In this document: piece after piece, positions 1 to 64,000 of the stretch
Position numbering within the stretch: the first letter of the stretch is position 1
Layout of the letters: every line of letters begins with the position of its first letter
Source: Lytechinus pictus
Taxonomy: Eukaryota
DNA: 64,000 nucleotides
Reading direction: 5' to 3'
Assembly (NCBI RefSeq): GCF_037042905.1
Contig: NC_087247.1
Location: 5,952,001-6,016,000, forward strand
The notes under the pieces: generated by a model
Database searches by the model: none
The model's input: only the letters and a program-made list of their open reading frames with translations
What the model was told of the DNA's origin: nothing
Program-made: the position numbers and the translations under genes

Positions 1-2205
1 TTGATTGATGATATTGAATCACTGCCTCCTCTTGGATTGAGCGACCATCTTGGGCTTATTTTGACCATTACGCTCTCAGCCCCTGAAAAAGAAACACAGT
101 TTCCCAAACTTCAGTTCAGTCTTGGACAATACCATGACATATGTGAGGAGCTTGATAAAGTTGAGTGGGAACAGTCAATGAAGGACATGGATACCGAACA
201 GTCCTGGTCATTCTTCCATACAATCTTGACAGACATTATGAAGAAACACATACCGTGTTCTTCATCACGGCGACGTAAGAAAAAGCATAGATGGATGAAC
301 AATCAAGCACTCAGACTGCATGGACAAAAGCATCGTGCATGGCAACAAGCCCAAGTCACTAAACACCCAACTGACATTGCTAGAGCTAGGAGACTAGCAA
401 AGGCTCTTCAATGCCTCACAAGAGATCTGCGAAGTAACTTCGAAAAGGACCTTGCGAAGAATGTGAAGACAGATCCAAAAGCATTCTGGAGATATGCATC
501 TGATAATCTAAAGACCAGAAAGGGGCTTCCTGATCTCAAAAAGACGGATGGTACCTTCACTTCAACAGATGAAGAGAAAGCCGAAATCTTGAATGCTTTC
601 TTTGAGACAACATTTACTGAAGAGGACACTTCTTCCATCCCACAGCTTGAACGCAGACAGTCAGCTGGATGCGTATCTGCTCTAGACATAACCCCAGAGG
701 ATGTACATCGCAAACTTGATCTGCTTTCCAAATTTAAGAGTGCTGGACCGGATGGTATCCATCCTTGCATTTTACGGGAAACGGCACCTTCAGTGTGTAC
801 ACCATTGGCCATCATCTACACTAAGTCGTTCAAAGAAGGCAAGCTTCCTTCAGCATGGAAAGCAAGTCACGTTGTTCCAGTTTACAAGAAGGGAAACAAG
901 TCTGAAGCCACTAATTATCGACCAATAAGTTTGACTTCAGTACCCTGTAAGATCATGGAGTCGCTGATCAGAGACAAGATCGTTGATCATCTGATGGAGA
1001 ATGAACTAATCAGCGATTCCCAACATGGATTTGTCCCAGGTAGATCAACTGTTACACAGCTGCTCCAGACACTAGAGGACTGGACGTCCTTACTGGATAA
1101 AGGTGAAAAGGTCGATGTTGTCTACCTAGATTTTAGAAAGGCCTTTGACAGTGTACCCCATCAACGTCTTGTGGCAAAACTAGATGCATACAACATTCAA
1201 GGGAGCTTCAAAACTTGGATTGCTGATTTTCTCAGTGGCCGAACCCAGAGGGTAGTTGTAAACAATGCCAGATCTCAGTGGTGCACGGTAAAGAGCGGGG
1301 TGCCCCAGGGTAGCGTGCTCGGCCCGACATTGTTTGTGTTGTACATCAATGATCTTTCTGATGTTATGGAATCCACTGTAAGGATCTATGCAGACGACAC
1401 TAAGGCCTTCTCTTCTGTCTCCTCTCCAAATCAATGTGAAGTTTTTCAAGCAAGTTTGCACTCACTGATGGACTGGTCCTCAAAGTGGCAACTTCAATTC
1501 AACACTGACAAGTGCAGTGTTTTGCATCTTGGATCAGGTGACCAAAGAGAGCACTACAACATCGGGAGTACAGCACTGAATGCAGTTAGAGAAGAAAAGG
1601 ATTTAGGGATCATCATTGACGACGATCTAAAATTCCACAAGCAAGTGTCAAATGCTGTCAATAAGGCAAACAGGGTACTAATCAGCATCAGACGTACTTT
1701 CCAGTGTCTTGATTCGACCACTATCCCCAAACTATTTAAAGGGTTAGTGCGGCCACTCCTGGAATATGGAAATGTCATCTGGTCACCACAGTACATTGCT
1801 GATGCTAAGGCTGTCGAGAGAGTTCAGAAGAGAGCAACGAAAGTAATCTCCAGGATCAAACATCTTCCATACAAGGAAAGGCTTAAACACCTGAACTTAC
1901 CATCCTTGGAGTACAGAAGAAAGAGAGGTGACATGATTCAAGTGTATAAGATCACTCATGAAGTCGACAGGCTTAACCCAGACAACTTTTTTCAGCTAGC
2001 TGACAGTACTACAAGAGGTCATAGGTTCAAACTTGTAAAGCCAAGATGCAGAACAAATGTGAGAAAGCAAGCTTTTAGTCACCGAGTAGTCAATGATTGG
2101 AACTCTCTCCCAGCTGAGGTAGTTGAAGCTCCCACAGTAGACACCTTCAAAATCAGGCTAGACCGACACTGGAAAGATAAGCACTATGATTCCCACTACT
2201 CTTAA
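1..2205 (+). CDS. CR1-clade LINE ORF2 (end of APE endonuclease plus reverse transcriptase), 5' part outside the window
   Basis: Open 734-aa frame with the APE C-terminal SDH motif and RT motifs KSAGPDGI, NYRPISLTS, QHGF, YLDFRKAFDSV, GVPQGSVLGP and YADD. The C-terminus (EKDLGI, RGDMIQVYKI, TRGH..KL, WNSLP) is typical of CR1. Confidence 0.95.
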   Translation: MIDDIESLPPLGLSDHLGLILTITLSAPEKETQFPKLQFSLGQYHDICEELDKVEWEQSMKDMDTEQSWSFFHTILTDIMKKHIPCSSSRRRKKKHRWMNNQALRLHGQKHRAWQQAQVTKHPTDIARARRLAKALQCLTRDLRSNFEKDLAKNVKTDPKAFWRYASDNLKTRKGLPDLKKTDGTFTSTDEEKAEILNAFFETTFTEEDTSSIPQLERRQSAGCVSALDITPEDVHRKLDLLSKFKSAGPDGIHPCILRETAPSVCTPLAIIYTKSFKEGKLPSAWKASHVVPVYKKGNKSEATNYRPISLTSVPCKIMESLIRDKIVDHLMENELISDSQHGFVPGRSTVTQLLQTLEDWTSLLDKGEKVDVVYLDFRKAFDSVPHQRLVAKLDAYNIQGSFKTWIADFLSGRTQRVVVNNARSQWCTVKSGVPQGSVLGPTLFVLYINDLSDVMESTVRIYADDTKAFSSVSSPNQCEVFQASLHSLMDWSSKWQLQFNTDKCSVLHLGSGDQREHYNIGSTALNAVREEKDLGIIIDDDLKFHKQVSNAVNKANRVLISIRRTFQCLDSTTIPKLFKGLVRPLLEYGNVIWSPQYIADAKAVERVQKRATKVISRIKHLPYKERLKHLNLPSLEYRRKRGDMIQVYKITHEVDRLNPDNFFQLADSTTRGHRFKLVKPRCRTNVRKQAFSHRVVNDWNSLPAEVVEAPTVDTFKIRLDRHWKDKHYDSHYS

Positions 2206-2371
2206 CTGGATATGAGAAGTCAATTTTCACCAACTTGCCCCACTGCCTCCTTAAACTTATTGAAACTTATTGAAGCATGAAGGAAGCTGACAAAATTAGA
2301 AGATAGACCTGGAAGCTCGACTGCTAATTCAGCATTCTTCCAGTATTTGCGGTAAGGTAAGGTAAGGTAAG
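1..2371 (+). mobile_element. CR1-type non-LTR retrotransposon, 3' portion with short 3' UTR and (GGTAA)4 tail
   Basis: ORF2 is followed by about 145 bp of UTR and a microsatellite tail GGTAAGGTAAGGTAAGGTAAG at 2351-2371, not poly(A). Confidence 0.9.
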
Positions 2372-4051
2372 AAGAGCAGCATTGAGGTAGGCATATCTAT
2401 AAACTAATATAGTTACATATAATTATGTCTATTATATTTTTTATTTATTTCAACCCAACACCATTGAGATAAGTATGATAAAAGAATAAAAACTTAACAA
2501 AGAAATAACCAAATGAAAGTTAACATTAATGTGTTATTGACAACGCAATTGGAACTAACAAAATCGTAAAAATTATTACCTAGATAATCATTTCAATTAC
2601 CTGTATACTTTTCTTATTATAGGTATGGAATTCCGGAAAAAAATTTGAGGGATGAGGTCTTCAAACGTCACCAAAAGAAGGTGGGAAAACCTCCACTCTT
2701 GTCTAAGGAAAATGAAGCAGCCTTTGTGAAAGAAACATCTCATCTTTATGGCAGAATGTGGATCGGTATGAACCAATCTCCGGTACATGCACTCCTTTTC
2801 TCTTTTTTTTTAGGGGGGGGGCAATTTTTTATTTACGGATGAAGGCTTGTAAACTTTGACTTGCAAATGAAACAACTCAGCAACAAGTAAAACTGGACAG
2901 GTGTAAAATACTATGTTTAACAATGCATCATAATATTATGGACTTATCTACTATACATTCTTTCTTTCTTATTTCGCCAGGTTTTGAAACTGGCTACAGA
3001 TTTGGTCAAAGAGACTGTGATGAGTAACCAGCCCTCAGAACAAGATGATTCTATGGTTTCATGCGGAGATGGCCAGATCTACGAGTCATTAGACCAAGGG
3101 CTCTTGCTATAAACAGGGCATTTCAACAACCCCATCAAAGATAGAGAATTACTATCTCAACCTGCACGAGATTCTCGTCAAGTATCAGCTGGAAGACAAA
3201 CCAGAATTCATCTATAATGTAGACGTAACTGGATTTAACCATGAGCACACCCCTCTTCGAGTTGTTAGTGGAAGGGAAGTGGAAGGGCTCAATCTTACGT
3301 CAGAGTTAAGAAGGCGATGTCTTCCAGGCACAAGATTTAAGATGACAGATAGTGGATGGAGCGATGGAGATGATTGTATTCCAGGAGTTCCTGACGAACC
3401 ACTTCATTCCTTCTCTCCCAACTAGAGATGCTGAGCAGAGGGTGTTGCTGCTTCATGATGGTCACAAACGTCATATTTCGATCCCACTCATTGAAGAAGC
3501 ACACCGCCATAACATCATACTCTTCCTTTTGCCACCCCATTCAAGCCATATTCTGCAACCTCTTGACATTGGCTGTTATGGACCCATGAAAGCGCACTAT
3601 TACAGAGTCTGCACAGACTTCCTTATCTCTCATCCCGCGCAGTCCATCACAAGGTATGATATGGCATCGCTCATCTGCCAGTCCTTCCTTCAGTCAATCA
3701 AGGAGGACAATCTAAAAGCTGCATTCAAAAAGCCCAGAATCTACCCATTCAATGTGGCAGCAGTTGATGTCGAGAGGGTCATCAGACCAAGTTCTGTGAC
3801 AGCAGTTCATGAAGAAGCACCATTCATCCCAGGTGCCTCTTCATCGGCATCTTCAAATATCGGCGGAGCTTTCTTGGAGAGGAAGAAGCCTACTCCACCA
3901 TCCAAGTTGGAAAAAAAAGCGTCTTTCATCCCCAGTCTACGAATCAGGAGGGGTGGCTATTACTGAAAATGGTATTTTCCTCAGGATTTACAGGGCAGAA
4001 ACATCAGGAGTCAATGTGAACGAAGACAACAGTAGCCAGTGTGAGAATTAA
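2372..4051 (+). pseudogene. Decayed pogo/Fot-like (DD35D) transposase gene with introns
   Basis: Splicing 2372-2386 to 2623-2765 gives RAALR/YGIPEKNLRD (pipsqueak-type HTH) then GKPPLLSKENE. The exon from 2981 gives FYGFMRRWPDL (CENP-B-type HTH) and IYNVDVTGF (first catalytic D). ORF 3352-3966 gives LLHDGH-...-QPLD with 35 residues between the two Asp. In-frame stops and frameshifts are present. Confidence 0.85.
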
Positions 4052-4052
4052 C

Positions 4053-4235
4053 TATTGACTGGGCTCAATTGAGAACATTGGCTGCAATAATGAACCTTAA
4101 TTGAATATTGATGTAAATATATCTATATGTTAATATGTGTATATATTGACTGGGCTCAATTGAGAACATTGGCTGCAATAATGAACCTTAATTGAATATT
4201 GATGTAAATATATCTATATGTTAATATGTGTATAT
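4053..4235. repeat. Tandem duplication, 2 x about 91 bp
   Basis: ATTGACTGGGCTCAATTGAGAAC... occurs at 4054 and 4145. Confidence 0.9.
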
Positions 4236-5728
4236 ATATATATGAATATGTGAATATATAAATATTTAATTATGTAAATATTCCACACACCAGACTCAAC
4301 ATACTCAATCTCCTTGGATGTCAGCTGGCAGCTATTAGTGTCTTCTGTATTTACGTAAGTATATCTAAGTTTCCTTCTTCTTCTTTCCTGTCTCTTTATC
4401 CAACTCACTTTCTGACTTTCTTCTGCGTTCTTACTTTCTATGTTTTTCACTTTTTGTTCACATGAAGAGCCCACAAACTCTTCATATATATATGCATACA
4501 TCCTACGAAAGGGCGAAGTCTATGAATGGGTTTATTCCGTCATAATACACATATAGACGTAAAGACGAAGGTAGAGGGCGTTAAGGCGCATTACGAACAT
4601 TGAAAGAAGACAAAAAAATTTGCTTTAAACACAGATGTAGAGAAATATATATATATATATATATTTATATATACATAAATATATATACATTTATTTATAT
4701 TTACATAATACATATGTGAATACATATGACATCATTATCTGCACCTGCAGATATGCAACTTTGAATTAAAGAAATGAGAATTAAGATACATATTTTTGGG
4801 GTTTGCACTCATCTTATTATAATTTTATTACAATTTATAAAGATATGAATTAAGTTTTGTGCAAAAGGAATATTGGATTTTTTTATAAAAAGAGAAACTA
4901 AATAAGACAAACGATGGAGAGGGGAGCTGGATCGGGGGGGGGGGAGTAGATTGAGAGAGAGAGAGAGGGGGGTAGCATCATATTCATGAACTTAAAATGC
5001 AGTGATACATAACATAAGAGAATGAAGAAGTCTGAAAATGAGTAATATTTATAAAGTAAAATAATTGTCAAAAGATATAAAATATCATGTAAAATGGCGG
5101 CAATATGTTGAAAGGAAATGCAAAACAAAATTAACTTTATACGCGATTGAGTTCTACTTATATTGAATTCCTCTTCTTCAAAATAAATCATTCATGAATA
5201 TAAGAAAGATATATTATGTAAAAATTAAATCAATTCATAAGATTATTCAAAATAAATCATTAAAGCAAAATCAATCGATTATAATCAATCAGCCTCGGGA
5301 ATCAGCCAAATTAATCAATCACTCATGCACTCACCCTGCCAACATATATGACCAATGGCATGCACATTAATAACAAGCTTATTCAATTGAAAGAAAATAG
5401 AAACAGGCCTCCATTTGACCATAATACCAATCCAACAATAATTAGTCAGTCTCAGACTGCGACTGTCGACTGAATAAAATTGATACACATCTGTAATGTA
5501 AATAAAACTCAATAGACAATAAACGTAAACACACACTGAAACGTGAGTGAATGCTTTTTACTCTCTAGGAGCCCGATTCATTGTCATTGATGACATTAGA
5601 CCAAACGTTAGATCTAGTAACGTTACTTACATGGCATCGATTGCGCTAGTAAGTTAGTCTTGAGGACTCCATGATGATGTCTTTTAAAACAAATTTGACA
5701 TATACTTCTGACATATATGTCAAATTTG

Positions 5729-7321
5729 GGCAAAATCGTGATATAGGCCCCGCTCGAGTAAAACTTGTAATCGATCATACCTCAATATATAGGTTGCTAA
5801 CTTCAGCTCACTATATATACTCGTGATATAGGCCCCGCTGCTGTGTTGAATGGCTCAGAATGTCCGTTCGCGGGGCCTGTTTCACGAGTATAATACTATA
5901 ATCGTTATATAGGCCCCGCACTACGGCACTTCAGACACTCCAACACAGTAGCGGGGCCTGTATCACGAGTATATTATTAAGCTTGCATCCTAAGATAATC
6001 GCGAAACTGGCCCCGTAAGCCCCAGGACCACGTTATTTTCCATGATATAACAGTGCAAGGGGCCTCGATAACGAGTATACTAATAGCTAGCCGTCATCCG
6101 AGCCCCACGCACGTGCGAATGCTGGGGAAAAGCGCATTGGACGGGGCCAGTTTCGTGATTATCTTAGGATGCAAACTTAATAATATACTCGTGATACAGG
6201 CCCCGCTACTGTGTTGGAGTGTCTGAAGTGCCGTAGTGCGGGGCCTATATAACGATTATAGTATTATACTCGTGAAACAGGCCCCGCGAACGGACATTCT
6301 GAGCCATTCAACACAGCAGCGGGGCCTATATCACGAGTATATATAGTGAGCTGAAGTTAGCAACCTAGATATTGAGGTATGATCGATTACAATTTTTTTC
6401 TCGAGCGGGGCCTATATCACGAGTATGCCAATAATATACTCGTGATACAGGCCCCGCTACTGTGTTGGAGTGTCTGAAGTGCCGTAGTGCGGGGCCTATA
6501 TAACGATTATAGTATTATACTCGTGAAACAGGCCCCGCGAACGGACATTCTGAGCCATTCAACACAGCAGCGGGGCCTATATCACGAGTATGATGGGGTG
6601 TCCAAACTTCGCGCACTTTTCAAAAATATTCATCAGGCTTAATTTTGTTCACAAAATATTCATAATTTATACAAAAACAATTCAAGAAATAGTTACCACA
6701 TTGACGGCAAGATCGTGAACTATAAAATCATGGACGAAAATGTAAAGTAGGTCAAGGGGTTTCGCCGGTATCGCGATCTCAAAATTCTATTCCGATCGGC
6801 GAATGCGGGCTGTGCTGGAAAACCGTTCAGAAAAGTGTGACCTAACTTCGCGCACCAAATCTTTTGTGGAGATTTAAACAAAAACTCAAGTTCAAAAAGT
6901 GAAAAATTAAATCAGATTGATGGCAAAATGCTATGGAATCGGTTAGTACCACATTTAACTCACATTTTTGATGATTTCTGCTTGCAAAATGGTGATATCG
7001 TGATGCTTGTGATTTCTTCAAAACGGGCGCTAGCGGTGACAAATTTGCCGATCTTTTGCCAATATTTTCATGAATACTGAACTCATCCTAAAAAAAATTT
7101 CATTATACGGTAATTTTAGGTCGCTTTTCACGTTGATGATGTCAGATTTTAAGGATATTGGCTAGTTTTTTAGATAAGGACCGTCCGCGAAGTATGGACA
7201 CGCGCGAAGTTTGGACACACTGCCATATAATAGTGAGCTGAAGTTAGCAACCTAGAATAGATATTGAGGTATGATCGATTACAATTTTTTTCTCGAGCGG
7301 GGCCTATATCACGAGTATGCC
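5729..7321. mobile_element. Non-autonomous Merlin-family element (internal-deletion derivative of 7341-26504)
   Basis: It has the same termini GGCAAAATCGTGATATAGG...CCTATATCACGAGTATGCC and an 8-bp TSD CAAATTTG (5721-5728, 7322-7329). The left arm is fused to the right arm at 6016/6017. The right-end segment is duplicated (6179-6429 and 6430-7321). Confidence 0.9.
6591..7225. mobile_element. MITE nested in the small Merlin element
   Basis: Inverted GTGTCCAAACTTCGCGC near both ends. It interrupts the host motif CACGAGTATATATAGTGAGC, probably at a TA. Confidence 0.8.
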
Positions 7322-7340
7322 CAAATTTGTTTTAAAAGAC

Positions 7341-9394
7341 GGCAAAATCGTGATATAGGCCCCGCTCGAGAAACACTTGTAATCGATCACATACCTCAAT
7401 ATCTAGGTTGCTAACTTCAGCTCACTATATATACTCGTGATATAGGCCCCGCTGCTGTGTTGAATGGCTTAGGATGTCCGTTCGCGGGGCCTGTTTCACG
7501 AGTATAATATTATAACCGTTATATAGGCCCCGCACTACCGCACTTCAGACACTCCAACACAGTAGCGGGGCCTCTATCACGAGTATATATTAAGGCTTGC
7601 ATCCTAAGATAGTCGCGAAACCGGCCCCGTCCAATGCGCTTGTCCCAGCATTCGCACGTGTGTGGGGCTCGGATGACGGCTATTAGTATACTCGTTATCG
7701 AGGCCCCTTGCACTGTTATATCATGGAAAATAGCGTGGTCGTGGGGCTTGTTTCCCCGGTGAGAGATATCATGGGCGGCGCTGTAGGGGGCCGGGGGGGG
7801 GGGGGGGTGGGGGGGGGCTCCAATTTATTTTTCAAATAAACAAGGAGAGAGAATAATAGAATAATAAACATTTATTTGTGGATTTATTTATATATTGATG
7901 TAGTTATTTATTTATCAATCTATTTGAATTGATTAATTGATGATCGTTCGTTTTTATTCTTTTTATAAGTGGAAGTTCATTTATTTATATATTTATCAAT
8001 TTGCCCCTTGCACTGTTATATCATGGAAAATAGCGTGGTCGTGGGGCTTGTTTCCCCGGTGAGAGATATCATGGGCGGCGCTGTAGGGGGCCGGGGGGGG
8101 GGCTCCAATTTATTTTTCAAATAAACAAGGAGAGAGAATAATAGAATAATAAACATTTATTTGTGGATTTATTTATATATTGATGTAGTTATTTATTTAT
8201 CAATCTATTTGAATTGATTAATTGATGATCGTTCGTTTTTATTCTTTTTATAAGTGGAAGTTCATTTATTTATTTATCAATTTATTTTGATTAATTAATA
8301 TATTTATATTCATTCATTATTCGTTCAATTTTTTTGTTTTCATTTTTTTTCTTTTGTGATATAGAGAGTCAGAGGTATCATTCGTTTTTAATTCTTTTTA
8401 TGTGTGAAAGTTCATTTATTTATTCATTTATTTATTATCTATTTAATGATTTAGTTATTATATTTTCAATTTTATTTGTTTGTTATCTGAGTGGCGTGCG
8501 TAGGCCTAGGTCTTATGTTGATACAGGGTCGTACATGTCATTTATTTTTCATTTAGTTTTATTCATTCTGTAAGTTATAGTGGCTATACAAAATGATGAC
8601 GGCAACCATTGTAAAGCTTAGAATATTACTCTTTCATCTGGTATAACTCAGAAGATTCCTCGATCATTCAGGCATGAATGACTTTAACAATTTGAAGAAA
8701 GTATAGATATATAATCTGAATTGAAAAATAATAATTTACCTTTTTTTAATTAGGAAATGAATTAGTCGTAGTTGAATGGTGTTATCATTATTTTCGTTAC
8801 ATAAATGGAATTTATATTATTTTTGTTTAAGGTCATATCCACCCCAGAAAAATGTTGATTTGAATAAATATAGAAAAATCAAACTAGCATAACGCTGGAA
8901 AATTTCATCAAAATCCGATGTAAAATAAGAAAGTTGTGATATTTTAAAGTTCGCTTATTTTTCACAAAACAGTGATATGCACAATCATTTGCATGCAAAT
9001 GATACAGTCGATGATGTCCCTCGCAATTTCTTTTGTTTTTTCTTTTCTTTTTACAGAATTGACAATAAGGGCCCACGTGAATGAACCATATAACAATTCT
9101 AATTTCCGCATGTTCAGGAAAGAATTAATCATTGTTTCACTTTACAACAAGGAGAAAATTGGAAAACACTAAAGAAATAGTGACTGGATGGCGTCATCAG
9201 TTTCCTCATTTGCATACTGACCTGGATGTGCATATATAACTATTATTTTAAATTAAACTAAACTTCAAAATGTCATAACTTTCTTATTTTACATCCGATT
9301 TTGATGGAATGTTTAGCGTTATGATAATTGGATTTTTGTCCTTTTTAGCGTTATGATAATTGGATTTTTCTCTTTTTATTCAAATCAACTTTTT
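7341..9394 (+). repeat. Left long TIR of the giant Merlin element
   Basis: Reverse-complement match to 24046-26504. Contains about 8 TCGTGATATAGGCCCCGC-like motifs in both orientations and an internal duplication (7703-8002 vs 8003-8285). Confidence 0.88.
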
Positions 9395-9417
9395 GTTGGG
9401 GTGGACTTGTCCATTAA
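8827..9417. mobile_element. TTAA-flanked Kolobok-like MITE embedded in the left TIR
   Basis: TTAA-GGTCATATCCACCCC...GGGGTGGACTTGTCCA-TTAA with long imperfect inverted repeats. A mirror copy lies at 24046-24582. Confidence 0.75.
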
Positions 9418-10739
9418 ATTCAACAATTGATGTATTTGTTTTTATTAAATTTTTTGTTTTATTTGATGTTAGGCCAACCATTATCGTTAATTATTTTCTC
9501 TTTTTTNNNNNNNNNNNNNNNNNNNNNNNNNNNNNNNNNNNNNNNNNNNNNNNNNNNNNNNNNNNNNNNNNNNNNNNNNNNNNNNNNNNNNNNNNNNNNN
9601 NNNNNNNNNNNNNNNNNNNNNNNNNNNNNNNNNNNNNNNNNATGCATTACTATTTCAAGTTCTCCGTATTGTTTCACTTATTGATTTCCTGGTTTATTCA
9701 TATATTCATTTATTCGTTCATATTTGCACTGTTTTGGGGGGAAAAATGTGGTGTATTTATTGACACGATATGCCTACCCTTAAAGGGGTAGTTTACCATG
9801 ACGTAGTTGGCGAAAATTAAAGCAGAAACATTAAAAAAATATTCTTAAAGGTTTGATGAAAATACGTCAAGGAATAAAATAATAATAAAATTATTTTTGA
9901 TGACACAGACGAGAATATTTTCCAAAATTTGTGCAGACCTATGATACGTACAAGTAATGAATGTTTATGAGTGCAATGGACAGAATAATTCATGAGGTGA
10001 AAGATGAAATGATCCATTCAGATCCATTCAACGAGGCGTAGCCGAGTTGAATGGATCCTTATTTAATTATAACTATTATAAGTAATTCTGATTGTATAGT
10101 ATTATTTGTTTTAGGAACATTCATTCTTGCATGAGAAACTAGAATCGTCAGAAAATTGGAAAACAATAGTAAAGAAATATTACATTATATTTATCACTTT
10201 TCACAATACGATAAGAGATGTATAGCGTGTCAAGAGTCGCGATTGTGACTTATTTTAGTATTGGTAAATTTTTTTTTTGATTAACAGGACAGCGACCCCT
10301 TTTTTTTTTAATAGCATGCTTCATTTCTTTAGTATTATTCAGGAGCCACAGAAGGGAATGGATATAAATTTTGACAAGTAAAATCAACGAAATTTCAAGC
10401 TGTCCATATTTTTGCGTATTATTATATTATATTGTTTAGTCGATAAGTAATTTCATAGAAAAGACTGGTTCACAAATCATAAAACATAACTGCCCGCCAC
10501 CCTCCTCTCTCGGAGGTCTGAAGAGGATGTGTTAATTTAATTGACTAAACACCCCGTGCCCTACCCGGTTGTCTCGAAAGGGCGTGGCCACTATTTCCGC
10601 GAACGCAGACTGTTTTCTTAAGCCGTTATATCATATTGAAATATATTATATTATATCATATCATATCATATCATATTATATATTTGTTTATGCATAACTT
10701 TGATATTTTTATTCTTATGATAGTTTTATTAGTTTGCTC

Positions 10740-10771
10740 CATAGAGATATATATACTATTATGTCTCTATG
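10740..10771. mobile_element. 32-bp CATAGAGA...TCTCTATG remnant (P-like excision footprint)
   Basis: Inverted ends, flanked by near-identical 8-mers GTTTGCTC and GTTCGCTC. Confidence 0.6.
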
Positions 10772-11104
10772 GTTCGCTCCTTGCTGTAACTTAATTGTAT
10801 TTTAATAGCAGTATATTTGGGCTTTCTCGACCGGGGTAAAATCTTGCCAAATCATAATATTCAACTTCATGATCTATTCCTATGATATTACCAACGGGTT
10901 ATTGTTCTTAATCTTTTTTCTTCTCCCCTACAACTCCTTCTTATTGCTGAAGTTTTTTTTTCTCTTCTTTTTCTTCTTCTCCTACTTCTTCCCCCATGCA
11001 TGCACCTTCACCCTTTTTTCTTATTTTCTTTTTATTCTTCCTCTCCTCCTCTTCTTCTCCATCTTCTGCTTCCCCTCCTTTTCCTTCTCCTTCCTCACCC
11101 TCTT

Positions 11105-12889
11105 CAGCGGTGGATTCAGCTTTCGCCCGAAAAAAAAAGGGGGGGGGGGCGGCGGCGATTTTCTTTTCCAGCTGACATATTTTTCCAAAAAGTCGCTCAA
11201 AGTTATACTAATGAAAAACAACATGATATAATCTCATAAGCTCTATTTCCAAAATGCGAGCGCGAAGCGCGAGCAAATTTTGTTGAAAATTTCTTGTATT
11301 TTGTCCCGAAAATTGAATACTAATATTCTGGGTAATGTTCGTGATTCTGAACAAGATGCTATATAACTAGAAAATAACTGCGAGCGCGATTACGTTCTGG
11401 CCTGATGGAAAAGGGACCTGTTACTGAGGACTGTTTGCAGTTAGCCATGAAGACGATACATATTTTTTAAGTTAAAAAATGCGAGCGCGAACTTAAAAAT
11501 TAAAACATTCCGACCTTAAAAAAGTGGACATTCTTTGCACTTTTTTTTGTACATTTTTGTTTGGGTATATAAGTAAACAATTGATGCAAGGGAGAAATTT
11601 TAGATATCGAGACCTAAAAAACGGGAAACGCTATTCTTGTTTTTAAATCATGAAAGGATGGATAATTGGGTATCTTCCTACATCAATAATGCGAGCACGG
11701 AGCACAAAGCGCGAGCATAAAATTTTTGAAAATCTAAATCTGAAACTACTAATTTAAGTATGATTTGAATAAAGAACGAGCTGTGTATCTCATTTAACCT
11801 GCGTCTGCGTGTTTTTATACCTATAATCTTGGCATTCTGAATACATTTATTAATCACGAAAATCACTAATGCGAGCGCGAGGTGAAAATATTTGATATTC
11901 CAATCTGAAAAGGGTCAATTTAAGCACTATGTAGGGAAATTTTGATGTGGATCGCACTTAATAAAGGATGCAAGTGCGACCTATAATATTTTTATTACTA
12001 TTTTGACCGAGGATCGGGACATTCTAAAGACATAAATTGTCATCATGTGAAAATGATGACTATCTTCCTTTCTCTCGACCTAAGCGCGAGATAAAACTGG
12101 TTGATATTCATTTCTAAAAATGGGGACAATTTTGTTATTAGGAATTAATGAAAATGTTTTCTTATCAATCTCATTTGTCCTAGTGAGATCGTGAAAATTA
12201 TTTATATTAAGACCTAAAAACTGCACATTTTAAGCATTTGTGTAGTTATGAATAGGATGCATGTGCTAATATATTTCGAAGAATTAATGCGAATCGCGAG
12301 CCGAAATATTTGATATTAAAACCGTCATGAAAATTGTATTTTTTGTAGTTTGTTATAGAATTAATATAGAGGTATAACTCACCAATCAAAATGCAAGCGC
12401 GCAGCGCTAGCTGATATTATTGTACGTGATATTGATATTATACGTTCTGACTATCACACATGAACAGGGATATTTTGAGAGTTTTGTGGAATATACGAAA
12501 ATAATAGGTACTTGCCAAATTAATAATACGAGCGCGCAGCGCGTGCTGAAAATCTTGATATTCAGACCATAATACGGACATTCTTGTACAAAAGACTTAT
12601 AACAATCGATTTGTAACTCAAAGCGTGAAAAATTAAGCTCCATATCAACATATTGAGCAAGATATGTATCTATCGAACAGGCAATCCGAGCTCAAAGCGC
12701 GAGCGAAAATTTTGTATGGTGACATGAAATATTTTTTTCCAAATCTTCCTGTCACCTTATTTTATTCACTCGTCAACCTCCTCTTATTCTTCCTTTTTTC
12801 CTCTTCTCTTTCCCTTTTTTCTTTAATTCCCCTTTTTTGCGGTTTTTGCTCCGCCAATAGGGAGCCAGGGGCCCCTGGATGCGCCTATG
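11105..12889. mobile_element. 1.8-kb non-autonomous TIR element with degenerate GCGAGCGCGAAGCGCGAG internal repeats
   Basis: Ends CAGCGGTGGATTCAG / CTGGATGCGCCTATG, with a 5-bp direct repeat CTCTT on both sides. It splits a CT-rich tract (10900-11104, 12890-13080). Confidence 0.65.
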
Positions 12890-13417
12890 CTCTTCTATTG
12901 TCTCTTCTTCTCCTTCTTCTGATTCTTCTTCCTATCCTTCTTCCTTATCCTCTTCTGCCTCTTCATTTTCTTCTTCGTCTTTTTCTGCTTCTTCTTATCC
13001 TTCTCTTTCTTCTTCTGCTTCTTTTTCTTATCCTTCTTCTTCTCGCCCCTTTCCTTCTCCTTTCTCAACTTCTTCAACAAAAACAAGTGAGGGAGAGAGT
13101 GTGTGTGATCAAGAGAGAGGGAGAGAAAATGTAATGAGAAATGAATCGAAAAGAATATGACAGCGACGACCCTGGCCGCTCGCACCAAAATGAGAACCGA
13201 GCTACCGGATCTCAAACATCCTTCTTCGCCCATTTAAATATCCCTCTCCCTTTAAGAGTTTCTTGAGAAAATTAGATGGAAAGTGGATTGCGTTAATGAA
13301 AGAAGAGTGTATTTTGCAGCTCTTGATTTTGTTTATATGTTAGGTGCTGCTATTAAAACATTTTTTAATAACAAATTGGTATCTTAAAGGTCGCAAATAA
13401 TAAGATCATCCCCCTTC

Positions 13418-16266
13418 AAACCTGGAGATCTCAAACAGAGCGATTAGTGGATTGTTTATTTATATTATATTCATATCTTTACAATATCTTGTATTTATAC
13501 AGTAAGGTTTATAAGTCAATAGTCCAGTCTATCATTCTTATTATATTTGGGGGACTATTTCTGGTGATTCCTCTCAATATTTAATCAATCGTGAATTATC
13601 ACTTCACTGTTCATTAATATTTTCGGGGGGGGGGGGGGGTTACGGCCACTGTTTCTCATGTTGAGGGATTCATTTCCTTACTTTTTATTAGGGGTGCATA
13701 GAGGTTTATCCCTGTCTTTATATTTTTATTATTTATTTATATTCTTTTATTAGAACAAATTGTCAATTATATATTTTATTTGAAAATCGCATCTGTTGAT
13801 ACTTTTTTTTTTTAGTTTAAAAATCAATTGCTTAACCATAATAATTCATTGACGAAAATAGTGCTTTTTATTAGGGGTGTTTTGAGGTTTATCCCTGTCT
13901 TTATATTTTCATTATTAATTTTTTTTCTTTTATTAGAACAAATTGCCAATTATGTATTTTATTTGAAAATCGCATCTGTTGATACTGTATTTTTTCTGTG
14001 TTAAAAATCAATTGCCTAACCATAATTATTCATTGACGAAAATAGTGCAGGGTGTTTTTCAATTTGTTTAAGAGGGAAATAGAGACATATCTATTCAGTT
14101 TCTTTCTTGGTAATTTGGTGGCTCTGAAAAGAGCCGTTGTGTTTAGAGGCGAGATTAAATCTCAAGCCAAAATGACTCATGAGAGTCATTCGAAGTCGCT
14201 GTCGTCGCCTTCGCCCCAGGTGAAGGCGCTCCTTGAGTAGTTGTTTGCCGTGGCTGGTTGACGGCTGCTTGGACCGGCACCCTCCTCTTCACCTCCGCTT
14301 CCTTCCTTCCTAATCTCGATGTAGTCAGCTGGGCAGATGACCCTCCTCGCTGGCATCTTTTTCCGCTTCCTCGGCATGTTGGATGTCATGTCGGGCCTGT
14401 TCGTCGGCGTGGAGGTAGCTGCAGGGACGTCGTCGACTTCCTGGTCACCGTCGTCATCGTCGTCCTCATCGTCACTCATTCTCGAGAGCGACATGTCTGC
14501 CAAGTCTGCCTTTTCACCTGTCCACGTGTCAAAGAGAGGCGATTCGGCGTCGAGGAGGTTGGCCGTAGTCAGGGGGTAGAATCGGCGCATCAGGGCAAAG
14601 AAGGCGTCGAAGATGTTTTGCCCGGAAGTGTGGTTGCGCCAGATGACTTCGGCGAGATGCGCCTCGAAATTGCTCATGGTGGTCCCGTTGATCCGTCTGA
14701 AGTGATCCTTGGCATGCTTCCAGGCGCCCTCGATGCGGTTGGTACACACCTCCTTGATCACCCCCGTAGTCGCATGTCGGTAGCGGGCTTTGAACGTCTC
14801 TTTATGAATGACGTTGAAATGCTCGTAGCCGAGATCGTTCAGTGAGGCGTAGCCAGCCCAGCCGTCGGTCAGGATTGTCGACCCCACCTCGACGTGGCGG
14901 GTAATGATGTGGACCAGTGTGTCTTCCTTCCTATCCTCTACGGGGTAGAGAATGATTTTGTTCGTCGACCTCTCCACCATGCCGACGATCCACACCTTCA
15001 TGCCGACGTTTGGGTTGCCTTTATGGTATTTGCAACGTCTGCCGAACAGTGACTCATCTATCTCGACTTCACCAGACAGCTTCATGGGGGCGTCAGGGCT
15101 GTAGACCTCGGACACATATTGTCGAAACAGATCCCTTATGTAGTTGGCCCAGTCGACCGCCGTCTTCTTGTAGTCCAGTCCCGCCTGGGTAGCCATACAT
15201 CGGAGGGAGTTCTTCAGGAGAAAATCACGGATAAACTCCATGATGTCCTGGAAGCTGAAGTGGCTTCTCCTGAAGAATGAATTCTCCGTGATTGAGAACT
15301 CCACATCCTTGTGGACGTCGTTCTTACGGCAACGCCACCGGAACCCATGATGTTTGCCTTTGCGCTGAACCAGACGGCAGTCTCTCTGGCATCGGGGGCA
15401 CACCTTCTTCTCGCAGAGCAGCCCTTGCCCCATCATCCACTCCACCACATCTCTTGGAGGACTAAGAAACAGGCTATAGAAACTCCAAGGATTGTAAAAA
15501 TGGGAAACCCTGCATGTTGAAGGATCGACGCGCTTACGAAAGTTGCCAGCCATCTTGAAGGATACTGATGGTCAACCTCAAATTTTCACACAATTTATAC
15601 CTTTTTGGAGGACCGTATGCCTCCATCTTGTGAAACGTGTGATTGGACCCCTACTTTCCCCCCCTTTTCTGCCAGCGAAATCGACAATATGCAAATCTCG
15701 TCCGTGTGACGGTATTATGCAAATCAGGCCCGCATGTACCTGATTTAATTATTCATGACTGATACAAACATACACGGTGCGAATACAGGTGGTTCATGAC
15801 ATATGAAGCTCATAATTGACTGCTATCTTCTATTTCATCCATTTATCAAGTCATCCACTAACCACAACGACTGTTGGGATTGCAACATCAACAGATTTAA
15901 CCCGAAAATTAGTTCAAAATAAGAGACATGCCGTCCGTAGGCCTATAGGCTATATATGGACAGGTAATCTTTATGCACATTAATTGAGCCAATCGAGGGA
16001 GTAGAGGCTAGCTGCCAAACGTGGGATAGGTTAGCCCGGCCCTGAAGAAGCGATTTGCATTTTGCGCCTTCTACCCGGGTCGATGTCCCATTGGCTGATA
16101 AAATTAGTGCCTTCATCTCATGAGCACCTTGTGTATCATTACATAATGTGTGTTACCCGAAGCAGGGAAGACTTCCCTGCCCGAAGGTTGTCAACCAGGG
16201 AGATCCCCCTCGCCCGAATCAAACACACTGCCCAGCGCTGTGTAGTCTATATTCTGCAGACACTTT
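13418..16266 (-). repeat. Left arm of the central palindrome
   Basis: Reverse complement of 16635-20096. Paired ORF coordinates sum to 32883. Confidence 0.95.
14186..15553 (-). CDS. Merlin (IS1595/ISXO2-like DDE) transposase, copy 1
   Basis: 455 aa, intronless. N-terminal Cys cluster CPRC...WRC, then GEVEIDESLFG, KYHKG, WIVGMVER, GSTILTDGWAGY, EHFNVIH and TNRIEGAW (D-D-E). Acidic tail and NLS-like PRKRKK. Confidence 0.93.
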   Translation of the reverse strand: MAGNFRKRVDPSTCRVSHFYNPWSFYSLFLSPPRDVVEWMMGQGLLCEKKVCPRCQRDCRLVQRKGKHHGFRWRCRKNDVHKDVEFSITENSFFRRSHFSFQDIMEFIRDFLLKNSLRCMATQAGLDYKKTAVDWANYIRDLFRQYVSEVYSPDAPMKLSGEVEIDESLFGRRCKYHKGNPNVGMKVWIVGMVERSTNKIILYPVEDRKEDTLVHIITRHVEVGSTILTDGWAGYASLNDLGYEHFNVIHKETFKARYRHATTGVIKEVCTNRIEGAWKHAKDHFRRINGTTMSNFEAHLAEVIWRNHTSGQNIFDAFFALMRRFYPLTTANLLDAESPLFDTWTGEKADLADMSLSRMSDDEDDDDDGDQEVDDVPAATSTPTNRPDMTSNMPRKRKKMPARRVICPADYIEIRKEGSGGEEEGAGPSSRQPATANNYSRSAFTWGEGDDSDFE

Positions 16267-16602
16267 TTCTTCTGGATATCACTCATAAATAGGCACGTGA
16301 TGCTACTTCAGTATGCTCTGTNNNNNNNNNNNNNNNNNNNNNNNNNNNNNNNNNNNNNNNNNNNNNNNNNNNNNNNNNNNNNNNNNNNNNNNNNNNNNNN
16401 NNNNNNNNNNNNNNNNNNNNNNNNNNNNNNNNNNNNNNNNNNNNNNNNNNNNNNNNNNNNNNNATCATTACCTAGTAAATTGTTCCTCATCTTGGAAAGA
16501 AGCTAATGCTAATTCATATATGTGGATATATACTGAATTATAGGGCAGCATCCTTATGATCAGGTGCGTATTTAGGGGTGATTTTCAGAAGAAAATGCCA
16601 AA

Positions 16603-16635
<33 letters not shown>

Positions 16636-17119
16636 AAGTGTCTGCAGAATATAGACTACATCGTCACAGCGCTGGGCAGTGTGTTTGATTCGGGCGAGGG
16701 GGATCTCCCTGGTTGACAACCTTCGGGTAACACACATTATGTAATGATACACAAGGTGCTCATGAGATGAAGGCACTAATTTTATCAGCCAATGGGACAT
16801 CGACCCGGGTAGAAGGCGCAAAATGCAAATCGCTTCTTCAGGGCCGGGCTAACCTATCCCACGTTTGGCAGCTAGCCTCTACTCCCTCGATTGGCTCAAT
16901 TAATGTGCATAAAGATTACCTGTCCATATATAGCCTATAGGCCTACGGACGGCATGTCTCTTATTTTGAACTAATTTTCGGGTTAAATCTGTTGATGTTG
17001 CAATCCCAACAGTCGTTGTGGTTAGTGGATGACTTGATAAATGGATGAAATAGAAGATAGCAGTCAATTATGAGCTTCATATGTCATGAACCACCTGTAT
17101 TCGCACCGTGTATGTTTGT

Positions 17120-17332
17120 ATCAGTCATGAATAATTAAATCAGGTACATGCGGGCCTGATTTGCATAATACCGTCACACGGACGAGATTTGCATATTGTC
17201 GATTTCGCTGGCAGAAAAGGGGGGGAAAGTAGGGGTCCAATCACACGTTTCACAAGATGGAGGCATACGGTCCTCCAAAAAGGTATAAATTGTGTGAAAA
17301 TTTGAGGTTGACCATCAGTATCCTTCAAGATG
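17120..17332 (+). promoter_or_regulatory. Putative transposase promoter (mirrored at 15551-15763)
   Basis: Octamers ATTTGCAT at 17159 and 17187, CCAAT at 17237, TATAAAT at 17284, Inr-like TCAGT at 17315, and YY1-like CAAGATGG at 17253 and over the ATG. Confidence 0.6.
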
Positions 17333-18697
17333 GCTGGCAACTTTCGTAAGCGCGTCGATCCTTCAACATGCAGGGTTTCCCATTTTTACAATCCTTGGAG
17401 TTTCTATAGCCTGTTTCTTAGTCCTCCAAGAGATGTGGTGGAGTGGATGATGGGGCAAGGGCTGCTCTGCGAGAAGAAGGTGTGCCCCCGATGCCAGAGA
17501 GACTGCCGTCTGGTTCAGCGCAAAGGCAAACATCATGGGTTCCGGTGGCGTTGCCGTAAGAACGACGTCCACAAGGATGTGGAGTTCTCAATCACGGAGA
17601 ATTCATTCTTCAGGAGAAGCCACTTCAGCTTCCAGGACATCATGGAGTTTATCCGTGATTTTCTCCTGAAGAACTCCCTCCGATGTATGGCTACCCAGGC
17701 GGGACTGGACTACAAGAAGACGGCGGTCGACTGGGCCAACTACATAAGGGATCTGTTTCGACAATATGTGTCCGAGGTCTACAGCCCTGACGCCCCCATG
17801 AAGCTGTCTGGTGAAGTCGAGATAGATGAGTCACTGTTCGGCAGACGTTGCAAATACCATAAAGGCAACCCAAACGTCGGCATGAAGGTGTGGATCGTCG
17901 GCATGGTGGAGAGGTCGACGAACAAAATCATTCTCTACCCCGTAGAGGATAGGAAGGAAGACACACTGGTCCACATCATTACCCGCCACGTCGAGGTGGG
18001 GTCGACAATCCTGACCGACGGCTGGGCTGGCTACGCCTCACTGAACGATCTCGGCTACGAGCATTTCAACGTCATTCATAAAGAGACGTTCAAAGCCCGC
18101 TACCGACATGCGACTACGGGGGTGATCAAGGAGGTGTGTACCAACCGCATCGAGGGCGCCTGGAAGCATGCCAAGGATCACTTCAGACGGATCAACGGGA
18201 CCACCATGAGCAATTTCGAGGCGCATCTCGCCGAAGTCATCTGGCGCAACCACACTTCCGGGCAAAACATCTTCGACGCCTTCTTTGCCCTGATGCGCCG
18301 ATTCTACCCCCTGACTACGGCCAACCTCCTCGACGCCGAATCGCCTCTCTTTGACACGTGGACAGGTGAAAAGGCAGACTTGGCAGACATGTCGCTCTCG
18401 AGAATGAGTGACGATGAGGACGACGATGACGACGGTGACCAGGAAGTCGACGACGTCCCTGCAGCTACCTCCACGCCGACGAACAGGCCCGACATGACAT
18501 CCAACATGCCGAGGAAGCGGAAAAAGATGCCAGCGAGGAGGGTCATCTGCCCAGCTGACTACATCGAGATTAGGAAGGAAGGAAGCGGAGGTGAAGAGGA
18601 GGGTGCCGGTCCAAGCAGCCGTCAACCAGCCACGGCAAACAACTACTCAAGGAGCGCCTTCACCTGGGGCGAAGGCGACGACAGCGACTTCGAATGA
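17330..18697 (+). CDS. Merlin (IS1595/ISXO2-like DDE) transposase, copy 2
   Basis: Protein identical to 14186-15553 in the ORF track, with the same DDE motifs. Confidence 0.93.
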   Translation: MAGNFRKRVDPSTCRVSHFYNPWSFYSLFLSPPRDVVEWMMGQGLLCEKKVCPRCQRDCRLVQRKGKHHGFRWRCRKNDVHKDVEFSITENSFFRRSHFSFQDIMEFIRDFLLKNSLRCMATQAGLDYKKTAVDWANYIRDLFRQYVSEVYSPDAPMKLSGEVEIDESLFGRRCKYHKGNPNVGMKVWIVGMVERSTNKIILYPVEDRKEDTLVHIITRHVEVGSTILTDGWAGYASLNDLGYEHFNVIHKETFKARYRHATTGVIKEVCTNRIEGAWKHAKDHFRRINGTTMSNFEAHLAEVIWRNHTSGQNIFDAFFALMRRFYPLTTANLLDAESPLFDTWTGEKADLADMSLSRMSDDEDDDDDGDQEVDDVPAATSTPTNRPDMTSNMPRKRKKMPARRVICPADYIEIRKEGSGGEEEGAGPSSRQPATANNYSRSAFTWGEGDDSDFE

Positions 18698-19423
18698 CTC
18701 TCATGAGTCATTTTGGCTTGAGATTTAATCTCGCCTCTAAACACAACGGCTCTTTTCAGAGCCACCAAATTACCAAGAAAGAAACTGAATAGATATGTCT
18801 CTATTTCCCTCTTAAACAAATTGAAAAACACCCTGCACTATTTTCGTCAATGAATAATTATGGTTAGGCAATTGATTTTTAACACAGAAAAAATACAGTA
18901 TCAACAGATGCGATTTTCAAATAAAATACATAATTGGCAATTTGTTCTAATAAAAGAAAAAAAATTAATAATGAAAATATAAAGACAGGGATAAACCTCA
19001 AAACACCCCTAATAAAAAGCACTATTTTCGTCAATGAATTATTATGGTTAAGCAATTGATTTTTAAACTAGAAAAAAAAATAGTATCAACAGATGCGATT
19101 TTCAAATAAAATATATAATTGACAATTTGTTCTAATAAAAGAATATAAATAAATAATAAAAATATAAAGACAGGGATAAACCTCTATGCACCCCTAATAA
19201 AAAGTAAGGAAATGAATCCCTCAACATGAGAAACAGTGGCCGTAATCCCCCCCCCCCCCCACCCGAAAATATTAATGAACAGTGAAGTGATAATTCACGA
19301 TTGATTAAATATTGAGAGAAATCACCCGAAATAGTCCCCCAAATATAATAAGAATGACAGACTGGACTTAGAAAGTGGATAATGGAAAGAATCTCGTATA
19401 AACATATTGACTAATAAACCTTT

Positions 19424-20024
19424 GGCTGAAAATAGTATGATTTATATGCCTACAAATAAAGAAAATCAGATAAACAAAACACTGAACATTTGATCAAAAT
19501 CGGACAAGGAATAACAAAGTTATGGCATTTTGAAAATTTGCATTATTCCGATGAAACAATTATGGGTATGTCATCATGAATATTCAATGATTATGAGCAA
19601 ATTGGTGATGTCATATCCCTACTTGTTCTTCTGTATTATGAAAATTAGGTTGATTCAAAAAAATTTCTACGAAGAACTTAAAACATTGGATTGACAACTG
19701 ATTTAGTGCATTAGATATTCATTGCTGCAACTTATTTCATTATAAAGGAGACACATTATTCACACATATATTATGAAAAAATGAAACAATGATTTCGTGT
19801 AATAACATAAGAAAAAGGAAAGTGGGGATGTGACATCATCAGCCCACCTAATGAATATTCATGATGACGTACGTATAATCATTTTCACAAAATATTGCTT
19901 TACTAAAAATTCAATAACTTTTTTATCTGTAATACGATTTTGATGAATTTTTCAGCATTTTGCTATATGAATTTTACTCTATTTATTCACATATAAATAT
20001 TTTCAACCGGGAGTATCCTTTTAA
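19424..20024. mobile_element. Kolobok-like MITE (left end truncated), present in the right inner arm only
   Basis: Same family as 42560-43152 (GGCTGAAAAT..., GTGGGGATGTGACATCATCAGCCCACC). Ends GGAGTATCCTT-TTAA. Absent from the left arm at about 13500. Confidence 0.75.
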
Positions 20025-22573
20025 TGTATAAATACAAGAGATATGGAAATATATATAAACAATTCACCAATCGCTCCGTTTTAAATCTCCAGGTTTTCGG
20101 GGAGGGGGTTGATGCGACAGCCCCATGAAATCTTGAAATGTAATCTTTTTCCTTTTTTTTTTTCAATTTTTCTAAACAAAACCCACAGCACCCCCTACTT
20201 AAAAATCGTTCCCAGTGCCCTGCTTGATCGTTTATCGAACATGATTTGCATGGATATTTGTATTAATTTCTTTGTATTTGAGATTTACATAATTCTTGGT
20301 AGATAATCAGATCATGCTTCATAACTTTTTGGTTTGTATAATAATATTTCTTGAAGACGAAATGATGGGATTGTTGGGTTTAAGTGACATTTGTTACCTT
20401 GTATGGTATATATCAGTTTCGTCTAATAGTTTCTGGTACTTTCTGGAGGGTAACCCCCAATTACCTTTATTTGATTAGAATTATATTTAGGACATCCATC
20501 CAAAATGATATTGCTTGGTCATGTTTGAGTCATCTGTAAATATATATATTTTACATTGATTTATATGTAGTTTGATTACCACTAACATAGTATCCTGTTG
20601 CTAGGCGAAATCCAACAATTCTACAGGCGCTGTTGGTCATGCAGTTACATCATACTAGTTGGCAGTGACGTCACGAATCATGGCACACGCCACAGAAGTC
20701 ATGAATAATTAATGAGGAGTGATCGATCCGGGAAGTCAGCAATTCAGTTTTATTGTCTAAGGATTAACCCTGTTCACACTGAAACAACGTCTTATTTAGT
20801 TTTAGTTACACTTTATTTGGGAAGTACTAGGGTCTATTCATACTATAAAGTCTTAATCTAATTTAATTTTTAATCTGATTTAAATGTATTCCGTATACTT
20901 GCATCTTAAGTTAGATCATTTTTTTGGTAATTCATTATTATCCCAGGATATTGTTTTATAATTTTCCATCTAGATAATACTTAATCAATTTGTCAATTTA
21001 TTTAAACGTATAAGTCAACAATTAACTCAAATTATACAAATTTGTCACTATACACAGTTTTGAAGTCTCTCCAATCATCTGAATTTTATTTGCCCGATGA
21101 CTTAAACTGCAATCTCTTATACTACTTTTCTCCACATTACTTTCCATTAATACTCATCAGCGTGATTTCATTAATCTTGATCAATACGTTTGAGTGTTTT
21201 CCATGTTATATACAGTATTGACTTCAATATTGTATTTGCATACCCATGATACCATGTACATGTATGATTTATATATGCCTTTGTTTTTTCACTTTCCATT
21301 ACATCCCTCTTCTTTCATAGTACTCTCCCTACACCTTCAACTCCTTTTCCTGTCTATACATGCCTATACCACCCCCACTTATTTTGCATTGGGGGGGGGG
21401 GGGGGACAAAGCAAAAAAGAGGCTTATGTCGAAAGTGATGGGCATTTTGGTGCAAACGGATTTTTCATCTCGAGATTATTCTGCGTGAAGTGAAGTATGT
21501 GTGTTTTGTAGTATAATGAAGTTGAGCAAAGCCATTTTAAAGTGATTCTGATTGAAAAGATATGTAATAAGGCTCATCCGCGAGCGAGCGGGGCAGCGGT
21601 TTTGAAATAAATTCAAATCTGAGGTTGTAAAACTCGCTTTTTTGGCCTATTATATAGAGCACTATCTGTTAAAAGGGCATCCTTGCGAGACGTTGCAAGG
21701 GCGAAACGCAAGCTCAAACTTTGTTGTCACGCATTTTGGTTAAGAAGTTCGATATTCTCTAATCATATATTTCCATTCTCATACTTAAATTAGTCAAAAG
21801 GTATTCTGCTCATTTATGCAACGAATGTCCAGTTAAGATCAATTGTGAATGTCACTTTCACTTGCCCAGTAACCTGCACAATCAAAGTACTAAATGGGTA
21901 ATTTGTTTTTCTGTTCCAATCATGAAGAAGCGAAAACGGAAATCAGCCCCTTAGTTTGTTTTTTTCAAAACACAAAAACGAAATCACAACGAGAAAAACT
22001 TGTTGAACAAGATGCCCCCCCCCCCCTCTCTCTCTCACTCCTACATGTCAGCAGCTAGTGCTTAAATCATACCCTTATTGTCTCGATATATAATTTTATT
22101 ATCAACAAAATTCATCTCGAACTTCGATCGCATTCGCATCCTATTTGCAAGTGTGAAAAATTCAGCTCGTGCTCCTCTTTCATATCCTGGTCATGCGTCA
22201 CTGTAAAGTCCTTTTCATATTTTCAGTTCAGTAATTAGAATATTAAATAAACTTTTATTGTTTAGGGTTACAAAGAGAGCTTAGTGTGCTCCATTCATAG
22301 CTCGTAACACATGTATTATAAAAAAAAAACAGTTAGCGTTCTCGTTTAGTTCGTCCGTATAGGCATGGTAGGCCTATCTTGTTGGTAAAAATTAAAGTAC
22401 AATGTACATAAACTTCCATCCTAAGGTTATCACAACCCCCCCCCCCCCAAAAAAAAAAAAAAAAAAAAAAAAAACACCTCTTCCTCTTTGAGTGGCCGAC
22501 CAGGGATTTCATGAAAAGCAATGTGTCCAACCGGCCTGTACCCCCGCCCAGCCCCTTTAAAAGTACTGGACCT

Positions 22574-22746
22574 GGTGGGTGTTTCATAAAGCTGTTCGTA
22601 AGTTAAGAGCTACTTTAAGAACGACTGGTGATCCTTTCTTGTGGTAAATGGCATATTCATTGGCGATGGTTTGGCACATAAGAAAGGTTCACCAGTCGTT
22701 CTTAAAGTTGCTCTTAACTTACGAACAGCTTTATGAAACGGCACCC
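22574..22746. mobile_element. Short Harbinger-like MITE
   Basis: Inverted GTTTCATAAAGCTGTTCGTAAGTTAAGAGC arms. Confidence 0.75.
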
Positions 22747-23829
22747 CGTACCTATGTGTATATTTTTTTCCTGACGCATTCAACCAGACAGACCTATGCG
22801 CCACCAACTGTCTTCTCAAATTTGTGCAGCCCCCCCCTCCCCCTCCCCCGCTACGAAATCTCGGATCTATAAGGGGACACATTAAACTCCTGAAATAAAA
22901 TATCACAGAAAAGGAAAAAGTATAATAATTCGTGCATGATAATAAATCATAAGAACACATTGAGACACTTTTTCAGAAATTATTAAATCTTTTAATGAAA
23001 ACGGGATATCGGGGCGAGGGTGTATGAATTAGAAAATAATTGAACACCATAATAGGCGAAGAAAAAAATGCAATATTTGGATGGTGATTTAAGAAATATT
23101 AAGTTAATTATGGAGTATAGATATCCCTCAAGCCATAATGAAATTGACCAAAAGAAAATTCATAAACCTTCCCCGAATGAATATGCCTATTCGTTTTCTT
23201 TTCTGAACTTAAATGGATGAAAAGTGAGGAAGGGGGGGGGGGGGCATTATTGAAGGAATGAAAAAAAAAATTGATAATACTCAAGAAGCCTGATGAATGA
23301 TTCAATATTGAATAAGAGAAGAAAATCGATTTGATGATTTGTGATTGCAAATAGATGGATGATACATGAAGGAATAAATGGATTCATTCGCAGCATTACG
23401 TCAAGTGAAAGATTGACAAGAAGTCAAGAACTACATAATTTAATTATTAATGACACCTCCCTGCAAAAAAAAATAATCAAAATAAAATGCTGAATAAAAC
23501 GAGGTTATCAAATAACAAGCAAATATAAATTACGATGGATAATGGAACAAAAATATATATAAATGCCTAACGTTACATAGAAAACACTCCCCGAAAATAG
23601 CAAATGAATGAATCATTCACAGATTTATCAAAAGTTATTCAGAAAGCAGATCATTAAAGCAAAATATTAAAAACACGAGGGCGGCATCAGGTTGCGAGGG
23701 GCCAGGTTGATTTTTCTCTGAAAACTGAAGGATAACATGCCTAAAACAAAGTCGCTCACTCATAATATGGATCCTACCTCCATTGTCATGCAGAGTTTTT
23801 ATTCTCACTTCTTTATTATCCCCGTTGTT

Positions 23830-24045
23830 TTTTGGAAAATAAATTGGAGCCCCCCCCCCCCCCCGGCCCCCTACAGTGCCGCGCATGATATCTCTCACTG
23901 GGGAAACAAGCCCCACGACCATGTTATTTTCCATGATATAATAGTGTAAGGGGCCTCGATAACGATTATAATTGCCGTCATCCGACCGAGCCCCACACAC
24001 GTGCGAATGCTGGGACAAGCGCATTGGACGGGACCAATTTCGCGA
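23830..24045 (-). repeat. Extra internal fragment of the Merlin TIR
   Basis: Similar to 26030-26233 and the reverse complement of about 7612-7830. Directly abuts the truncated MITE copy at 24046. Confidence 0.85.
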
Positions 24046-26504
24046 CAAAAAGTTGATTTGAATAAAAAGAGAAAAATCAAACTATCGTAACGCTAAAAAT
24101 TCCATCAAAATCCGATGTAAAATAAGAAAGTTATGACATTTTGAAGTTTAGTTTGATTTAAAATAATAGTTATATATGCACATCCAGGTCAGTATGCAAA
24201 TGAGGAAACTGATGACGCCATCCAGTCACTATTTCTTTAGTATTTTCCAATTTTCTCCTCATTGTCAAGTGAAACAATAATTAATTCCTCCCTGAACATG
24301 TGGAAATTAGAATTGTTATATGGTTCATTCACGTGGGCCCTTATTGTCAATTCTGTAAAAAGGAAAGAAAAAACAAAGAAATTGCGAGGGACATCATCAA
24401 CTGTATCATTTGCATGCAAATGGGTTGTGCATATCACTGTTTTGTGAAAAATAAGCGAAACTTTAAAATATCACAACTTTCTTATTTTACATCGGGTTTT
24501 GATGAAATTTCCAGTGTTATGCTAGTTTGATTTTTCTATATTTATTCAAATCAACATTTTTCTGGGGTGGATATGACCTTAAACAAAAATAATATAAATT
24601 CCTTTTATGTAACGAAAATAATGATAACACCATTCAACTACGACTAATTCGTTTCCTAATTAAAAAAAGGTAAATGATTATTTTTCAATTCAGATTATAT
24701 ATCTGTACTTTCTTCAAATTGTTAAAGTCATTCATGCCTGAATGATCGAGGAATCTTCTGAGTTATACCAGATGAAAGAGTAGATATTCTAAGCTTTACA
24801 GTGATTGCCGTCATCATTTTGTATAGCCACTATAACTTACAGAATGAATAAAACTAAATGAAAACTAAATGAAATGTACGACCCTGTATCAACATAAGAC
24901 CTAAGCCTACGCACACCTCTCAGAATTGTAACAAACAAATACAATTGAAAATATAATAACTAAATAAATAAAAAGATAATAAATAAATGAATAAATAAAT
25001 GGACTTCCACACATAAAAAGAATTAAAAACGAATGATACCTCTGACTCTCTATATCACAAAAGAAAAAAGAACTGAAAACAAATGAAATAAATGAATGAA
25101 TAAATCAATCAATTGAAATAGATTGATAAATAAATTAAATGAACTTCCACATATAAAAAAGAATAAAAAACGAATGATACCTCTGACTCTCTATATCACA
25201 AAAGAATAAAAAAACTGAAAACAAATAAATAGAATGAATAAATATGAATACATTAATTAATCAATTGAAATAGATTGATAAATAAATAAATGAACTTCCA
25301 CTCATAAAAAGAATAAAAAACGAATGATACCTCTGACTCTGAAAACAAATGAAATAAATGAATGAATAAATCAATCAATTAAAATAGATTGATAAATAAA
25401 TTAAATGAACTTCCACATATAAAAAAGAATAAAAAACGAATGATACCTCTGACTCTCTATATCACAAAAGAATAAAAAAACTGAAAACAAATAAATAGAA
25501 TGAATAAATATGAATACATTAATTAATCAATTGAAATAGATTGATAAATAAATAAATGAACTTCCACTCATAAAAAGAATAAAAAACGAATGATACCTCT
25601 GACTCTCTATATCACAAAAGAAAAAAAGAACTGAAAACAAATGAAATAAATGAATGAATAAATCAATCAATTGAAATAGATTGATAAATAAATTAAATGA
25701 ACTTCCACTCATAAAAAGAATAAAAAACGAATGATACCTCTGATTTTCTATATCACAAAAGAAAACAAATTGAAAACAAATAAATTTAATGAATAATGAA
25801 TAAATATATATTAATTAATCAATTGAAATAGATTGATGAATAAATAAATGAACTTCCACTCATAAAAAAATAAAAAAACAAATGATACTCGACTCTCTAA
25901 ATGACAAAAGAAAATTAAACGATTAATGAATAAATTTAAATACATCAATTAATCAATTCAAATATATTGATAAATAAATAACGGCCTAAATAACTATATC
26001 AATATATAAAAACGGCAAATAAATTTAAAAAATAAATTGGAGCCCCCCCCCCCCCTCCCCTACAGCGCCGCCCATGATATCTCTCACCGGGGAAACAAGC
26101 CCCACGACCACGCTATTTTCCATGATATAACAGTGCAAGGGGCCTCGATAACGAGTATACTAATAGCCGTCATCCGAGCCCCACACACGTGCGAATGCTG
26201 GGACAAGCGCGTTGGACGGGGCCGATTTCGCGACTATCTTAGGATGCAACCTTAATATATACTCGTGATATAGGCCCCGCTACTGTGTTGGAGTGTCTGA
26301 AGTGCGGTAGTGCGGGGCCTATATAACGGTTATAGTATTATACTCGTGAAACAGGCCCCGCGAACGGACATTCTAAGCCATTCAACACAGCAGCGGGGCC
26401 TATATCACGAGTATATATAGTGAGCTGAAGTTAGCAACCTAGATATTGAGGTATGTGATCGATTACAATTTTTTCTCGAGCGGGGCCTATATCACGAGTA
26501 TGCC
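24046..26504 (-). repeat. Right long TIR of the giant Merlin element
   Basis: Mirror of 7341-9394, longer because of an expanded AT-rich array. Confidence 0.88.
24990..25960. repeat. AT-rich tandem array, about 7 units of 115-151 bp, inside the right TIR
   Basis: ACTTCCAC...GAATGATACCTCTGACTCT recurs at about 25003, 25143, 25294, 25409, 25560, 25701 and 25852. Confidence 0.85.
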
Positions 26505-27099
26505 TAAAAGACATCATCATGGAGTCCTCAAGACTACTAGTAAGTAGTAATAATTGCCACTCATTCTTCGCCTGGCTTCGGATTAGAGAGAACCGACATC
26601 AAATTGAATGTATCGGACTAAGTCTAACTTAAAAAATTAATTACCCTCTAGCAAACGGTTCATCATCCTTTTTCTTATGACCAGGTGTACCTCTCTTCTT
26701 CATAAACTGTATGAAAAGCTTGTATTCTTCTTCGAAAGCGTTAAGTACCGGATTTTTGTCCCCTGTGTAATATTTAGAAGAAGGTTGGGTGACTGCTTTT
26801 GCAGCTTTATGCTGCAGCATCATCGCCATCTTGATACAAAGTTGGGTTGCTAGGTTGCGTTCATTCTTAAAGTTGCGATTTCTTTCCACAAGGAAGAAAA
26901 ATGTGAGCATAAAACATTTCTATTGCATCTGAAATTCATCATACCGATTGGAATTTATTACCAAAATTTAAAGTTTTAATGTTGAATGAAATGATTTCAC
27001 ATTTTTTATCAATAATATATCTGAAATATCTTGGAGAAACAAAATATTCTCCCTGCAAGTCATAATGGACTCTCCTCGAATAATAGCATTATGCCGCGC

Positions 27100-27346
27100 C
27101 CATTTTTCGTAAATTGGTACACAAAACCTACGGATTACAGAAGAGCAGCCTCAAATGTCTGCGCAAGAACACAAACGATGAGCCTGCCTCCACGATCGGC
27201 TATCGGTATCGGTACACAAGTACAATGTTCTCGACGGGCAAACCAATCACAGTGCTCCGCGGATTCACACAAATACGTACGTACTTCTGCATGCTCATGT
27301 GATTTCTACTTAATTCCCTTGCCACATCATCTGACTGCAAGTAAGT
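27100..27346 (+). promoter_or_regulatory. Probable PUS7L promoter and non-coding first exon
   Basis: CpG-containing stretch, CCAAT at 27243 and a consensus donor GTAAGT at 27341. A matching acceptor at 29033 lies upstream of the ATG. Confidence 0.5.
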
Positions 27347-28099
27347 ATGGCAGCATTGTATGGAAGAGTAGTATTGTTGTTGTGTTTAGCAAGCCAATAA
27401 AACGTTGGCTTAACCTCGACCAATGAACATCCAATCGACGTACTTGGGTATTTACCTCATGTGCAATCCGAATTACTTTATCACGAACTTGTGAAAACAT
27501 CGTTAGATATGTGTGCATACGAATCGCATGTGTCGGTGATGGTCAAGTTTTATGGCCTCCTGCCCAGTACTATGAGTTGTCTAGGTCCTAGGATGCTAAC
27601 CTCGTATCCATGGCATATCCAGTACAACTCTCCAAATCTGCTTAGTTTAACTTTAAGTCTTATGATCAACTGCTAATTTTCCTTTTCAAATGCAAAATAT
27701 AGAGATCGACTAGCTTAGCCTTAGCTTATATGAATTTTTTATGATATTTCTAGACAAGATAAAAATAAAATGAAGGCTGATTTAATAATTAAGCCAGAGC
27801 TCGAGCGGAGCATAAATTTGTTCCTCCTTTTGTTTTGACTAATTAAGCTTTCTCTTCTAAGATGTTATGTTTTTCCCCCTATTGTATCTGCTTAGGCTGT
27901 ATGAATTATTGAATGAAAGGCTGAAATGTTTTATTGTTGTCATTTTCCTCCGGCAATAAAAATAATTGAGAGTAATGATTCATTTCCCTAAAAGTTATGT
28001 TTTAGATTACAGACTTACAGCAGGCAAAGAACTTATATAATCATTATAATGGTTTTTGTTATTGTCATCCTGTTATTATTTTGTAGTTGTGGCTGCTCT

Positions 28100-28600
28100 T
28101 CTCTGTAGCTGTATGATGGTGATGATGATTTTTATCACTTTCATCGATATCATTACCATCACCTTGACACGTTCTACCATCATCGTTATCATCACCAACC
28201 TCTCAGGAGACCAGTCTAGCCACTTTGGCTGAAGAAATCCCACATGTATGTGGAGAATTTTAAAAATCATGCCATCATCATCATCACCATTGTTATTACA
28301 TGTACCATCTGGCATCATCAGATGAGACTACCATGAAAATCATCATTGTCATATCATCATCACCCTTCCATCACCTTCATAATCATCAACATCATCACCA
28401 CAACCATTATCATCACCATCATTTTCACTGCACTATCATCATAATCAACATCATCATTACCATCATCATCATCTTCATCACCACCACCATCATTGTCATG
28501 TCATCACTATCATTATCGTCATCACCCCACCATCATCATCATCATCCCATCATCACCCACATCATCATCACCATCATCCCATCCCATCATCATCATTGCT
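28100..28600. repeat. Degenerate (CAT)n microsatellite
   Basis: Direct reading. Confidence 0.9.
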
Positions 28601-28681
28601 AAATTGCTTATTATAATAAATTATGCAGAGCTGATTTATTTCCAGTTTCTGATACCTTGAGTTATATTGCTCAAATGAAAG

Positions 28682-28995
28682 GGTAAATTGCCAATTCGTC
28701 TACTGCCAACTCGTCCTCTCACCACATGGTCTACTTTAATTTAGTCTAATGTCATTCCGTCCATCAACATTTCGTCTAACAACCATTTGGTCCAATAAAA
28801 ATTTGGTCCAATCATCACTTTGTCTAATCACCTAAATGGCTATTGGACCAACTGGGTACGTGTATTAGACAAAATGATGAGTGGACGAATTGGCAATTAG
28901 ACCATGTGGATAGTGGACGAACTGATGGTAGACCAATTGATAGTAGACGAGTTGGAAATTGGACAAATTGGCATTAGACGAATTGGAAATAAATC
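28682..28995. mobile_element. Foldback-type MITE with short internal subrepeats
   Basis: Inverted arms (CCAATTCGTCTA... / ...TAGACGAATTGG), flanked by AATGAAAG and ACTGAAAG (7/8 match). Confidence 0.7.
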
Positions 28996-29106
28996 ACTGA
29001 AAGTGCATTTCTTATCTCTTGTTTCAATTTCAGAAATTTGAACCCTTGACATTGATGGTGGTAATGTATTCAAAATTGTGAACTTGCAGAAGAAAACCAG
29101 TGAAAA

Positions 29107-32100
29107 ATGTTTGGGATTGAATGCTATGTGTCCCAACATGAGGGCTTCAAGGGGACTGCAAAGACCAATCCTGAAGACTTCCAAGTGTCTGAAATTTCAA
29201 TAGATGGAAAACTAGCATCCTTAACAGGGACTAGAATAGATCTGAGTGCAGAACTGGGCATCAGGTCCATAGACAGTTCAGGAGTTTCTCGTGCATCTCT
29301 TTTGGAATTGGATTCTGTGTGTGCACAAATTAGTTCTGCATCAGATGCCAGCAAGAGCCCTTCTATAGATATCCCCACGCAAGTAGGTGAATCATCACCC
29401 ATCCAGGTCAATACTCCGAAAGCAACTCAGGACTCTCTTCCAACAGACTATAGGAAATGCTTTGAAAATATTCTGAGTGCAGGCACTTTCACTGAATTGG
29501 AAAAATTTGCCACAAATGAGCTGACATTGCTTAATAGGTCTCATTCTGAATCAATAATGGAGATGAGCTCTAACACTCTGGAAACACATCAAGCCCATCT
29601 TAATTTAGGGGTTATCGCAAGTAAAGAATCTCGTACTGTTATTCACAAGTGTGTGAGGTACCTTTACCCTCATCTTAGAACACAGATTCACAGGATGCCC
29701 TCTGGGGGACTAGAGATTCACATTTCAAGGGAACCCGCAGTAGTTCAGTTTCAACACCTTCAAATTCCTCTATCAACAGTACTGGAATTTCTCAAATTTG
29801 TAGAGCTGAGAGATCGGGAGGATACCTTTCATTTTGAGGGGCTGGAGTCCAAAGACCAGAGGACCAAGCTGCATCGTTTGGTTGCCAAGCACTATGGAAC
29901 ATTCTTGGAAACTAAGACCTTTGGAGATGGAACCAACAATAGAGAACATCAGAAGGTTGCAGTGCGCTTCAGACCAATCAAAGAACGTAAGAAGAGGAAA
30001 GGAGGAGAAAGTCATCCTCAAGATTCAGTTTTTACAGGTAATGATATAGTAAATTTGAGAAGCCAGTAAATATTTTATTTATCAATTTGAAATCATTACA
30101 TTTGTGGCTTGTTCAGTGGCTCTTGTCACTAACGTAATTAGATAGCCGATATCTTGTCTGTATCAAGAATTTTAAAATGTTTTTGTCTTTTTTTACTTTT
30201 GCCTCCTACAATTGAAGGAGATGTAGTGAAACATAAAGTAGTTCTGCGGAATAATCAAAGAAACAGACAGAAGTTTTGGTCTATGACATAATTCTGCCAA
30301 AAAAATTCAGTCAAGATGTCAATTGGATCAATGAATAGGACAAGTTAAAAAAAAAGTTAAAAGATGTGGAAAAGACTAGCAATGTATTGAAGGAGATAAC
30401 TTATGAAAATTCACATTCAATGGAAAGAAGCAAATGACAAAACAATGTGAAAAATAGTTAATGGTACATACATAACTTGTTAGGCAAATAGGGATATTGT
30501 TAGGTTTTTTAAATTCCAATTGTTTTGACAAAATTATTTGTACTTAACAAGTTAGTAATGCAAGCTCTAGCTAACTTTGTTTTTCCCAAGGGTTTACTCT
30601 ACAGAAGATCAATACAGAGACCCTGTCTGCCTTACAGCAACTTGCCAGATTGATAGGAGTTCAAACCTCTGCTTTCACCTATGCTGGCATCAAGGATAAG
30701 AAGGCTGTCACCACTCAGGAAATGGTTGTAAAAGATATCACCAGCAAAAGGTAATTGAATTCTATTCTACAAACCTGTAACCTGAACTAAACAATAATCA
30801 GCTGAATGGTCTATGGTTAAAAGTAGTCATTGAAGTTGGCTGGACTTCCACAAGTCAACAACCAGAGTCATGTGGTTGACCCAGGGAAGTGGGTCTTCCT
30901 TGGTTGACATGTGCAGCATAAGAGAAACTGCTAGGTGGGGAAAAAAGGGCTAAATAAAGTGCAGTAATTACTTTTTTTACTGGAGTTCTTTCCATGTAAA
31001 CAAATTTGCTACTTTGATCCTGCGTCAGGGATTTGTAACTGTGAGCATGAGTCCTTTTATAATTTCTCAGAGGTAAAACCATAGAGTTCTTGAGATGTCA
31101 TTTTGGGGTCTTGGTCGCTCTAATTTTTATCAAAGTTACAAATACTTTCAATGAAATGCAGGGCTATCGTTCTATTTTGGTTTCCTTAAAGTATAGGTGA
31201 TTTGCATGATTCTCATAAATAATCTTGTCTTGTGTGCTTCCAACATGTCCCTTTAACTCTTTTTTATGCACATAATCTCAATACAGACTGGAAGATATTT
31301 CCAATCAGCTCCCACAATGGCTGAAGATATGTTCCATACATCCCAGGACCAAACCAATGGTTACTGCTGAGCTATGGGGAAATCACTTTGACATTGCCCT
31401 GCAGAATGTGGAAAGGAAGGCTGGATCATCTAAGATTGAGGGTGGATCTGAGGGATGTGGAAGGGTAGAGCTTAAAAACTCCATTGAGCATTGCATCAAA
31501 TGTGTTGAGGTGAGTCACTTTGATATTTTCAAGGCATAGCAGGAGATTCATGTTGCTGATTTCATGTTTTTAATCTAAATGATGTCCTAGACTTGTTTAA
31601 CCTCACATACAAGTTCAAGTTTAAATTTGATTTATTTTCTTCATTTTAGTTTTTTTTTATTCATTGGCTGACTGAATTACAGGTGTTGAGGCACTTTTAA
31701 TCTAGACCAAGGTGCGATAGCTCATTTAGAAAGGCAGTGTTTAATCTTGGTTTCCAGATTTCAGACTGGGTTGCTGTGCTTGTGCCATTGGTATGGCATT
31801 TGTCCCCCTTTCCAGGTCCCTCAGAAAGGTCCATAAGCCATCAGTCCTCTGGTTGCTTACTAAGTACTAACAACCATTCATGTTTTCTTAATAGTCAGGT
31901 AAAATAGCCACTTTTACCCTCATTGTCAAATCTCAAGGAAAGAATCACTCAACCTACTCAGGATAGACTTGAATTTTATAATATTTTATGCCTCAAAATG
32001 ACACATTTTGTTTTATTGTCACAAACATTCAAGAATATATATATATGCCACAAAAGAATCTTTTGTTTGATTTTCTCTCATTTTCCATTATATTTCTTCT

Positions 32101-35100
32101 TACTCAAGGAGAAAGGGTTCATCAACTACTTTGGAGAACAGCGGTTTGGAGCCTCATCCCATGATCCCAGTCAAGCACTGACGACTATATCGCCAGCTGA
32201 TGTAGGGCATGCCATTCTTCAGGGAGAGTATGTGAGTACTTTTCAAAAATTGTAATATTAAATGTCTCTTCAAAGTCTTGAACCTGTTGATTGCTCAATA
32301 TTTAAATTTGCATGGCTTTGGTATAGGAAATTAATATTACCATGAGTGGCTCTATTCAGTCATTGATATCTTTATGATTATGTAACTCATTCATTTGAAA
32401 CTTGTGGTAGTGGTTTTTGTTTGTGTTTTATTTTTCCAGCTGAAAGTACAGTAGTTATATTCAACAAAGAACAATTTAACAAATATTCATCCTAGGTCCC
32501 ACAAAGTTACCATACCGCTTAATGTTAGTTTTATAGAGTAAAGGTTAATTGACAATGTTTGGTTCCGTTTTATCACATGTTATAGAAAGAAGCAGTTTCT
32601 CTGATTCTGTCTCCAGATGATGGACCATGCGCGAATCCGTCTGATCCCACCAATGTTGCAAATCGATGCTTTCAACAAACAGGCTCTCCCAGAGAAGCCC
32701 TCAAACTGATGCCAGCCATGAAAACTAGAGAGTGTCTTTTGCTCAAGGCTCTTAATAGGTAATGAAGACCTCTTTTTGTGTGTTAAAAATTGTTAATTAT
32801 CGTTGTGTAATTATTAACTTACTAGATGTTGTGAGAAATGTGTATCACCATCCGATGAACTTTCTATAATCTAGAAATCAAATTTTATACATTATTTTTT
32901 TAACGACTAGGTAATCTATAGTGTAATGTCCAACAACACTGAAAAATCATAGTTTTCTGACAGTTAGTAGCAAAGAAGCACCATTGCTCCAGTTTTTAGC
33001 ACTTTCATGAAACAATACTCAGAGCTTGAAAACACAAATATTTGAAACAAATTGCTCAATTTCAGTGGTCAATCAAGATCATGTTCGTATACACATGACG
33101 TGCAAAACCTGTTGTTTCATATTTGTAATCCATTGTAAACCTTTGGGTAGCTGGGGCCCATGGTTCTTTATACCACTATTCCATTCAAGAGAAATCATTT
33201 CTTTCTTTACCAGACATGGTACCGATGACGAGGGTTGTATCAAAGCTCTGATGAATATCCCTCACAACATGAGACAGATGTACATTCATGCTTTTTGCAG
33301 TTTGCTGTGGAATCAGGTGGCATCATGGAGGATGCGTTACTATGGGTACCATGTAGTAGAGGGTGATCTTGTGTGTACTACAGACCCAGAAGCAAAGGTA
33401 ATACCATAACTTTTTTTTTCATTATTTATTCAAAGTTGCACTTGTTCACTAGGCAAGGGTACAATTTTTTAGAGTAAAATGATAGTTCCTTCTTTTCAAC
33501 ATATTTTTGCCCATACAAAAACACCTTTATTCTGTGAAAAAGGGCCCATTCTACTTCTAGAAAATCTCCACTGTTTTGTAAGTTAATAGTAATAATAATT
33601 CGCTAAGTCTTGCTTTTATATAGCGCTTAAGACATTGAAACGATGTGTCTAAGTGCTTTACAGATATATGATACTTGGTCATCGGATTCAATCAGTCATT
33701 CCCGCACACAACTGTGTGCACATCATCCATTCCCTGGGGAGTATTCCATTCCATGGAGTAAGTTACATTCTTGCTTAGATACCTTGACAAATGTCACATT
33801 TATTGCCTTTCATATACAGAACTAAGAAGCAGCTTTCCTGATCCCCATTCTTTTGTCTATGAATAAAATTAGATTGAATTGGAAAAGACACTGAGTGGGT
33901 AAATTTAGCTCAGACTTTCATCAAGGTACCATGCCAACAAACTGTGTAATAATATACGTATATTTCACCTGTCAAAATGAATAATGTGAGGTTCGGCAGA
34001 TATAGTTTGCCCTTCCAAACTACACTATGTATGCTGTTTTCATTTTGTAATTCTCTAATATTAAAATGCTCTGTGTAATACCTGAATGAATTCAGTCAAA
34101 TTAAAGCACTCAAATTGAATAGACATGGATTACAGCATGAAAATTTGTTTTTACAGCTTTACAAGTTTTTAAATACTCCTTATTTGGGAGTATTGTGTGA
34201 ACATGTATGATAGAGCTTGACTAGTTTCTTGGGGGAACACACATACATTGGTGGTACGGAGATGTGCCGCTTTGATGACCGACCCCCTTTTTCAGTTCTC
34301 TAGATACTCAAAATGACAAATCTTCCATTCAGAAGCCACCTTGCCCCGCCCCACTTGCAAGACCCCTGTTACGAAACACCTCAGTTCCCCAGCCCTGCCA
34401 AAATTGTCCAGCGCGAGCACCGTGTGCGAGAGCTGAATGCATGCACGGCTTCACAACTCCCTCCAAAAGTAGCCGCTAGCAGCTCCATGAATGGCTAACG
34501 CCCACATATACGTGCACCGTACCTACAGTACCACGATCCCATTCCGTAAACTGTTTTTCACACCACCTGGTATATATTTAGTTCCCAAGACCCTGTATTT
34601 TACCCTTGTAGTCAGTTCCTTAGACCCCCATTTCAGGGTTTCGTGAGGCACACCCCCATCAAAATATGATTTGAGTGTCCCCCCCCCCCCTCCCCCCTGG
34701 GCTGGTTTCCTTAATCTCATGATTTCTTCTCTGCAGTATCCTCATGTTTTGAATTATGACATCAATTATCATTTTGACCACTTGCTTTCCTCTCTGAAGG
34801 TGCATACTGTAACTGAAGATGACATCGCCCAGGACAAATACACCATTATGGAGGTCATGCTGCCGTTGCCAGGCAACAACATCCAGTATCCATCTCACAC
34901 AGCAGGAGGCGAGTATCAAAGGAGACTAGATGAGGCTGGACTCGGGGAATGCACCTTCAGGATACCCGCCCTCAAGCTCAACATCCCAGGGGGCTACCGC
35001 AAGGTCATTGCTCGGCCAAAAAATCTAACATGGGGTTTGGATTCTAGATCGGATTCCACTGGAGATCAGCCTCCAGACAAGAAAGATGATGGGGGAGATT

Positions 35101-35639
35101 ACACCAGAGATATGGAAGATACATCGTTGCCTAGCAACCATGAAGTAAGCCCCGCCGGGAATGTCAGTGATGCCTTGAGCAGGGATAGTATCTTACCAGC
35201 AGGGAGTAGGAATCTAATGGAAGCATCTGGGCGCCATGTGGAACTGGGTTCTAATCAATCCGATCGTAACCCTGCTGTGGATGGCTGTAATAAAGAGCAT
35301 GGGGTCAGCGCAAACCGACCCCAGGATGGCCCTGCTTGTCTTTCTGCTTGCCTCATGGTTTCGAGCACACATGGACACTCTACTGCCATTACCGATGGTA
35401 GAACTCTTTCATGTAATACTTCCCAAACAACAGATAATCCCAATAGTGGAGTCACAACCCACCAACAGTATGACAGTAAATCACCATGTCAAATCAGAGA
35501 TGGGTTATCTCATGGAAATCGGCAAGAGGATGAATTTAAATCAAGCGGTCAATCGCTAAAGAGGACTTTGAATTTGTCATTTGACTTGCCAGCTTCTTGC
35601 TATGCCACAGTTTTTCTTAGAGAACTGATGAAGTCATAG
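29107..35639 (+). CDS. PUS7L: Pseudouridylate synthase 7-like (TruD family), about 877 aa. Exons 29107-30037, 30591-30750, 31287-31509, 32109-32231, 32586-32758, 33214-33397, 34800-35639
   Basis: All introns are GT-AG and in phase. Motifs GTAKTNPEDFQVSE, YAGIKDKKAVTTQ (catalytic Asp), LWGNHFDI, GFINYFGEQRFG, YIHAFCSLLWN, LPLPG, PGGYR and FDLPASCYATVFLRELMK. The R3H-like KDQRTKLHRLV and C-terminal SCYAT favour PUS7L over PUS7. Confidence 0.92.
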
Positions 35640-35693
35640 TATCATATTCAACACCTGTGTTCTTTCACAATATCTCTTGTTTTCCATTTGTAT

Positions 35694-36265
35694 TTAAAGG
35701 GGTACTCCAGGTTGAAAATAATATGATTTGAAGAGATAAAGTAAAATCAGACGAACAAAATGCTGAAAATTTTATCGAAATCGGACAAGGATTAACAAAG
35801 TTATTCCAATGGAAAAGATTTATGCAAGTATTCATGAATATGCAATGAGCAAGCTGATGATTTACTCTCCCCACTGTTTCATTTATATTTTTTGTTATAC
35901 GAAATTACATTTGTTCAAATTTCATCCACCAAGAATGAACAAAAATTTGATTGACTACCGGTTTAATGTGTAAGATAATCAATGCTGCAACCTATTGTGT
36001 TACTGTTACAAGAGGGACATCATACACATATGTATGCTGCTATGAAAGAATGATGATTCATGTAATAGCATAAGAAAAGGGTAAGTGGGGACATGACATC
36101 ATCAGCCCACCTATTGCATATTCATGAAAGCATCCACATTGCTAAACTTTGAAATTGAATTACTTTATTAGTTTTCAGATTTTGATAAATTTTAAGTATC
36201 TTTTTAATGAAATTCACTCATTTTATTAGATGCAATTTTTTGTCCAAAGTACTCATTTTAGATTT
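35694..36265. mobile_element. Degenerate Kolobok-like MITE just after the PUS7L stop
   Basis: Starts TTAA-AGGGGTACTCCAGG and shares motifs with 19424-20024 and 42560-43152. Confidence 0.65.
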
Positions 36266-36364
36266 AAAGTTTTTTTTTTCTTAACTTGGCAAAATTGTCA
36301 AATTTATTGAATAGAAATATGATATACACTGAAGTCTATTGTCTGTTTAATCATCATTTCTTTG

Positions 36365-36930
36365 TTGATGGACAGAATATTGGAAGGATGGATTAAAGGA
36401 TGAATGACTTGATGGATGGAAAAGTGGGTGGGTGGACGGACGGTACGTGGGTGGGTGGGTGGATGGAAGAAAGGGAGGATAGATGGGTGGGATGAATGTT
36501 TTGACAGATGGATATTAGGCTGGATAGAACGGTCGGTGGGTGGATGAATGGATGGAGGGTTGGTTGGACAGATAGATGGGTGAATTGATGGTTGGAAGGG
36601 AGGGAGGATAGATATGTGGGATGAATACAGTAGTAAGTTGGATAGAACGGTGAGTGGATGGATGGAGGGCTGGATTAAAGGGTTGGTTGGACAGATGGAT
36701 GGTGGATGGAAGGAGGATAGATGTGTGGGATGAATGGCAAGATGGATAGAACGGCGAGTGGATGGATGGGTGGAAGCATCAATGGATGGATTGATGGATG
36801 GAGGATTGGATTAAAGGGTTGGTTGGACAGATGGATGAGTGAATTGATGGACGGATGGATAGATTGATGGGTGAATGAATGGATGGATAGGTGGAGGAAT
36901 GAATTGAAGGAAAGACGAGTTAATGAATGC
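36365..36930. repeat. Degenerate (TGGA)n simple repeat
   Basis: Direct reading. Confidence 0.9.
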
Positions 36931-36985
36931 ATTAAAAAAATTATGCATATTCCCCATACATTCATATACACTGGAAACTGTTTAA

Positions 36986-37868
36986 CCCTATCAAGGCTGG
37001 GATATTTTGGGAGAACATATGGCTGGGGTGAGAGGCCTCACAGACCCCCCCCTTGAGATCTCCGCTGTCAACCGCACAATCGCACTATAAAATTGGCACA
37101 CAGGTTGTCTGGGACATAACCTATTAAGTTGTATAGTAATTCAATTTATGCAAATTGCTATTAATTGGTTGTACATGTACTAAGTATGTGTAATTAGTAA
37201 GCAAAATCACACTTTTTTAACTCCCTAAATACTAAATAAAGCTCCAAATGTTCAAATTTTTGTGCAGAAATTCTTTGTGGTGTTCTCAGCTAATGTACAT
37301 GAAAAAAATTGCGATATCAGATCAATTTCTTATGTATTATATTGGGGTTTTTTTTTTCAATTTCTTTTGTATTTATTTTTTTAGACCTTTTGTTTTCCAT
37401 TTTTTTTATGAACCTTGTTGGGGACTCTTTCGAGATCATAAACTGCATAAAATAAATCCATTCAGACCAGCAAAACTAAAAAAAATCATACATTTATGAT
37501 TTTTGGTTGAAAACACAACTGACTTGCACTTACATCTACAAAATGTTGTGTTATTTGGGAACTGCGTACCTGGACGTCACTAGCCTATAATCTAGGCGGA
37601 GGCTGCAGTTATTGTCGTTGCTGTTACGCTGAACGCAAGCAATAAGTCTGATGTGGCACAATTCGTAGCTTGTATTCAGTATAAGAGCAAAGAATAACTG
37701 CAGCCTCCACCTAGATTATAGGCCAGGACGTCACAAATTTGGTCTTAAAAGATGCGCAAGAATTGAAAGAATAAAGTCTGTGAGCGACGCGGTCAAAAAA
37801 ATTTGTTTGGCGAAAATATTGCGCAAATCGTTGAGGCCCTCCCCACCCCCCTCCCGGCCTAGATAGGG
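36986..37868. mobile_element. piggyBac-like non-autonomous element
   Basis: TTAA-CCCTATC...GATAGGG-TTAA. Confidence 0.8.
37581..37725. mobile_element. 145-bp hairpin mini-transposon with 9-bp TSD, nested in the piggyBac-like element
   Basis: TAGCCTATAATCTAGG...CCTAGATTATAGGCCA, with TSD GGACGTCAC at 37572-37580 and 37726-37734. Confidence 0.88.
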
Positions 37869-40167
37869 TTAATGCTGAGTAAATTTAGGTCATTAAAAAA
37901 ATTATTTTACATTAATATATTCAGAATTTTGTGCCATCAATGACAGTAAAATCTAATCAACCAAGTAGACAGTAATACATCAAGGAAAGGGAAATATATT
38001 CCCCTAAATCAAAAAGGGTCAATTTTTTTGACATGTTTTTAGCGAAATAACTAGGTGGGAATGTTTAAATCAATCTGTCATGTGCAAAATTGTACTTTTT
38101 AGATATTAAGTTGGTGTCCTTTTTCTGATTCATTCAGGACTGCTGTCACAGTCAGTCACATGAACACACACACACATAATACAAACGATAATACAAAAAC
38201 TATTTCATCAAATACAACTTTAGAATTCTGGTAAAGACAAGCTTGGTAACAATAAACGAAAAATGTGCAATTTATACAAAGTGTTTTTTTATTAAGAAAA
38301 TCTACCATACTCTACATAAATATTCAACATTCATAAGTGACATGAAAGTGAGCGTGAGACATTTCCTGTTCTCTCCACAAACTTTCAAAATTACATGATT
38401 TGCTTTCAATACACATTACCTTTCGATGATATGGAAAATATGATGAATTGAGTCCTAATAAATACAATGGCTCTAAGTTTGAGTTTTTATTACCAGTTAC
38501 AATTAAAGAAATCACCTGAAAACTGTAAAAAGTAACCAGGGTGAGGGTCGAATGTTTTTTGCGTTTTTTTTTTCTTTCACGAGAGACTATCTTCACATCT
38601 GTGGGGATCAGGGGAGTGTTTCATAAAACATCTGAATTCAATCTGAGCCAATCAGAGGCAAGGATTTCATTTGCTTATAAGTAGTCAGTTAAAATCACAA
38701 ATGCCCAAATTCACAAAGGTGGTTTTTAAAACCATCGGTTTAACCCATGGTTTATGCAGATTTCCTGTATAAATTACACTTATTTACCGCGTACATTAAA
38801 AAATGTCCAGTGCTGATGCGCGCTTTTGTCACAGTGCGTCAAATTGACGCCTGTTGCCATGGTTAAGTACGCTATTTTATTCATTAGTCCACTGTTTTGA
38901 ATTAATGAGTCCACCCTTTAAAAAAAAAAACACCTTTAAAAACCACCATTTTTTATTCGGGCCATACTGTTTGCTTCATGAAATGTTCCAGAGATTGATA
39001 CCAAATCAAAGGATTGGCCTTTATTATTGCATCCTATAATAATAGACTAACAGGCAAGCAATACTTGTTTATGGTCATATCTGGGCTACTTTTTCTGTGG
39101 TTATTTTGATAGATTTTCATTTAGATGAAATTAATTCAATTAATCTACATGTAGGACACATGGCAATGATCATTTTACAGAATATTCTGAACATGGTTCA
39201 GGGACAGAGATCATAAAAATCCATTCCAAAATTATCTTCTTCTTTTTATAGATACAAAGATCATTCAATTGTCCAAAAAAATGTAGTTCATGGATACTCA
39301 AAAGATTCAGTTTTAGTTTATGGGCGGCACTTTAAATTTACAGCAATTTACAGCAAATGTTTTCTTTTTGTTTGTTTGTGTGCTTGCTTGCTTTATCAGT
39401 TAGCCAACATCATTGTACATGTACACACACATTTGTTCTTTGTTGAACATTGTGTAATTAAATACAAGAAAAATTGAAAAATATAAATGCATATTCTTCA
39501 AAACTTGTATGCCAACATGCAATCTAAACTCTACAGTAATATACATGAGAACTAGAAATAGTATCATTAATTCAAGCTCATTCCTTTCTTCTTGCCTCAA
39601 CTATCTGCGAAATATATATATCTCTTTTATAAAATACAAATAGAAGTAACATACAAATTGTATACTAATAGATAGGTACCTTTATATATACATACATTTT
39701 CAATAATGCAAACGATTACTGACCGAGCTGTCTATTCACATTTGCTCACACTTGCCATTTACAACCAAAGTATTTTGTGTTTTCTTCTTCTTCATTCACA
39801 AAATAAAAAAAGGCCATTATTCAATTTAACTAAAAGGGTTGAGCAAATTTTTTTAGTCCTGACTCCTGAAGTGTATTTCTAGTCAACTACTTTTTGTGTG
39901 AGAATAAGAATAATCTGTCGGGTCATGCATGAGTGTACAAACAAAATTGTCCCTATTCATAGTAAACAATCTGAGATTTTTGTATTAACCTTACTATCAT
40001 ACATAAATTTGTCAATCAATAAGTACAGGAACACTTCAACTAAGTTATTTTGCTCAAAAAACCTTAGTTGAAAGTTGTATTCAATTTGGGGGAAATGCAC
40101 TACAACATATGTATTTAAATCTTGTTTATACAATCAAAGTGAAATAATTATAAAGAAATTAAACTAA

Positions 40168-40570
40168 AGCCCGGCTCACACTATGCGATTCCTTGCGATC
40201 CGAATTTCAAAGAAAATGGTGATAACATTTGATATGGACATTCCAAAAAATAAAATTGCACAGGTCAGCGTTCAGAATAGTGGTAGGACTACTGAAATCA
40301 AAATTCAGTCCAGTTTGAGCCTCCCTGAATGAATAAAAACGAATTCAATCCAAATTGTAATGACGTCATCATCAGCTGCGACTGGAAGCCGATTTGGACT
40401 TTACTCCGACCACAGGGCTTGCTGCAAAGAAAACATATGATTTCAGTATTCCTAACATTATGCCAAGCTTTAAATAAAATAATTTTACTTCTTGGAACTG
40501 TCATATTTGATACAAAGTGTGATTTCTTGAAAAATCGTGTCGCAACGAATCGCATAGTGTGAGCCGGGCT
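40168..40570. mobile_element. PIF/Harbinger-like MITE
   Basis: TIR AGCCCGGCTCACACTATGCGATT, flanked by TAA and TGA. Confidence 0.85.
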
Positions 40571-40948
40571 TGATGTATAATAAGAATCATCCATGTGTAC
40601 ATGTAGCTCCTTGGCAAGTTACAAGACAAATTACATCATGGCAGTAGGGGTCTTTCCAATCAACAGTACAAACAAGGGTCGGTTGTGTTTGAAAGAAGGT
40701 GGGGAGAGAGAAAGAGAAAGGGATAGAGAGGAGGAGATAAAGAGGAATCTTGTCAGTAGCTATCTTTTTAAAATTGTTACAGGATTTTTTTTTAGATTTA
40801 AATATTATTACGCAGAGATGACCTCTATTGACCATTTAGTAGACCCTGGTGTGGCCTTGTTTCATACTGTGATGCCCATAGCCTCCCTCTGTGAATTATT
40901 CCTCCCGCCACTTTGATGGTTTATAGAATTATTGTAGCCCTCCTAGTT

Positions 40949-43900
40949 TCAGACCAGTGTGTCCCCTCTTGTAACCTGTTAAATGCAAAATGAAAAAAAA
41001 AATAGTAGCTTCTCACATACAAGTATGACATGAAAAAAAAATCAAACTTTAAATATTGTGCTGTTTTTGCTAGGTTTTCATTAAAATGTTTCTCTCATTA
41101 TTCTGTTTTTTAGTGAGGTTGACTTTGGGCGAATTTCAGGCCAGGGAATCCAACCTAAACATTATTTTGTTGTATGAATTGGTAATACCATTGCCATGTA
41201 AGGTAGTAGGATTACTCCTCCATTTGCTCCAATGCTTAACAAATGAATAAATTGAATAAATCTTTCACAAGTTTTACTCATACAGTGTAATGATTGCTTT
41301 TCTGTGATACAAATAACAATACACATGCCAGTGGCAGATCCAAGCCAGGTTTCATATACATGTAATAACATCTCACGGTCTTTATTTCAAGTTCACAATA
41401 CATGTAGTCGGCTCATCAAAACAATATGTCTAATCCAACTGGATCTGTCCCTGTATGATCTCTACTGTACATCCTGTAAATCCTGAAAAAGTCTGTGATG
41501 GGAGGAAGCCAGGGACTGAAATCAGCCTAAAACTAAAGAATGAAATCTCTTATTTTAGCATCTATCAATGTCATATTTTGATTACCGCTCATATACAGTA
41601 TGTATTAGGAGAAGGTGTTGGGACAAAACCACAAATTCCTTATACCGGTAATTGAATACACTGCAAATAATGGGAAAGTCTTGCTACTTTTCTTCGTCTC
41701 ACAATTTACTCCTATTCCTATTTCAAACAGTCATGACTTTCTTATTCCTTCTTATATTCCTTTCAAACTTTCTGTTATTTCCTTATATTTCTCATTTCAT
41801 CCATATTATCAAACATCACATATCCCTTCAATTTTGGATTCTATTTCAAAAGCGAACACATGTAGAAAATTGGGGCTATACAATTATGAGTGCAATAATT
41901 ATTACCTGTGAGATGTATTTTGAAGTATACTAATACATGTAGTTGATTGATGAAAGAATTACAAAATGCTCTCAAAATGAGTATTTCATAATAAAGAGAG
42001 TAATACTTGGATTTATGAAAATAAAAAATAAAAAGATTCAATTTCTCTTTTTTTTGGTAGTGAGAATTCATTACAAGAAGAGGAGGAAGATGGAGAAGGA
42101 GCAGGAGGATAAGATGAAGAAGGCACAAGAAGGAGAAAAAGATTAAAAAAAGCGAGAGAAGGAAACAGAGAAGAGGTATAGCTGTCAATGAATGTCATAC
42201 TTACTCTAGCTTCAAGATACTCTATCCTTCTCTCCAGTCCTGTCAATTTTTCATTCAGAACAGCTAGTCTTGATCTACATGATGTATCTGAAATGAAAAA
42301 AAAGATAATGTGGATATGAATACCTTGATTAGACAAAGTTAGAATTCATCTACAATTTCTGACACTGATACATGTAAGAAAGCACTGAATGTAACATGGC
42401 AATTTAGTTGATGTAACTTTACTATAAATGTAATATTACTTATTCATCTGCCTTCTTGATACACGTAATAGCCCTTCGGCCTCCAGAAGTATCTCAGAAA
42501 AGATGAAGCCACCATCACTCAGCATGCTCAGGAATAGCATGACACGTGCAATTTCTTAAAGGGATGGTCCGGGCTGAAAATATTTATATCTTAATACATA
42601 CATGTAGAGTAGAATTCACTGAGCAAAATGCCAAAAATTTCATCAAACTCAGATAACAAATAATAAAGTTATTGAAGTTTAAAGTTAAGCAATATTTTGT
42701 GAAAACAGTCATCATGAATATTCATTAGGTGGGCTGATGATGTCACATCTCCACTTTCCGTTTTCTTATGTTATTACATAAAATCATAATTTTTTTTTAT
42801 TTCATACTTGTGTGAATAATACATGTATGTCTCCTTATGATGAAATAAGTTGCAGCAATAAATATATAATGCACTAAATCAGTTGTCAATTCAATTTTTC
42901 TAGTTTTTGGAGGAAAAAATTTGAATAAAACTAATTTCATATAATAAAATACAAAAGAACAAGTGGGGATGTGACATCATCAGCCCACCTACTGAATATT
43001 CATGAAGACTGCTTTCACAAAATATTGCTAAACTTTAAAATTCAATAACTTTGTTATTTGTTATCCGATTTTGATGAAATTTTTTGGCATTTTGCTCAGT
43101 GAATTCTACTCTATTTATTAAGCTATAAATACTTTCAGCCCGGACCATCCCTTTAAGCTTCCTTGAAACATATTCAAACAATACATGGGCAAAATCACAC
43201 ACACATTGCATTGGTCAGATTACGCACCGTAGAGGACACGCACATGTAGGCCTACCACACATCTCTCTCATGTCAGTGCCCTAAGCGACGAAGGCATTTA
43301 AATTAAGCATGACTCCAATTCACACTAAACTCTTTGTGAAATAACTCTGTAATTAACCTCACAAAAATTAAATACGAAATTAGAAATAATTGCACATCAC
43401 TGTCGACATATGCTGACTTGTTGTTATTTTGGGCTTAAGGCGCGTACCAATCAGATGCAAATATTTATGCCAACAACATCTTGTTATTGTTTTTGCCTGT
43501 TTTGCCAAAAATTCTTGTCTCTTCTAGTCTTCTTTAAAGTTTAATGACAGACTCACAAAAGAGTTTTATGTAAGATTTGGGGACATTTTATCTGGCCCCC
43601 TGGTAGAGGATTTGAATTATTCTTCTATAAAATATGAACTATCTTCTAGTCAAAAACAGAGTGTTGTGTTATGTTGATACATAAACCAAACAAAGATGAA
43701 TTTTTTTGGAGAGTTATCAACCTATTTCATTGATCAATGATGATGTAAAAATATGCTCTAAAGTTTTTCAACACATTTACAAAAAGTAATACATTTGATT
43801 ATCGATCCAGTTCAACAAGCTTATATTAAAGGTAGAAATATTGCAGAGGAAATTTGAAATGTACATGATATGTTTTATTACCTTAATACATTGTATCAAT

Positions 43901-46900
43901 TGACTTTAAGAAAGCTTTTGATTCAATTGATCACAATTTTATTTTTAAAGCGGGTCAAAACAATTTATCAAAACATTGAGGGATGTGTGCTTAATCGTGG
44001 TCATTCTACAGGTTATTTCCCTATATCCAGATGTGTAAGGCAGGGGGATCCATTATCTCAGTACCTTTTTTCTGATTGCCTTCAACAATTTAGCTGCACA
44101 TATAAGAAATAAATAAGAGATTACACAAGTTAGTTTTGGATCATATGAATCAAAACTCTCAATGTATGCCGGTGACTTTTGTGCATTTTGTTCAAATTAG
44201 GCTATAATTCAGTTAGTCTTGCTTGAAATATCAAGACAATTTGAGAGTTGTTCCAGCCGGACGTTTAACAAAGAAAAGGTCTACACAAATACTAAAACTA
44301 GATGTTCATTGTATCAATGGCGTCAGCACACTAGAAAATATAAAAGTCATTGGAACAGATGTTGGGTATGATGCTGAAGACCTCCAAGAGAAAAAAAATT
44401 CAACTTTAAAGGTCTATTGTTATCCACAAAACAGGAATTAAATATGTGGAAACAACAAAATTTAACCTTGTTTGGTAAAATCCAAATTATCAAGTCATTC
44501 ATATATTTCTTTTTTCATCAATCACTTTACCCCGCTAAGTAGTGAAAGAGATTGAAACCATTTTTTTACGAATTTTTGTGGGAAGGGAAAGATAAAATCA
44601 GGAGAAATGCGCTTATTCAACAAATTGAAGAGGGCAGACTCGAAATGGTAGATGATATCAGAAATTTCTGCTTAGCAGCTAATGTGGATTTGACGATTGA
44701 AAAGTGGAAGCAACCAAGCTTGGTTTAATATTTTAAAATTTTATACACGGAAAGCTGGCAGTAGATTTCTCCTTGACTGTAATTTTGAAAGTAATGTATT
44801 ACATTCACAGCTACATGTACATTGTTTTTATCATTGTTTTTATATTTCTGTATTGGAAGACTGGCAATTGATCTGTTCCTCAACATTCTAAGATTCAACT
44901 CAACAAAAGAATCATTTTTTTCTCAACACCTATTTGATATTAAGGGGGTTATAACGAGGCATCACATTATGTCATCAGATGCCTCTTTAAAACGTTATGA
45001 CTTGAAATAACAGAAAGGAAAAGGGATCAAAATGTTATTCAATTTCAGGTAGATGAAATTAATTTTCTAAAAGACGATATTGTAATGCCCAATCCTTTCA
45101 GAGAAGTTCTTTTCGATTAAAGGGTAAGTACAGATTAAGCGATTTTGTATTATTCAAGGCTCCACATTAACTTTTTTTGGTGGTGGCCCGTTCGGGCCAC
45201 CAAAACCATCAAATAATTTTTTTTGGTGGCCCGATATTAAAGTTTGGTGGCCCGAAAAATATAAAGACAAACATTAAAAATGAATAAAACAAATTTCTGA
45301 AATATTAATTCTGCAGCCACTACCACTAAGTTACTTTCACTTTATACATCTTGTATGTAAACCTTGTTTGCTGTTATTTTACTTTGCTAATTGATAATTG
45401 TTTCTATCGTCGTAAAAATGAAATGATTGAAAGTGAATAAATGAATTGTATTGTTCGCAGGTTGTGTGGACTTTTTTTAAATCTCTGTATAGAGATAATG
45501 GTAAAGTAAATAAATAGTTCATAGCAAACTCAGATAGATGTACAAAACAATGGTTTTTCCTTCCTTCCACTTTGAATCCTAAAACCTAGATTATGCATGC
45601 CCCAAATCCAGTTTATTTCTGTTTTCTCTTTTGCAGCATATTATAGAAGGAGAAAATCACAGAAAAATATGCTGCAAAATTAGAATAATGCATGAAAGGG
45701 GGAAACAAACGAAAATAATTTTCAAAAAGTATATAACAAAAAGAAAACAAAAATAATAAAAGAAATTAGTGAAATAAAACAAAAGAAAGAAAATGAAGAA
45801 AGAAAAAAACAAAGAACAGGGAAAAAAAGATAAAAAAGAAAAGAAAAAAATCAGAGAGAAAAAAGAAAAGAAAATGAAAGAAAAGAAAAATTAATAAAAC
45901 AAAGTTAATATAAAAATGGGGAAAAGGGGAAAATTAAGAAGCCATTACATATATTTTTTAACAGCTGTGGCAACAGTCTATTCTGACTGGAATATAATTA
46001 AAATCCAAGCAAATAATTTTCACTTGCCTTTTGGGAATGGCACATTTCTATTTTTATATCAGGCATATTCAATAGGAAGGAGTATAAATGGTTTAACCAC
46101 TGTCAAAAAAAAAGGAGAAAAAAAAAGAAAACGGCAAAAACTATATCTGGAAAAAAAGTGTGAGAAAAGTCCTTCCCTATATTTGCCAAAATGTTGGGAA
46201 AAAAAATCACATTTCATGTCAATGAAATGCCTTCCCAAAGTATTTGCTTTCTCAAGAGTAGTTTAAGAAGTCATTTATAAACAAGAAAGAAAGAAACTGT
46301 CTGTTTGTTTAAGGCTAGAAAATACACAGCTTCGAAAGAAACCAAGTATCAACATACATACAAATGCACACGTGGGACTGTGATGTACTTGCCTATGTGT
46401 TTTTATGTGTATTAATTCATGTGGAAATCTGTCTTTTTGAGTCAAAAGAGAGGTCATAATTCCTCTTCTTAATACTTGCAAATAATCAGGGTACACCAGA
46501 TTTTCGTAATAAAGACTGTAGAATTGCATTTCATTGGTGTAAAAGGTGACTTTGACTTAGATTTTCAAAGTTCTGTGGAAGATTTCTCAGCAGCAACATT
46601 TTTTATCGCAGCTCCCTGAGTCTGAATAGGCTGAGCTAGATCTAGAGCACAGCTGTATGCAGTGGCTTCATGCAAAGCTCACGCCAGCCGGCCGGCGTGG
46701 CTGGCTGGATAATAGCTACTGTATGCTATAGCTGTAGGCCTAATATGCAAACTTTGTGTGTGTGTATTTGTGTGTAGATCAACAAAAAGGGCGCATGACG
46801 AACTGGCTTGCAATTTGAGCTGTAGAAAGTTGATAAATGCGTGCAAAATTGGGAGAAAAATTGCGCTACTTTGAAAATTATTGGTTGCCCGATTCGGGCC

Positions 46901-48513
46901 ACCAAAACTTAACATTTTATCAATAATGGTTGCCCGAGGTGAATTTTTGGTGGCCACCGCTAATGTCGAGCCTTGTATTATTTAAAGTTAGAAAAATAAC
47001 ATTAAATACATGTACATCCATTGATACAAGAACTAGAGAATTTCAGTTTAAAGTCCTAAATAATCTATATTTTTTTAATTATAACTTGTTTAAAATGAAA
47101 ATAGAAGATTCGCCAGAATGCTCTTTGGGATGTCTAAAGATTATGAAACTTTAGAGCAGGCACTATGGCATTATAGCTACAATGTACATGTACGTACAAA
47201 CATTTTGGAACGAATTTATCAATGTTTGATTTTCTACTCTGAACGAACAGACCATAATTGTAGGATTTCTAGAAAAAGATAAAGAATCATATCTTACTTA
47301 TTCTTGCAAAAAGATGTATTTACACAAGTATAAATAGTAATAAGCCAAGCATTTTATTTTAAAAGAATTTTATTTTCTTTGTATGCATATTGCTAAATCT
47401 CCATCAAAGAAAATGGAAATGTGTTATGCCATTATTTACTTCTAGTCACTGCCTAAAACGATTGGGATTTATTTTTGTTTAGTTTAGTTTATACCGCTAT
47501 TATATTTTCCGCATACATTCGTATTCCGAAGGTTCGTATTTCCGAAGGTTCGTAATTCCGAAGGTTCGTTAGTCTGAAAACGAAATGAGGTTCGTAATTC
47601 CGAAGGTTCGTTAGTCCGAAAACTAATGATTAACGAGCCTTATTTCGTTTTCGGACTAACGAACCTTATTTCGTTTTCGGATTATCGAACCTTCCGAATA
47701 ACGCCACAAATGTTCGGATTAACGAACCCTTTTACGTTTTCGGATTAACGAACATCGAGGTATAGGCAATTTACGTGTTTCGGACTTACGAACCATCAGA
47801 ATAAAGAACCTTCGGAATTACGAACCTTCGTAATTACGAAGTGTAACCATATTTTCTTTACTTACCTTTTCTTATAATTATGCAACGTACCTGTACCTAT
47901 TTTTTGTATGCATTACTTCGTACAAACCAAAAATGCATGAATGTATCCTTATTGATTTATATTCATATTTGTATGTTTTATCGAAAGTATTGAAATATTA
48001 TCATTTGAGGCCGAAAGGCGAAATGTACAAAAATCAACTTGAAAATGAAATTCACCGTTACGTTACGCATATGATATGAATTGATCTAGAAACTAGAAGT
48101 AAAAATAGAATATAGAAAGAAGTGTTTGAAAATGTATTCATATATAATCTACCATGAATCACTTCTCTGAAATATAGCAATAATTTTTGTATTAATTGAA
48201 ACGTTGATACAGCCCGTTATCAAATTTAAGTTAAAATTAAAAGATTCGGTCGATTTCACCAGATGTGCAAACTAAATACAAATAGCACACAAAGAATCCT
48301 ACGAGTGGGGCAACACGAAGTCACTCCCATTTCCCACACACGCCCACACTTTTAATGATTTCATCACCAAAAAATACAATTAGACTCACCAAAAGAGTTG
48401 AGGAAATCTGCTATCTTTTTTATATTGGTTGTTATAATTTCGATGTACTCCCTGTTTGCCCAGTCCTCTTGAATTTGATTCCGGACAGTTGATTGAGGCA
48501 TTGATCGAGACAT
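40949..48513 (-). CDS. BRK1: BRICK1/HSPC300, WAVE complex subunit, 77 aa. Exons 48513-48390, 42287-42205, 40975-40949
   Basis: Spliced product [77 protein letters not shown]. Canonical splice sites. Confidence 0.95.
42560..43152. mobile_element. Kolobok-like MITE in BRK1 intron 1
   Basis: TIR AGGGATGGTCCGGGCTGAAA extending into long imperfect arms, with TTAA on both sides. Confidence 0.88.
43550..47400 (+). pseudogene. Decayed L1/Tx1-like LINE ORF2 in BRK1 intron 1, split by a TIR element
   Basis: Frameshifted remnants [42 protein letters not shown] and SMYAGD. After 46976: EFQFKVLNN...[14 protein letters not shown] (zf-RVT-like). Confidence 0.8.
45155..46975. mobile_element. 1.8-kb non-autonomous TIR element (hAT- or P-like, CA...TG ends)
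   Basis: TIR CAAGGCTC(C/G)ACATTA, a 7-bp direct repeat TATTATT on both sides, and subterminal GGTGGCCCG repeats. Confidence 0.85.
47510..47848. mobile_element. Foldback MITE made of TTCGTAATTCCGAAGG subrepeats
   Basis: Inverted arrays with an exact 8-bp TSD ATATTTTC (47502-47509, 47849-47856). Confidence 0.85.
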
Positions 48514-48699
48514 TTTGGAAAATGAGTGCCAATTTTGATGTCAACGCGCAGTGGTATTAATCGTAAAATCATATATTAAAACTGAATTTGCTCTTAAAAG
48601 GAGAATTAACAAATTATTGAAGAATAATTTTTATTTTATAGATATTTTAGTATATTTTATACTCGAAAAATTATTAATTGTTAGTTGTTAATGTTAATG

Positions 48700-49452
48700 T
48701 CATGGGTAAATCAGAAGAACTGTGTTTTGTTTTCCGTGAGTAGAGCTCGAAACTTCCGGGTTTCCTCCTTCTTCATGCGGACAAGCTTCGGGGAGAAATT
48801 CCGAAGAGCTTTGTCAAAGTGCATCAGCGCCAGCTCACGCTTCCGATCACCCATCCTTCATTTCTCGATTTTTGCGGCTGCTCGCTCACGCTCGACAGAC
48901 TCTATTGTCGCCTAAGCTATGACTGATAGAGGATGGACACAAACTTTAAGAGAGAGTCCTGATTGGCTAATATGAGGAGTAAATCGCATCAATATGTATC
49001 TGTTTTATTGAACCGTGATAATGCAGCCAGTGATTTGTAAATTTCTCTACTTGATCTCGAGGGTACTGACATTATTATCTACGGATTGTACATCGACGGA
49101 CACCCGAATTGGTCGGTTCACGTATCTTTCAGACACCCGCTGGATCGTTTTAGCAGCGGCGAACATACAAATTACAGTAGGTGTTTGAAACTTGCCTTTG
49201 GCGCTGAACTCCTCTTAACTCTTGTTGAGTTGATAAATCTCAGGCAAAATCTACACTGTTCTGCTTTTTTTTGCTTCTGCACTTCAATATCATCAAGTCG
49301 ATTTGAGAGACAAAGCTAGCTCATGGCCTGACTGCATTGACAATTCCAAGAAATGGAAATTGGAAGTGAACTGATGATGGATAAATAGCTCTAAGAAACT
49401 GAAAGGAGATATATATTTTCCATATTTTTTGTCAACCGGGCTTTATGTAAGT
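48700..49452. promoter_or_regulatory. Probable bidirectional promoter (BRK1 and an unidentified + strand gene) with a non-coding first exon
   Basis: CpG-rich island with ETS-like ACTTCCGG (48752) and CTTCCG (48840), an inverted CCAAT (48962), and a + strand donor GTAAGT at 49447. Confidence 0.5.
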
Positions 49453-50139
49453 ATGTGTTTGATTTACATGTAGTTCTTTATCTAAACTGATTAAATCAGT
49501 GATGTTATTGAACTTATTGTAAAACTTGGTTTTGTCTTGTTCTTTTTTGTTCTCTAAAAAAAATCTTGTAGACTACTTTTAATTTAAAGTCATGGGCCGC
49601 TTTTCACCATTTTATGATGGCAACATCAGGCCCACAGAACAATCTTTAAAAAAAAAAAAAAAAAAAAAACTTTTTGAAAAAATTGATTTTAGATGGACCT
49701 ACTTCAACTTTTTTTAGGAAGTGGAACAACTATATAGGGTCTAAAAACTTTTAGGAAGTGAAACAGTAAGGTTTATACAATAAAAAATATATATCACTAG
49801 GTAGGCCTGTACCAATAATGTGTTGGGGTTTTTTTTATTCAAGTATTAAAATCTTTGATTATCCACTTTCTTAGGTTTATCTTTAGGGGAAGAAATAAGT
49901 TGACCATTTATTATTACCCCCTAGTTGTACATGTATATCACAGTGAGGATGAAGAGGANNNNNNNNNNNNNNNNNNNNNNNNNNNNNNNNNNNNNNNNNN
50001 NNNNNNNNNNNNNNNNNNNNNNNNNNNNNNNNNNNNNNNNNNNNNNNNNNNNNNNNNNNNNNNNNNNNNNNNNNNNNNNNNNNNNNNNNNNNNNNNNNNN
50101 NNNNNNNNNNNNNNNNNNNNNNNNNNNNNNNNNNNNGTT

Positions 50140-50550
50140 GGCAATGGTAATGGTGATGATGATTATGATGATGTTGGTGATGGTGATGATTATTGCATTG
50201 ATTTATAATGATAATGATAATAATAATAATGATATTGATAAAAATAACTATAAAATTAATGATAACAGTAATCATAATTTTGATAATGATAATAATATTA
50301 GTAATTATCAAAACAATAATTGTGATTTGTGATAATGATAGTGATAATAATGATAAAATGACAATTATAAATAATTTATGATGATATAATAATGATAACT
50401 AACAACAATATCTGATAATAATGATGGTCACAATAATTATAATAGAAAAAATATTTATTATAATTACAGTTATAATTCATTAATGAAAGATAATTATGGT
50501 AACATTTGGAAAATGATTATGATGATGTAGATAATTCAATGATAATATTG
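50140..50550. repeat. (TAA/TGA)n low-complexity tract
   Basis: Direct reading. Adjacent to an N gap. Confidence 0.9.
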
Positions 50551-53500
50551 ATACATGTAAGTTTGTAATATCTGAAAATGATAGTATGTGTTATGATAAA
50601 TGATTCAAGTTTGCATTTTAAATACCATAGGTCTAAGTCACATGGATTTTTTAACTTAAATAATAATAGTTGCTTTGCAAAGTCTCTCTTCAGGCTTATT
50701 TTTAACAGATTTTTAAAGAGGTAGCAATGAACAATTTGCTGTTTGTCCCTGTACAGTATGTAACATAACATATAATGATTAGTAGTGAATACAAGAATAT
50801 CAGGCTGCAATTCCTGGAAAAGGGACAAATTAATCTATGGCAGTAATATGCAGAAATTATCCATTACTTTATTCAAGGATAATGGTTAATGAATTACTGA
50901 TCTGTGAATGAATAATAAATGACTACCAATTCCACTTTACCATAATACAGTGTAATACGACTAGTATGGCTAGTTAGCAATCCACCCCTTGTCAACATGA
51001 GTGATTTTTATTTTCATGCAACAATTTAATACCATAGGCATTGGTTGATTTATTCATAATAACATTGAATCTGTTTTGAAGAACAGACTTATAAAGGTAT
51101 ATGAATAGGTAGATATGATGAATCTGCTTGTATCCCAAGAGTGCATTCAGTGCACTAGTGTTCCTCCCTTTGTGATTTGCAATGTACTGTAGTTTTGGTA
51201 GCTTGTTTCGAAAGTCACCAAAAGCACCATCTCAGTGGCCAAACGGTATTGTGCAGTGGAATTGAGAATTTTACCATCTATGTTAACTGATATTGTTTTC
51301 CTAATGATTAATGTACTTGCCATCCTAGATTATTATTTTCTTTAAAATTTACTTTGATTGGATTTTGATACTACTAAGTACAATATTAATTTTCCATTAT
51401 ACTAAACAAAAATGTGATTTTTTTTTTTTTTTTCAATAATACATGTATATGCATAGCAGTGAATATTATGGGGGAAAAAACTTTTAAGCTATCAAATGAT
51501 AATATTATTTCTAATGAAATAAATCTTGAAGAAGACTGTCATTATTAATACTATATTGCCTTAATAATGTAATTTCTTTAGAAAAATGGAAAGCCTTTGC
51601 TAAATTTTTGACCTAGAGCTGCACATTGTCACATCATTCACTATATTCAACAGCTTATAACACTAGTTAGTAACAAATTGGATACAGTACACATACTGCC
51701 TTGTTCTCTCATAGTTTTTGCAACTGGTGTAGAACTATTAGTCACCAGACAGAATGTAAATTTAACCCGCTTTCGAATATATCCATTACAACCTGTACAA
51801 TAGAGCAGTCAGTGATTCCATTGACAAAGATCAAATGCCAAATTTGTCAGTGAAATTAATATTTCTCCCGTTTTAGCAGAGTTCACTGTACAGGCCGAGA
51901 CCCATTCTTACGGTACTAATCTCTCCTAATGTACATTGGTAACATCTGTAGCCCATGCATTATTACAGGAAACTATCGACAACACTTAAAGAGTAACCCA
52001 TAGCAACTAAAATCGTACCCTGAGCAACTGCAACAGTGAACTGTTAATTCATACCCTCCAGGCCAGCGGGGCCAACTCTAACGTAAACACCTCACATTAA
52101 TGATAGACTTCGTTCCAACCTGTTACTCAATTTCTTCCCATTTGCTCCTTTAAAAGGCGAACTGTCGTCTCTGGTTTCATTCAAGTGCCACTTAGAGGAG
52201 GCTCCAGTCAGTGCCAAAATCCTCAAAATGTAATTTAGGAGCATGGGGCGATGGCAGCAATGATTCACCAGGACAGAAAGAATGTTCTTTTCACATTACT
52301 TCCATCACATTCTGGAGTCGGATATTTGTGATCTTTGCTTTTTTTTCTGAATAGGAAATTGATGTTCTTCAGCACTTACAATTACACTAGAAAAATGTGA
52401 ATGAAGCTGTGATATTATTAATTGGAGACTAGACTAGAAATGGCTGAATTTCCGCTCAATTGATGTATCATTGAGGCCCTCCTGGAATTGTTAAATGCAT
52501 ATTCATCAACATCTTGCTTTGAGATGTGTAATTCTATATTTATTTTGCTTCAAGTTCATAATGGTGAAAAGGAAATATGTGAAATTACTTTAATGTATTA
52601 AAATTCATTCATTGCAAATTAGTGAGAGTTGGATTATTGGCAATATAAAAATGGTATACACATGAAAAAATAGCACGCACATGAAAAAGAGCACAACTAC
52701 ATGTAGATACAAATACGTAAAAGAGGAGGAAAATTCATTATTACTGTATATTCACTGTATATAAATCTTGGTACAAAAATAGGAAAAAGATCAGCATGAG
52801 GCAATAAAGAAGGAACATACATGTAGAAAATTAAAGTAGAGGAAATATGAAGAAGAGGGGAGATGAGGAAGGAAAAAGAAGTACAGATAGAAAGGAAATA
52901 AATAAGGGGGTACCTGAAAGTGGGATAAACAAATAAAGAATATCTAAATCTGCATTGAATGAATTTGTATCTTATTCATATTTGATGTGAATTTGGCATA
53001 CTGGAAAATTTATCTTTCAATTAATTTTGCTCTTTTTACATGTTTTTAGAGAGAGTAGGGTTCTAGTACATGGCACTGAGAATTTGACATTTCCCACATG
53101 ATGTAGCGTTTAGCTGTCAGTTGAATGTCTTCTTATTGTCTTCTTGAATGTCCTTTTAGTTTAAGATACAGTGGATACTATGAATTCAGAACTACACTTT
53201 TGAAAACTGCTTGAAGTGCTATATCTAAAGTTCCAAGCTAGGCACGTAATGTGTAGTATAATAAAGTAATCAAAATTGTAATATAAATGGTTGGGGACAA
53301 ACGCAACATTGACTATGCAAAGCATGATTTCTTCAATTGTGTGCATGATCCTGTTTCAGAGTGAATATAACTACAATCTGCAATACGCTCATTCAATCTC
53401 CAAGATTGAACCCTTAGAAATTCTTGTTCTGCCAAGTCTGTAAACGAGTCTGTTATTAAAGCAAAGTATCCATGGTTTCCGCTTCTCCCTGTCTATTTGT

Positions 53501-54943
53501 ACAAAGCCAATTTGCGGGGCATTTAGCTTGGTAGTCAAACTCGGACTCTAAATTGATTGTGACATTTATTTATTTTCTCATTTGGCTGAAAGTCGGTGCA
53601 GCCAACTGACGAAAAGCAAGAGCTGGTAATGTATCGATAAATGGAATTCATTGGTCGGTCAAGGATACGTGACTGTGTACTCGCTGTACTGTATGCCTGT
53701 ATTGTTTGCAGGTCAATATCTACAGTTTTTGGTATTGTTTCTTTGTTGTTATTACTAATATTATGCTATAGATGTAGATTTATACTTTAAAGGGCTACTT
53801 TAGCCTTATTTTAATTGAATAAAAACATTCTTTTGAACAAAATAATCCTGGCTGACAATATTTTTGGAAATTGAAATCAGACTTGCTATAGGAAATAACA
53901 TGGTTATGGGATTATTTTGATAAAACAGTTATTGCATGGCAGTTATCTTGAAAATATGGGAGGGCTGAAGATTTTGCATTTTGATACATGATTTTTTTCC
54001 TTATCCCTGGAAACAAATGTAAATACACGTACAGCATTGATTACCTCCACACATTATGAAGTGCCAATCTTGTTTTGTAGAGCAGAAAAAAAATGTAATT
54101 CAAAAGAAAATGTGGGAACTACTTGTATGACCAGCTACAGTACAAAAAAAATGCTGTAAAAATATAAAATCGTTTTAATGATTTTTCCAGTGTTTTGCTG
54201 ATTTAATAGGCCTGCATAATTTATGTCAGTGTACCACATATTCTAGCAGTTGCCATTTACTGGATTCTGGTTCGTTGACAGTAATTTCTGTATGCATGAA
54301 GCCTTTCATATTTTATTCATGTATTCGAAAAACACTTAATGACAGGAGAACACTGCAGCTTTATTTGAAATTGTTTATTTGGATCTCTCCCACATTGTAG
54401 TAAATTATGAGAGATATACTCAGATATTCCATGAACCAAATCACAAGTCTTCTTGTACTGGCATCCTTGGTGTGTAGAGATATTTATTGTAATTGGATAC
54501 TTTTGCTATTGAATTGAAATCCTAATCAGTTTTGATGACCTTGCTGTTGTTGTTTATTTCAATTAGAAACAATTAGTATGACAGTCTTTTCGGACCTCAG
54601 AGATTGATTCGGACAAATCATAGTACTAGTGAATGAACTGAATACAGTGAATACAGTACAATTATTTCCACAGCTTTTTACATATTTCATGTTAGACGGG
54701 TATTGTCATTCTTTCATTGCTTGGCATCGTGAATGACGCACTTCACATGACAAGAAAGACGGTCATTGCCCTTGGCACAAACCATAATTCATCATAAGTT
54801 CATATAATCGGCTTTGATGTATGGTGCCCGACTAGTGACCATGCTTTCTTTGAATATTTTTCAATTGCAACATATTACTATTAACTATAATAGGATAATG
54901 ATAATGAATAACTCAAAATACTAATAAATAAACTTAATACAAT

Positions 54944-55193
54944 GGGTGATTTCAAGTCCGGTGTTGGCCTTGGTGTTGGTGTTAGTGTTGAAATTTGGAT
55001 TGCTTCCCCTTGCTCCAAAACTAATTCAGATTTTGGAAAACTTATCCAGATCACATGATTGACATCTCAACAACTAGTGAGTGACTTTTCGGGACCATCT
55101 TCATGTTATTTTTCACTATTTTTGGTGTTATAATCATGTAAAAATTCACCTAACACCAACACCAAAAGGTCAACACTGAACTTGAAATCACCC
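54944..55193. mobile_element. Harbinger-like MITE
   Basis: TIR GGGTGATTTCAAGT with a 3-bp AAT duplication. Confidence 0.8.
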
Positions 55194-57996
55194 AATGAGT
55201 ACATTTGCTCAATTGCAGCTGTGTACCCATAACCGGTCATAACAATTGCTCATGCGACAATTGTTCCGGGCTTTACTTTGTCTAAGATGTAGGGTTAGGA
55301 TTACAATAGGGTTTAGGGTTAGGTTTAGGGTAGGGTATAGTGTTAAAACCATGCAGAGTTGAAGTTGATCTATCAATTAGTGTGTGGAATTTAGAACAGA
55401 GCAATTGACTTACCGCCATACTTTCATTTTGGCATCATATTGAACGATTTCACATGACTGCCTGGTGGGGCATCATAATAAATCGGCAACAATGAAGATG
55501 GTCTTTGCCACTTAACTCAAACCATATTCACTATAATTATGTTCATATCTCATCAAGATCAATGCATCAAAACTCAGGTTAAATAGTCTGTGGTCAGCCA
55601 CTAGGGATGCATTCAACCTTGATGAACCCATTAATCACAATCAAAAGCTTCACTATTTTACCTGACTCTAACGTGTTAATCAAATCATCATCATGATTGG
55701 GGGGGGGGGGGTAGAGACAACATCAAATATATTCTTAATGGGTGCTCCAGACTGAAGTTGATTATGCGTTGAATAACTAGAGCACAGCAAGGACTGTTGT
55801 GTTGATTGGTGTATTGAGATGACTGCACCAGTCATTTTACTCTGGTGTTACATACAGGACCACATGTCATTTTACACCGGTGTTAAATTTTCAGGTTAAT
55901 TCAATACCTACATGTACGGGTGTTATCACAACACCTTTGGTTGTTTCATTTACACTGTTTGGTGTTCAATCTCTAGGGTGTAATTTTAACACCTCTGTGC
56001 ATGGTCCTCTAAAAACACCTAGGTGTCAGTTTAAACACCCAAGTTTTTAGAGTTATTATTTAATGCAAAGCACTGGAAAATCATAAAGTTGGATGAAGAG
56101 TAACAAAGGAATGGAATTATTCAGTCAATTAAACAAAAAAAACTCAATATCTTGCATCAATTTTTAAGAAACTTTTAATGTTTTGTTTTTTTAATTTCTT
56201 TTCATATAGATTTCAAGCTGGAGTATAGGTCCTGTTGTATAGGTCTAGAATATGATTATGCGTATGGGTAACCAAATGCAACACAACAAAAATAGCTGTA
56301 ATACGTGTAGTAGATGATCAATGGATTATGATTTGTATTCACTTCAGAGTATTCAAAATGAAAATATCTCTGAAGAATTAAACTTGCAAAACAGTCCTCA
56401 ATATCAAGAACAGACGATATTGTATTTTCTCAAAATCATTTTCATAAAAAACCCTTTGACAGAAATGCCAAGGAGAGTCAGTGCTGAATGGTGACCATTA
56501 ATTCCATCAGGTCCCTGGAGAATGAACTGCCCTCTGTCCCCTCCCAAGATTTCAGAGAAAAAAATACTTCTTTCGGAAAAAAAAACATGTCACANNNNNN
56601 NNNNNNNNNNNNNNNNNNNNNNNNNNNNNNNNNNNNNNNNNNNNNNNNNNNNNNNNNNNNNNNNNNNNNNNNNNNNNNNNNNNNNNNNNNNNNNNNNNNN
56701 NNNNNNNNNNNNNNNNNNNNNNNNNNNNNNNNNNNNTAAATAAAAATATTTGATTCTCCAGTGACTGACGTTTCTTTTAAGTTCACTCTTCTGCCATTCT
56801 TACTCCAGCGATAACCACTTTGTTCATATCCACTTTAGATTCATAGATGAATAGAACGTGGTGAGAGCATTGGTTTGGGTGAAATTGTGTGGTGCGGGGA
56901 TGCGGCCATGCATGATGATCCAATTCATCCTTGTTCACATTCAGAAGCTTCCTTCCCTTGTACATGTATTGTATGTGTACAGGCGGTAATGGATAATAAT
57001 AAGCAGTTCTTAGAGACACATAATACCATATAAGATGCGTCTGAACAAAGATGATACTACATGTATTACCTTGAGTACATGTGCGTTGATATGCCAGAAT
57101 TTCCAAGTGGCCCATTTCACCTATTTGTTGATATTGTAAAAATGAAAATGGGCTAAAGTCAGAATGATATTAATTTGTGGCAATCTTACCAGGTAGAAAA
57201 AACGTATTGGAATGAATTCACAGGGTAGCCTCAATCCCTCCCCCTGCCCCCCCCCCCCTCCCCCACACACACACATTAACTCTCTCTCTCTCTCATTATC
57301 TCTCCCCTTTGCATTTTTCTTTAATTTTTTTATTCCACGCCATCATTAAGGCTTTGCATATATCAAAGGGGGAATTCAATTAGAATTCTTTATTTTCACT
57401 CATTAACTCTCGTTTTATAATGTATTTCCATGCCTGTCAATGAGTGCTATTCACTTATTCAAGTCACATGATATGAATCTTTCTCAAAATAAAGTACATG
57501 TAAGTATTTTGATTACCAGAAAATGGATTTGAGAAGTGAGATTTCTATTTTTTTAATGTAATATGGGCTTGTGGTATTCCATGATCATCATTCTATTACA
57601 TATTGTATTTTCTGCACATGCATGTAATTGCAAAGATTCTGAACTTATATTTCCAACCTTCTGTACTTAAAACTTAGAAATAGTGGACTTCTCCTTAAGC
57701 ACATCTCTTTCTGCAGGCAGTAGTACTTTGCCTGCGAAAAAGTCAAACCCCAATGATTAATGACTGCCATTTTGTTAAGTACCCTCTTAAACGTTACAGT
57801 ACGTGCATGAAATCTCATTTTATATCATGCTCACTTAAAGTCAACATTGACTCTGTCTTCCACTCTACAGCACATGGCTTATACTCTATAGATTTCACAG
57901 ATGGGACGTAATTAAGAATAAGATACAGAAGATGCCTCGATCCATTGGTCAATTACAGTGATTATAAGCTCATTAATTATGCATGACACCTTCAAT

Positions 57997-58260
57997 GGGC
58001 CCCGTCTTACAAAGAGTTACGATTGATCGAATCAACTACAACTATGGATAGCCAGCAACGTCAACTTCTAAAATACACATGTTTGTTCAAAATATTTTCT
58101 AGATATGATGTATATTCATACATGAACTGTTTTCTTGACAATTCAGTACCGGTACATGTATGCTTCTCTTTGTTTTCAAGGACATTTTGCAAATATCCTG
58201 TAGAAAAAATTATGACGCTGATTGATTGAATCAATCGTAACTCTTTGTAAGACGGGGCCC
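57997..58260. mobile_element. Harbinger-like MITE
   Basis: TIR GGGCCCCGTCTTACAAAGAGTTACGATTGAT. Confidence 0.85.
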
Positions 58261-59278
58261 AGGTTCTGCGTTGAAATATTAGTGTTTGTGTTTGGGCTGG
58301 TTTTTACATCAGCAGAGTACCGCTACCAATTTTGAAATTAAGTTGGTCCCAGGATGAATCTCACTAGGTGTTGAACTAAAAATAGTGTGATTTAAATTCG
58401 TTTTGTAAACTCAGATTAGGTGTTTGAGCTACATACAGGGAGGCATTTTAACTTTTGCCTCTATAACCAAATCTGAACTTAAAATCATACAGTGGAAGAG
58501 CCTATGAGCAATAGCCATACCTGTAGAATAGATGCCTAAATGGAGACAGACTGCTCCAAATACATTAATTGTAAAAATGTTATCAAAAAAATATTATCAA
58601 GAAATATATATATTATTTAATAAAATATTAAAAATATTATTAAATTACAATGTTCTTTCTTTAGCTCATTATGAACTCTTATGTATTCTGCTTCAGGAAT
58701 TATATTGATGATGATAATAATAATAATAGTAATGATAATAATAATAATAATACTATAGCAGTCAATGTTTCTATAAAGAGCTGCATATTATTACCTCTAC
58801 TTTAGCATGGCAGAGTTAAATTATCCATCATTTTCTAATTTAAAAAAAATATTATGTTGATGATTAATCTTTTATGATTAAGCTATACATTTGTCCAATT
58901 ACATGTATCAGTCACAGAGTGAACCCAGCATACAGCACACATACATGTACATGTACACGTGTGTAGAATCCTTGTCAATGTAATTATCTGATAACAATGG
59001 AAAATCACCTTTTCATGGGGGTTTCAATGAAAGCTTAATATCTGGGGCCCTGTTGCTTCTCTGTGGAATCCTTAATTATGAATGGCCGCTGAGCATTGTT
59101 ACCATGGAAGTAACTAATAAGCAATGATCAAATTAATGTAATAGTCATTTTTATGAATTGTTACTTCGAGATGTTACTAGCTGCATAATTTTTAGCCCAT
59201 TTGTTGTTCAATATCTATTCTGTTTTAGTGCTTGTGTTCTTGAGTTGATACCAAGTCTTATAGTACTGCTAATTCCTG

Positions 59279-59594
59279 GGGAGCGTTTCATCAACATTTT
59301 TGTCCGACAAGTTGTCAGATCTGACATCTTTCCTTGATTCTGATTGGCCGAGAGCCACTGTTACTATGGTAACTGTCGGATAAAACAGGGGAGTGTTTCA
59401 TCAACATTTTCATCCGACAAGTTGTCAGATCTGACATCTTTCTCTGATGTTGATTGGCTGAGAGGTACTGTTACTATGGTAACTGTCGGATAAAATGGGA
59501 CTTGTCGGATAAAACGTCCGACAAGTCCTTTCATGAAACGCCCCCCAGGACTTATCGGATAAAACGTCTGACAAGTCCTTCATGAAACACTCCC
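59279..59594. mobile_element. Harbinger-like MITE containing a same-family copy (59389-59545)
   Basis: The outer copy is flanked by CTG/CAG and the inner copy by CAG/CAG. Both have GGGAG(C/T)GTTTCAT ends. Confidence 0.85.
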
Positions 59595-59696
59595 CAGGGC
59601 TCAAGTCCAGCCCCAGTATACACAGTAGAGCTGAAAGCTATATGCAATCAGCATCATTATACTTGATCACAACAGATGTCCTGAAGAAGTATATAA

Positions 59697-60147
59697 GACA
59701 CCGTTCTCATTATACTTTTTAAAACTAATTTCTTGGAAACCGGTTCAGGAAACCAGTTTGGAAGATCAATTTGCTAGCGTTCCCATGTGATCAGCTGAAA
59801 GAGGTTTTCAAAACCACTTCAGATAAAGTGATCTTGTTGCTATGGAAATGCTCTCAGTGGGGGTGACCTGTTTCGCGCAAAATTCAAAACCGCCGCATAG
59901 ATGTTCTACACACAGTTTGTGGAGTAGCGCGCTCAAAATGTGCGAAGATCGCTTCCTGAAGAACGGGTGTGTCCTCACGTACGCTAAAAACCAGTTTAAC
60001 AAGGCAAAGTGATCTTGAAAACTTCAATGCAAGGTAGCTTTCCGAACTGGTTTGGAAGATTGCTTCCAAGATCGCTTTGACCGTTCTTATCACAAGTTAA
60101 ACTAGTTTCCAGTAAATTAGTTTTAGGGCGGTAATGAGAACGGAGTC
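59697..60147. mobile_element. PIF/Harbinger-like MITE
   Basis: TIR GAC(A/T)CCGTTCTCATTA with a TAA TSD. Confidence 0.82.
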
Positions 60148-61673
60148 TAAGTGTATGTTGGGAGTTAGGGAGGAGGTCCATTGACTCTTTCTCTTGAGCA
60201 TTAGTCTTGAGAACCTTTCAGAAATATAATCTGAATTGCTATTTGGTCTGTCATGATGAGTATATAGAGCGTGACTGACCTGGGATTTGTACTCATCTAG
60301 CCTAATGAAATTCTTTGAAAGTTATTAGCACCAAAGTTAGTATAGCCTCATGAAATGACACTAATATCAAGCCATGTGTGCACTTCATATTACATTTGTT
60401 ATTGCCTGATTGTTGAACACTGCTGTCCTAGATGATTGTGACCAATGATGATTGACAGAATAAGGTAGCCACTGAGCTGCTGAGGCTTCTCATTTCACTA
60501 TCTTCATCTTGTCTTCCATGGGATATGTTTGCCTTGGTTTTTTTCTGCTTTCAAGGCAAACTTTTTCTTTAACTACAAATTGCAGTTTATTTTTTTTCCA
60601 TCGTCGTTTAGATTTACATACATGTATAATGTTTGTTCTGATTGCCTTTTGATATTGCAGGTAATTAGGGAATAAGATATGTTGAAATTAAACAAGTTTG
60701 CTTTTGATAGAATGAGAGGTATATATACTGTATCTCTTCCTAGTATATTCTCATACCTGAGAGTTAAGATGAAATGGAATTCATTATTAAACATACGGTA
60801 ATCAGGGTTTGAGATACAACGTGCCTTGAGGGTCTCTTTAAGTTTAAAAAGTCAATTAGTCAATAAGTTGTCAATTGGGCACTGTATATTAAGAGAGTTA
60901 TGCATGTAGCACTTTAGTCTGTGAAAGCCTTCGAATCTAAATACCATAAGACATCACACTTTTGTATTCTAAATCAAATTTTGATTATTTCTTTTAACAT
61001 AGATCTGTCTTGTAGCAGCTTTTAAACCAATCACCACAATTTGGTACGGGTATATTCATGCGCAATACACACTGGCATAGCATATGTTATTGTGCAACCT
61101 ATCTGTATTGATATCATCATAATAAGGTGGCGATCATGAAACCAAAGAAAGAAGAATGAACTTAGAAAGTGCACACCTGAACCGCAAATTCCGTATACCC
61201 AGTAATGTAAAGAACATTGATTCGATTAGAGCTGGGAGCCTCTCCCGAGCCAGACATGGGGTATTTTCGCTCGGTGACTACAATCTGATTAACACGTGCT
61301 GCATGTGCTTGTAGAAATCGATGAAGCTCATGTCAAAAGTTGTTTCATCTGCTTGGATGAAAGGCACTAAATGGAGTACCAGTGCATGGGTGCAGTCAGC
61401 AATTTCTTGAACAACACACTTGACAAGTATTTGAAAAGTATGTATTTATTTCTTTATTAATACCTGCATGGACAATAACAACTAGCTTTGTCCAAAAGTG
61501 CTAAAACTTTAAAAATTAAAATACTTTTAATGTGCATTGTATACCATTGCTCAAAAATTTCCAGTATTATATATGTAATGAACACTCAGTCGATAGATCT
61601 AAAGACTACAACCTTTCTTGCAGGGCAGGAGGTGGGTGCTTTTGGTGATTAATATATTAAGGACAATATAAGG

Positions 61674-62626
61674 TTTTTGTCTCACCTGCATAGCAGAGTG
61701 AGACTATAGGCGCCGCTTTTCCGACGGCGGCGGCGGCGGCGTCAACACCAAATCTTAACCTGAGGTTAAGTTTTTGAAATGACAGCATAACTTAGAAAGT
61801 ATATGGACCTAGTTCATGAAACTTGGCCACAAGGTTAATCAAGTATTACTGAACATCCTGCCTGAGTTTCATGTCACATGACCAAGGTCAAAGGTCATTT
61901 AGGGTCAATGAACTTAGACCATGTTGGGGGAATCAACATCAAAATCTTAACCTAAGGTTAAGTTTTTGAAATGTCATCATAACTTAGAAAATATATGGAC
62001 CTAGTTCATGAAACTTAAACATAAGGTTAATCAAGTATCACTGAACATCCTGCATGAGTTTCACGTCACATGACCAAGGTCAAAGGTCATTTAGGGTCAA
62101 TGAACTTTGGCCAAATTGGGGGTATCTGTTGAATTACCATCATAACTTTGAAAGTTTATGGATCTGATTCATGAAACTTGGACATAATAGTAATCAAGTA
62201 TTACTGAACATCCTGTGCAAGTTTCAGGTCACATGATCAAGGTCAAAGGTCATTTAGGGTCAATGAACTTTGGCCAAATTGGGGTATTTGTTGAATTACA
62301 GCCATAAATTTGAAAGTGTGTTGGTCTAGTTCATAAAACTTGGACATAAGAGTAATCAAGTATCACTGAACATCCTGTGCGAGTTTCAGGTCACATGATC
62401 AAGGTCAAAGGTCATGTAAGGTCAAAGAACTTTGGCCACGTTGGGGGTATTTGTTGAATTGCCATCATATCTCTTTAAGTGTATTGGTCTAGTTCATAAA
62501 ACGTGGAAATAAGAGTAACCAAGTATCACTGAACATCTTGTGCGAGTTATAGTAGTTTTCAAAATCAGCACTGCTGCTATATTGAATCGCGTGATGCAGG
62601 TGAGACGGCCAGAGGCATTCCACTTG
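61674..62626 (+). mobile_element. Helentron/HINE-like non-autonomous element with an internal tandem array of about 163 bp
   Basis: Subterminal inverted GTCTCACCTGCAT (61679 and 62595), a 5' stem GTCTCAC...GTGAGAC, T-rich junctions, and about 5 repeat units (61806, 61997, 62160, 62323, 62486). Confidence 0.7.
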
Positions 62627-64000
62627 TTTCATGTTTTGTTCTAATAGGATCCATGTTTTTTATGAGCATTTTGGTTGACATTTAAACAGGATTGGGTCTT
62701 GGGGTAATATCTCTTCATAGGTTTCAGCCTGTTAACAGTTGTCAATATTGAATATAAATGTAGAGACAATATTATTTTATTTCCCATTGAAAACATGAGT
62801 CACTCTGTCTACATTGAAATCTAAAATTGAATCAATATCAGCCAAAAGAAAAACTCAATTTATTAAAGAATTTTGAAAACAGCCAAGCTCTAAACTCATT
62901 TGCGATTTCCAAAATAATGGGCGAAACATATAGTGGCCAGGTAATATGAGGCAGCTCATAAAAGCATACAGCAAACCATCTACCATGCAATATTCCTCTG
63001 GACTATAAAACAATATGCCTACTTTCTGATTTCTTAAAGTTCAAGGAGATTTTTTATGGGGTAATTGGGGTTTATGGTGTAGCATTGGAGTGGGATGATG
63101 CTTTTAAAGTAATGAATATTGCCCTCTGTATAGCAGGAATGTCCTTGGAAATCTTGAGAGGATGACGTATGTTTCATCTCCGACTATATGTGGAGGTGGC
63201 TGCTTGTATGTTTGTGAAGAAAAATGAAACTTGCTTCAAAGCAAATTTGCTTTTCATGACTAAAAAAAGTAACAATTGAATTTGATGTCTAATAAAAATG
63301 TTTAAATGTTTGTTCTAACCATGCATTCACAATTTCACATACTCTTATATCAAGGAGATTCTATTTTTAAAAATCTCCTTGCCCTTGATGTCAACTGTTG
63401 TTAAAAGCTACCTAGAGATATTTTGTAGGGAATAGTCTTAAGGGCTTTTACAAAGCTTTTTTTCCATAGCATTTACCAATTTTTGAAAACTTTCAGATGT
63501 TATATTTTGTGGAATATTACCTCAGAACAGGATTGTGTACATAGTTTGATATATAATTTTTGGCATTTTGCATTTGACAGAAAGGGACAAAATTATTGTT
63601 TTCTATTGATAAGCATGATAAAATCTCTTTATTTATACAGTAGCCTATACAACAGTTCACAACAGCGATGATTATTATTGAAACAGACATTTAGTATTAT
63701 GTTTAACCTTTTAGGTAAACCAGTCATATTTAATGAATACGACGATGGTAAAAATATTTGTTAAAAATTATGAGAAAAATGAGTGTCATGTACATAGCAC
63801 ATTATTAAATCCCCCCCCCTTCGTTTTAACACATCCCTAACACTGTTGCATCCACTGGTAAGATCTTTGGATGTTTCATGTGAGCTTCATGATTGTAATT
63901 AATTAGTGAATATGAAGCCTTGATCAAGGTGATTATTACACATCGGGTCACAAATAACAAATGAAGCATCCATGTGTAACATATTGGTTTGCTTTGTTTA

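What the first reader, a model, noticed from the sequence alone, without database searches (positions are those of the whole stretch)
5646..26545. Two Merlin-family elements inserted 11 bp apart into a 109-bp perfect hairpin element
Seen: removing 5729-7321 and 7341-26504, each with one TSD copy, rebuilds a perfect 50-bp/9-bp/50-bp palindrome (TAGTCTTGAGGACTCC...GGAGTCCTCAAGACTA) with its own 9-bp TSD. All three TSDs are unmutated, so the events are recent. Both insertions have the same orientation. Inference: either a target preference for cruciform or hairpin DNA, or local hopping next to an existing end. The host termini remain intact, so the whole 20.9-kb nest could in principle be mobilised.
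Basis: partly seen in the sequence, partly recalled or inferred. Interest (0 to 1): 0.78.

Follow-up and report, generated by a model that had tools for sequence, protein, structure and literature searches.

The report
Two Merlin transposons in one hairpin MITE
A tiny, perfectly palindromic jumping gene in a sea-urchin genome was hit twice, one helical turn apart, by jumping genes of the Merlin family; the nest is real and young, but it is an ordinary kind of transposon pile-up, with only a hint that this spot is a preferred landing site.

Summary
Cutting out 5729-7329 and 7341-26512 rebuilds a 109-bp element with perfect 50-bp arms and a 9-nt loop. It is flanked by the 9-bp duplication CTAGTAAGT, and the two inserts have 8-bp duplications CAAATTTG and TAAAAGAC.

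The inserts are Merlin elements: GG termini, 8-bp duplications, and two intact 455-aa IS1595-type DDE transposase genes in the large one.

Corrections:
- Insert 1 is composite. It is a 701-bp palindromic unit plus an exact second copy of its last 251 bp, and that copy is split by a very abundant TA-flanked MITE.
- Insert 2's 19-kb interior crosses two assembly gaps that I could not test. Only the join of its two ends is validated, because the hairpin halves lie on different contigs and match perfectly.

The hairpin is a multi-copy family. Contigs from two other individuals join a hairpin arm to a Merlin 5' end at the mirror image of insert 2's target. This points to a recurrent landing site rather than local hopping alone. 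Simple 8-bp duplications argue against integration into an extruded cruciform stem.

This is a new member of a known kind (nested or double insertion at a hot spot). Genome-wide targeting remains untested. Earlier notes of this scan describe insert 2 itself and other Merlin-type copies on other DNA of this genome.

The parts
5646..5654 (.). Left copy of the host hairpin's 9-bp target-site duplication, CTAGTAAGT
   Evidence: Identical to 26537-26545.
5655..5728 (.). Hairpin MITE positions 1-74: the left arm (1-50), the loop CTTCTGACA (51-59) and the start of the right arm, ending in insert 1's target CAAATTTG
   Evidence: The family border at 5655 is shown by 15 contigs with unlike flanks in each of two runs.
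5729..6429 (+). Insert 1, part a: a 701-bp non-coding Merlin unit. It matches insert 2's outer 288 bp of the 5' arm plus the outer 413 bp of the 3' arm. It is nearly palindromic and ends in a complete 3' terminus at 6409-6429.
   Evidence: (I4).
6430..7321 (+). Insert 1, part b: a second copy of the last 251 bp of the 3' arm (0 substitutions, 2 small indels against 6179-6429), interrupted by a MITE. Its terminus at 7301-7321 is the one flanked by the duplication.
   Evidence: (D4, D13, I10).
6589..7227 (.). Nested high-copy MITE flanked by TA (Tc1/mariner-like, Stowaway-type). Its inverted repeats read TATG..GTGTCCAAACTTCGCGC.
   Evidence: Family borders at 6588/6589 and 7227 come from 17-22 contigs with unlike flanks per run, and it has the highest word depth of the stretch. 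End alignment.
7322..7340 (.). Hairpin positions 67-85 as they now stand between the two inserts: the right copy of CAAATTTG, then TTT, then the left copy of TAAAAGAC
7341..26504 (+). Insert 2: an autonomous-type Merlin element as scaffolded (19,164 bp, including 277 N). Outer arms are 7341-9347 and 24063-26504. Unique stretches are 9348-13520 and 19369-24062. The central palindrome is 13521-16266 / 16635-19368.
   Evidence: The interior crosses two untested gaps.
14186..15553 (-). Merlin transposase ORF, 455 aa (left copy)
   Evidence: It lies in the 2360-nt stretch that is 100% complementary to the right copy (I1). ORF list.
17330..18697 (+). Merlin transposase ORF, 455 aa (right copy), with DDE_Tnp_IS1595 at residues 158-306
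   Evidence: Pfam 7e-23. D166, D230 and E275 are invariant among 12 relatives. Sea-urchin relatives are 43-61% identical.
26505..26536 (.). Hairpin positions 78-109: the right copy of TAAAAGAC and the outer right arm
26537..26545 (.). Right copy of the host hairpin's 9-bp duplication, CTAGTAAGT

Best explanation
This is a genuine, young nest of cut-and-paste DNA transposons.

SHOWN
- A 109-bp perfectly palindromic MITE of a multi-copy family inserted first, making a 9-bp duplication.
- Two different members of one Merlin family then integrated separately into its right arm. One is a 1.6-kb non-coding composite and the other a large transposase-bearing element. Each made its own 8-bp duplication. 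The two targets are 11 bp apart start to start, and the inserts share one orientation.

INFERRED
- The integrations went into ordinary duplex DNA by staggered 8-bp cuts.
- They landed together because the AT-rich A-tract/T-tract stretch of this MITE (CAAATTTG TTT TAAAAGAC) is a preferred, easily deformed target for this transposase.
- Reuse of the same 8-bp site in the opposite orientation elsewhere supports this. The case is then a double insertion at a hot spot, as known for P elements.
- Proximity effects (very local reinsertion) probably add to it.
For: - Perfect reconstruction of the hairpin and three perfect duplications.
- The hairpin halves lie on separate contigs yet match.
- Merlin identity.
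- The arms of the two inserts are 93.5-95.5% alike, so these were separate events involving different family members.
- The hairpin family is multi-copy with a sharp border at 5655.
- Contigs in runs X2 (depth 85) and X6 (depth 56) join hairpin letters up to 5685, plus one T, to a 5'-type Merlin end. That places an insertion at GTCTTTT(T), the mirror of TAAAAGAC. It is not the reverse of this locus's own 3' junction, which would read A followed by GGCATAC.
- Rough arithmetic, which rests on assumed copy numbers of about 50-100 and an assumed genome size of about 1 Gb (neither measured here): two copies within 11 bp anywhere would be expected about 1e-4 times.
- Palindromic, AT-rich target motifs are general for TIR elements (PMC3276498).
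- Same-family double insertions arise at strong target sites (PMC5932611).
Against: - The hot-spot evidence is one short junction contig per run in two runs. I could not read it in full or lay reads a second time.
- Its target differs by one letter (T for A).
- No other family member lies in the window.
- The one related element I could inspect, in L. variegatus, is not in a hairpin.
- Other Merlin-type copies noted in this genome were described in introns, with no hairpin host mentioned (unchecked notes).
- No read bridging 7321-7341 was shown, so the adjacency of the two inserts on one molecule rests on the assembly contig.
- The depth figures are not copy numbers, by the tool's own statement.
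Confidence: 0.55

Rival explanations
1. Local hopping or end-tethering. One Merlin element was already resident. The second came from a very close donor (sister chromatid, homologue or a neighbouring copy), or was captured by transposase bound to the resident end. It therefore landed one helical turn away in the same orientation. The hairpin host is incidental.
For: - Insert 1 carries an exact second copy of its last 251 bp, and the boundary of that copy is the exact transposon terminus. This is what a same-family, same-orientation insertion into the element itself, followed by deletion between direct repeats, would leave.
- Local hopping is documented for P, Ac, Sleeping Beauty and Tol2 (PMC2753552).
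- The large insert encodes intact transposase right beside the small one.
Against: - Known hopping intervals are kilobases to megabases, not 11 bp (PMC2753552).
- The arms of the two inserts differ by about 5%, so neither is a fresh copy of the other.
- No donor footprint or third copy lies in the 64-kb window.
- The junction in X2 and X6 points to the same site being used in another hairpin copy or allele, which proximity alone does not explain.
Confidence: 0.28
2. Structure-specific targeting. The transposase recognises the extruded cruciform or hairpin form of the 50/9/50 palindrome and integrates there.
For: - The host is a perfect palindrome with very high folding potential.
- Two, possibly three, hits fall in this family.
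- Cruciforms are efficient targets for RAG-mediated transposition, as cited in PMC2753552.
Against: - Both inserts are simple insertions with 8-bp duplications inside one arm. Strand transfer into an intrastrand stem would join both transposon ends to the same strand and give a rearrangement, not this product (inference from the DDE mechanism).
- The sites lie mid-stem, 8-15 and 19-26 bp from the loop, not at the loop or at the four-way junction.
- The L. variegatus relative is not in a palindrome.
Confidence: 0.1
3. Chance, or an assembly artefact. Either two unrelated insertions happen to be neighbours, or the assembler joined two alleles or loci, each with one insert.
For: - The assembly is gapped about every 7-30 kb.
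- Sea-urchin genomes are highly heterozygous (own knowledge).
- No bridging read was listed for 7321-7341.
Against: - The two junctions share only 19 bp, too little for an overlap assembler to join.
- Both lie in one contig that spans 1.6 kb of repeats, so it comes from long reads (inference).
- The expected number of such neighbours by chance is about 1e-4 under rough copy numbers.
- The hairpin reconstruction across contigs is perfect.
Confidence: 0.05

Closest known systems
Merlin superfamily of DNA transposons (related to bacterial IS1016/IS1595), as defined in PMC8101967 citing Feschotte 2004
   Same: IS1595-type DDE transposase domain with an intact D, D, E triad. Terminal 5'-GG. 8-bp target duplications. 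Non-coding deletion derivatives. Internal tandem repeats and imperfect terminal repeats are also reported in that survey.
   Different: The transposase has 455 aa. The inverted arms run to about 2 kb, against the quoted 24-462 bp. The element is 19 kb as scaffolded, with two diverging transposase copies. Each arm carries five copies of a 17-nt motif. The survey counted only 8 Merlin sequences in 2 echinoderm species.
Double insertion of same-family elements at strong target sites (P-element and other tandem dimers in Drosophila; McGurk and Barbash 2018, PMC5932611)
   Same: Two members of one family lie head to tail, each with its own target duplication, explained by a strong insertion site.
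   Different: There the two elements share one target, and the spacer between them is a single duplication-length stretch. Here there are two adjacent targets 11 bp apart with different duplications, and the host is a palindromic MITE rather than a promoter.
Palindromic, AT-rich target-site motifs of TIR transposons (PMC3276498; Tol2 in PMC2753552)
   Same: The targets are AT-rich, and one of them (CAAATTTG) is itself a perfect 8-bp palindrome.
   Different: Those motifs span about 8-14 bp centred on the duplication. Nothing there concerns a 109-bp hairpin. With 3-5 sites, no motif can be derived here.
Nested MITE insertions and insertion sequences that target palindromic repeats (rice and maize MITE nests; IS1397 and ISKpn1 in bacterial REP/BIME palindromes).
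   Same: A mobile element is found repeatedly inside a short palindromic repeat family.
   Different: The bacterial cases insert at the loop of the palindrome and belong to the IS3 family. Here the sites are mid-arm, and the evidence for recurrence is thin.

Membership tests
Merlin superfamily (inserts 1 and 2) | Transposase with a DDE_Tnp_IS1595 domain | tested here: met
   PF12762, E = 7e-23, covering profile positions 1-151 of 153, in the 455-aa ORF. All 120 listed relatives carry PF12762. This applies to insert 2. Insert 1 is non-coding and is assigned through its shared ends and arms (93.5-95.5% identity).
Merlin superfamily (inserts 1 and 2) | Conserved catalytic D, D, E residues | tested here: met
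   D166 (EIDES), D230 (TDGW) and E275 (TNRIEGAWK) are invariant in a 12-sequence alignment.
Merlin superfamily (inserts 1 and 2) | Terminal inverted repeats beginning with 5'-GG-3' | tested here: met
   GGCAAAATCGTGATATAGGCCCCGCTCGAG and GGCATACTCGTGATATAGGCCCCGCTCGAG at all five termini. The L. variegatus relative begins GGCATAATCGTGATATAG.
Merlin superfamily (inserts 1 and 2) | 8- or 9-bp target-site duplication | tested here: met
   CAAATTTG and TAAAAGAC, both perfect.
Merlin superfamily (inserts 1 and 2) | Inverted-repeat length within the quoted range of 24-462 bp | tested here: inconclusive
   The terminal 30 bp match with 2 mismatches. Similarity between the arms continues for about 290 bp in insert 1 and about 2 kb in insert 2. 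That is longer than the quoted range, but foldback-like Merlin variants with internal repeats are reported (PMC8101967).
MITE (the 109-bp hairpin host) | Short, non-coding, with terminal inverted repeats, a target duplication and many copies with different flanks | tested here: met
   109 bp, 50-bp perfect arms, 9-bp duplication. 15 contigs with unlike flanks end at 5655 in each of two runs, and word depth is in the thousands.
Merlin superfamily (the hairpin host) | 5'-GG termini | tested here: not met
   The ends read TAGTCTTGAGG... The 9-bp duplication alone would fit Merlin, Mutator or Foldback elements. The superfamily is left open, and no matching transposase was found in the window.
Same-site double insertion (tandem dimer in the sense of PMC5932611) | The two elements are separated by exactly one shared target duplication | tested here: not met
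   The spacer is 19 bp: CAAATTTG + TTT + TAAAAGAC. These are two different targets. It works like a double insertion at a hot spot but is not the strict same-site form.
Tc1/mariner-type MITE (nested element 6589-7227) | TA target duplication and terminal inverted repeats | tested here: met
   TA lies on both sides. Removing 6591-7227 restores the arm sequence apart from one TA-repeat letter. The inverted repeats are about 26 nt with a shared GTGTCCAAACTTCGCGC core. No transposase link was tested.

The most novel reading that the evidence does not exclude
This Merlin family homes to one defined 8-bp site (TAAAAGAC / GTCTTTTA) and its close neighbourhood inside a specific palindromic MITE family, using another selfish element as a safe harbour. 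That would be a site-preferring eukaryotic cut-and-paste transposon. The palindrome would offer each site twice, once in each orientation, in every copy.
Probability: 0.25. Interest if true: 0.6.

Novelty: new member of a known kind. Interest (0 to 1): 0.35.

Why it matters
Target choice of Merlin elements has, as far as I know, not been studied. The survey I read (PMC8101967) gives duplication lengths and a few small duplication logos. It found no clear consensus where several families could be compared, and it counted only 8 Merlin sequences in 2 echinoderm species.

If the hairpin MITE family proves to be a recurrent landing site, this family would be a natural case of a DNA transposon that parks inside other repeats. 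It comes with an apparently intact transposase that could be tested in a model sea urchin used for transgenesis.

As it stands, the locus is a clean, datable example of a transposon nest at least three layers deep, built by five or more insertion events. It also validates one scaffold join of the assembly. Otherwise it is ordinary.

Tried and rejected
- Other copies in the window: there are no further Merlin ends, hairpin copies, copies of the nested MITE or copies of the flank repeat. The in-window test of targeting was therefore impossible.
- The exact transposase is not on record in the assembly collection. The closest proteins are at most 61% identical, so no other copy of this family could be fetched through its protein.
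- A scan of metagenome contigs for the 25-nt terminus found nothing.
- The flanks of the hairpin share no direct or inverted repeat, so no further outer host element was found. Read depth does show that 5455-5654 is repetitive.
- The central palindrome as a separate nested element is rejected. Its edges (13521 and 19368) have no GG ends and no duplication: AAGTCAAT against TAGAAAGT.
- The two cores as one sequence assembled twice is rejected. Their flanks differ on both sides, and their outer edges are 97-99% alike, not 100%.
- The X2/X6 junction as the reverse complement of insert 2's own 3' junction, or as an inversion between the hairpin arms, is rejected. Both would give ...GTCTTTTA followed by GGCATAC, not T followed by GGCAAAA (reasoning).
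- The hairpin as a Tc1/mariner MITE with a TA duplication is rejected, because the 9-bp perfect direct repeat lies outside the TA.
- ORFs of the unique interior stretches have no Pfam match.
- The classic sea-urchin TU foldback papers could not be read.
- Sequence strings are not accepted by the findings search.


Full report
GAPS FIRST

The window has four N runs. Two lie inside the finding, at 9507-9641 and 16322-16463, and both are inside the large insert. I did not look up or fill their letters.

- Gap 1 lies 160 bp inside the inner edge of the left outer arm, in unique, AT-rich, non-coding sequence that has no partner elsewhere in the window.
- Gap 2 lies in the 368-bp unique spacer between the two arms of a central palindrome. 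Its two flanks are unlike each other.
- Continuity across either gap therefore cannot be tested from the window.
- No real reading frame crosses a gap. The listed ORF 9360-9791 is an artefact of reading through N. Both 455-aa ORFs lie clear of the gaps.

One join is validated indirectly. The left hairpin half and insert 2's 5' end are on contig 1-9506. The right half and the 3' end are on contig 16464-49958. The two sets fit together perfectly, which fixes the order and orientation of these two contigs. The middle contig 9642-16321 is not validated. The 19-kb length and the inner architecture of insert 2 are therefore provisional.

THE OBSERVATION

It is correct to the base.

- Host duplication: CTAGTAAGT at 5646-5654 and 26537-26545.
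- Insert 1 spans 5729-7321 and is flanked by CAAATTTG.
- Insert 2 spans 7341-26504 and is flanked by TAAAAGAC.
- Joining 5655-5728, 7330-7340 and 26513-26536 gives a 109-mer whose only non-self-complementary positions are five in the 9-nt loop.
- As single-stranded DNA it folds at -54.6 kcal/mol, 20 standard deviations below shuffles.
- In hairpin coordinates the two target windows are 67-74 and 78-85: 11 bp start to start, about one helical turn, with 3 bp between them.

WHAT THE INSERTS ARE

- The termini read GGCAAAATCGTGATATAGGCCCCGCTCGAG on the left and GGCATACTCGTG... (reverse complement) on the right in both inserts. They therefore share one orientation. The orientation is defined only by two terminal letters and a few subterminal differences.
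- Each arm carries five copies of a 17-nt motif, CGTGATATAGGCCCCGC, in alternating orientation within about 240 bp. There are 25 matches in the window, all in Merlin arms, against 0 expected. These are candidate transposase-binding sites (inference).
- Insert 2 holds two identical 455-aa ORFs pointing away from each other. Each has a complete DDE_Tnp_IS1595 domain (7e-23). D166, D230 and E275 are invariant among twelve relatives.
- The nearest proteins come from sea urchins: Strongylocentrotus purpuratus 52%, Lytechinus variegatus 61% over part of the length, Diadema 43%. Bivalves follow.
- Against the definition quoted in PMC8101967 (GG termini, 8-9-bp duplications, IS1595-type DDE), the Merlin assignment is met on every tested feature except arm length, which exceeds the quoted range.
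- A related 9.1-kb element in L. variegatus (L001:6215-15330) keeps the terminal motif GGCATAATCGTGATATAG and has 557-bp arms at 98%. Its duplication is decayed and it does not sit in a palindrome.
- An earlier follow-up of this scan names the genome Lytechinus pictus. My protein and DNA comparisons fit a Lytechinus-like sea urchin, but I did not verify the species.

INSERT 1 IS COMPOSITE

- 5729-6429 is a complete 701-bp unit. It equals insert 2's outer 288 bp of the 5' arm plus the outer 413 bp of the 3' arm, at about 94-95% identity.
- It ends in a full 3' terminus at 6409-6429.
- 6430-7321 follows directly. Once a nested element is removed, this stretch is an exact second copy of 6179-6429, with no substitution and two small indels.
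- The boundary of this 251-bp duplication is the exact transposon end. That points to a transposase-made event rather than a random tandem duplication.
- The simplest route is a same-orientation insertion of a sister copy at unit position 450/451, followed by deletion between the direct repeats (inference). One duplication copy would have been lost, so this cannot be proved.
- The nested element (6589-7227 with its TA flanks) is a Tc1/mariner-like MITE. Read-derived contigs give it sharp family borders and by far the highest depth of the stretch.

INSERT 2 AS SCAFFOLDED

- Outer arms: 7341-9347 and 24063-26504, at 93-97% identity, with different numbers of roughly 141-150-bp (3' arm) and 285-300-bp (5' arm) tandem repeats.
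- Two unique non-coding stretches of 4.2 and 4.7 kb.
- A central palindrome, 13521-16266 / 16635-19368, that is 100% identical over 2360 nt and 97-99% at its edges.
- The palindrome's edges have no GG ends and no duplication.
- The two cores have different flanks on both sides. They are therefore two real copies, not one sequence assembled twice. Whether both belong to this element depends on the untested gaps.

THE HOST

- The hairpin belongs to a multi-copy family. In two independent runs, 15 contigs with unlike flanks end exactly at 5655, and word depth in that bin is in the thousands.
- Its ends read TAGTC..., not GG, so it fails the Merlin test.
- A 9-bp duplication fits Mutator or Foldback elements, or the upper end of Merlin's range. 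Its superfamily stays open.
- The 200 bp to its left are also repetitive. I found no outer element with matching ends.

WHY THE TWO INSERTS LIE TOGETHER

Chance is unlikely. With an assumed 50-100 family copies in an assumed genome of about 1 Gb (rough figures; the depths are not copy numbers), two copies within 11 bp are expected about 1e-4 times.

Evidence for a preferred site:
- Contigs in runs X2 and X6, from two different samples and studies, join hairpin letters up to 5685, plus one T, to a 5'-type Merlin end. Their depths are similar to those of other unique junction contigs.
- This is an insertion at GTCTTTT(T), the mirror of TAAAAGAC. In other words, it is the same 8-bp site of the palindrome used in the opposite orientation.
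- It cannot be this locus's own 3' junction, or an inversion between the hairpin arms. Both would read A followed by GGCATAC.
- I could not read the contig in full, because only one reads call was allowed.

Evidence for proximity:
- The exact terminal duplication inside insert 1 shows that this family also reinserts into or beside itself.

Evidence against a cruciform target:
- A simple insertion with an 8-bp duplication inside one arm requires staggered cuts on the two complementary strands of ordinary duplex DNA.
- Strand transfer into an intrastrand stem would join both transposon ends to one strand and rearrange the palindrome (inference from the DDE mechanism).
- The sites are mid-arm, not at the loop or at the base of the stem.

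Both targets lie in an A-tract/T-tract run (CAAATTTG TTT TAAAAGAC), and one of them is itself a perfect 8-bp palindrome. This fits the general rule of AT-rich, palindromic, deformable target motifs for TIR elements (PMC3276498; Tol2 in PMC2753552). Same-family double insertions at strong sites are known for P elements and others (PMC5932611). Local hopping is known too, but over kilobases to megabases (PMC2753552).

AGE

- There is no mismatch in 75 paired positions (the 50 arm pairs plus the 25 duplication pairs). This bounds divergence per lineage below about 2% at 95%.
- The transposase ORFs are intact.
- The arms of the two inserts differ by about 5%. This reflects family diversity, not age in place.

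CONTEXT

- Upstream lie a reverse-transcriptase ORF (1-2205) and a DDE_1 transposase fragment (3352-3966).
- Exons of a PUS7L-like pseudouridine synthase gene lie at 29107-35639 on the plus strand, so the nest sits about 2.5 kb upstream of them.

VERDICT

- The nest is real and young, and it was correctly read.
- It is deeper than described: the hairpin, two Merlin inserts, a probable Merlin self-insertion, a TA-flanked MITE, and at least one foldback MITE inside insert 2 at 19488-20024.
- The Merlin label is supported.
- The cruciform idea is unlikely. A sequence or flexibility hot spot, with some help from proximity, is the best reading, but it rests on thin evidence.
- Mobilisation of the whole nest is speculation.
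- This is a new member of a known kind, of moderate to low interest unless the genome-wide test confirms homing to this MITE family.
- Earlier first-stage notes of this scan already describe insert 2 itself, and other notes describe Merlin-type copies on other DNA of this genome.

Noticed in passing
window 6589-7227: A TA-flanked MITE of about 635 bp (Tc1/mariner-like, with inverted repeats sharing GTGTCCAAACTTCGCGC). It is by far the most abundant repeat in the laid stretch, with summed word depth of 40,000-190,000. It is also present in a second species (run X10, a 1247-nt contig).
   Followed up: partly
window 6179-6429 and 6430-7321: An exact duplication of the last 251 bp of a Merlin element, with 0 substitutions. 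Its boundary is the transposon terminus itself, which suggests a self or sister-copy insertion followed by deletion.
   Followed up: partly
window 5658-5685 joined to 7341 onward (contigs of runs X2 and X6): A junction that is not in the window: a hairpin arm ...GATGTCTTTT, plus T, joined to a Merlin 5' end. It implies another Merlin insertion at the mirror of the TAAAAGAC target, in another hairpin copy or allele. It was not seen in run X1.
   Followed up: partly
window 13521-19368: A central palindrome with two intact transposase genes pointing away from each other. It is 100% identical over 2360 nt and 97-99% at the edges, has no duplication or GG ends at its borders, and has an assembly gap in its spacer. 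Other notes of this scan report similar twin-transposase palindromes of Tc1 in this genome.
   Followed up: partly
window 19488-20024, 42555-43157, 8849-9417 and 24047-24583: A foldback MITE family of about 550-600 bp. One copy lies inside insert 2's unique right stretch and one lies outside the nest (78% alike). Related modules form the inner ends of both outer arms of insert 2.
   Followed up: no
window 5736-5934, 6198-6252 and 7519-7691 (run X10, organism B): A differently labelled organism holds short contigs 97-100% identical to the Merlin arms, at low depth, but none of the unique flank. This could be a close relative, shared ancestry or transfer. The organism names are coded.
   Followed up: no
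L001:6215-15330: Lytechinus variegatus has a 9.1-kb Merlin element between a Piwi gene and a PCNA gene. It has 557-bp arms at 98%, the conserved end GGCATAATCGTGATATAG, a 286-aa transposase remnant and a decayed duplication (CCTTTATT against aCATTTATT).
   Followed up: partly
window 1-2205, 3352-3966 and 29107-35639: A reverse-transcriptase ORF running off the window's start, a DDE_1 (pogo-like) transposase fragment, and exons of a PUS7L-like pseudouridine synthase gene downstream of the nest.
   Followed up: no
window 5455-5654: The left flank of the hairpin is itself repetitive (word depth rising from about 90 to about 1300), so the hairpin may sit in yet another repeat. No matching right-hand partner was found.
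   Followed up: partly

Follow-up and report, generated by a model that had tools for sequence, protein, structure and literature searches.

A stretch of 64,000 nucleotides of Lytechinus pictus DNA (hereafter, the window) carries a Merlin element of 19,164 bp at 7341-26504 on the plus strand, as delimited by its ends, its TSD, and the host site restored on its removal. This interval is one cut-and-paste insertion of the Merlin superfamily (IS1595-like DDE), bounded by a single pair of ends and flanked by an 8-bp TSD. Our explanation of the whole, to which we assign a probability of roughly 70%, is that a single Merlin insertion holds an old internal palindrome with a core that was probably converted, and that a predicted histone-type 3' signal follows its transposase genes.

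The TSD, TAAAAGAC, is exact and flanks the element at 7333-7340 (left copy) and 26505-26512 (right copy), in agreement with the first-pass annotation of the window. According to our reconstruction, the host is a 109-bp hairpin MITE of a different family, now divided among 5655-5728 (left part), 7330-7340, and 26513-26536. When 7341-26504 and 5729-7321, plus one TSD copy each, were excised in silico, the result was a hairpin of 109 bp whose 50-bp arms match perfectly around a 9-nt loop; the two copies of TAAAAGAC are thus not a chance match. Paralogs of the host hairpin without interruption are present elsewhere in the genome (e.g., C20:18588978-18589096), and a genome comparison showed that copies of this family are 96-100% alike. 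The second excised segment (5729-7321, plus strand), recognized by its ends, its TSD, and the hairpin reconstruction, is a neighboring 1.6-kb non-autonomous member of the Merlin family. It is composed of a 701-bp MITE (5729-6429) and a partial duplicate, with a foreign MITE nested at 6592-7225, and its TSD is CAAATTTG (5721-5728 and 7322-7329). Repeats inside the 19-kb element match the families they belong to at 67-75% and 83-85% identity. Because the host hairpin is pristine and from a young family while the internal repeats are much older, the element very probably reached this site as a large unit, which upholds one part of the earlier claim of insertion as a single unit.

The element has the ends GGC...GCC (GGCAAAATCG... 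and GGCATACTCG...) proposed for it, and a genome-wide search found 106 matching 30-nt termini against 0 for a reversed-pattern control. Self-alignment with blastn gave long terminal inverted repeats (TIRs) of 2.0 kb on the left (7341-9347, plus strand) and 2.4 kb on the right (24063-26504, minus strand, pairing with 7341-9347), close to the 2.0 and 2.5 kb first estimated. Identity between them reaches 97% in the terminal 465 bp and 93.5% in the inner 1.1 kb. Five copies of the 17-mer CGTGATATAGGCCCCGC, counted at ≤2 mismatches, lie within 7349-7581 of the left TIR; AT-rich tandem repeats come next, and 8826-9418 is a nested MITE. In the right TIR, the 17-mer copies lie within 26264-26496. The AT-rich tandem repeats are present in both TIRs, in unequal copy number. 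No terminal 17-mer was found between 7582 and 26263 in a search across the element, and all copies are within 250 bp of the outer ends. In the right TIR, 24047-25178 repeats 8228-9347 in inverted orientation; the right arms of three 7-kb relatives are without this inner 1.1 kb, which is a private inverted duplication of the 19-kb copy. With long TIRs that contain internal tandem repeats and make up a large share of its length, the element is of the foldback type. The TIRs had been regarded as unusually long for Merlin. This view did not hold, since sea urchin relatives have TIRs of 0.56-1.6 kb with tandem repeats (~1.1-1.5 kb in the 7-kb relatives), and long TIRs bearing such repeats are normal for sea urchin Merlins.

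Two identical transposase genes of 455 residues were located by ORF, Pfam, and alignment evidence at 14186-15553 (left copy, minus strand) and 17330-18697 (right copy, plus strand), both transcribed away from the center. The proposed HMM check of the ORF gave a match to Pfam DDE_Tnp_IS1595 (PF12762) with an E value of 7e-23 over residues 158-306, and the catalytic residues D166, D230, and E275 were kept in an alignment of 14 homologs. An IS1595/IS1016-type DDE domain with its triad, an 8-bp TSD, and TIRs starting with 5'-GG are the characters of the Merlin superfamily, and the original assignment stands. As judged from the sequence, the ORFs look intact. Over residues 59-212, 18 of 25 differences from contigs of another individual are synonymous and 7 are non-synonymous, and the conserved half of the transposase appears to be under purifying selection. 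The intact ORFs, the DDE triad, the ends, and the young host site would fit the autonomous Merlin described earlier; zero RNA-seq reads fell on the transposase ORF in three runs of ~1.9 Gb each, from libraries whose poly(A) selection is unrecorded.

The two genes were then placed within a central inverted repeat. In blastn, 13521-16266 matches 16635-19368 in inverted orientation, and a finer alignment extends this to a left arm at 13385-16321 (minus strand) and a right arm at 16540-20119 (plus strand; 16540-19424 and 20019-20119), which is interrupted by a MITE of ~594 bp (19425-20018) missing from the left arm. This pairing and the identical 455-residue ORFs substantiate the inverted repeat with outward-facing genes that had been reported from the first reading. 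The arms are ~2.9 kb long. The segments 13803-16162 and 16721-19080 are 100% identical, and the 2.68-kb core has 0 substitutions versus 24 in ~219 aligned nt at the edges. Indels of 24, 6, and 37 nt, a microsatellite, the one-sided nested MITE, and unlike outer flanks further set the arms apart. It is largely shown by these alignments that the twin genes form the arms of an internal palindrome whose axis lies inside the second of two assembly gaps (16322-16463). The 76 nt that follow this gap (16464-16539) are without a counterpart on the left, and among the public sequencing runs checked none had enough coverage of the locus to span the axis.

Because both edges have diverged and a MITE is nested in one arm only, the palindrome is most likely old; because relatives have one gene, it most likely arose inside a conventional one-gene element. 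The arms are too alike for a duplication of that age, which points to an old inverted duplication homogenized by gene conversion, with polishing of the assembly as a possible further contributor to the identity. With a single such copy to go by, we infer from comparison both its mobility and whether the palindrome is older than the insertion. We lean slightly toward a palindrome that predates the last transposition, so that the 19-kb twin-gene form would have moved as a unit; this is the less secure part of the single-unit claim. The dating from edge divergence uses ~220 nt of AT-rich sequence and assumes that the host hairpin arms are themselves uncorrected.

We also examined the family to which this copy belongs. 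In the L. pictus assembly, the 106 conserved termini form 39 pairs, mostly of 5.5-10.8 kb, in a family of ~50 elements. The 30-nt termini are nearly all identical, and the terminal ~500 bp are 93-95% conserved among subfamilies, while the interiors are just 82-87% alike. The transposase gene is missing from all other paired-end members (38 of 38), no transposase of >82% identity was found elsewhere in the 812-Mb assembly, and the 19-kb copy is the sole transposase-bearing family member in the assembly. Non-autonomous 7-kb relatives join position 9864 to 21724 and are missing the 11.9-kb interior (9865-21723) that holds both transposase genes here. Merlin relatives of 6.6-9.8 kb in L. pictus and Lytechinus variegatus have one transposase each: this applies to the L. 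variegatus element, which starts with GGCATAATCGTGATATAG and has a 61% identical transposase, and to two other L. pictus Merlin families. Three relatives of the 19-kb element have an 8-bp TSD of their own, and the TSDs of relatives include CTGTAGTG, CATTGAGA, and CAAATTTG. Given the ends conserved genome-wide and the cognate ends in L. variegatus, the pairing of this transposase with these ends was counted in favor.

A twin-transposase palindrome could be the normal heritable design of a Merlin lineage, always with two outward-facing genes. The genome-wide end search proposed by the first-pass annotation, which expected further ~19-kb pairs with twin transposases, spoke against this, as only the window copy among the 39 end pairs has twin genes and no second copy of the palindrome was found in 812 Mb. 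The absence of the gene from the remaining family members and the single gene of the nearest relatives weigh against it too. A heritable design would fit a single TSD enclosing everything, and divergence at the palindrome edges exceeds that of the young host hairpin, suggesting that palindrome and element traveled together. Inverted, near-identical copies were also seen for a distant relative in another eukaryote, but each of these is a separate complete element with ends of its own. We consider such a design unlikely. Because the twin form is seen in one copy only and its relatives are single-gene, the twin-gene palindrome is a rearranged individual copy and not a demonstrated architecture. 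In the literature, we came across no Merlin described as a twin-transposase palindrome.

The element further contains two spacers of ~4 kb each that have no homology to one another. The left one holds an old high-copy repeat (11215-12890; 67-75% identical to its relatives) and the right one a dispersed 555-bp repeat (20130-20685), which the 7-kb relatives also contain, inverted and at another position. The earlier picture of non-homologous, MITE-loaded spacers was correct as to the lengths, the non-homology, and the other repeats, but not as to 9348-9864 and 21724-24046, which were ruled out as foreign MITEs since they are family backbone common to the 7-kb relatives. The first assembly gap (9507-9641, 135 N) lies in non-coding DNA. 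The join across it is supported because both flanks align collinearly to three relatives, in which the interval is 130-160 bp. Both gaps are clear of ORFs, the nearest ORF ends being 769 and 867 bp off.

The second gap coincides exactly with the palindrome axis, the two gaps enclose a contig of just 6.7 kb (9642-16321), and the core is 100% identical. These features would be expected if the palindrome were an assembly artifact (an inverted haplotig, a foldback read of chimeric origin, or stitching of an inversion heterozygote over the gap) with one true gene copy. However, each gene copy, within its own contig, joins a different 3' neighbor (left or right spacer) and different near-axis sequence, which rules out that there is only one copy or that a simple inversion polymorphism is involved. 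The structured indels, the microsatellite, and the nested MITE that distinguish the arms also argue against an artifact, and the outer contig ends are anchored in the correct element arm by homology to relatives. In a polymorphic species, two haplotypes are unlikely to agree at every position over 2.4 kb and to diverge by 8-19% at the edges; for comparison, contigs from another individual show about 4% difference. An artifact of this kind is, in our estimate, a little less probable still than a heritable design. A composite transposon, in which two complete head-to-head Merlins move by their outer ends like IS10 in Tn10, is very improbable: two inverted transposase copies and the relationship of the superfamily to bacterial IS1595 would suit it, but the 17-mer is absent from 9-24 kb, the palindrome arms have neither GG termini nor a TSD at their borders, so that without inner ends they are not complete elements with both ends, and the backbone on the left and that on the right correspond to the two different halves of single 7-kb relatives.

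Under the preferred reading of a single insertion with an internal palindrome, the transposase would bind the 17-mers (five in each end), cut at the GGC termini, and cleave the target with an 8-bp stagger; the same enzyme may also serve the non-autonomous relatives of 0.7-10 kb. Template switching or foldback repair, processes that long-TIR elements would be prone to, may have created the internal palindrome as an inverted duplication inside a one-gene element, and arm-to-arm gene conversion would have homogenized its core. A second, smaller inverted duplication would have given the longer right TIR.

Rfam RF00032 predicts a histone-type 3' processing signal on the sense strand of both gene copies (14096-14140, minus strand, for the left gene; 18743-18787, plus strand, for the right gene), scoring 40.1 bits where the gathering threshold is 34. 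The signal begins 45 nt past the stop codon and consists, in order, of a stem-loop, ACCA, 6 nt, and CAAGAAAGA; the stem is 6 bp (GGCTCT/AGAGCC) and the loop 4 nt (U-Y-U-N). The purine-rich downstream element CAAGAAAGA, which we take to be the sea urchin U7 site, is at the right distance for U7 snRNP (6 nt after ACCA). RF00032 was above threshold on the sense strand, shortly 3' of the transposase stop codon, in the C8 paralog (35.9 bits) and the L. variegatus element (35.0 bits) as well. All three transposon lineages have ACCA-N6-CAAGAAAGA in common, while the remaining 3' UTR differs. No RF00032 signal was found in the more distant Merlin loci examined. Tandem repeats with a ~7.4-kb period, the tandem histone repeats of the genome, have RF00032 matches in their units, and the window module agrees with these units at 95-98% identity over 42-44 nt, a match that takes in CAAGAAAGA. 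A canonical histone 3' signal after a transposase stop codon is a new observation of this analysis, and we found no literature report of a transposase using the histone stem-loop signal.

In histone mRNAs, described as the only non-polyadenylated mRNAs (PMC12305476), SLBP binds the 3' stem-loop and U7 snRNP the downstream element (PMC1635294, PMC12305476). Each transposase gene here has the stem-loop and downstream element in place of an obvious polyadenylation route, and the chances are about even, on the sequence evidence, that this signal is functional. The transposase mRNA would then be cut by SLBP and U7 snRNP, without poly(A), and made alongside histone mRNAs in S phase and in rapid cleavage divisions. 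If functional, the signal would tie transposase production to DNA replication. Stem, loop, ACCA, CAAGAAAGA, and a short 3' UTR are shared with replication-dependent histone 3' ends, except that the signal stands behind a transposase ORF and not a histone ORF.

Merlin elements are defined by DDE_Tnp_IS1595, 8-9-bp TSDs, and TIRs starting with GG (Feschotte 2004, summarized in PMC8101967), and in those described, the transposase gene is single and the TIRs measure 24-462 bp (PMC8101967). The present element is like them in its DDE_Tnp_IS1595 transposase, 8-bp TSD, and GG-starting TIRs. It departs from this typical form, which is descriptive and not defining, in its length of 19 kb, its TIRs of 2.0-2.4 kb, its two genes in a palindrome, and its histone-type 3' signal. 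Galileo of Drosophila (P superfamily) has long TIRs with tandem repeats unequal between the ends, and it has lengthened its TIRs by recruiting adjoining internal sequence as an inverted duplicate and given rise to many non-autonomous derivatives (PMC3573991). All of these features recur here in a different superfamily; whereas Galileo recruits sequence adjoining the TIR, a separate palindrome in the middle duplicates the whole gene here. The arms of human and ape Y-chromosome palindromes are kept identical by arm-to-arm gene conversion, and they resemble the present arms in being near-identical and carrying a gene pair, in their unique or diverged center, and in the contrast between core and edge. 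Their arms extend over tens to hundreds of kilobases, whereas those described here are ~3 kb and lie within a mobile element. In Tn10 and Tn5, inverted IS copies flank cargo, and two inverted transposase genes are likewise found in one mobile unit; in contrast to these, the 19-kb element is without inner ends. The TU foldback transposons of Strongylocentrotus purpuratus, reportedly described by Liebermann and colleagues in 1983 (cited in PMC4079207), are said to have long modular inverted repeats and variable middles. By that description, the present element would resemble them as a sea urchin transposon of similar modular build.

The 19,164-bp element at 7341-26504 begins with GGCAAAATCGTG, its right end is the reverse complement of GGCATACTCGTG, and an 8-bp target-site duplication (TSD), TAAAAGAC, lies on either flank. 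Its left neighbour at 5729-7321 is a second member of the same Merlin family, with the TSD CAAATTTG. When both elements and one TSD copy of each were deleted, a 109-bp hairpin with perfect 50-bp arms was restored, validating the TSDs of both. The hairpin arm is the terminus of another repeat family, uninterrupted back-to-back copies of which are present in the genome; copies of the terminus are 96-100% alike, and a pristine hairpin from such a family indicates that the host site is young. The first-pass annotation had described a large Merlin insertion built as a palindrome within a palindrome. The TSD pair, the ends, and the restored hairpin show that the large insertion is real, and self-comparison of 5-29 kb confirmed the nested inverted repeats: 7341-9347 pairs with 24063-26504, and inside them 13521-16266 pairs with 16635-19368. 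Two Merlin insertions lie 11 bp apart within one 109-bp hairpin (5721-7340), which may reflect a bias toward targets that are AT-rich or form hairpins. The neighbouring Merlin MITE in turn hosts a foreign MITE at 6592-7225, with ends GGGGTGTCCAAACTTCGCGC... and ...GCGCGAAGTTTGGACAC.

Two identical transposase open reading frames of 455 residues (14186-15553, minus strand; 17330-18697, plus strand) face outward from the centre of the inner palindrome. The protein matched Pfam DDE_Tnp_IS1595 with an E value of 7e-23, in line with the earlier assignment, and aligned over its full length with sea-urchin and bivalve homologs, with D166, D230, and E275 conserved. The best named homolog, from Strongylocentrotus purpuratus, was 52% identical by BLASTP and 57% in the multiple alignment. 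No significant Pfam match to an N-terminal zinc finger was obtained; a Cys-rich pattern is nonetheless conserved. Exact-protein look-ups of the transposase and the S. purpuratus homolog returned no record. In the 812-Mb assembly the gene is confined to this element, the next best matches being fragments of 70-82% identity. Two further variants, each ~96% identical to the reading frame, were found in DNA contigs of another individual (17507-18485), indicating that other coding copies exist in the species. Synonymous changes predominate in their conserved half and non-synonymous ones in the acidic tail; across residues 59-212, 18 of 25 differences are synonymous, so the gene lineage is under purifying selection. 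In three RNA-seq runs no read mapped to the reading frame, and within 16464-19600 only the MITE at 19404-19600 was covered; this absence would be informative only for libraries of known selection method. Separately, contig C13 (8939372-8943872) contains fragments of the closest transposase paralog (52-87% protein identity) that overlap one another in scrambled order on a single strand, with neither family termini nor a stem-loop nearby.

The point of greatest interest, which the first-pass annotation had missed, appears to lie behind these genes. A 42-44-nt piece directly 3' of the reading frame matches, at 95-98%, dozens of sites ~7.4 kb apart in unplaced contigs, and Rfam assigned it to RF00032, the stem-loop of histone 3' UTRs, at 40.1 bits, above the family's gathering score of 34. 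The periodic ~7.4-kb contigs are rich in RF00032 matches and are thus tandem histone repeats. The stem-loop lies on the sense strand behind each transposase; together with its downstream element it occupies 14096-14140 (minus strand) and 18743-18787 (plus strand), 45 nt after the respective stop codon. Immediately 3' of the stem-loop come ACCA, 6 nt, and then CAAGAAAGA, taken here as the downstream element to which sea-urchin U7 snRNA base-pairs. Both a 66%-identical paralog on contig C8 (L050:9033-9077, minus strand) and a Lytechinus variegatus element (L049:11322-11366, plus strand) show this arrangement after the transposase stop codon, with TCTA as the loop and a 3' UTR otherwise unrelated to that of the window's genes. 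The C8 module is 85-90% alike to dispersed histone stem-loops. That the signal is retained across two species and in two lineages of the transposase speaks for a function. The C-terminal coding sequence and 3' UTR of the L. variegatus element are nearly identical to those of the C8 paralog, which places the window's species probably close to Lytechinus. No histone stem-loop was detected in distant Merlins of Diadema antillarum, Diadema setosum, and two further assemblies, nor in distant Merlin loci of one Logan contig and other families of the Lytechinus pictus genome. In histone pre-mRNAs, SLBP and the U7 snRNP direct cleavage between the stem-loop and the downstream element, and no polyadenylation takes place (PMC1635294, PMC12305476).

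We also examined the origin of the duplicated gene. The arms of the central palindrome are identical at 13803-16162 and 16721-19080, and the arm core shows zero substitutions in 2.68 kb, differing only by indels of 24 and 6 nt and by homopolymer lengths. By contrast with this core, an alignment started at the axis shows 10 mismatches within its first 52 nt and 14 in the outermost ~170 nt. The right arm alone carries a 41-nt microsatellite, a 37-nt insertion, and a nested MITE of ~594 bp that is 83-85% identical to its own family. This is the pattern of an inverted duplication that is old but has a core homogenised in recent times, gene conversion from arm to arm being the simplest cause. A reading of the whole element as one full palindrome masked by nested repeats was rejected: with the MITE at 19425-20018 removed, homology still stops at 13385 and 20119, beyond which the flanks are unrelated and align no better than shuffled sequence. 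An independently nested palindromic element was likewise rejected, since the 8 bp flanking 13521 and 19368 differ and the arm ends lack a GG start. An inversion polymorphism of a single copy conflicts with the different axis-proximal sequences of the two sides; within-contig neighbours differ on both sides of each copy, and neither a single copy nor a simple inversion heterozygote nor a foldback-read artefact can account for this. A composite of two elements is ruled out, as neither arm has ends of its own.

The axis of this palindrome coincides with an assembly gap (16322-16463), which calls for caution in annotation. Pairing at ~80% is seen between the 55 nt that precede the gap and 16540-16593, so the partner of 16464-16539, and the axis itself, lie within the N run. 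No public run contained >14% of the sampled words of the locus, reads mapped to 16464-19600 did not bridge this gap, and continuity across it is presumed. The other gap (9507-9641) touches no reading frame; its flanks are collinear with three 7-kb relatives, which have 130-160 bp there, and this supports the join.

Twin genes were found in this copy only. The palindrome could be read as an architecture of the family; with one gene in its relatives, it is apparently a rearrangement peculiar to this copy in which gene conversion keeps the arms alike, and it offers a small natural example of how palindrome arms are homogenised within a mobile element. Divergence at the palindrome edges (24/219) predicts ~5.5 mismatches in the 50 hairpin pairs of the host site, and 0 were seen; one repeat inside the element, moreover, has only 67-75% identity with its relatives. 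On these few sites, the balance tips slightly toward an element with old internal baggage, probably including the palindrome, that inserted recently as one unit. Of the proposed unit insertion of a giant Merlin, the large element and its probable movement as a unit stand, while the long terminal inverted repeats (TIRs) prove to be a family trait and the palindrome a singular event.

The element belongs to a sizeable family. Its 30-nt terminus occurs 106 times in the genome (51 forward, 55 reverse; control, 0), almost always without mismatch, and these termini form 39 inward-facing pairs: 33 of 5.5-10.8 kb, three of 0.7-2.9 kb, and three large ones, namely this element, a 20.9-kb pair on contig C21 (8273133-8294017), and a 29.8-kb pair on contig C5 (20563189-20593014). 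The latter two enclose no transposase match; each may be another giant non-autonomous member, or simply two neighbouring ends that do not belong together. Left and right ends consistently differ at positions 5-7 (AAAAT versus ATACT). Conservation between subfamilies is 93-95% in the terminal ~500 bp but just 82-87% in the interiors, as would be expected of transposase-binding ends; the 17-mer CGTGATATAGGCCCCGC is present in five copies per end and none in the interior. The three 7-kb members, each with its own 8-bp TSD, share 7341-9864 and 21724-26504 with position 9864 fused to 21724, and hence lack the 11.9-kb interior holding both genes. No clean TSD, the mark of an insertion into a 7-kb element, was seen around this interior (9865-21723). 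The element is the likely autonomous source of ~50 large foldback-like sea-urchin elements, a family now assigned to the Merlin superfamily, and a Merlin transposase can apparently mobilise 7-19-kb units, far above textbook size.

Taken together, these observations lead us to propose tentatively, with a probability of about 0.4, that a Merlin lineage took over the histone 3' signal. The transposase message would then lack poly(A) and be made when histones are, in S phase and during early cleavage, so that cut-and-paste transposition would be coupled to DNA replication and to the pre-germline embryo. This genome's sole coding copy would also keep a spare gene in a gene-converting palindrome carried by the element, and this palindrome could serve as a backup keeping a single-copy transposase gene intact. 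If functional, the signal would be a simple means of making transposase available only in replicating cells and the early embryo, and would hide the transcript from poly(A)-selected RNA-seq.

We know of no other transposon that uses the SLBP/U7 pathway, of which this would be the first if functional, and our literature search found no paper tying a histone 3' signal to a transposase. The long TIRs had been regarded as exceptional. The L. variegatus element (61%-identical transposase, 9.1 kb, one gene) has 557-bp TIRs starting GGCATAATCGTGATATAG, and two other Merlin families of the genome (6.6 and 9.8 kb, one gene each) have tandem-repeat TIRs of 0.8-1.6 kb, indicating that long foldback-like TIRs are the norm in sea-urchin Merlins. 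In a 40%-identical eukaryote Merlin (ENA ERZ25073293, ctg33822l 413016-444726; L046-L048), the complete 3.58-kb element is present as two tandem dimers, in which 5-6 bp separate the abutting ends. The two dimers lie 17.3 kb from each other in inverted orientation and are 99.9% alike, and their flanking 8-mers fit two TSD-flanked insertions followed by inversion of the intervening DNA. Merlin TIRs in the literature measure 24-462 bp (PMC8101967). The right TIR of the present element is longer than the left because 8228-9347 is repeated there in inverted orientation as 24047-25178, a segment that the 7-kb relatives lack in their right arms, and TIR extension of the same kind has been described for Galileo (PMC3573991).

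What the first reader, a model, noticed from the sequence alone, without database searches (positions are those of the whole stretch)
13418..20096. Central palindrome is identical in its core but diverged at both edges, suggesting arm-to-arm gene conversion
Seen: the proteins are identical and the mirror offset is constant (coordinate sum 32883) from about 14050 to 16150. The inner edge has indels (24 bp extra on the left at 16163-16186, 6 bp extra on the right near 16660). The outer edge has substitutions, indels and a 600-bp MITE in the right arm only. Inference: an older inverted duplication whose transposase and promoter core is kept identical by conversion, as in Y-chromosome palindromes, giving the transposase a repair template. 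Caveat: the spacer of about 370 bp contains a 142-N gap, so consensus collapse of a repeat or an inverted haplotig could imitate this.
Basis: partly seen in the sequence, partly recalled or inferred. Interest (0 to 1): 0.8.

Follow-up and report, generated by a model that had tools for sequence, protein, structure and literature searches.

The report
Palindromic transposase pair kept identical
A sea-urchin "Merlin" jumping gene carries two head-to-head copies of its transposase gene whose middle 2.7 kb is letter-for-letter identical while both edges have drifted apart, which fits copy-correction between the two arms; unexpectedly, the gene also carries histone-type on/off signals.

Summary
The arms 13405-16321 and 16464-20113 are an inverted duplication found only here in the 812-Mb genome. 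They have no substitutions over about 2.7 kb (13571-16266 against 16635-19318). Divergence is 6% next to a MITE present only in the right arm, 12% beyond it, and about 20% at the inner edge.

Both ends of the identical zone sit exactly at arm-specific insertions: the MITE on the outside and a TG/TA microsatellite on the inside. The edges are not dispersed repeats. Selection cannot explain identical non-coding DNA. Arm-to-arm gene conversion in an old palindrome, stopped by these heterologies, is the best reading (about 0.68).

An assembly artefact is unlikely. Both arms lie collinearly inside one 19.2-kb Merlin element with GG termini and an 8-bp duplication (TAAAAGAC). The assembly also resolves 99.4-99.9% identical histone arrays. 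No read test was possible.

The "repair template" purpose remains speculation.

New here: each transposase gene ends in a true histone 3' stem-loop plus downstream element (Rfam RF00032). The same signal follows the stop codon in a Lytechinus variegatus relative and in a second relic in this genome. The scan had already noted the 19.2-kb element (s1-317470).

The parts
7341..26504 (.). 19.2-kb autonomous Merlin-type element that contains the palindrome: TIRs with 5'-GG termini, flanked by the 8-bp target duplication TAAAAGAC
   Evidence: inverted ends 7341-7805 / 26043-26504 are 97% identical; at least 156 candidate family copies. GG termini and 8-bp TSDs in 4 of 4 copies examined (one TSD matches at 7 of 8 positions); the ~7.2-kb copies lack window 9865-21723 at one shared junction with ~10 bp of filler.
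13405..16321 (-). Left arm of the central palindrome (3' region, transposase gene, promoter, diverged inner edge)
16464..20113 (+). Right arm of the central palindrome (diverged inner edge, promoter, transposase gene, 3' region, MITE, diverged outer edge)
13571..16266 (.). Homogenised zone, left arm. No substitutions against 16635-19318; only homopolymer-linked 1-3-bp indels and the 24-bp and 6-bp indels.
   Evidence: differences/aligned sites = 0/232, 1/2360 (a poly-T edge) and 0/80.
16635..19318 (.). Homogenised zone, right arm
14186..15553 (-). Transposase ORF, 455 aa, intact (left copy)
   Evidence: PF12762 DDE_Tnp_IS1595, E 7e-23. D166, D230 and E275 invariant among 11 homologues.
17330..18697 (+). 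Transposase ORF, 455 aa, intact (right copy, identical)
18743..18787 (+). Histone 3' UTR stem-loop followed by the downstream element CAAGAAAGA, starting 46 nt after the stop codon
   Evidence: RF00032, 40.1 bits (gathering 34), E 3e-9; 95% identical over 44 bp to this genome's H1 3' element; hairpin -9.3 kcal/mol, z -3.25.
14096..14140 (-). Mirror copy of the histone 3' stem-loop and downstream element
17159..17290 (+). Proximal promoter motifs: two ATTTGCAT octamers, a CCAAT box and TATAAAT about 45 bp before the ATG. The mirror copy lies at about 15593-15724 on the minus strand.
   Evidence: The same blocks occur in this genome's H2B promoter and upstream of the L. variegatus relative. This is motif-level resemblance only.
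19424..20008 (.). MITE present only in the right arm. It marks the outer end of the high-identity zone.
   Evidence: 7149 candidates, 82-87% identity. K2P 0.11 to a 9-copy consensus.
16598..16635 (.). TG/TA microsatellite present only in the right arm. It marks the inner end of the identical zone.
16163..16186 (.). 24 bp extra in the left arm: a 7-bp direct repeat CCCGAAG around a 17-nt perfect hairpin
16660..16665 (.). 6 bp extra in the right arm
13405..13520 (.). Diverged outer edge of the left arm. Its partner is 20015-20113. K2P 0.12 plus indels.
   Evidence: Unique in the genome.
16267..16321 (.). Diverged inner edge of the left arm. Its partner is 16540-16597. K2P 0.23.
   Evidence: Unique in the genome.
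16322..16463 (.). N run at the centre of symmetry (about 16432). Its letters were not read.
   Evidence: One search listed TA-repeat matches at genome coordinates inside it, unasked.

Best explanation
The stretch is the coding core of a single 19.2-kb autonomous Merlin (IS1595-like) DNA transposon in a sea-urchin genome.

An old inverted duplication placed two complete transposase genes head to head around a TA-rich centre. Each gene has its own promoter, an intact DDE ORF and a histone-type 3' end.

Since then the interior 2.7 kb of the arms has been homogenised by one or more arm-to-arm gene-conversion events. These could be intramolecular recombinational repair, or template switching between arms during gap repair after excision.

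Conversion tracts stop where homology is interrupted. On the outside that is a MITE that entered the right arm. On the inside it is a microsatellite and indels. The DNA beyond those points has drifted to 12-23% divergence.

Shown: the anatomy, the identity profile, the uniqueness of the edges, and the transposon context. Inferred: conversion as the process, heterology as the tract barrier, and any benefit to the transposase.
For: Identity profile (differences/aligned sites):
- 13405-13505: 10/89
- 13521-13570: 3/50
- 13571-13802: 0/232
- 13803-16162: 1/2360 (a poly-T edge)
- 16163-16266: 0/80
- 16267-16321: 10/51

Other points:
- Identity steps up exactly at the MITE junction (13521 / 19368) and at the microsatellite (16266 / 16635).
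- The identical zone includes 610 bp of 3' non-coding DNA and 710 bp of promoter DNA, so selection on the protein cannot explain it.
- Only these two copies exist above 76% identity. The edges and the promoter occur nowhere else.
- The inner edge is diverged, so the identity did not arise by fold-back resynthesis from the centre.
- Orientation and adjacency of both arms are backed by collinearity with three ~7.2-kb family copies on either side, and by an intact 8-bp TSD.
- The assembly resolves 7.46-kb histone repeats that are 99.4-99.9% alike. Collapse of a 2.7-kb repeat anchored in unique flanks is therefore unlikely.
- In another individual (run X1) the ORF is 4-5% different from the window. 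Only two variants are seen per place, at 1:2 depth. That is weakly consistent with arms being alike within a haplotype and different between haplotypes.
- MITE age (K2P 0.11 to consensus) is at least the per-arm outer-edge divergence (0.06). This fits divergence starting after the insertion.
Against: - No read or molecule spanning both arms was seen. The single read-laying run gave only contigs of other individuals, plus RNA reads that did not touch the gene.
- An N run sits at the centre, so continuity rests on indirect evidence.
- Polishing could have erased a few true differences.
- The diverged edges are short (about 100 bp and about 55 bp), so ages are rough.
- No GC-biased-conversion signal: the converted non-coding DNA is 30% GC, like the flanks, and high GC3 is shared with the single-copy L. 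variegatus relative.
- One recent conversion event and recurrent conversion cannot be told apart.
Confidence: 0.68

Rival explanations
1. Assembly artefact. The two arms are real but a few per cent different inside, and consensus or polishing made them identical. Alternatively, the join across the N run is wrong and the arms are not adjacent or not inverted.
For: The N run lies exactly at the centre. All substitutions and non-homopolymer indels between the arms lie within about 100 bp of a unique junction. That is what phasing-limited consensus would also give. No spanning read was obtained.
Against: - Both arms lie in the expected order and orientation inside one transposon copy with a matching 8-bp TSD.
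- The assembly keeps 99.4-99.9% identical 7.46-kb tandem repeats apart.
- About 88 kb of other sampled loci have no N runs.
- One search reported TA-repeat matches at coordinates inside the N run, so it is probably a mask rather than a gap.
- Even a collapse needs at least about 95% interior identity against 77-88% at the edges, so the heterogeneity would remain.
Confidence: 0.12
2. A very recent de novo inverted duplication of only the 2.7-kb core, for example by fold-back or template switching. The weak edge similarity would then come from something else, and no conversion in an old palindrome is needed.
For: Zero substitutions in the core. A hairpin-containing 24-bp insertion (16163-16186) hints at break repair in the region.
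Against: - Homology continues past both ends of the identical zone in register, at 77-94%.
- Those edge sequences are unique to this locus, so they must descend from the same older duplication.
- Fold-back synthesis would give identity starting at the centre, and the centre-proximal edge is the most diverged part.
Confidence: 0.1
3. Two independent insertions of one active transposon copy in opposite orientation next to each other. They would be identical because they are young, and the flanking similarity would come from related target repeats.
For: The transposase is intact and of a mobile family.
Against: - No TIRs or TSDs bound the identical zone or the arms.
- There is no third copy anywhere.
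- The flanking edges are not a repeat family.
- The real TIRs and TSD lie 6 kb further out on each side.
Confidence: 0.04
4. Purifying selection alone keeps the two genes identical.
For: The gene family is under constraint: 23 synonymous against 16 non-synonymous differences to the variants in run X1.
Against: There are no synonymous differences between the arms, and about 1.3 kb of non-coding DNA is also identical.
Confidence: 0.01

Closest known systems
Merlin superfamily of eukaryotic DNA transposons (related to bacterial IS1016/IS1595; Feschotte 2004, as summarised in PMC8101967)
   Same: DDE_Tnp_IS1595 transposase with an intact D-D-E triad and an N-terminal Cys cluster. The enclosing element has 5'-GG termini and 8-bp target duplications. 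It has a family of internally deleted non-autonomous copies.
   Different: - The element is 19.2 kb long.
- It carries two divergent, identical transposase genes in an internal 6.7-kb palindrome. The Merlin elements described there have one transposase gene and TIRs of 24-462 bp.
- Each gene has a histone-type 3' end.
Large palindromes homogenised by arm-to-arm gene conversion (human and primate Y-chromosome ampliconic palindromes; my own knowledge)
   Same: Inverted arms around a short spacer. Arm identity is far above the surrounding or allelic divergence. Genes sit in the arms.
   Different: - The scale is about 3 kb per arm, against tens of kb to Mb.
- It lies inside a mobile element rather than a sex chromosome.
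- The identity zone is bounded on both sides by diverged arm sequence.
- Conversion is not directly demonstrated here.
Bacterial composite transposons with inverted IS copies (Tn5, Tn10; my own knowledge)
   Same: One mobile unit with two inverted copies of a transposase gene.
   Different: There, each IS is itself a complete mobile element at the outer ends. Here the two genes face each other at the centre, share no termini of their own, and the mobile ends lie 6 kb further out.
Replication-dependent histone genes (3' stem-loop bound by SLBP, downstream element bound by U7 snRNP; Rfam RF00032)
   Same: An intronless gene with a canonical stem-loop and CAAGAAAGA 8 nt downstream, in the 3' UTR 46 nt after the stop. 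Octamer, CCAAT and TATA promoter blocks as in this genome's H2B.
   Different: The product is a transposase, not a histone. Processing, absence of poly(A) and S-phase or embryonic expression are untested.

Membership tests
Merlin / IS1595-like DNA transposon | DDE_Tnp_IS1595 transposase domain with a conserved D-D-E triad | tested here: met
   PF12762, E 7e-23, 81.8 bits (cut-off 27). D166, D230 and E275 invariant in 11 sequences; 150 homologues, nearly all carrying PF12762.
Merlin / IS1595-like DNA transposon | Terminal inverted repeats with 5'-GG termini | tested here: met
   the enclosing element 7341-26504 and three other family copies start with GGCA and end with TGCC. The palindrome arms themselves have no such termini.
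Merlin / IS1595-like DNA transposon | 8- or 9-bp target-site duplication | tested here: met
   TAAAAGAC flanks 7341 and 26504. L048 and L049 also have exact 8-bp TSDs; L050 matches at 7 of 8 positions.
Merlin / IS1595-like DNA transposon | This transposase acts on these termini (cognate pair) | not testable with these tools
   The only evidence is co-location. Other intact Merlin-type ORFs at 44-47% identity exist elsewhere in the genome.
Palindrome maintained by arm-to-arm gene conversion | Inverted arms, close together, on one molecule | tested here: inconclusive
   It is so in the assembly and is backed by collinearity inside one element. The centre is an N run and no spanning read was seen.
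Palindrome maintained by arm-to-arm gene conversion | Arm-to-arm identity far above neutral expectation for the age of the duplication, non-coding DNA included | tested here: met
   0 substitutions in about 2.7 kb against K2P 0.06-0.23 at the edges. The identical zone includes the promoter and the 3' non-coding DNA.
Palindrome maintained by arm-to-arm gene conversion | Concerted evolution: arms within a haplotype or species more alike than the same arm between haplotypes or species | tested here: inconclusive
   another individual's ORF differs 4-5% from the window. It shows only two variants per place, at 1:2 depth. This is suggestive but unphased.
Replication-dependent histone-type mRNA 3' end | Stem-loop matching the histone 3' UTR model | tested here: met
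   RF00032, 40.1 bits against gathering 34, on both arms; also in L068 (35.0 bits) and L053 (35.9 bits).
Replication-dependent histone-type mRNA 3' end | Purine-rich downstream element at the right distance | tested here: met
   C-A-x-G-A-A-A-G-A is invariant across this genome's five histone genes and the window Merlin (H3 and H2A read CACGAAAGA). All three Merlin genes read CAAGAAAGA.
Replication-dependent histone-type mRNA 3' end | Transcript cleaved after the stem-loop and not polyadenylated | not tested
   RNA raw reads X21 and X22 gave no read on the gene. Poly(A)-selected libraries would miss such an mRNA.

The most novel reading that the evidence does not exclude
An echinoid lineage of Merlin DNA transposons has adopted replication-dependent histone gene regulation: an H2B-like octamer/CCAAT/TATA promoter plus a stem-loop and U7-binding element at the 3' end. 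Transposase would then be made as a non-polyadenylated, S-phase or cleavage-embryo message, when transposition is most heritable and most replicative. The one autonomous copy in this genome keeps two such genes error-free by converting one arm from the other.
Probability: 0.3. Interest if true: 0.78.

Novelty: new variant of a known kind. Interest (0 to 1): 0.55.

Why it matters
Arm-to-arm conversion is well known for sex-chromosome palindromes. Here the same signature appears inside a mobile element, around its only working genes. If real, it shows a way for a single autonomous transposon copy to resist mutational decay. The ORF is intact although the palindrome edges have drifted 6-11% per arm.

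The histone-type 3' end may matter more. It is conserved after the stop codon in two sea-urchin species and two Merlin subfamilies. In the paper library I found no paper describing a transposase gene with histone 3'-end signals. It gives a directly testable idea: a cut-and-paste transposon times its transposase with DNA replication or early cleavage by borrowing the host's histone mRNA machinery.

Tried and rejected
- Read evidence. No run holds more than 15% of the stretch's words. RNA raw reads X21 and X22 put no read on the gene, only on poly-G/C tracts. The contig runs X1 and X4 are other individuals (95-96% identity). No piece bridges an arm edge, so depth and spanning tests failed.
- Exact-protein look-up in public assemblies: not on record.
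- GC-biased conversion: no signal.
- Homology beyond 13405 / 20113: nothing clearly above shuffles.
- TIRs or a TSD for the palindrome itself, or for the 11.9-kb internal block 9865-21723: none. I therefore dropped my interim idea that the block is a foreign insertion into a 7.2-kb 'host' element. The 7.2-kb copies are better read as deletion derivatives.
- Palindromic gene pairs as a family trait: rejected. The L. variegatus and D. antillarum relatives are single genes.
- Promoter similarity to the histone repeat at the sequence level: none. Only short motifs are shared.
- Literature searches for histone stem-loops in transposase genes, and for transposase palindromes with conversion, found nothing relevant.


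Full report
**What the window is.** The window is G000:C3:5952001-6016000 of an 812-Mb eukaryotic assembly. The genome carries 7.46-kb tandem repeats encoding H1, H4, H2B, H3 and H2A on one strand. In my own knowledge that is the layout of sea-urchin early histone genes. A relic on C8 is 87% identical over 4.2 kb to a Lytechinus variegatus locus. I therefore read the organism as a sea urchin related to, but not, L. variegatus. This is an inference.

**Check of the observation.**
- The arms are 13405-16321 and 16464-20113.
- The stretch 13803-16162 mirrors 16721-19080 with coordinate sum 32883.
- The only mismatch there is at a poly-T edge near 13810.
- The two 455-aa ORFs (14186-15553 minus strand, 17330-18697 plus strand) are identical.
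- Towards the centre the left arm has 24 extra bases (16163-16186) and the right arm 6 (16660-16665). The arms are identical again up to 16266 / 16635.
- Towards the outside, 13571-13813 differs only by small indels at poly-G and poly-T runs. The stretch 13521-13570 has 3 substitutions in 50 sites.
- The right arm then carries an insertion (19369 to about 20020).
- Beyond it, 13405-13505 and 20015-20113 differ at 10 of 89 aligned sites, plus indels.
- The insertion is a MITE: 19424-20008 matches thousands of candidate copies at 82-87%.

- The 'spacer' is not unique. Sequence 16267-16321 still aligns to 16540-16597 at 70-80%, with score 28 against at most 14.5 for shuffles. The arms therefore continue towards a centre of symmetry near 16432, inside the N run.
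- Outside 13405 / 20113 nothing scores clearly above shuffles.

**The N run, tested first.** I did not read or fill the letters. Three indirect results bear on continuity.
- The left piece (9642-16321) and the right piece (from 16464) are each collinear, in the right order and orientation, with the two halves of three other copies of the enclosing transposon. The enclosing element also has a perfect 8-bp target duplication. A wrong orientation or a foreign join is therefore unlikely.
- The assembly keeps 7.46-kb histone repeats apart that are 99.4-99.9% identical. About 88 kb of other sampled loci contain no N run, while the window has four. That looks like a long-read assembly with masked stretches rather than true gaps.
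- A search with the right inner edge returned, unasked, short matches of its TA microsatellite at genome coordinates that fall inside the N run. I took this no further.

The gap does not interrupt either gene, so reading frame is not an issue.

**What the thing is.** The ORF is a DDE_Tnp_IS1595 transposase (PF12762, E 7e-23). D166, D230 and E275 are invariant among homologues, and an N-terminal Cys cluster is conserved.
- Homologues are Merlin-type proteins of sea urchins and bivalves. The best reaches only 52-61% identity.
- In this genome only the two arms exceed 76% DNA identity. Closer relatives are broken relics. More distant intact Merlin ORFs (44-47% identity) exist elsewhere.

The outer inverted repeats noted by another first-stage reading (s1-317470) are the termini of a Merlin-type family.
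- They have 5'-GG ends and 8-bp target duplications in four of four copies (one matches at 7 of 8 positions). In the window the duplication is TAAAAGAC at 7341 / 26504.
- The roughly 7.2-kb copies lack window 9865-21723 at one shared junction with about 10 bp of filler. That block has no termini or duplication of its own.
- I therefore read the window copy as the 19.2-kb autonomous element and the others as deletion derivatives.
- One 0.55-kb segment (20130-20685) lies inverted relative to the derivatives. I cannot explain this.

The palindrome is not a family habit. The L. variegatus and Diadema relatives are single genes.

**How the identity pattern most likely arose.**
- Selection on the protein cannot give zero synonymous differences and about 1.3 kb of identical non-coding DNA.
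- Two independent insertions are excluded. The arms lack termini, there is no third copy, and the edge sequences occur nowhere else.
- A fresh fold-back from the centre is contradicted, because the most diverged part is the one next to the centre.
- What remains is an old inverted duplication whose interior was later made identical. The edges show K2P 0.12 outside and 0.23 inside.
- Both ends of the identical zone coincide with insertions present in one arm only: the MITE outside and the TG/TA microsatellite inside. This is what one expects if heterology ends conversion tracts and the DNA beyond is then left to drift.
- The 6% zone between the MITE junction and 13570 hints at more than one event with different end points, but weakly.
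- The MITE is 0.11 from a nine-copy consensus. That is compatible with the outer edges (0.06 per arm) having begun to diverge after it landed.
- Whether the exchange happens in place, or by template switching between arms during gap repair after excision, cannot be told.

**The artefact rival.** It is not excluded. All non-homopolymer differences lie within about 100 bp of a unique junction, as limited phasing would also produce, and I could not obtain spanning reads. Even so, a collapse would need at least about 95% interior identity against 77-88% at the edges. The qualitative conclusion would survive; only the '100%' would not.

**Read data.** RNA raw reads from two runs placed nothing on the gene. 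The contig runs X1 and X4 are whole-genome data of other individuals.
- Their ORF pieces are 95-96% identical to the window.
- Of the 39 listed differences, 23 are synonymous and 23 lie at third codon positions. The gene is therefore under purifying selection.
- Where X1 shows two variants at one place, their depths are 1:2 (43.9 against 88.1; 38.6 against 80). Never more than two variants appear.
- One X1 contig at depth 41.5 lacks 16778-16998 and has unlike sequence upstream of 16753.
- A haplotype with two identical arms plus a haplotype with a single, different copy would fit. This is unphased and unproven.

**An unexpected feature.**
- Forty-six bases after each stop codon lies a histone 3' UTR stem-loop (RF00032, 40.1 bits against a gathering score of 34, E 3e-9).
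- It is followed by CAAGAAAGA. It is 95% identical over 44 bp to the H1 3' element of this genome, and it shares every position that is invariant among the five histone genes.
- The same Rfam hit lies directly after the stop codon of the L. variegatus relative (L068) and of the C8 relic of this genome (L053). Both belong to a subfamily only 56-66% identical in protein.
- It is absent at that threshold from the Diadema copy and from three non-echinoid contigs.
- Upstream, both the window gene and the L. variegatus gene have octamer, CCAAT and TATAAA blocks, like this genome's H2B promoter. This is motif-level resemblance only.
- I infer that this Merlin lineage is expressed like a replication-dependent histone gene. 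Nothing here shows the RNA.
- I found no paper describing such a transposase.

**Verdict.**
- The conversion reading is the best explanation, at about 0.68.
- The palindrome is a new variant of known things: a Merlin element, and a conversion-homogenised palindrome.
- The histone-type signals are the most novel lead.

Noticed in passing
window 18743-18787 (+) and 14096-14140 (-); L068:9322-9366 (+); L053:3033-3077 (-): A histone 3' stem-loop plus downstream element sits directly after the stop codon of Merlin transposase genes. It occurs in this genome (two subfamilies) and in L. variegatus. Octamer/CCAAT/TATA promoters resemble H2B.
   Followed up: partly
window 7341-26504: The outer inverted repeats are the TIRs of a Merlin-type family with GG termini and the 8-bp TSD TAAAAGAC. 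At least 156 candidate ~7.2-kb copies lack 9865-21723 at one shared junction, so the window copy looks like the autonomous master.
   Followed up: yes
window 20130-20685: A 0.55-kb segment of the element family lies inverted and displaced here, compared with three ~7.2-kb copies in which it sits between the segments matching 21724-22005 and 22003 onwards. The rearrangement is unexplained.
   Followed up: partly
window 16163-16186: The 24 bp extra in the left arm is a 7-bp direct repeat (CCCGAAG) around a 17-nt perfect hairpin. It looks like a break-repair or excision footprint.
   Followed up: no
window 16322-16463, and also 9507-9641, 49959-50136, 56595-56736: The window has four N runs of 135-178 bases, while about 88 kb of other loci from the same genome have none. 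One search reported TA-repeat matches at coordinates inside the central run. They are probably masks rather than gaps. The letters were not read.
   Followed up: no
window 13681-14048 (mirror 18835-19204): A 184-bp tandem duplication (two units about 90% alike) lies downstream of the gene. It is the same in both arms.
   Followed up: no
window 5655-7340: Further nested fragments of the same Merlin-family termini lie just left of the 19.2-kb element. Another first-stage note (s1-317551) describes them.
   Followed up: no
run X1 laid on window 16753-16999 and on the ORF: Another individual shows a 221-bp deletion (16778-16998) that removes the distal CCAAT/octamer/TATA cluster, and unlike sequence upstream of 16753. 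ORF variants occur at 1:2 depth. This may be copy-number or structural polymorphism of the palindrome.
   Followed up: partly
G000:C13:8939372-8943866 (L051): A tandem, scrambled array of fragments of the same transposase (up to 83% aa identity) with stops: a decayed relative.
   Followed up: partly
window 11220-12890: Part of the element's unique internal block matches an old, very abundant repeat family (more than 10,000 candidates, about 70% identity). It overlaps the start of a 156-aa ORF at 12664-13134.
   Followed up: no
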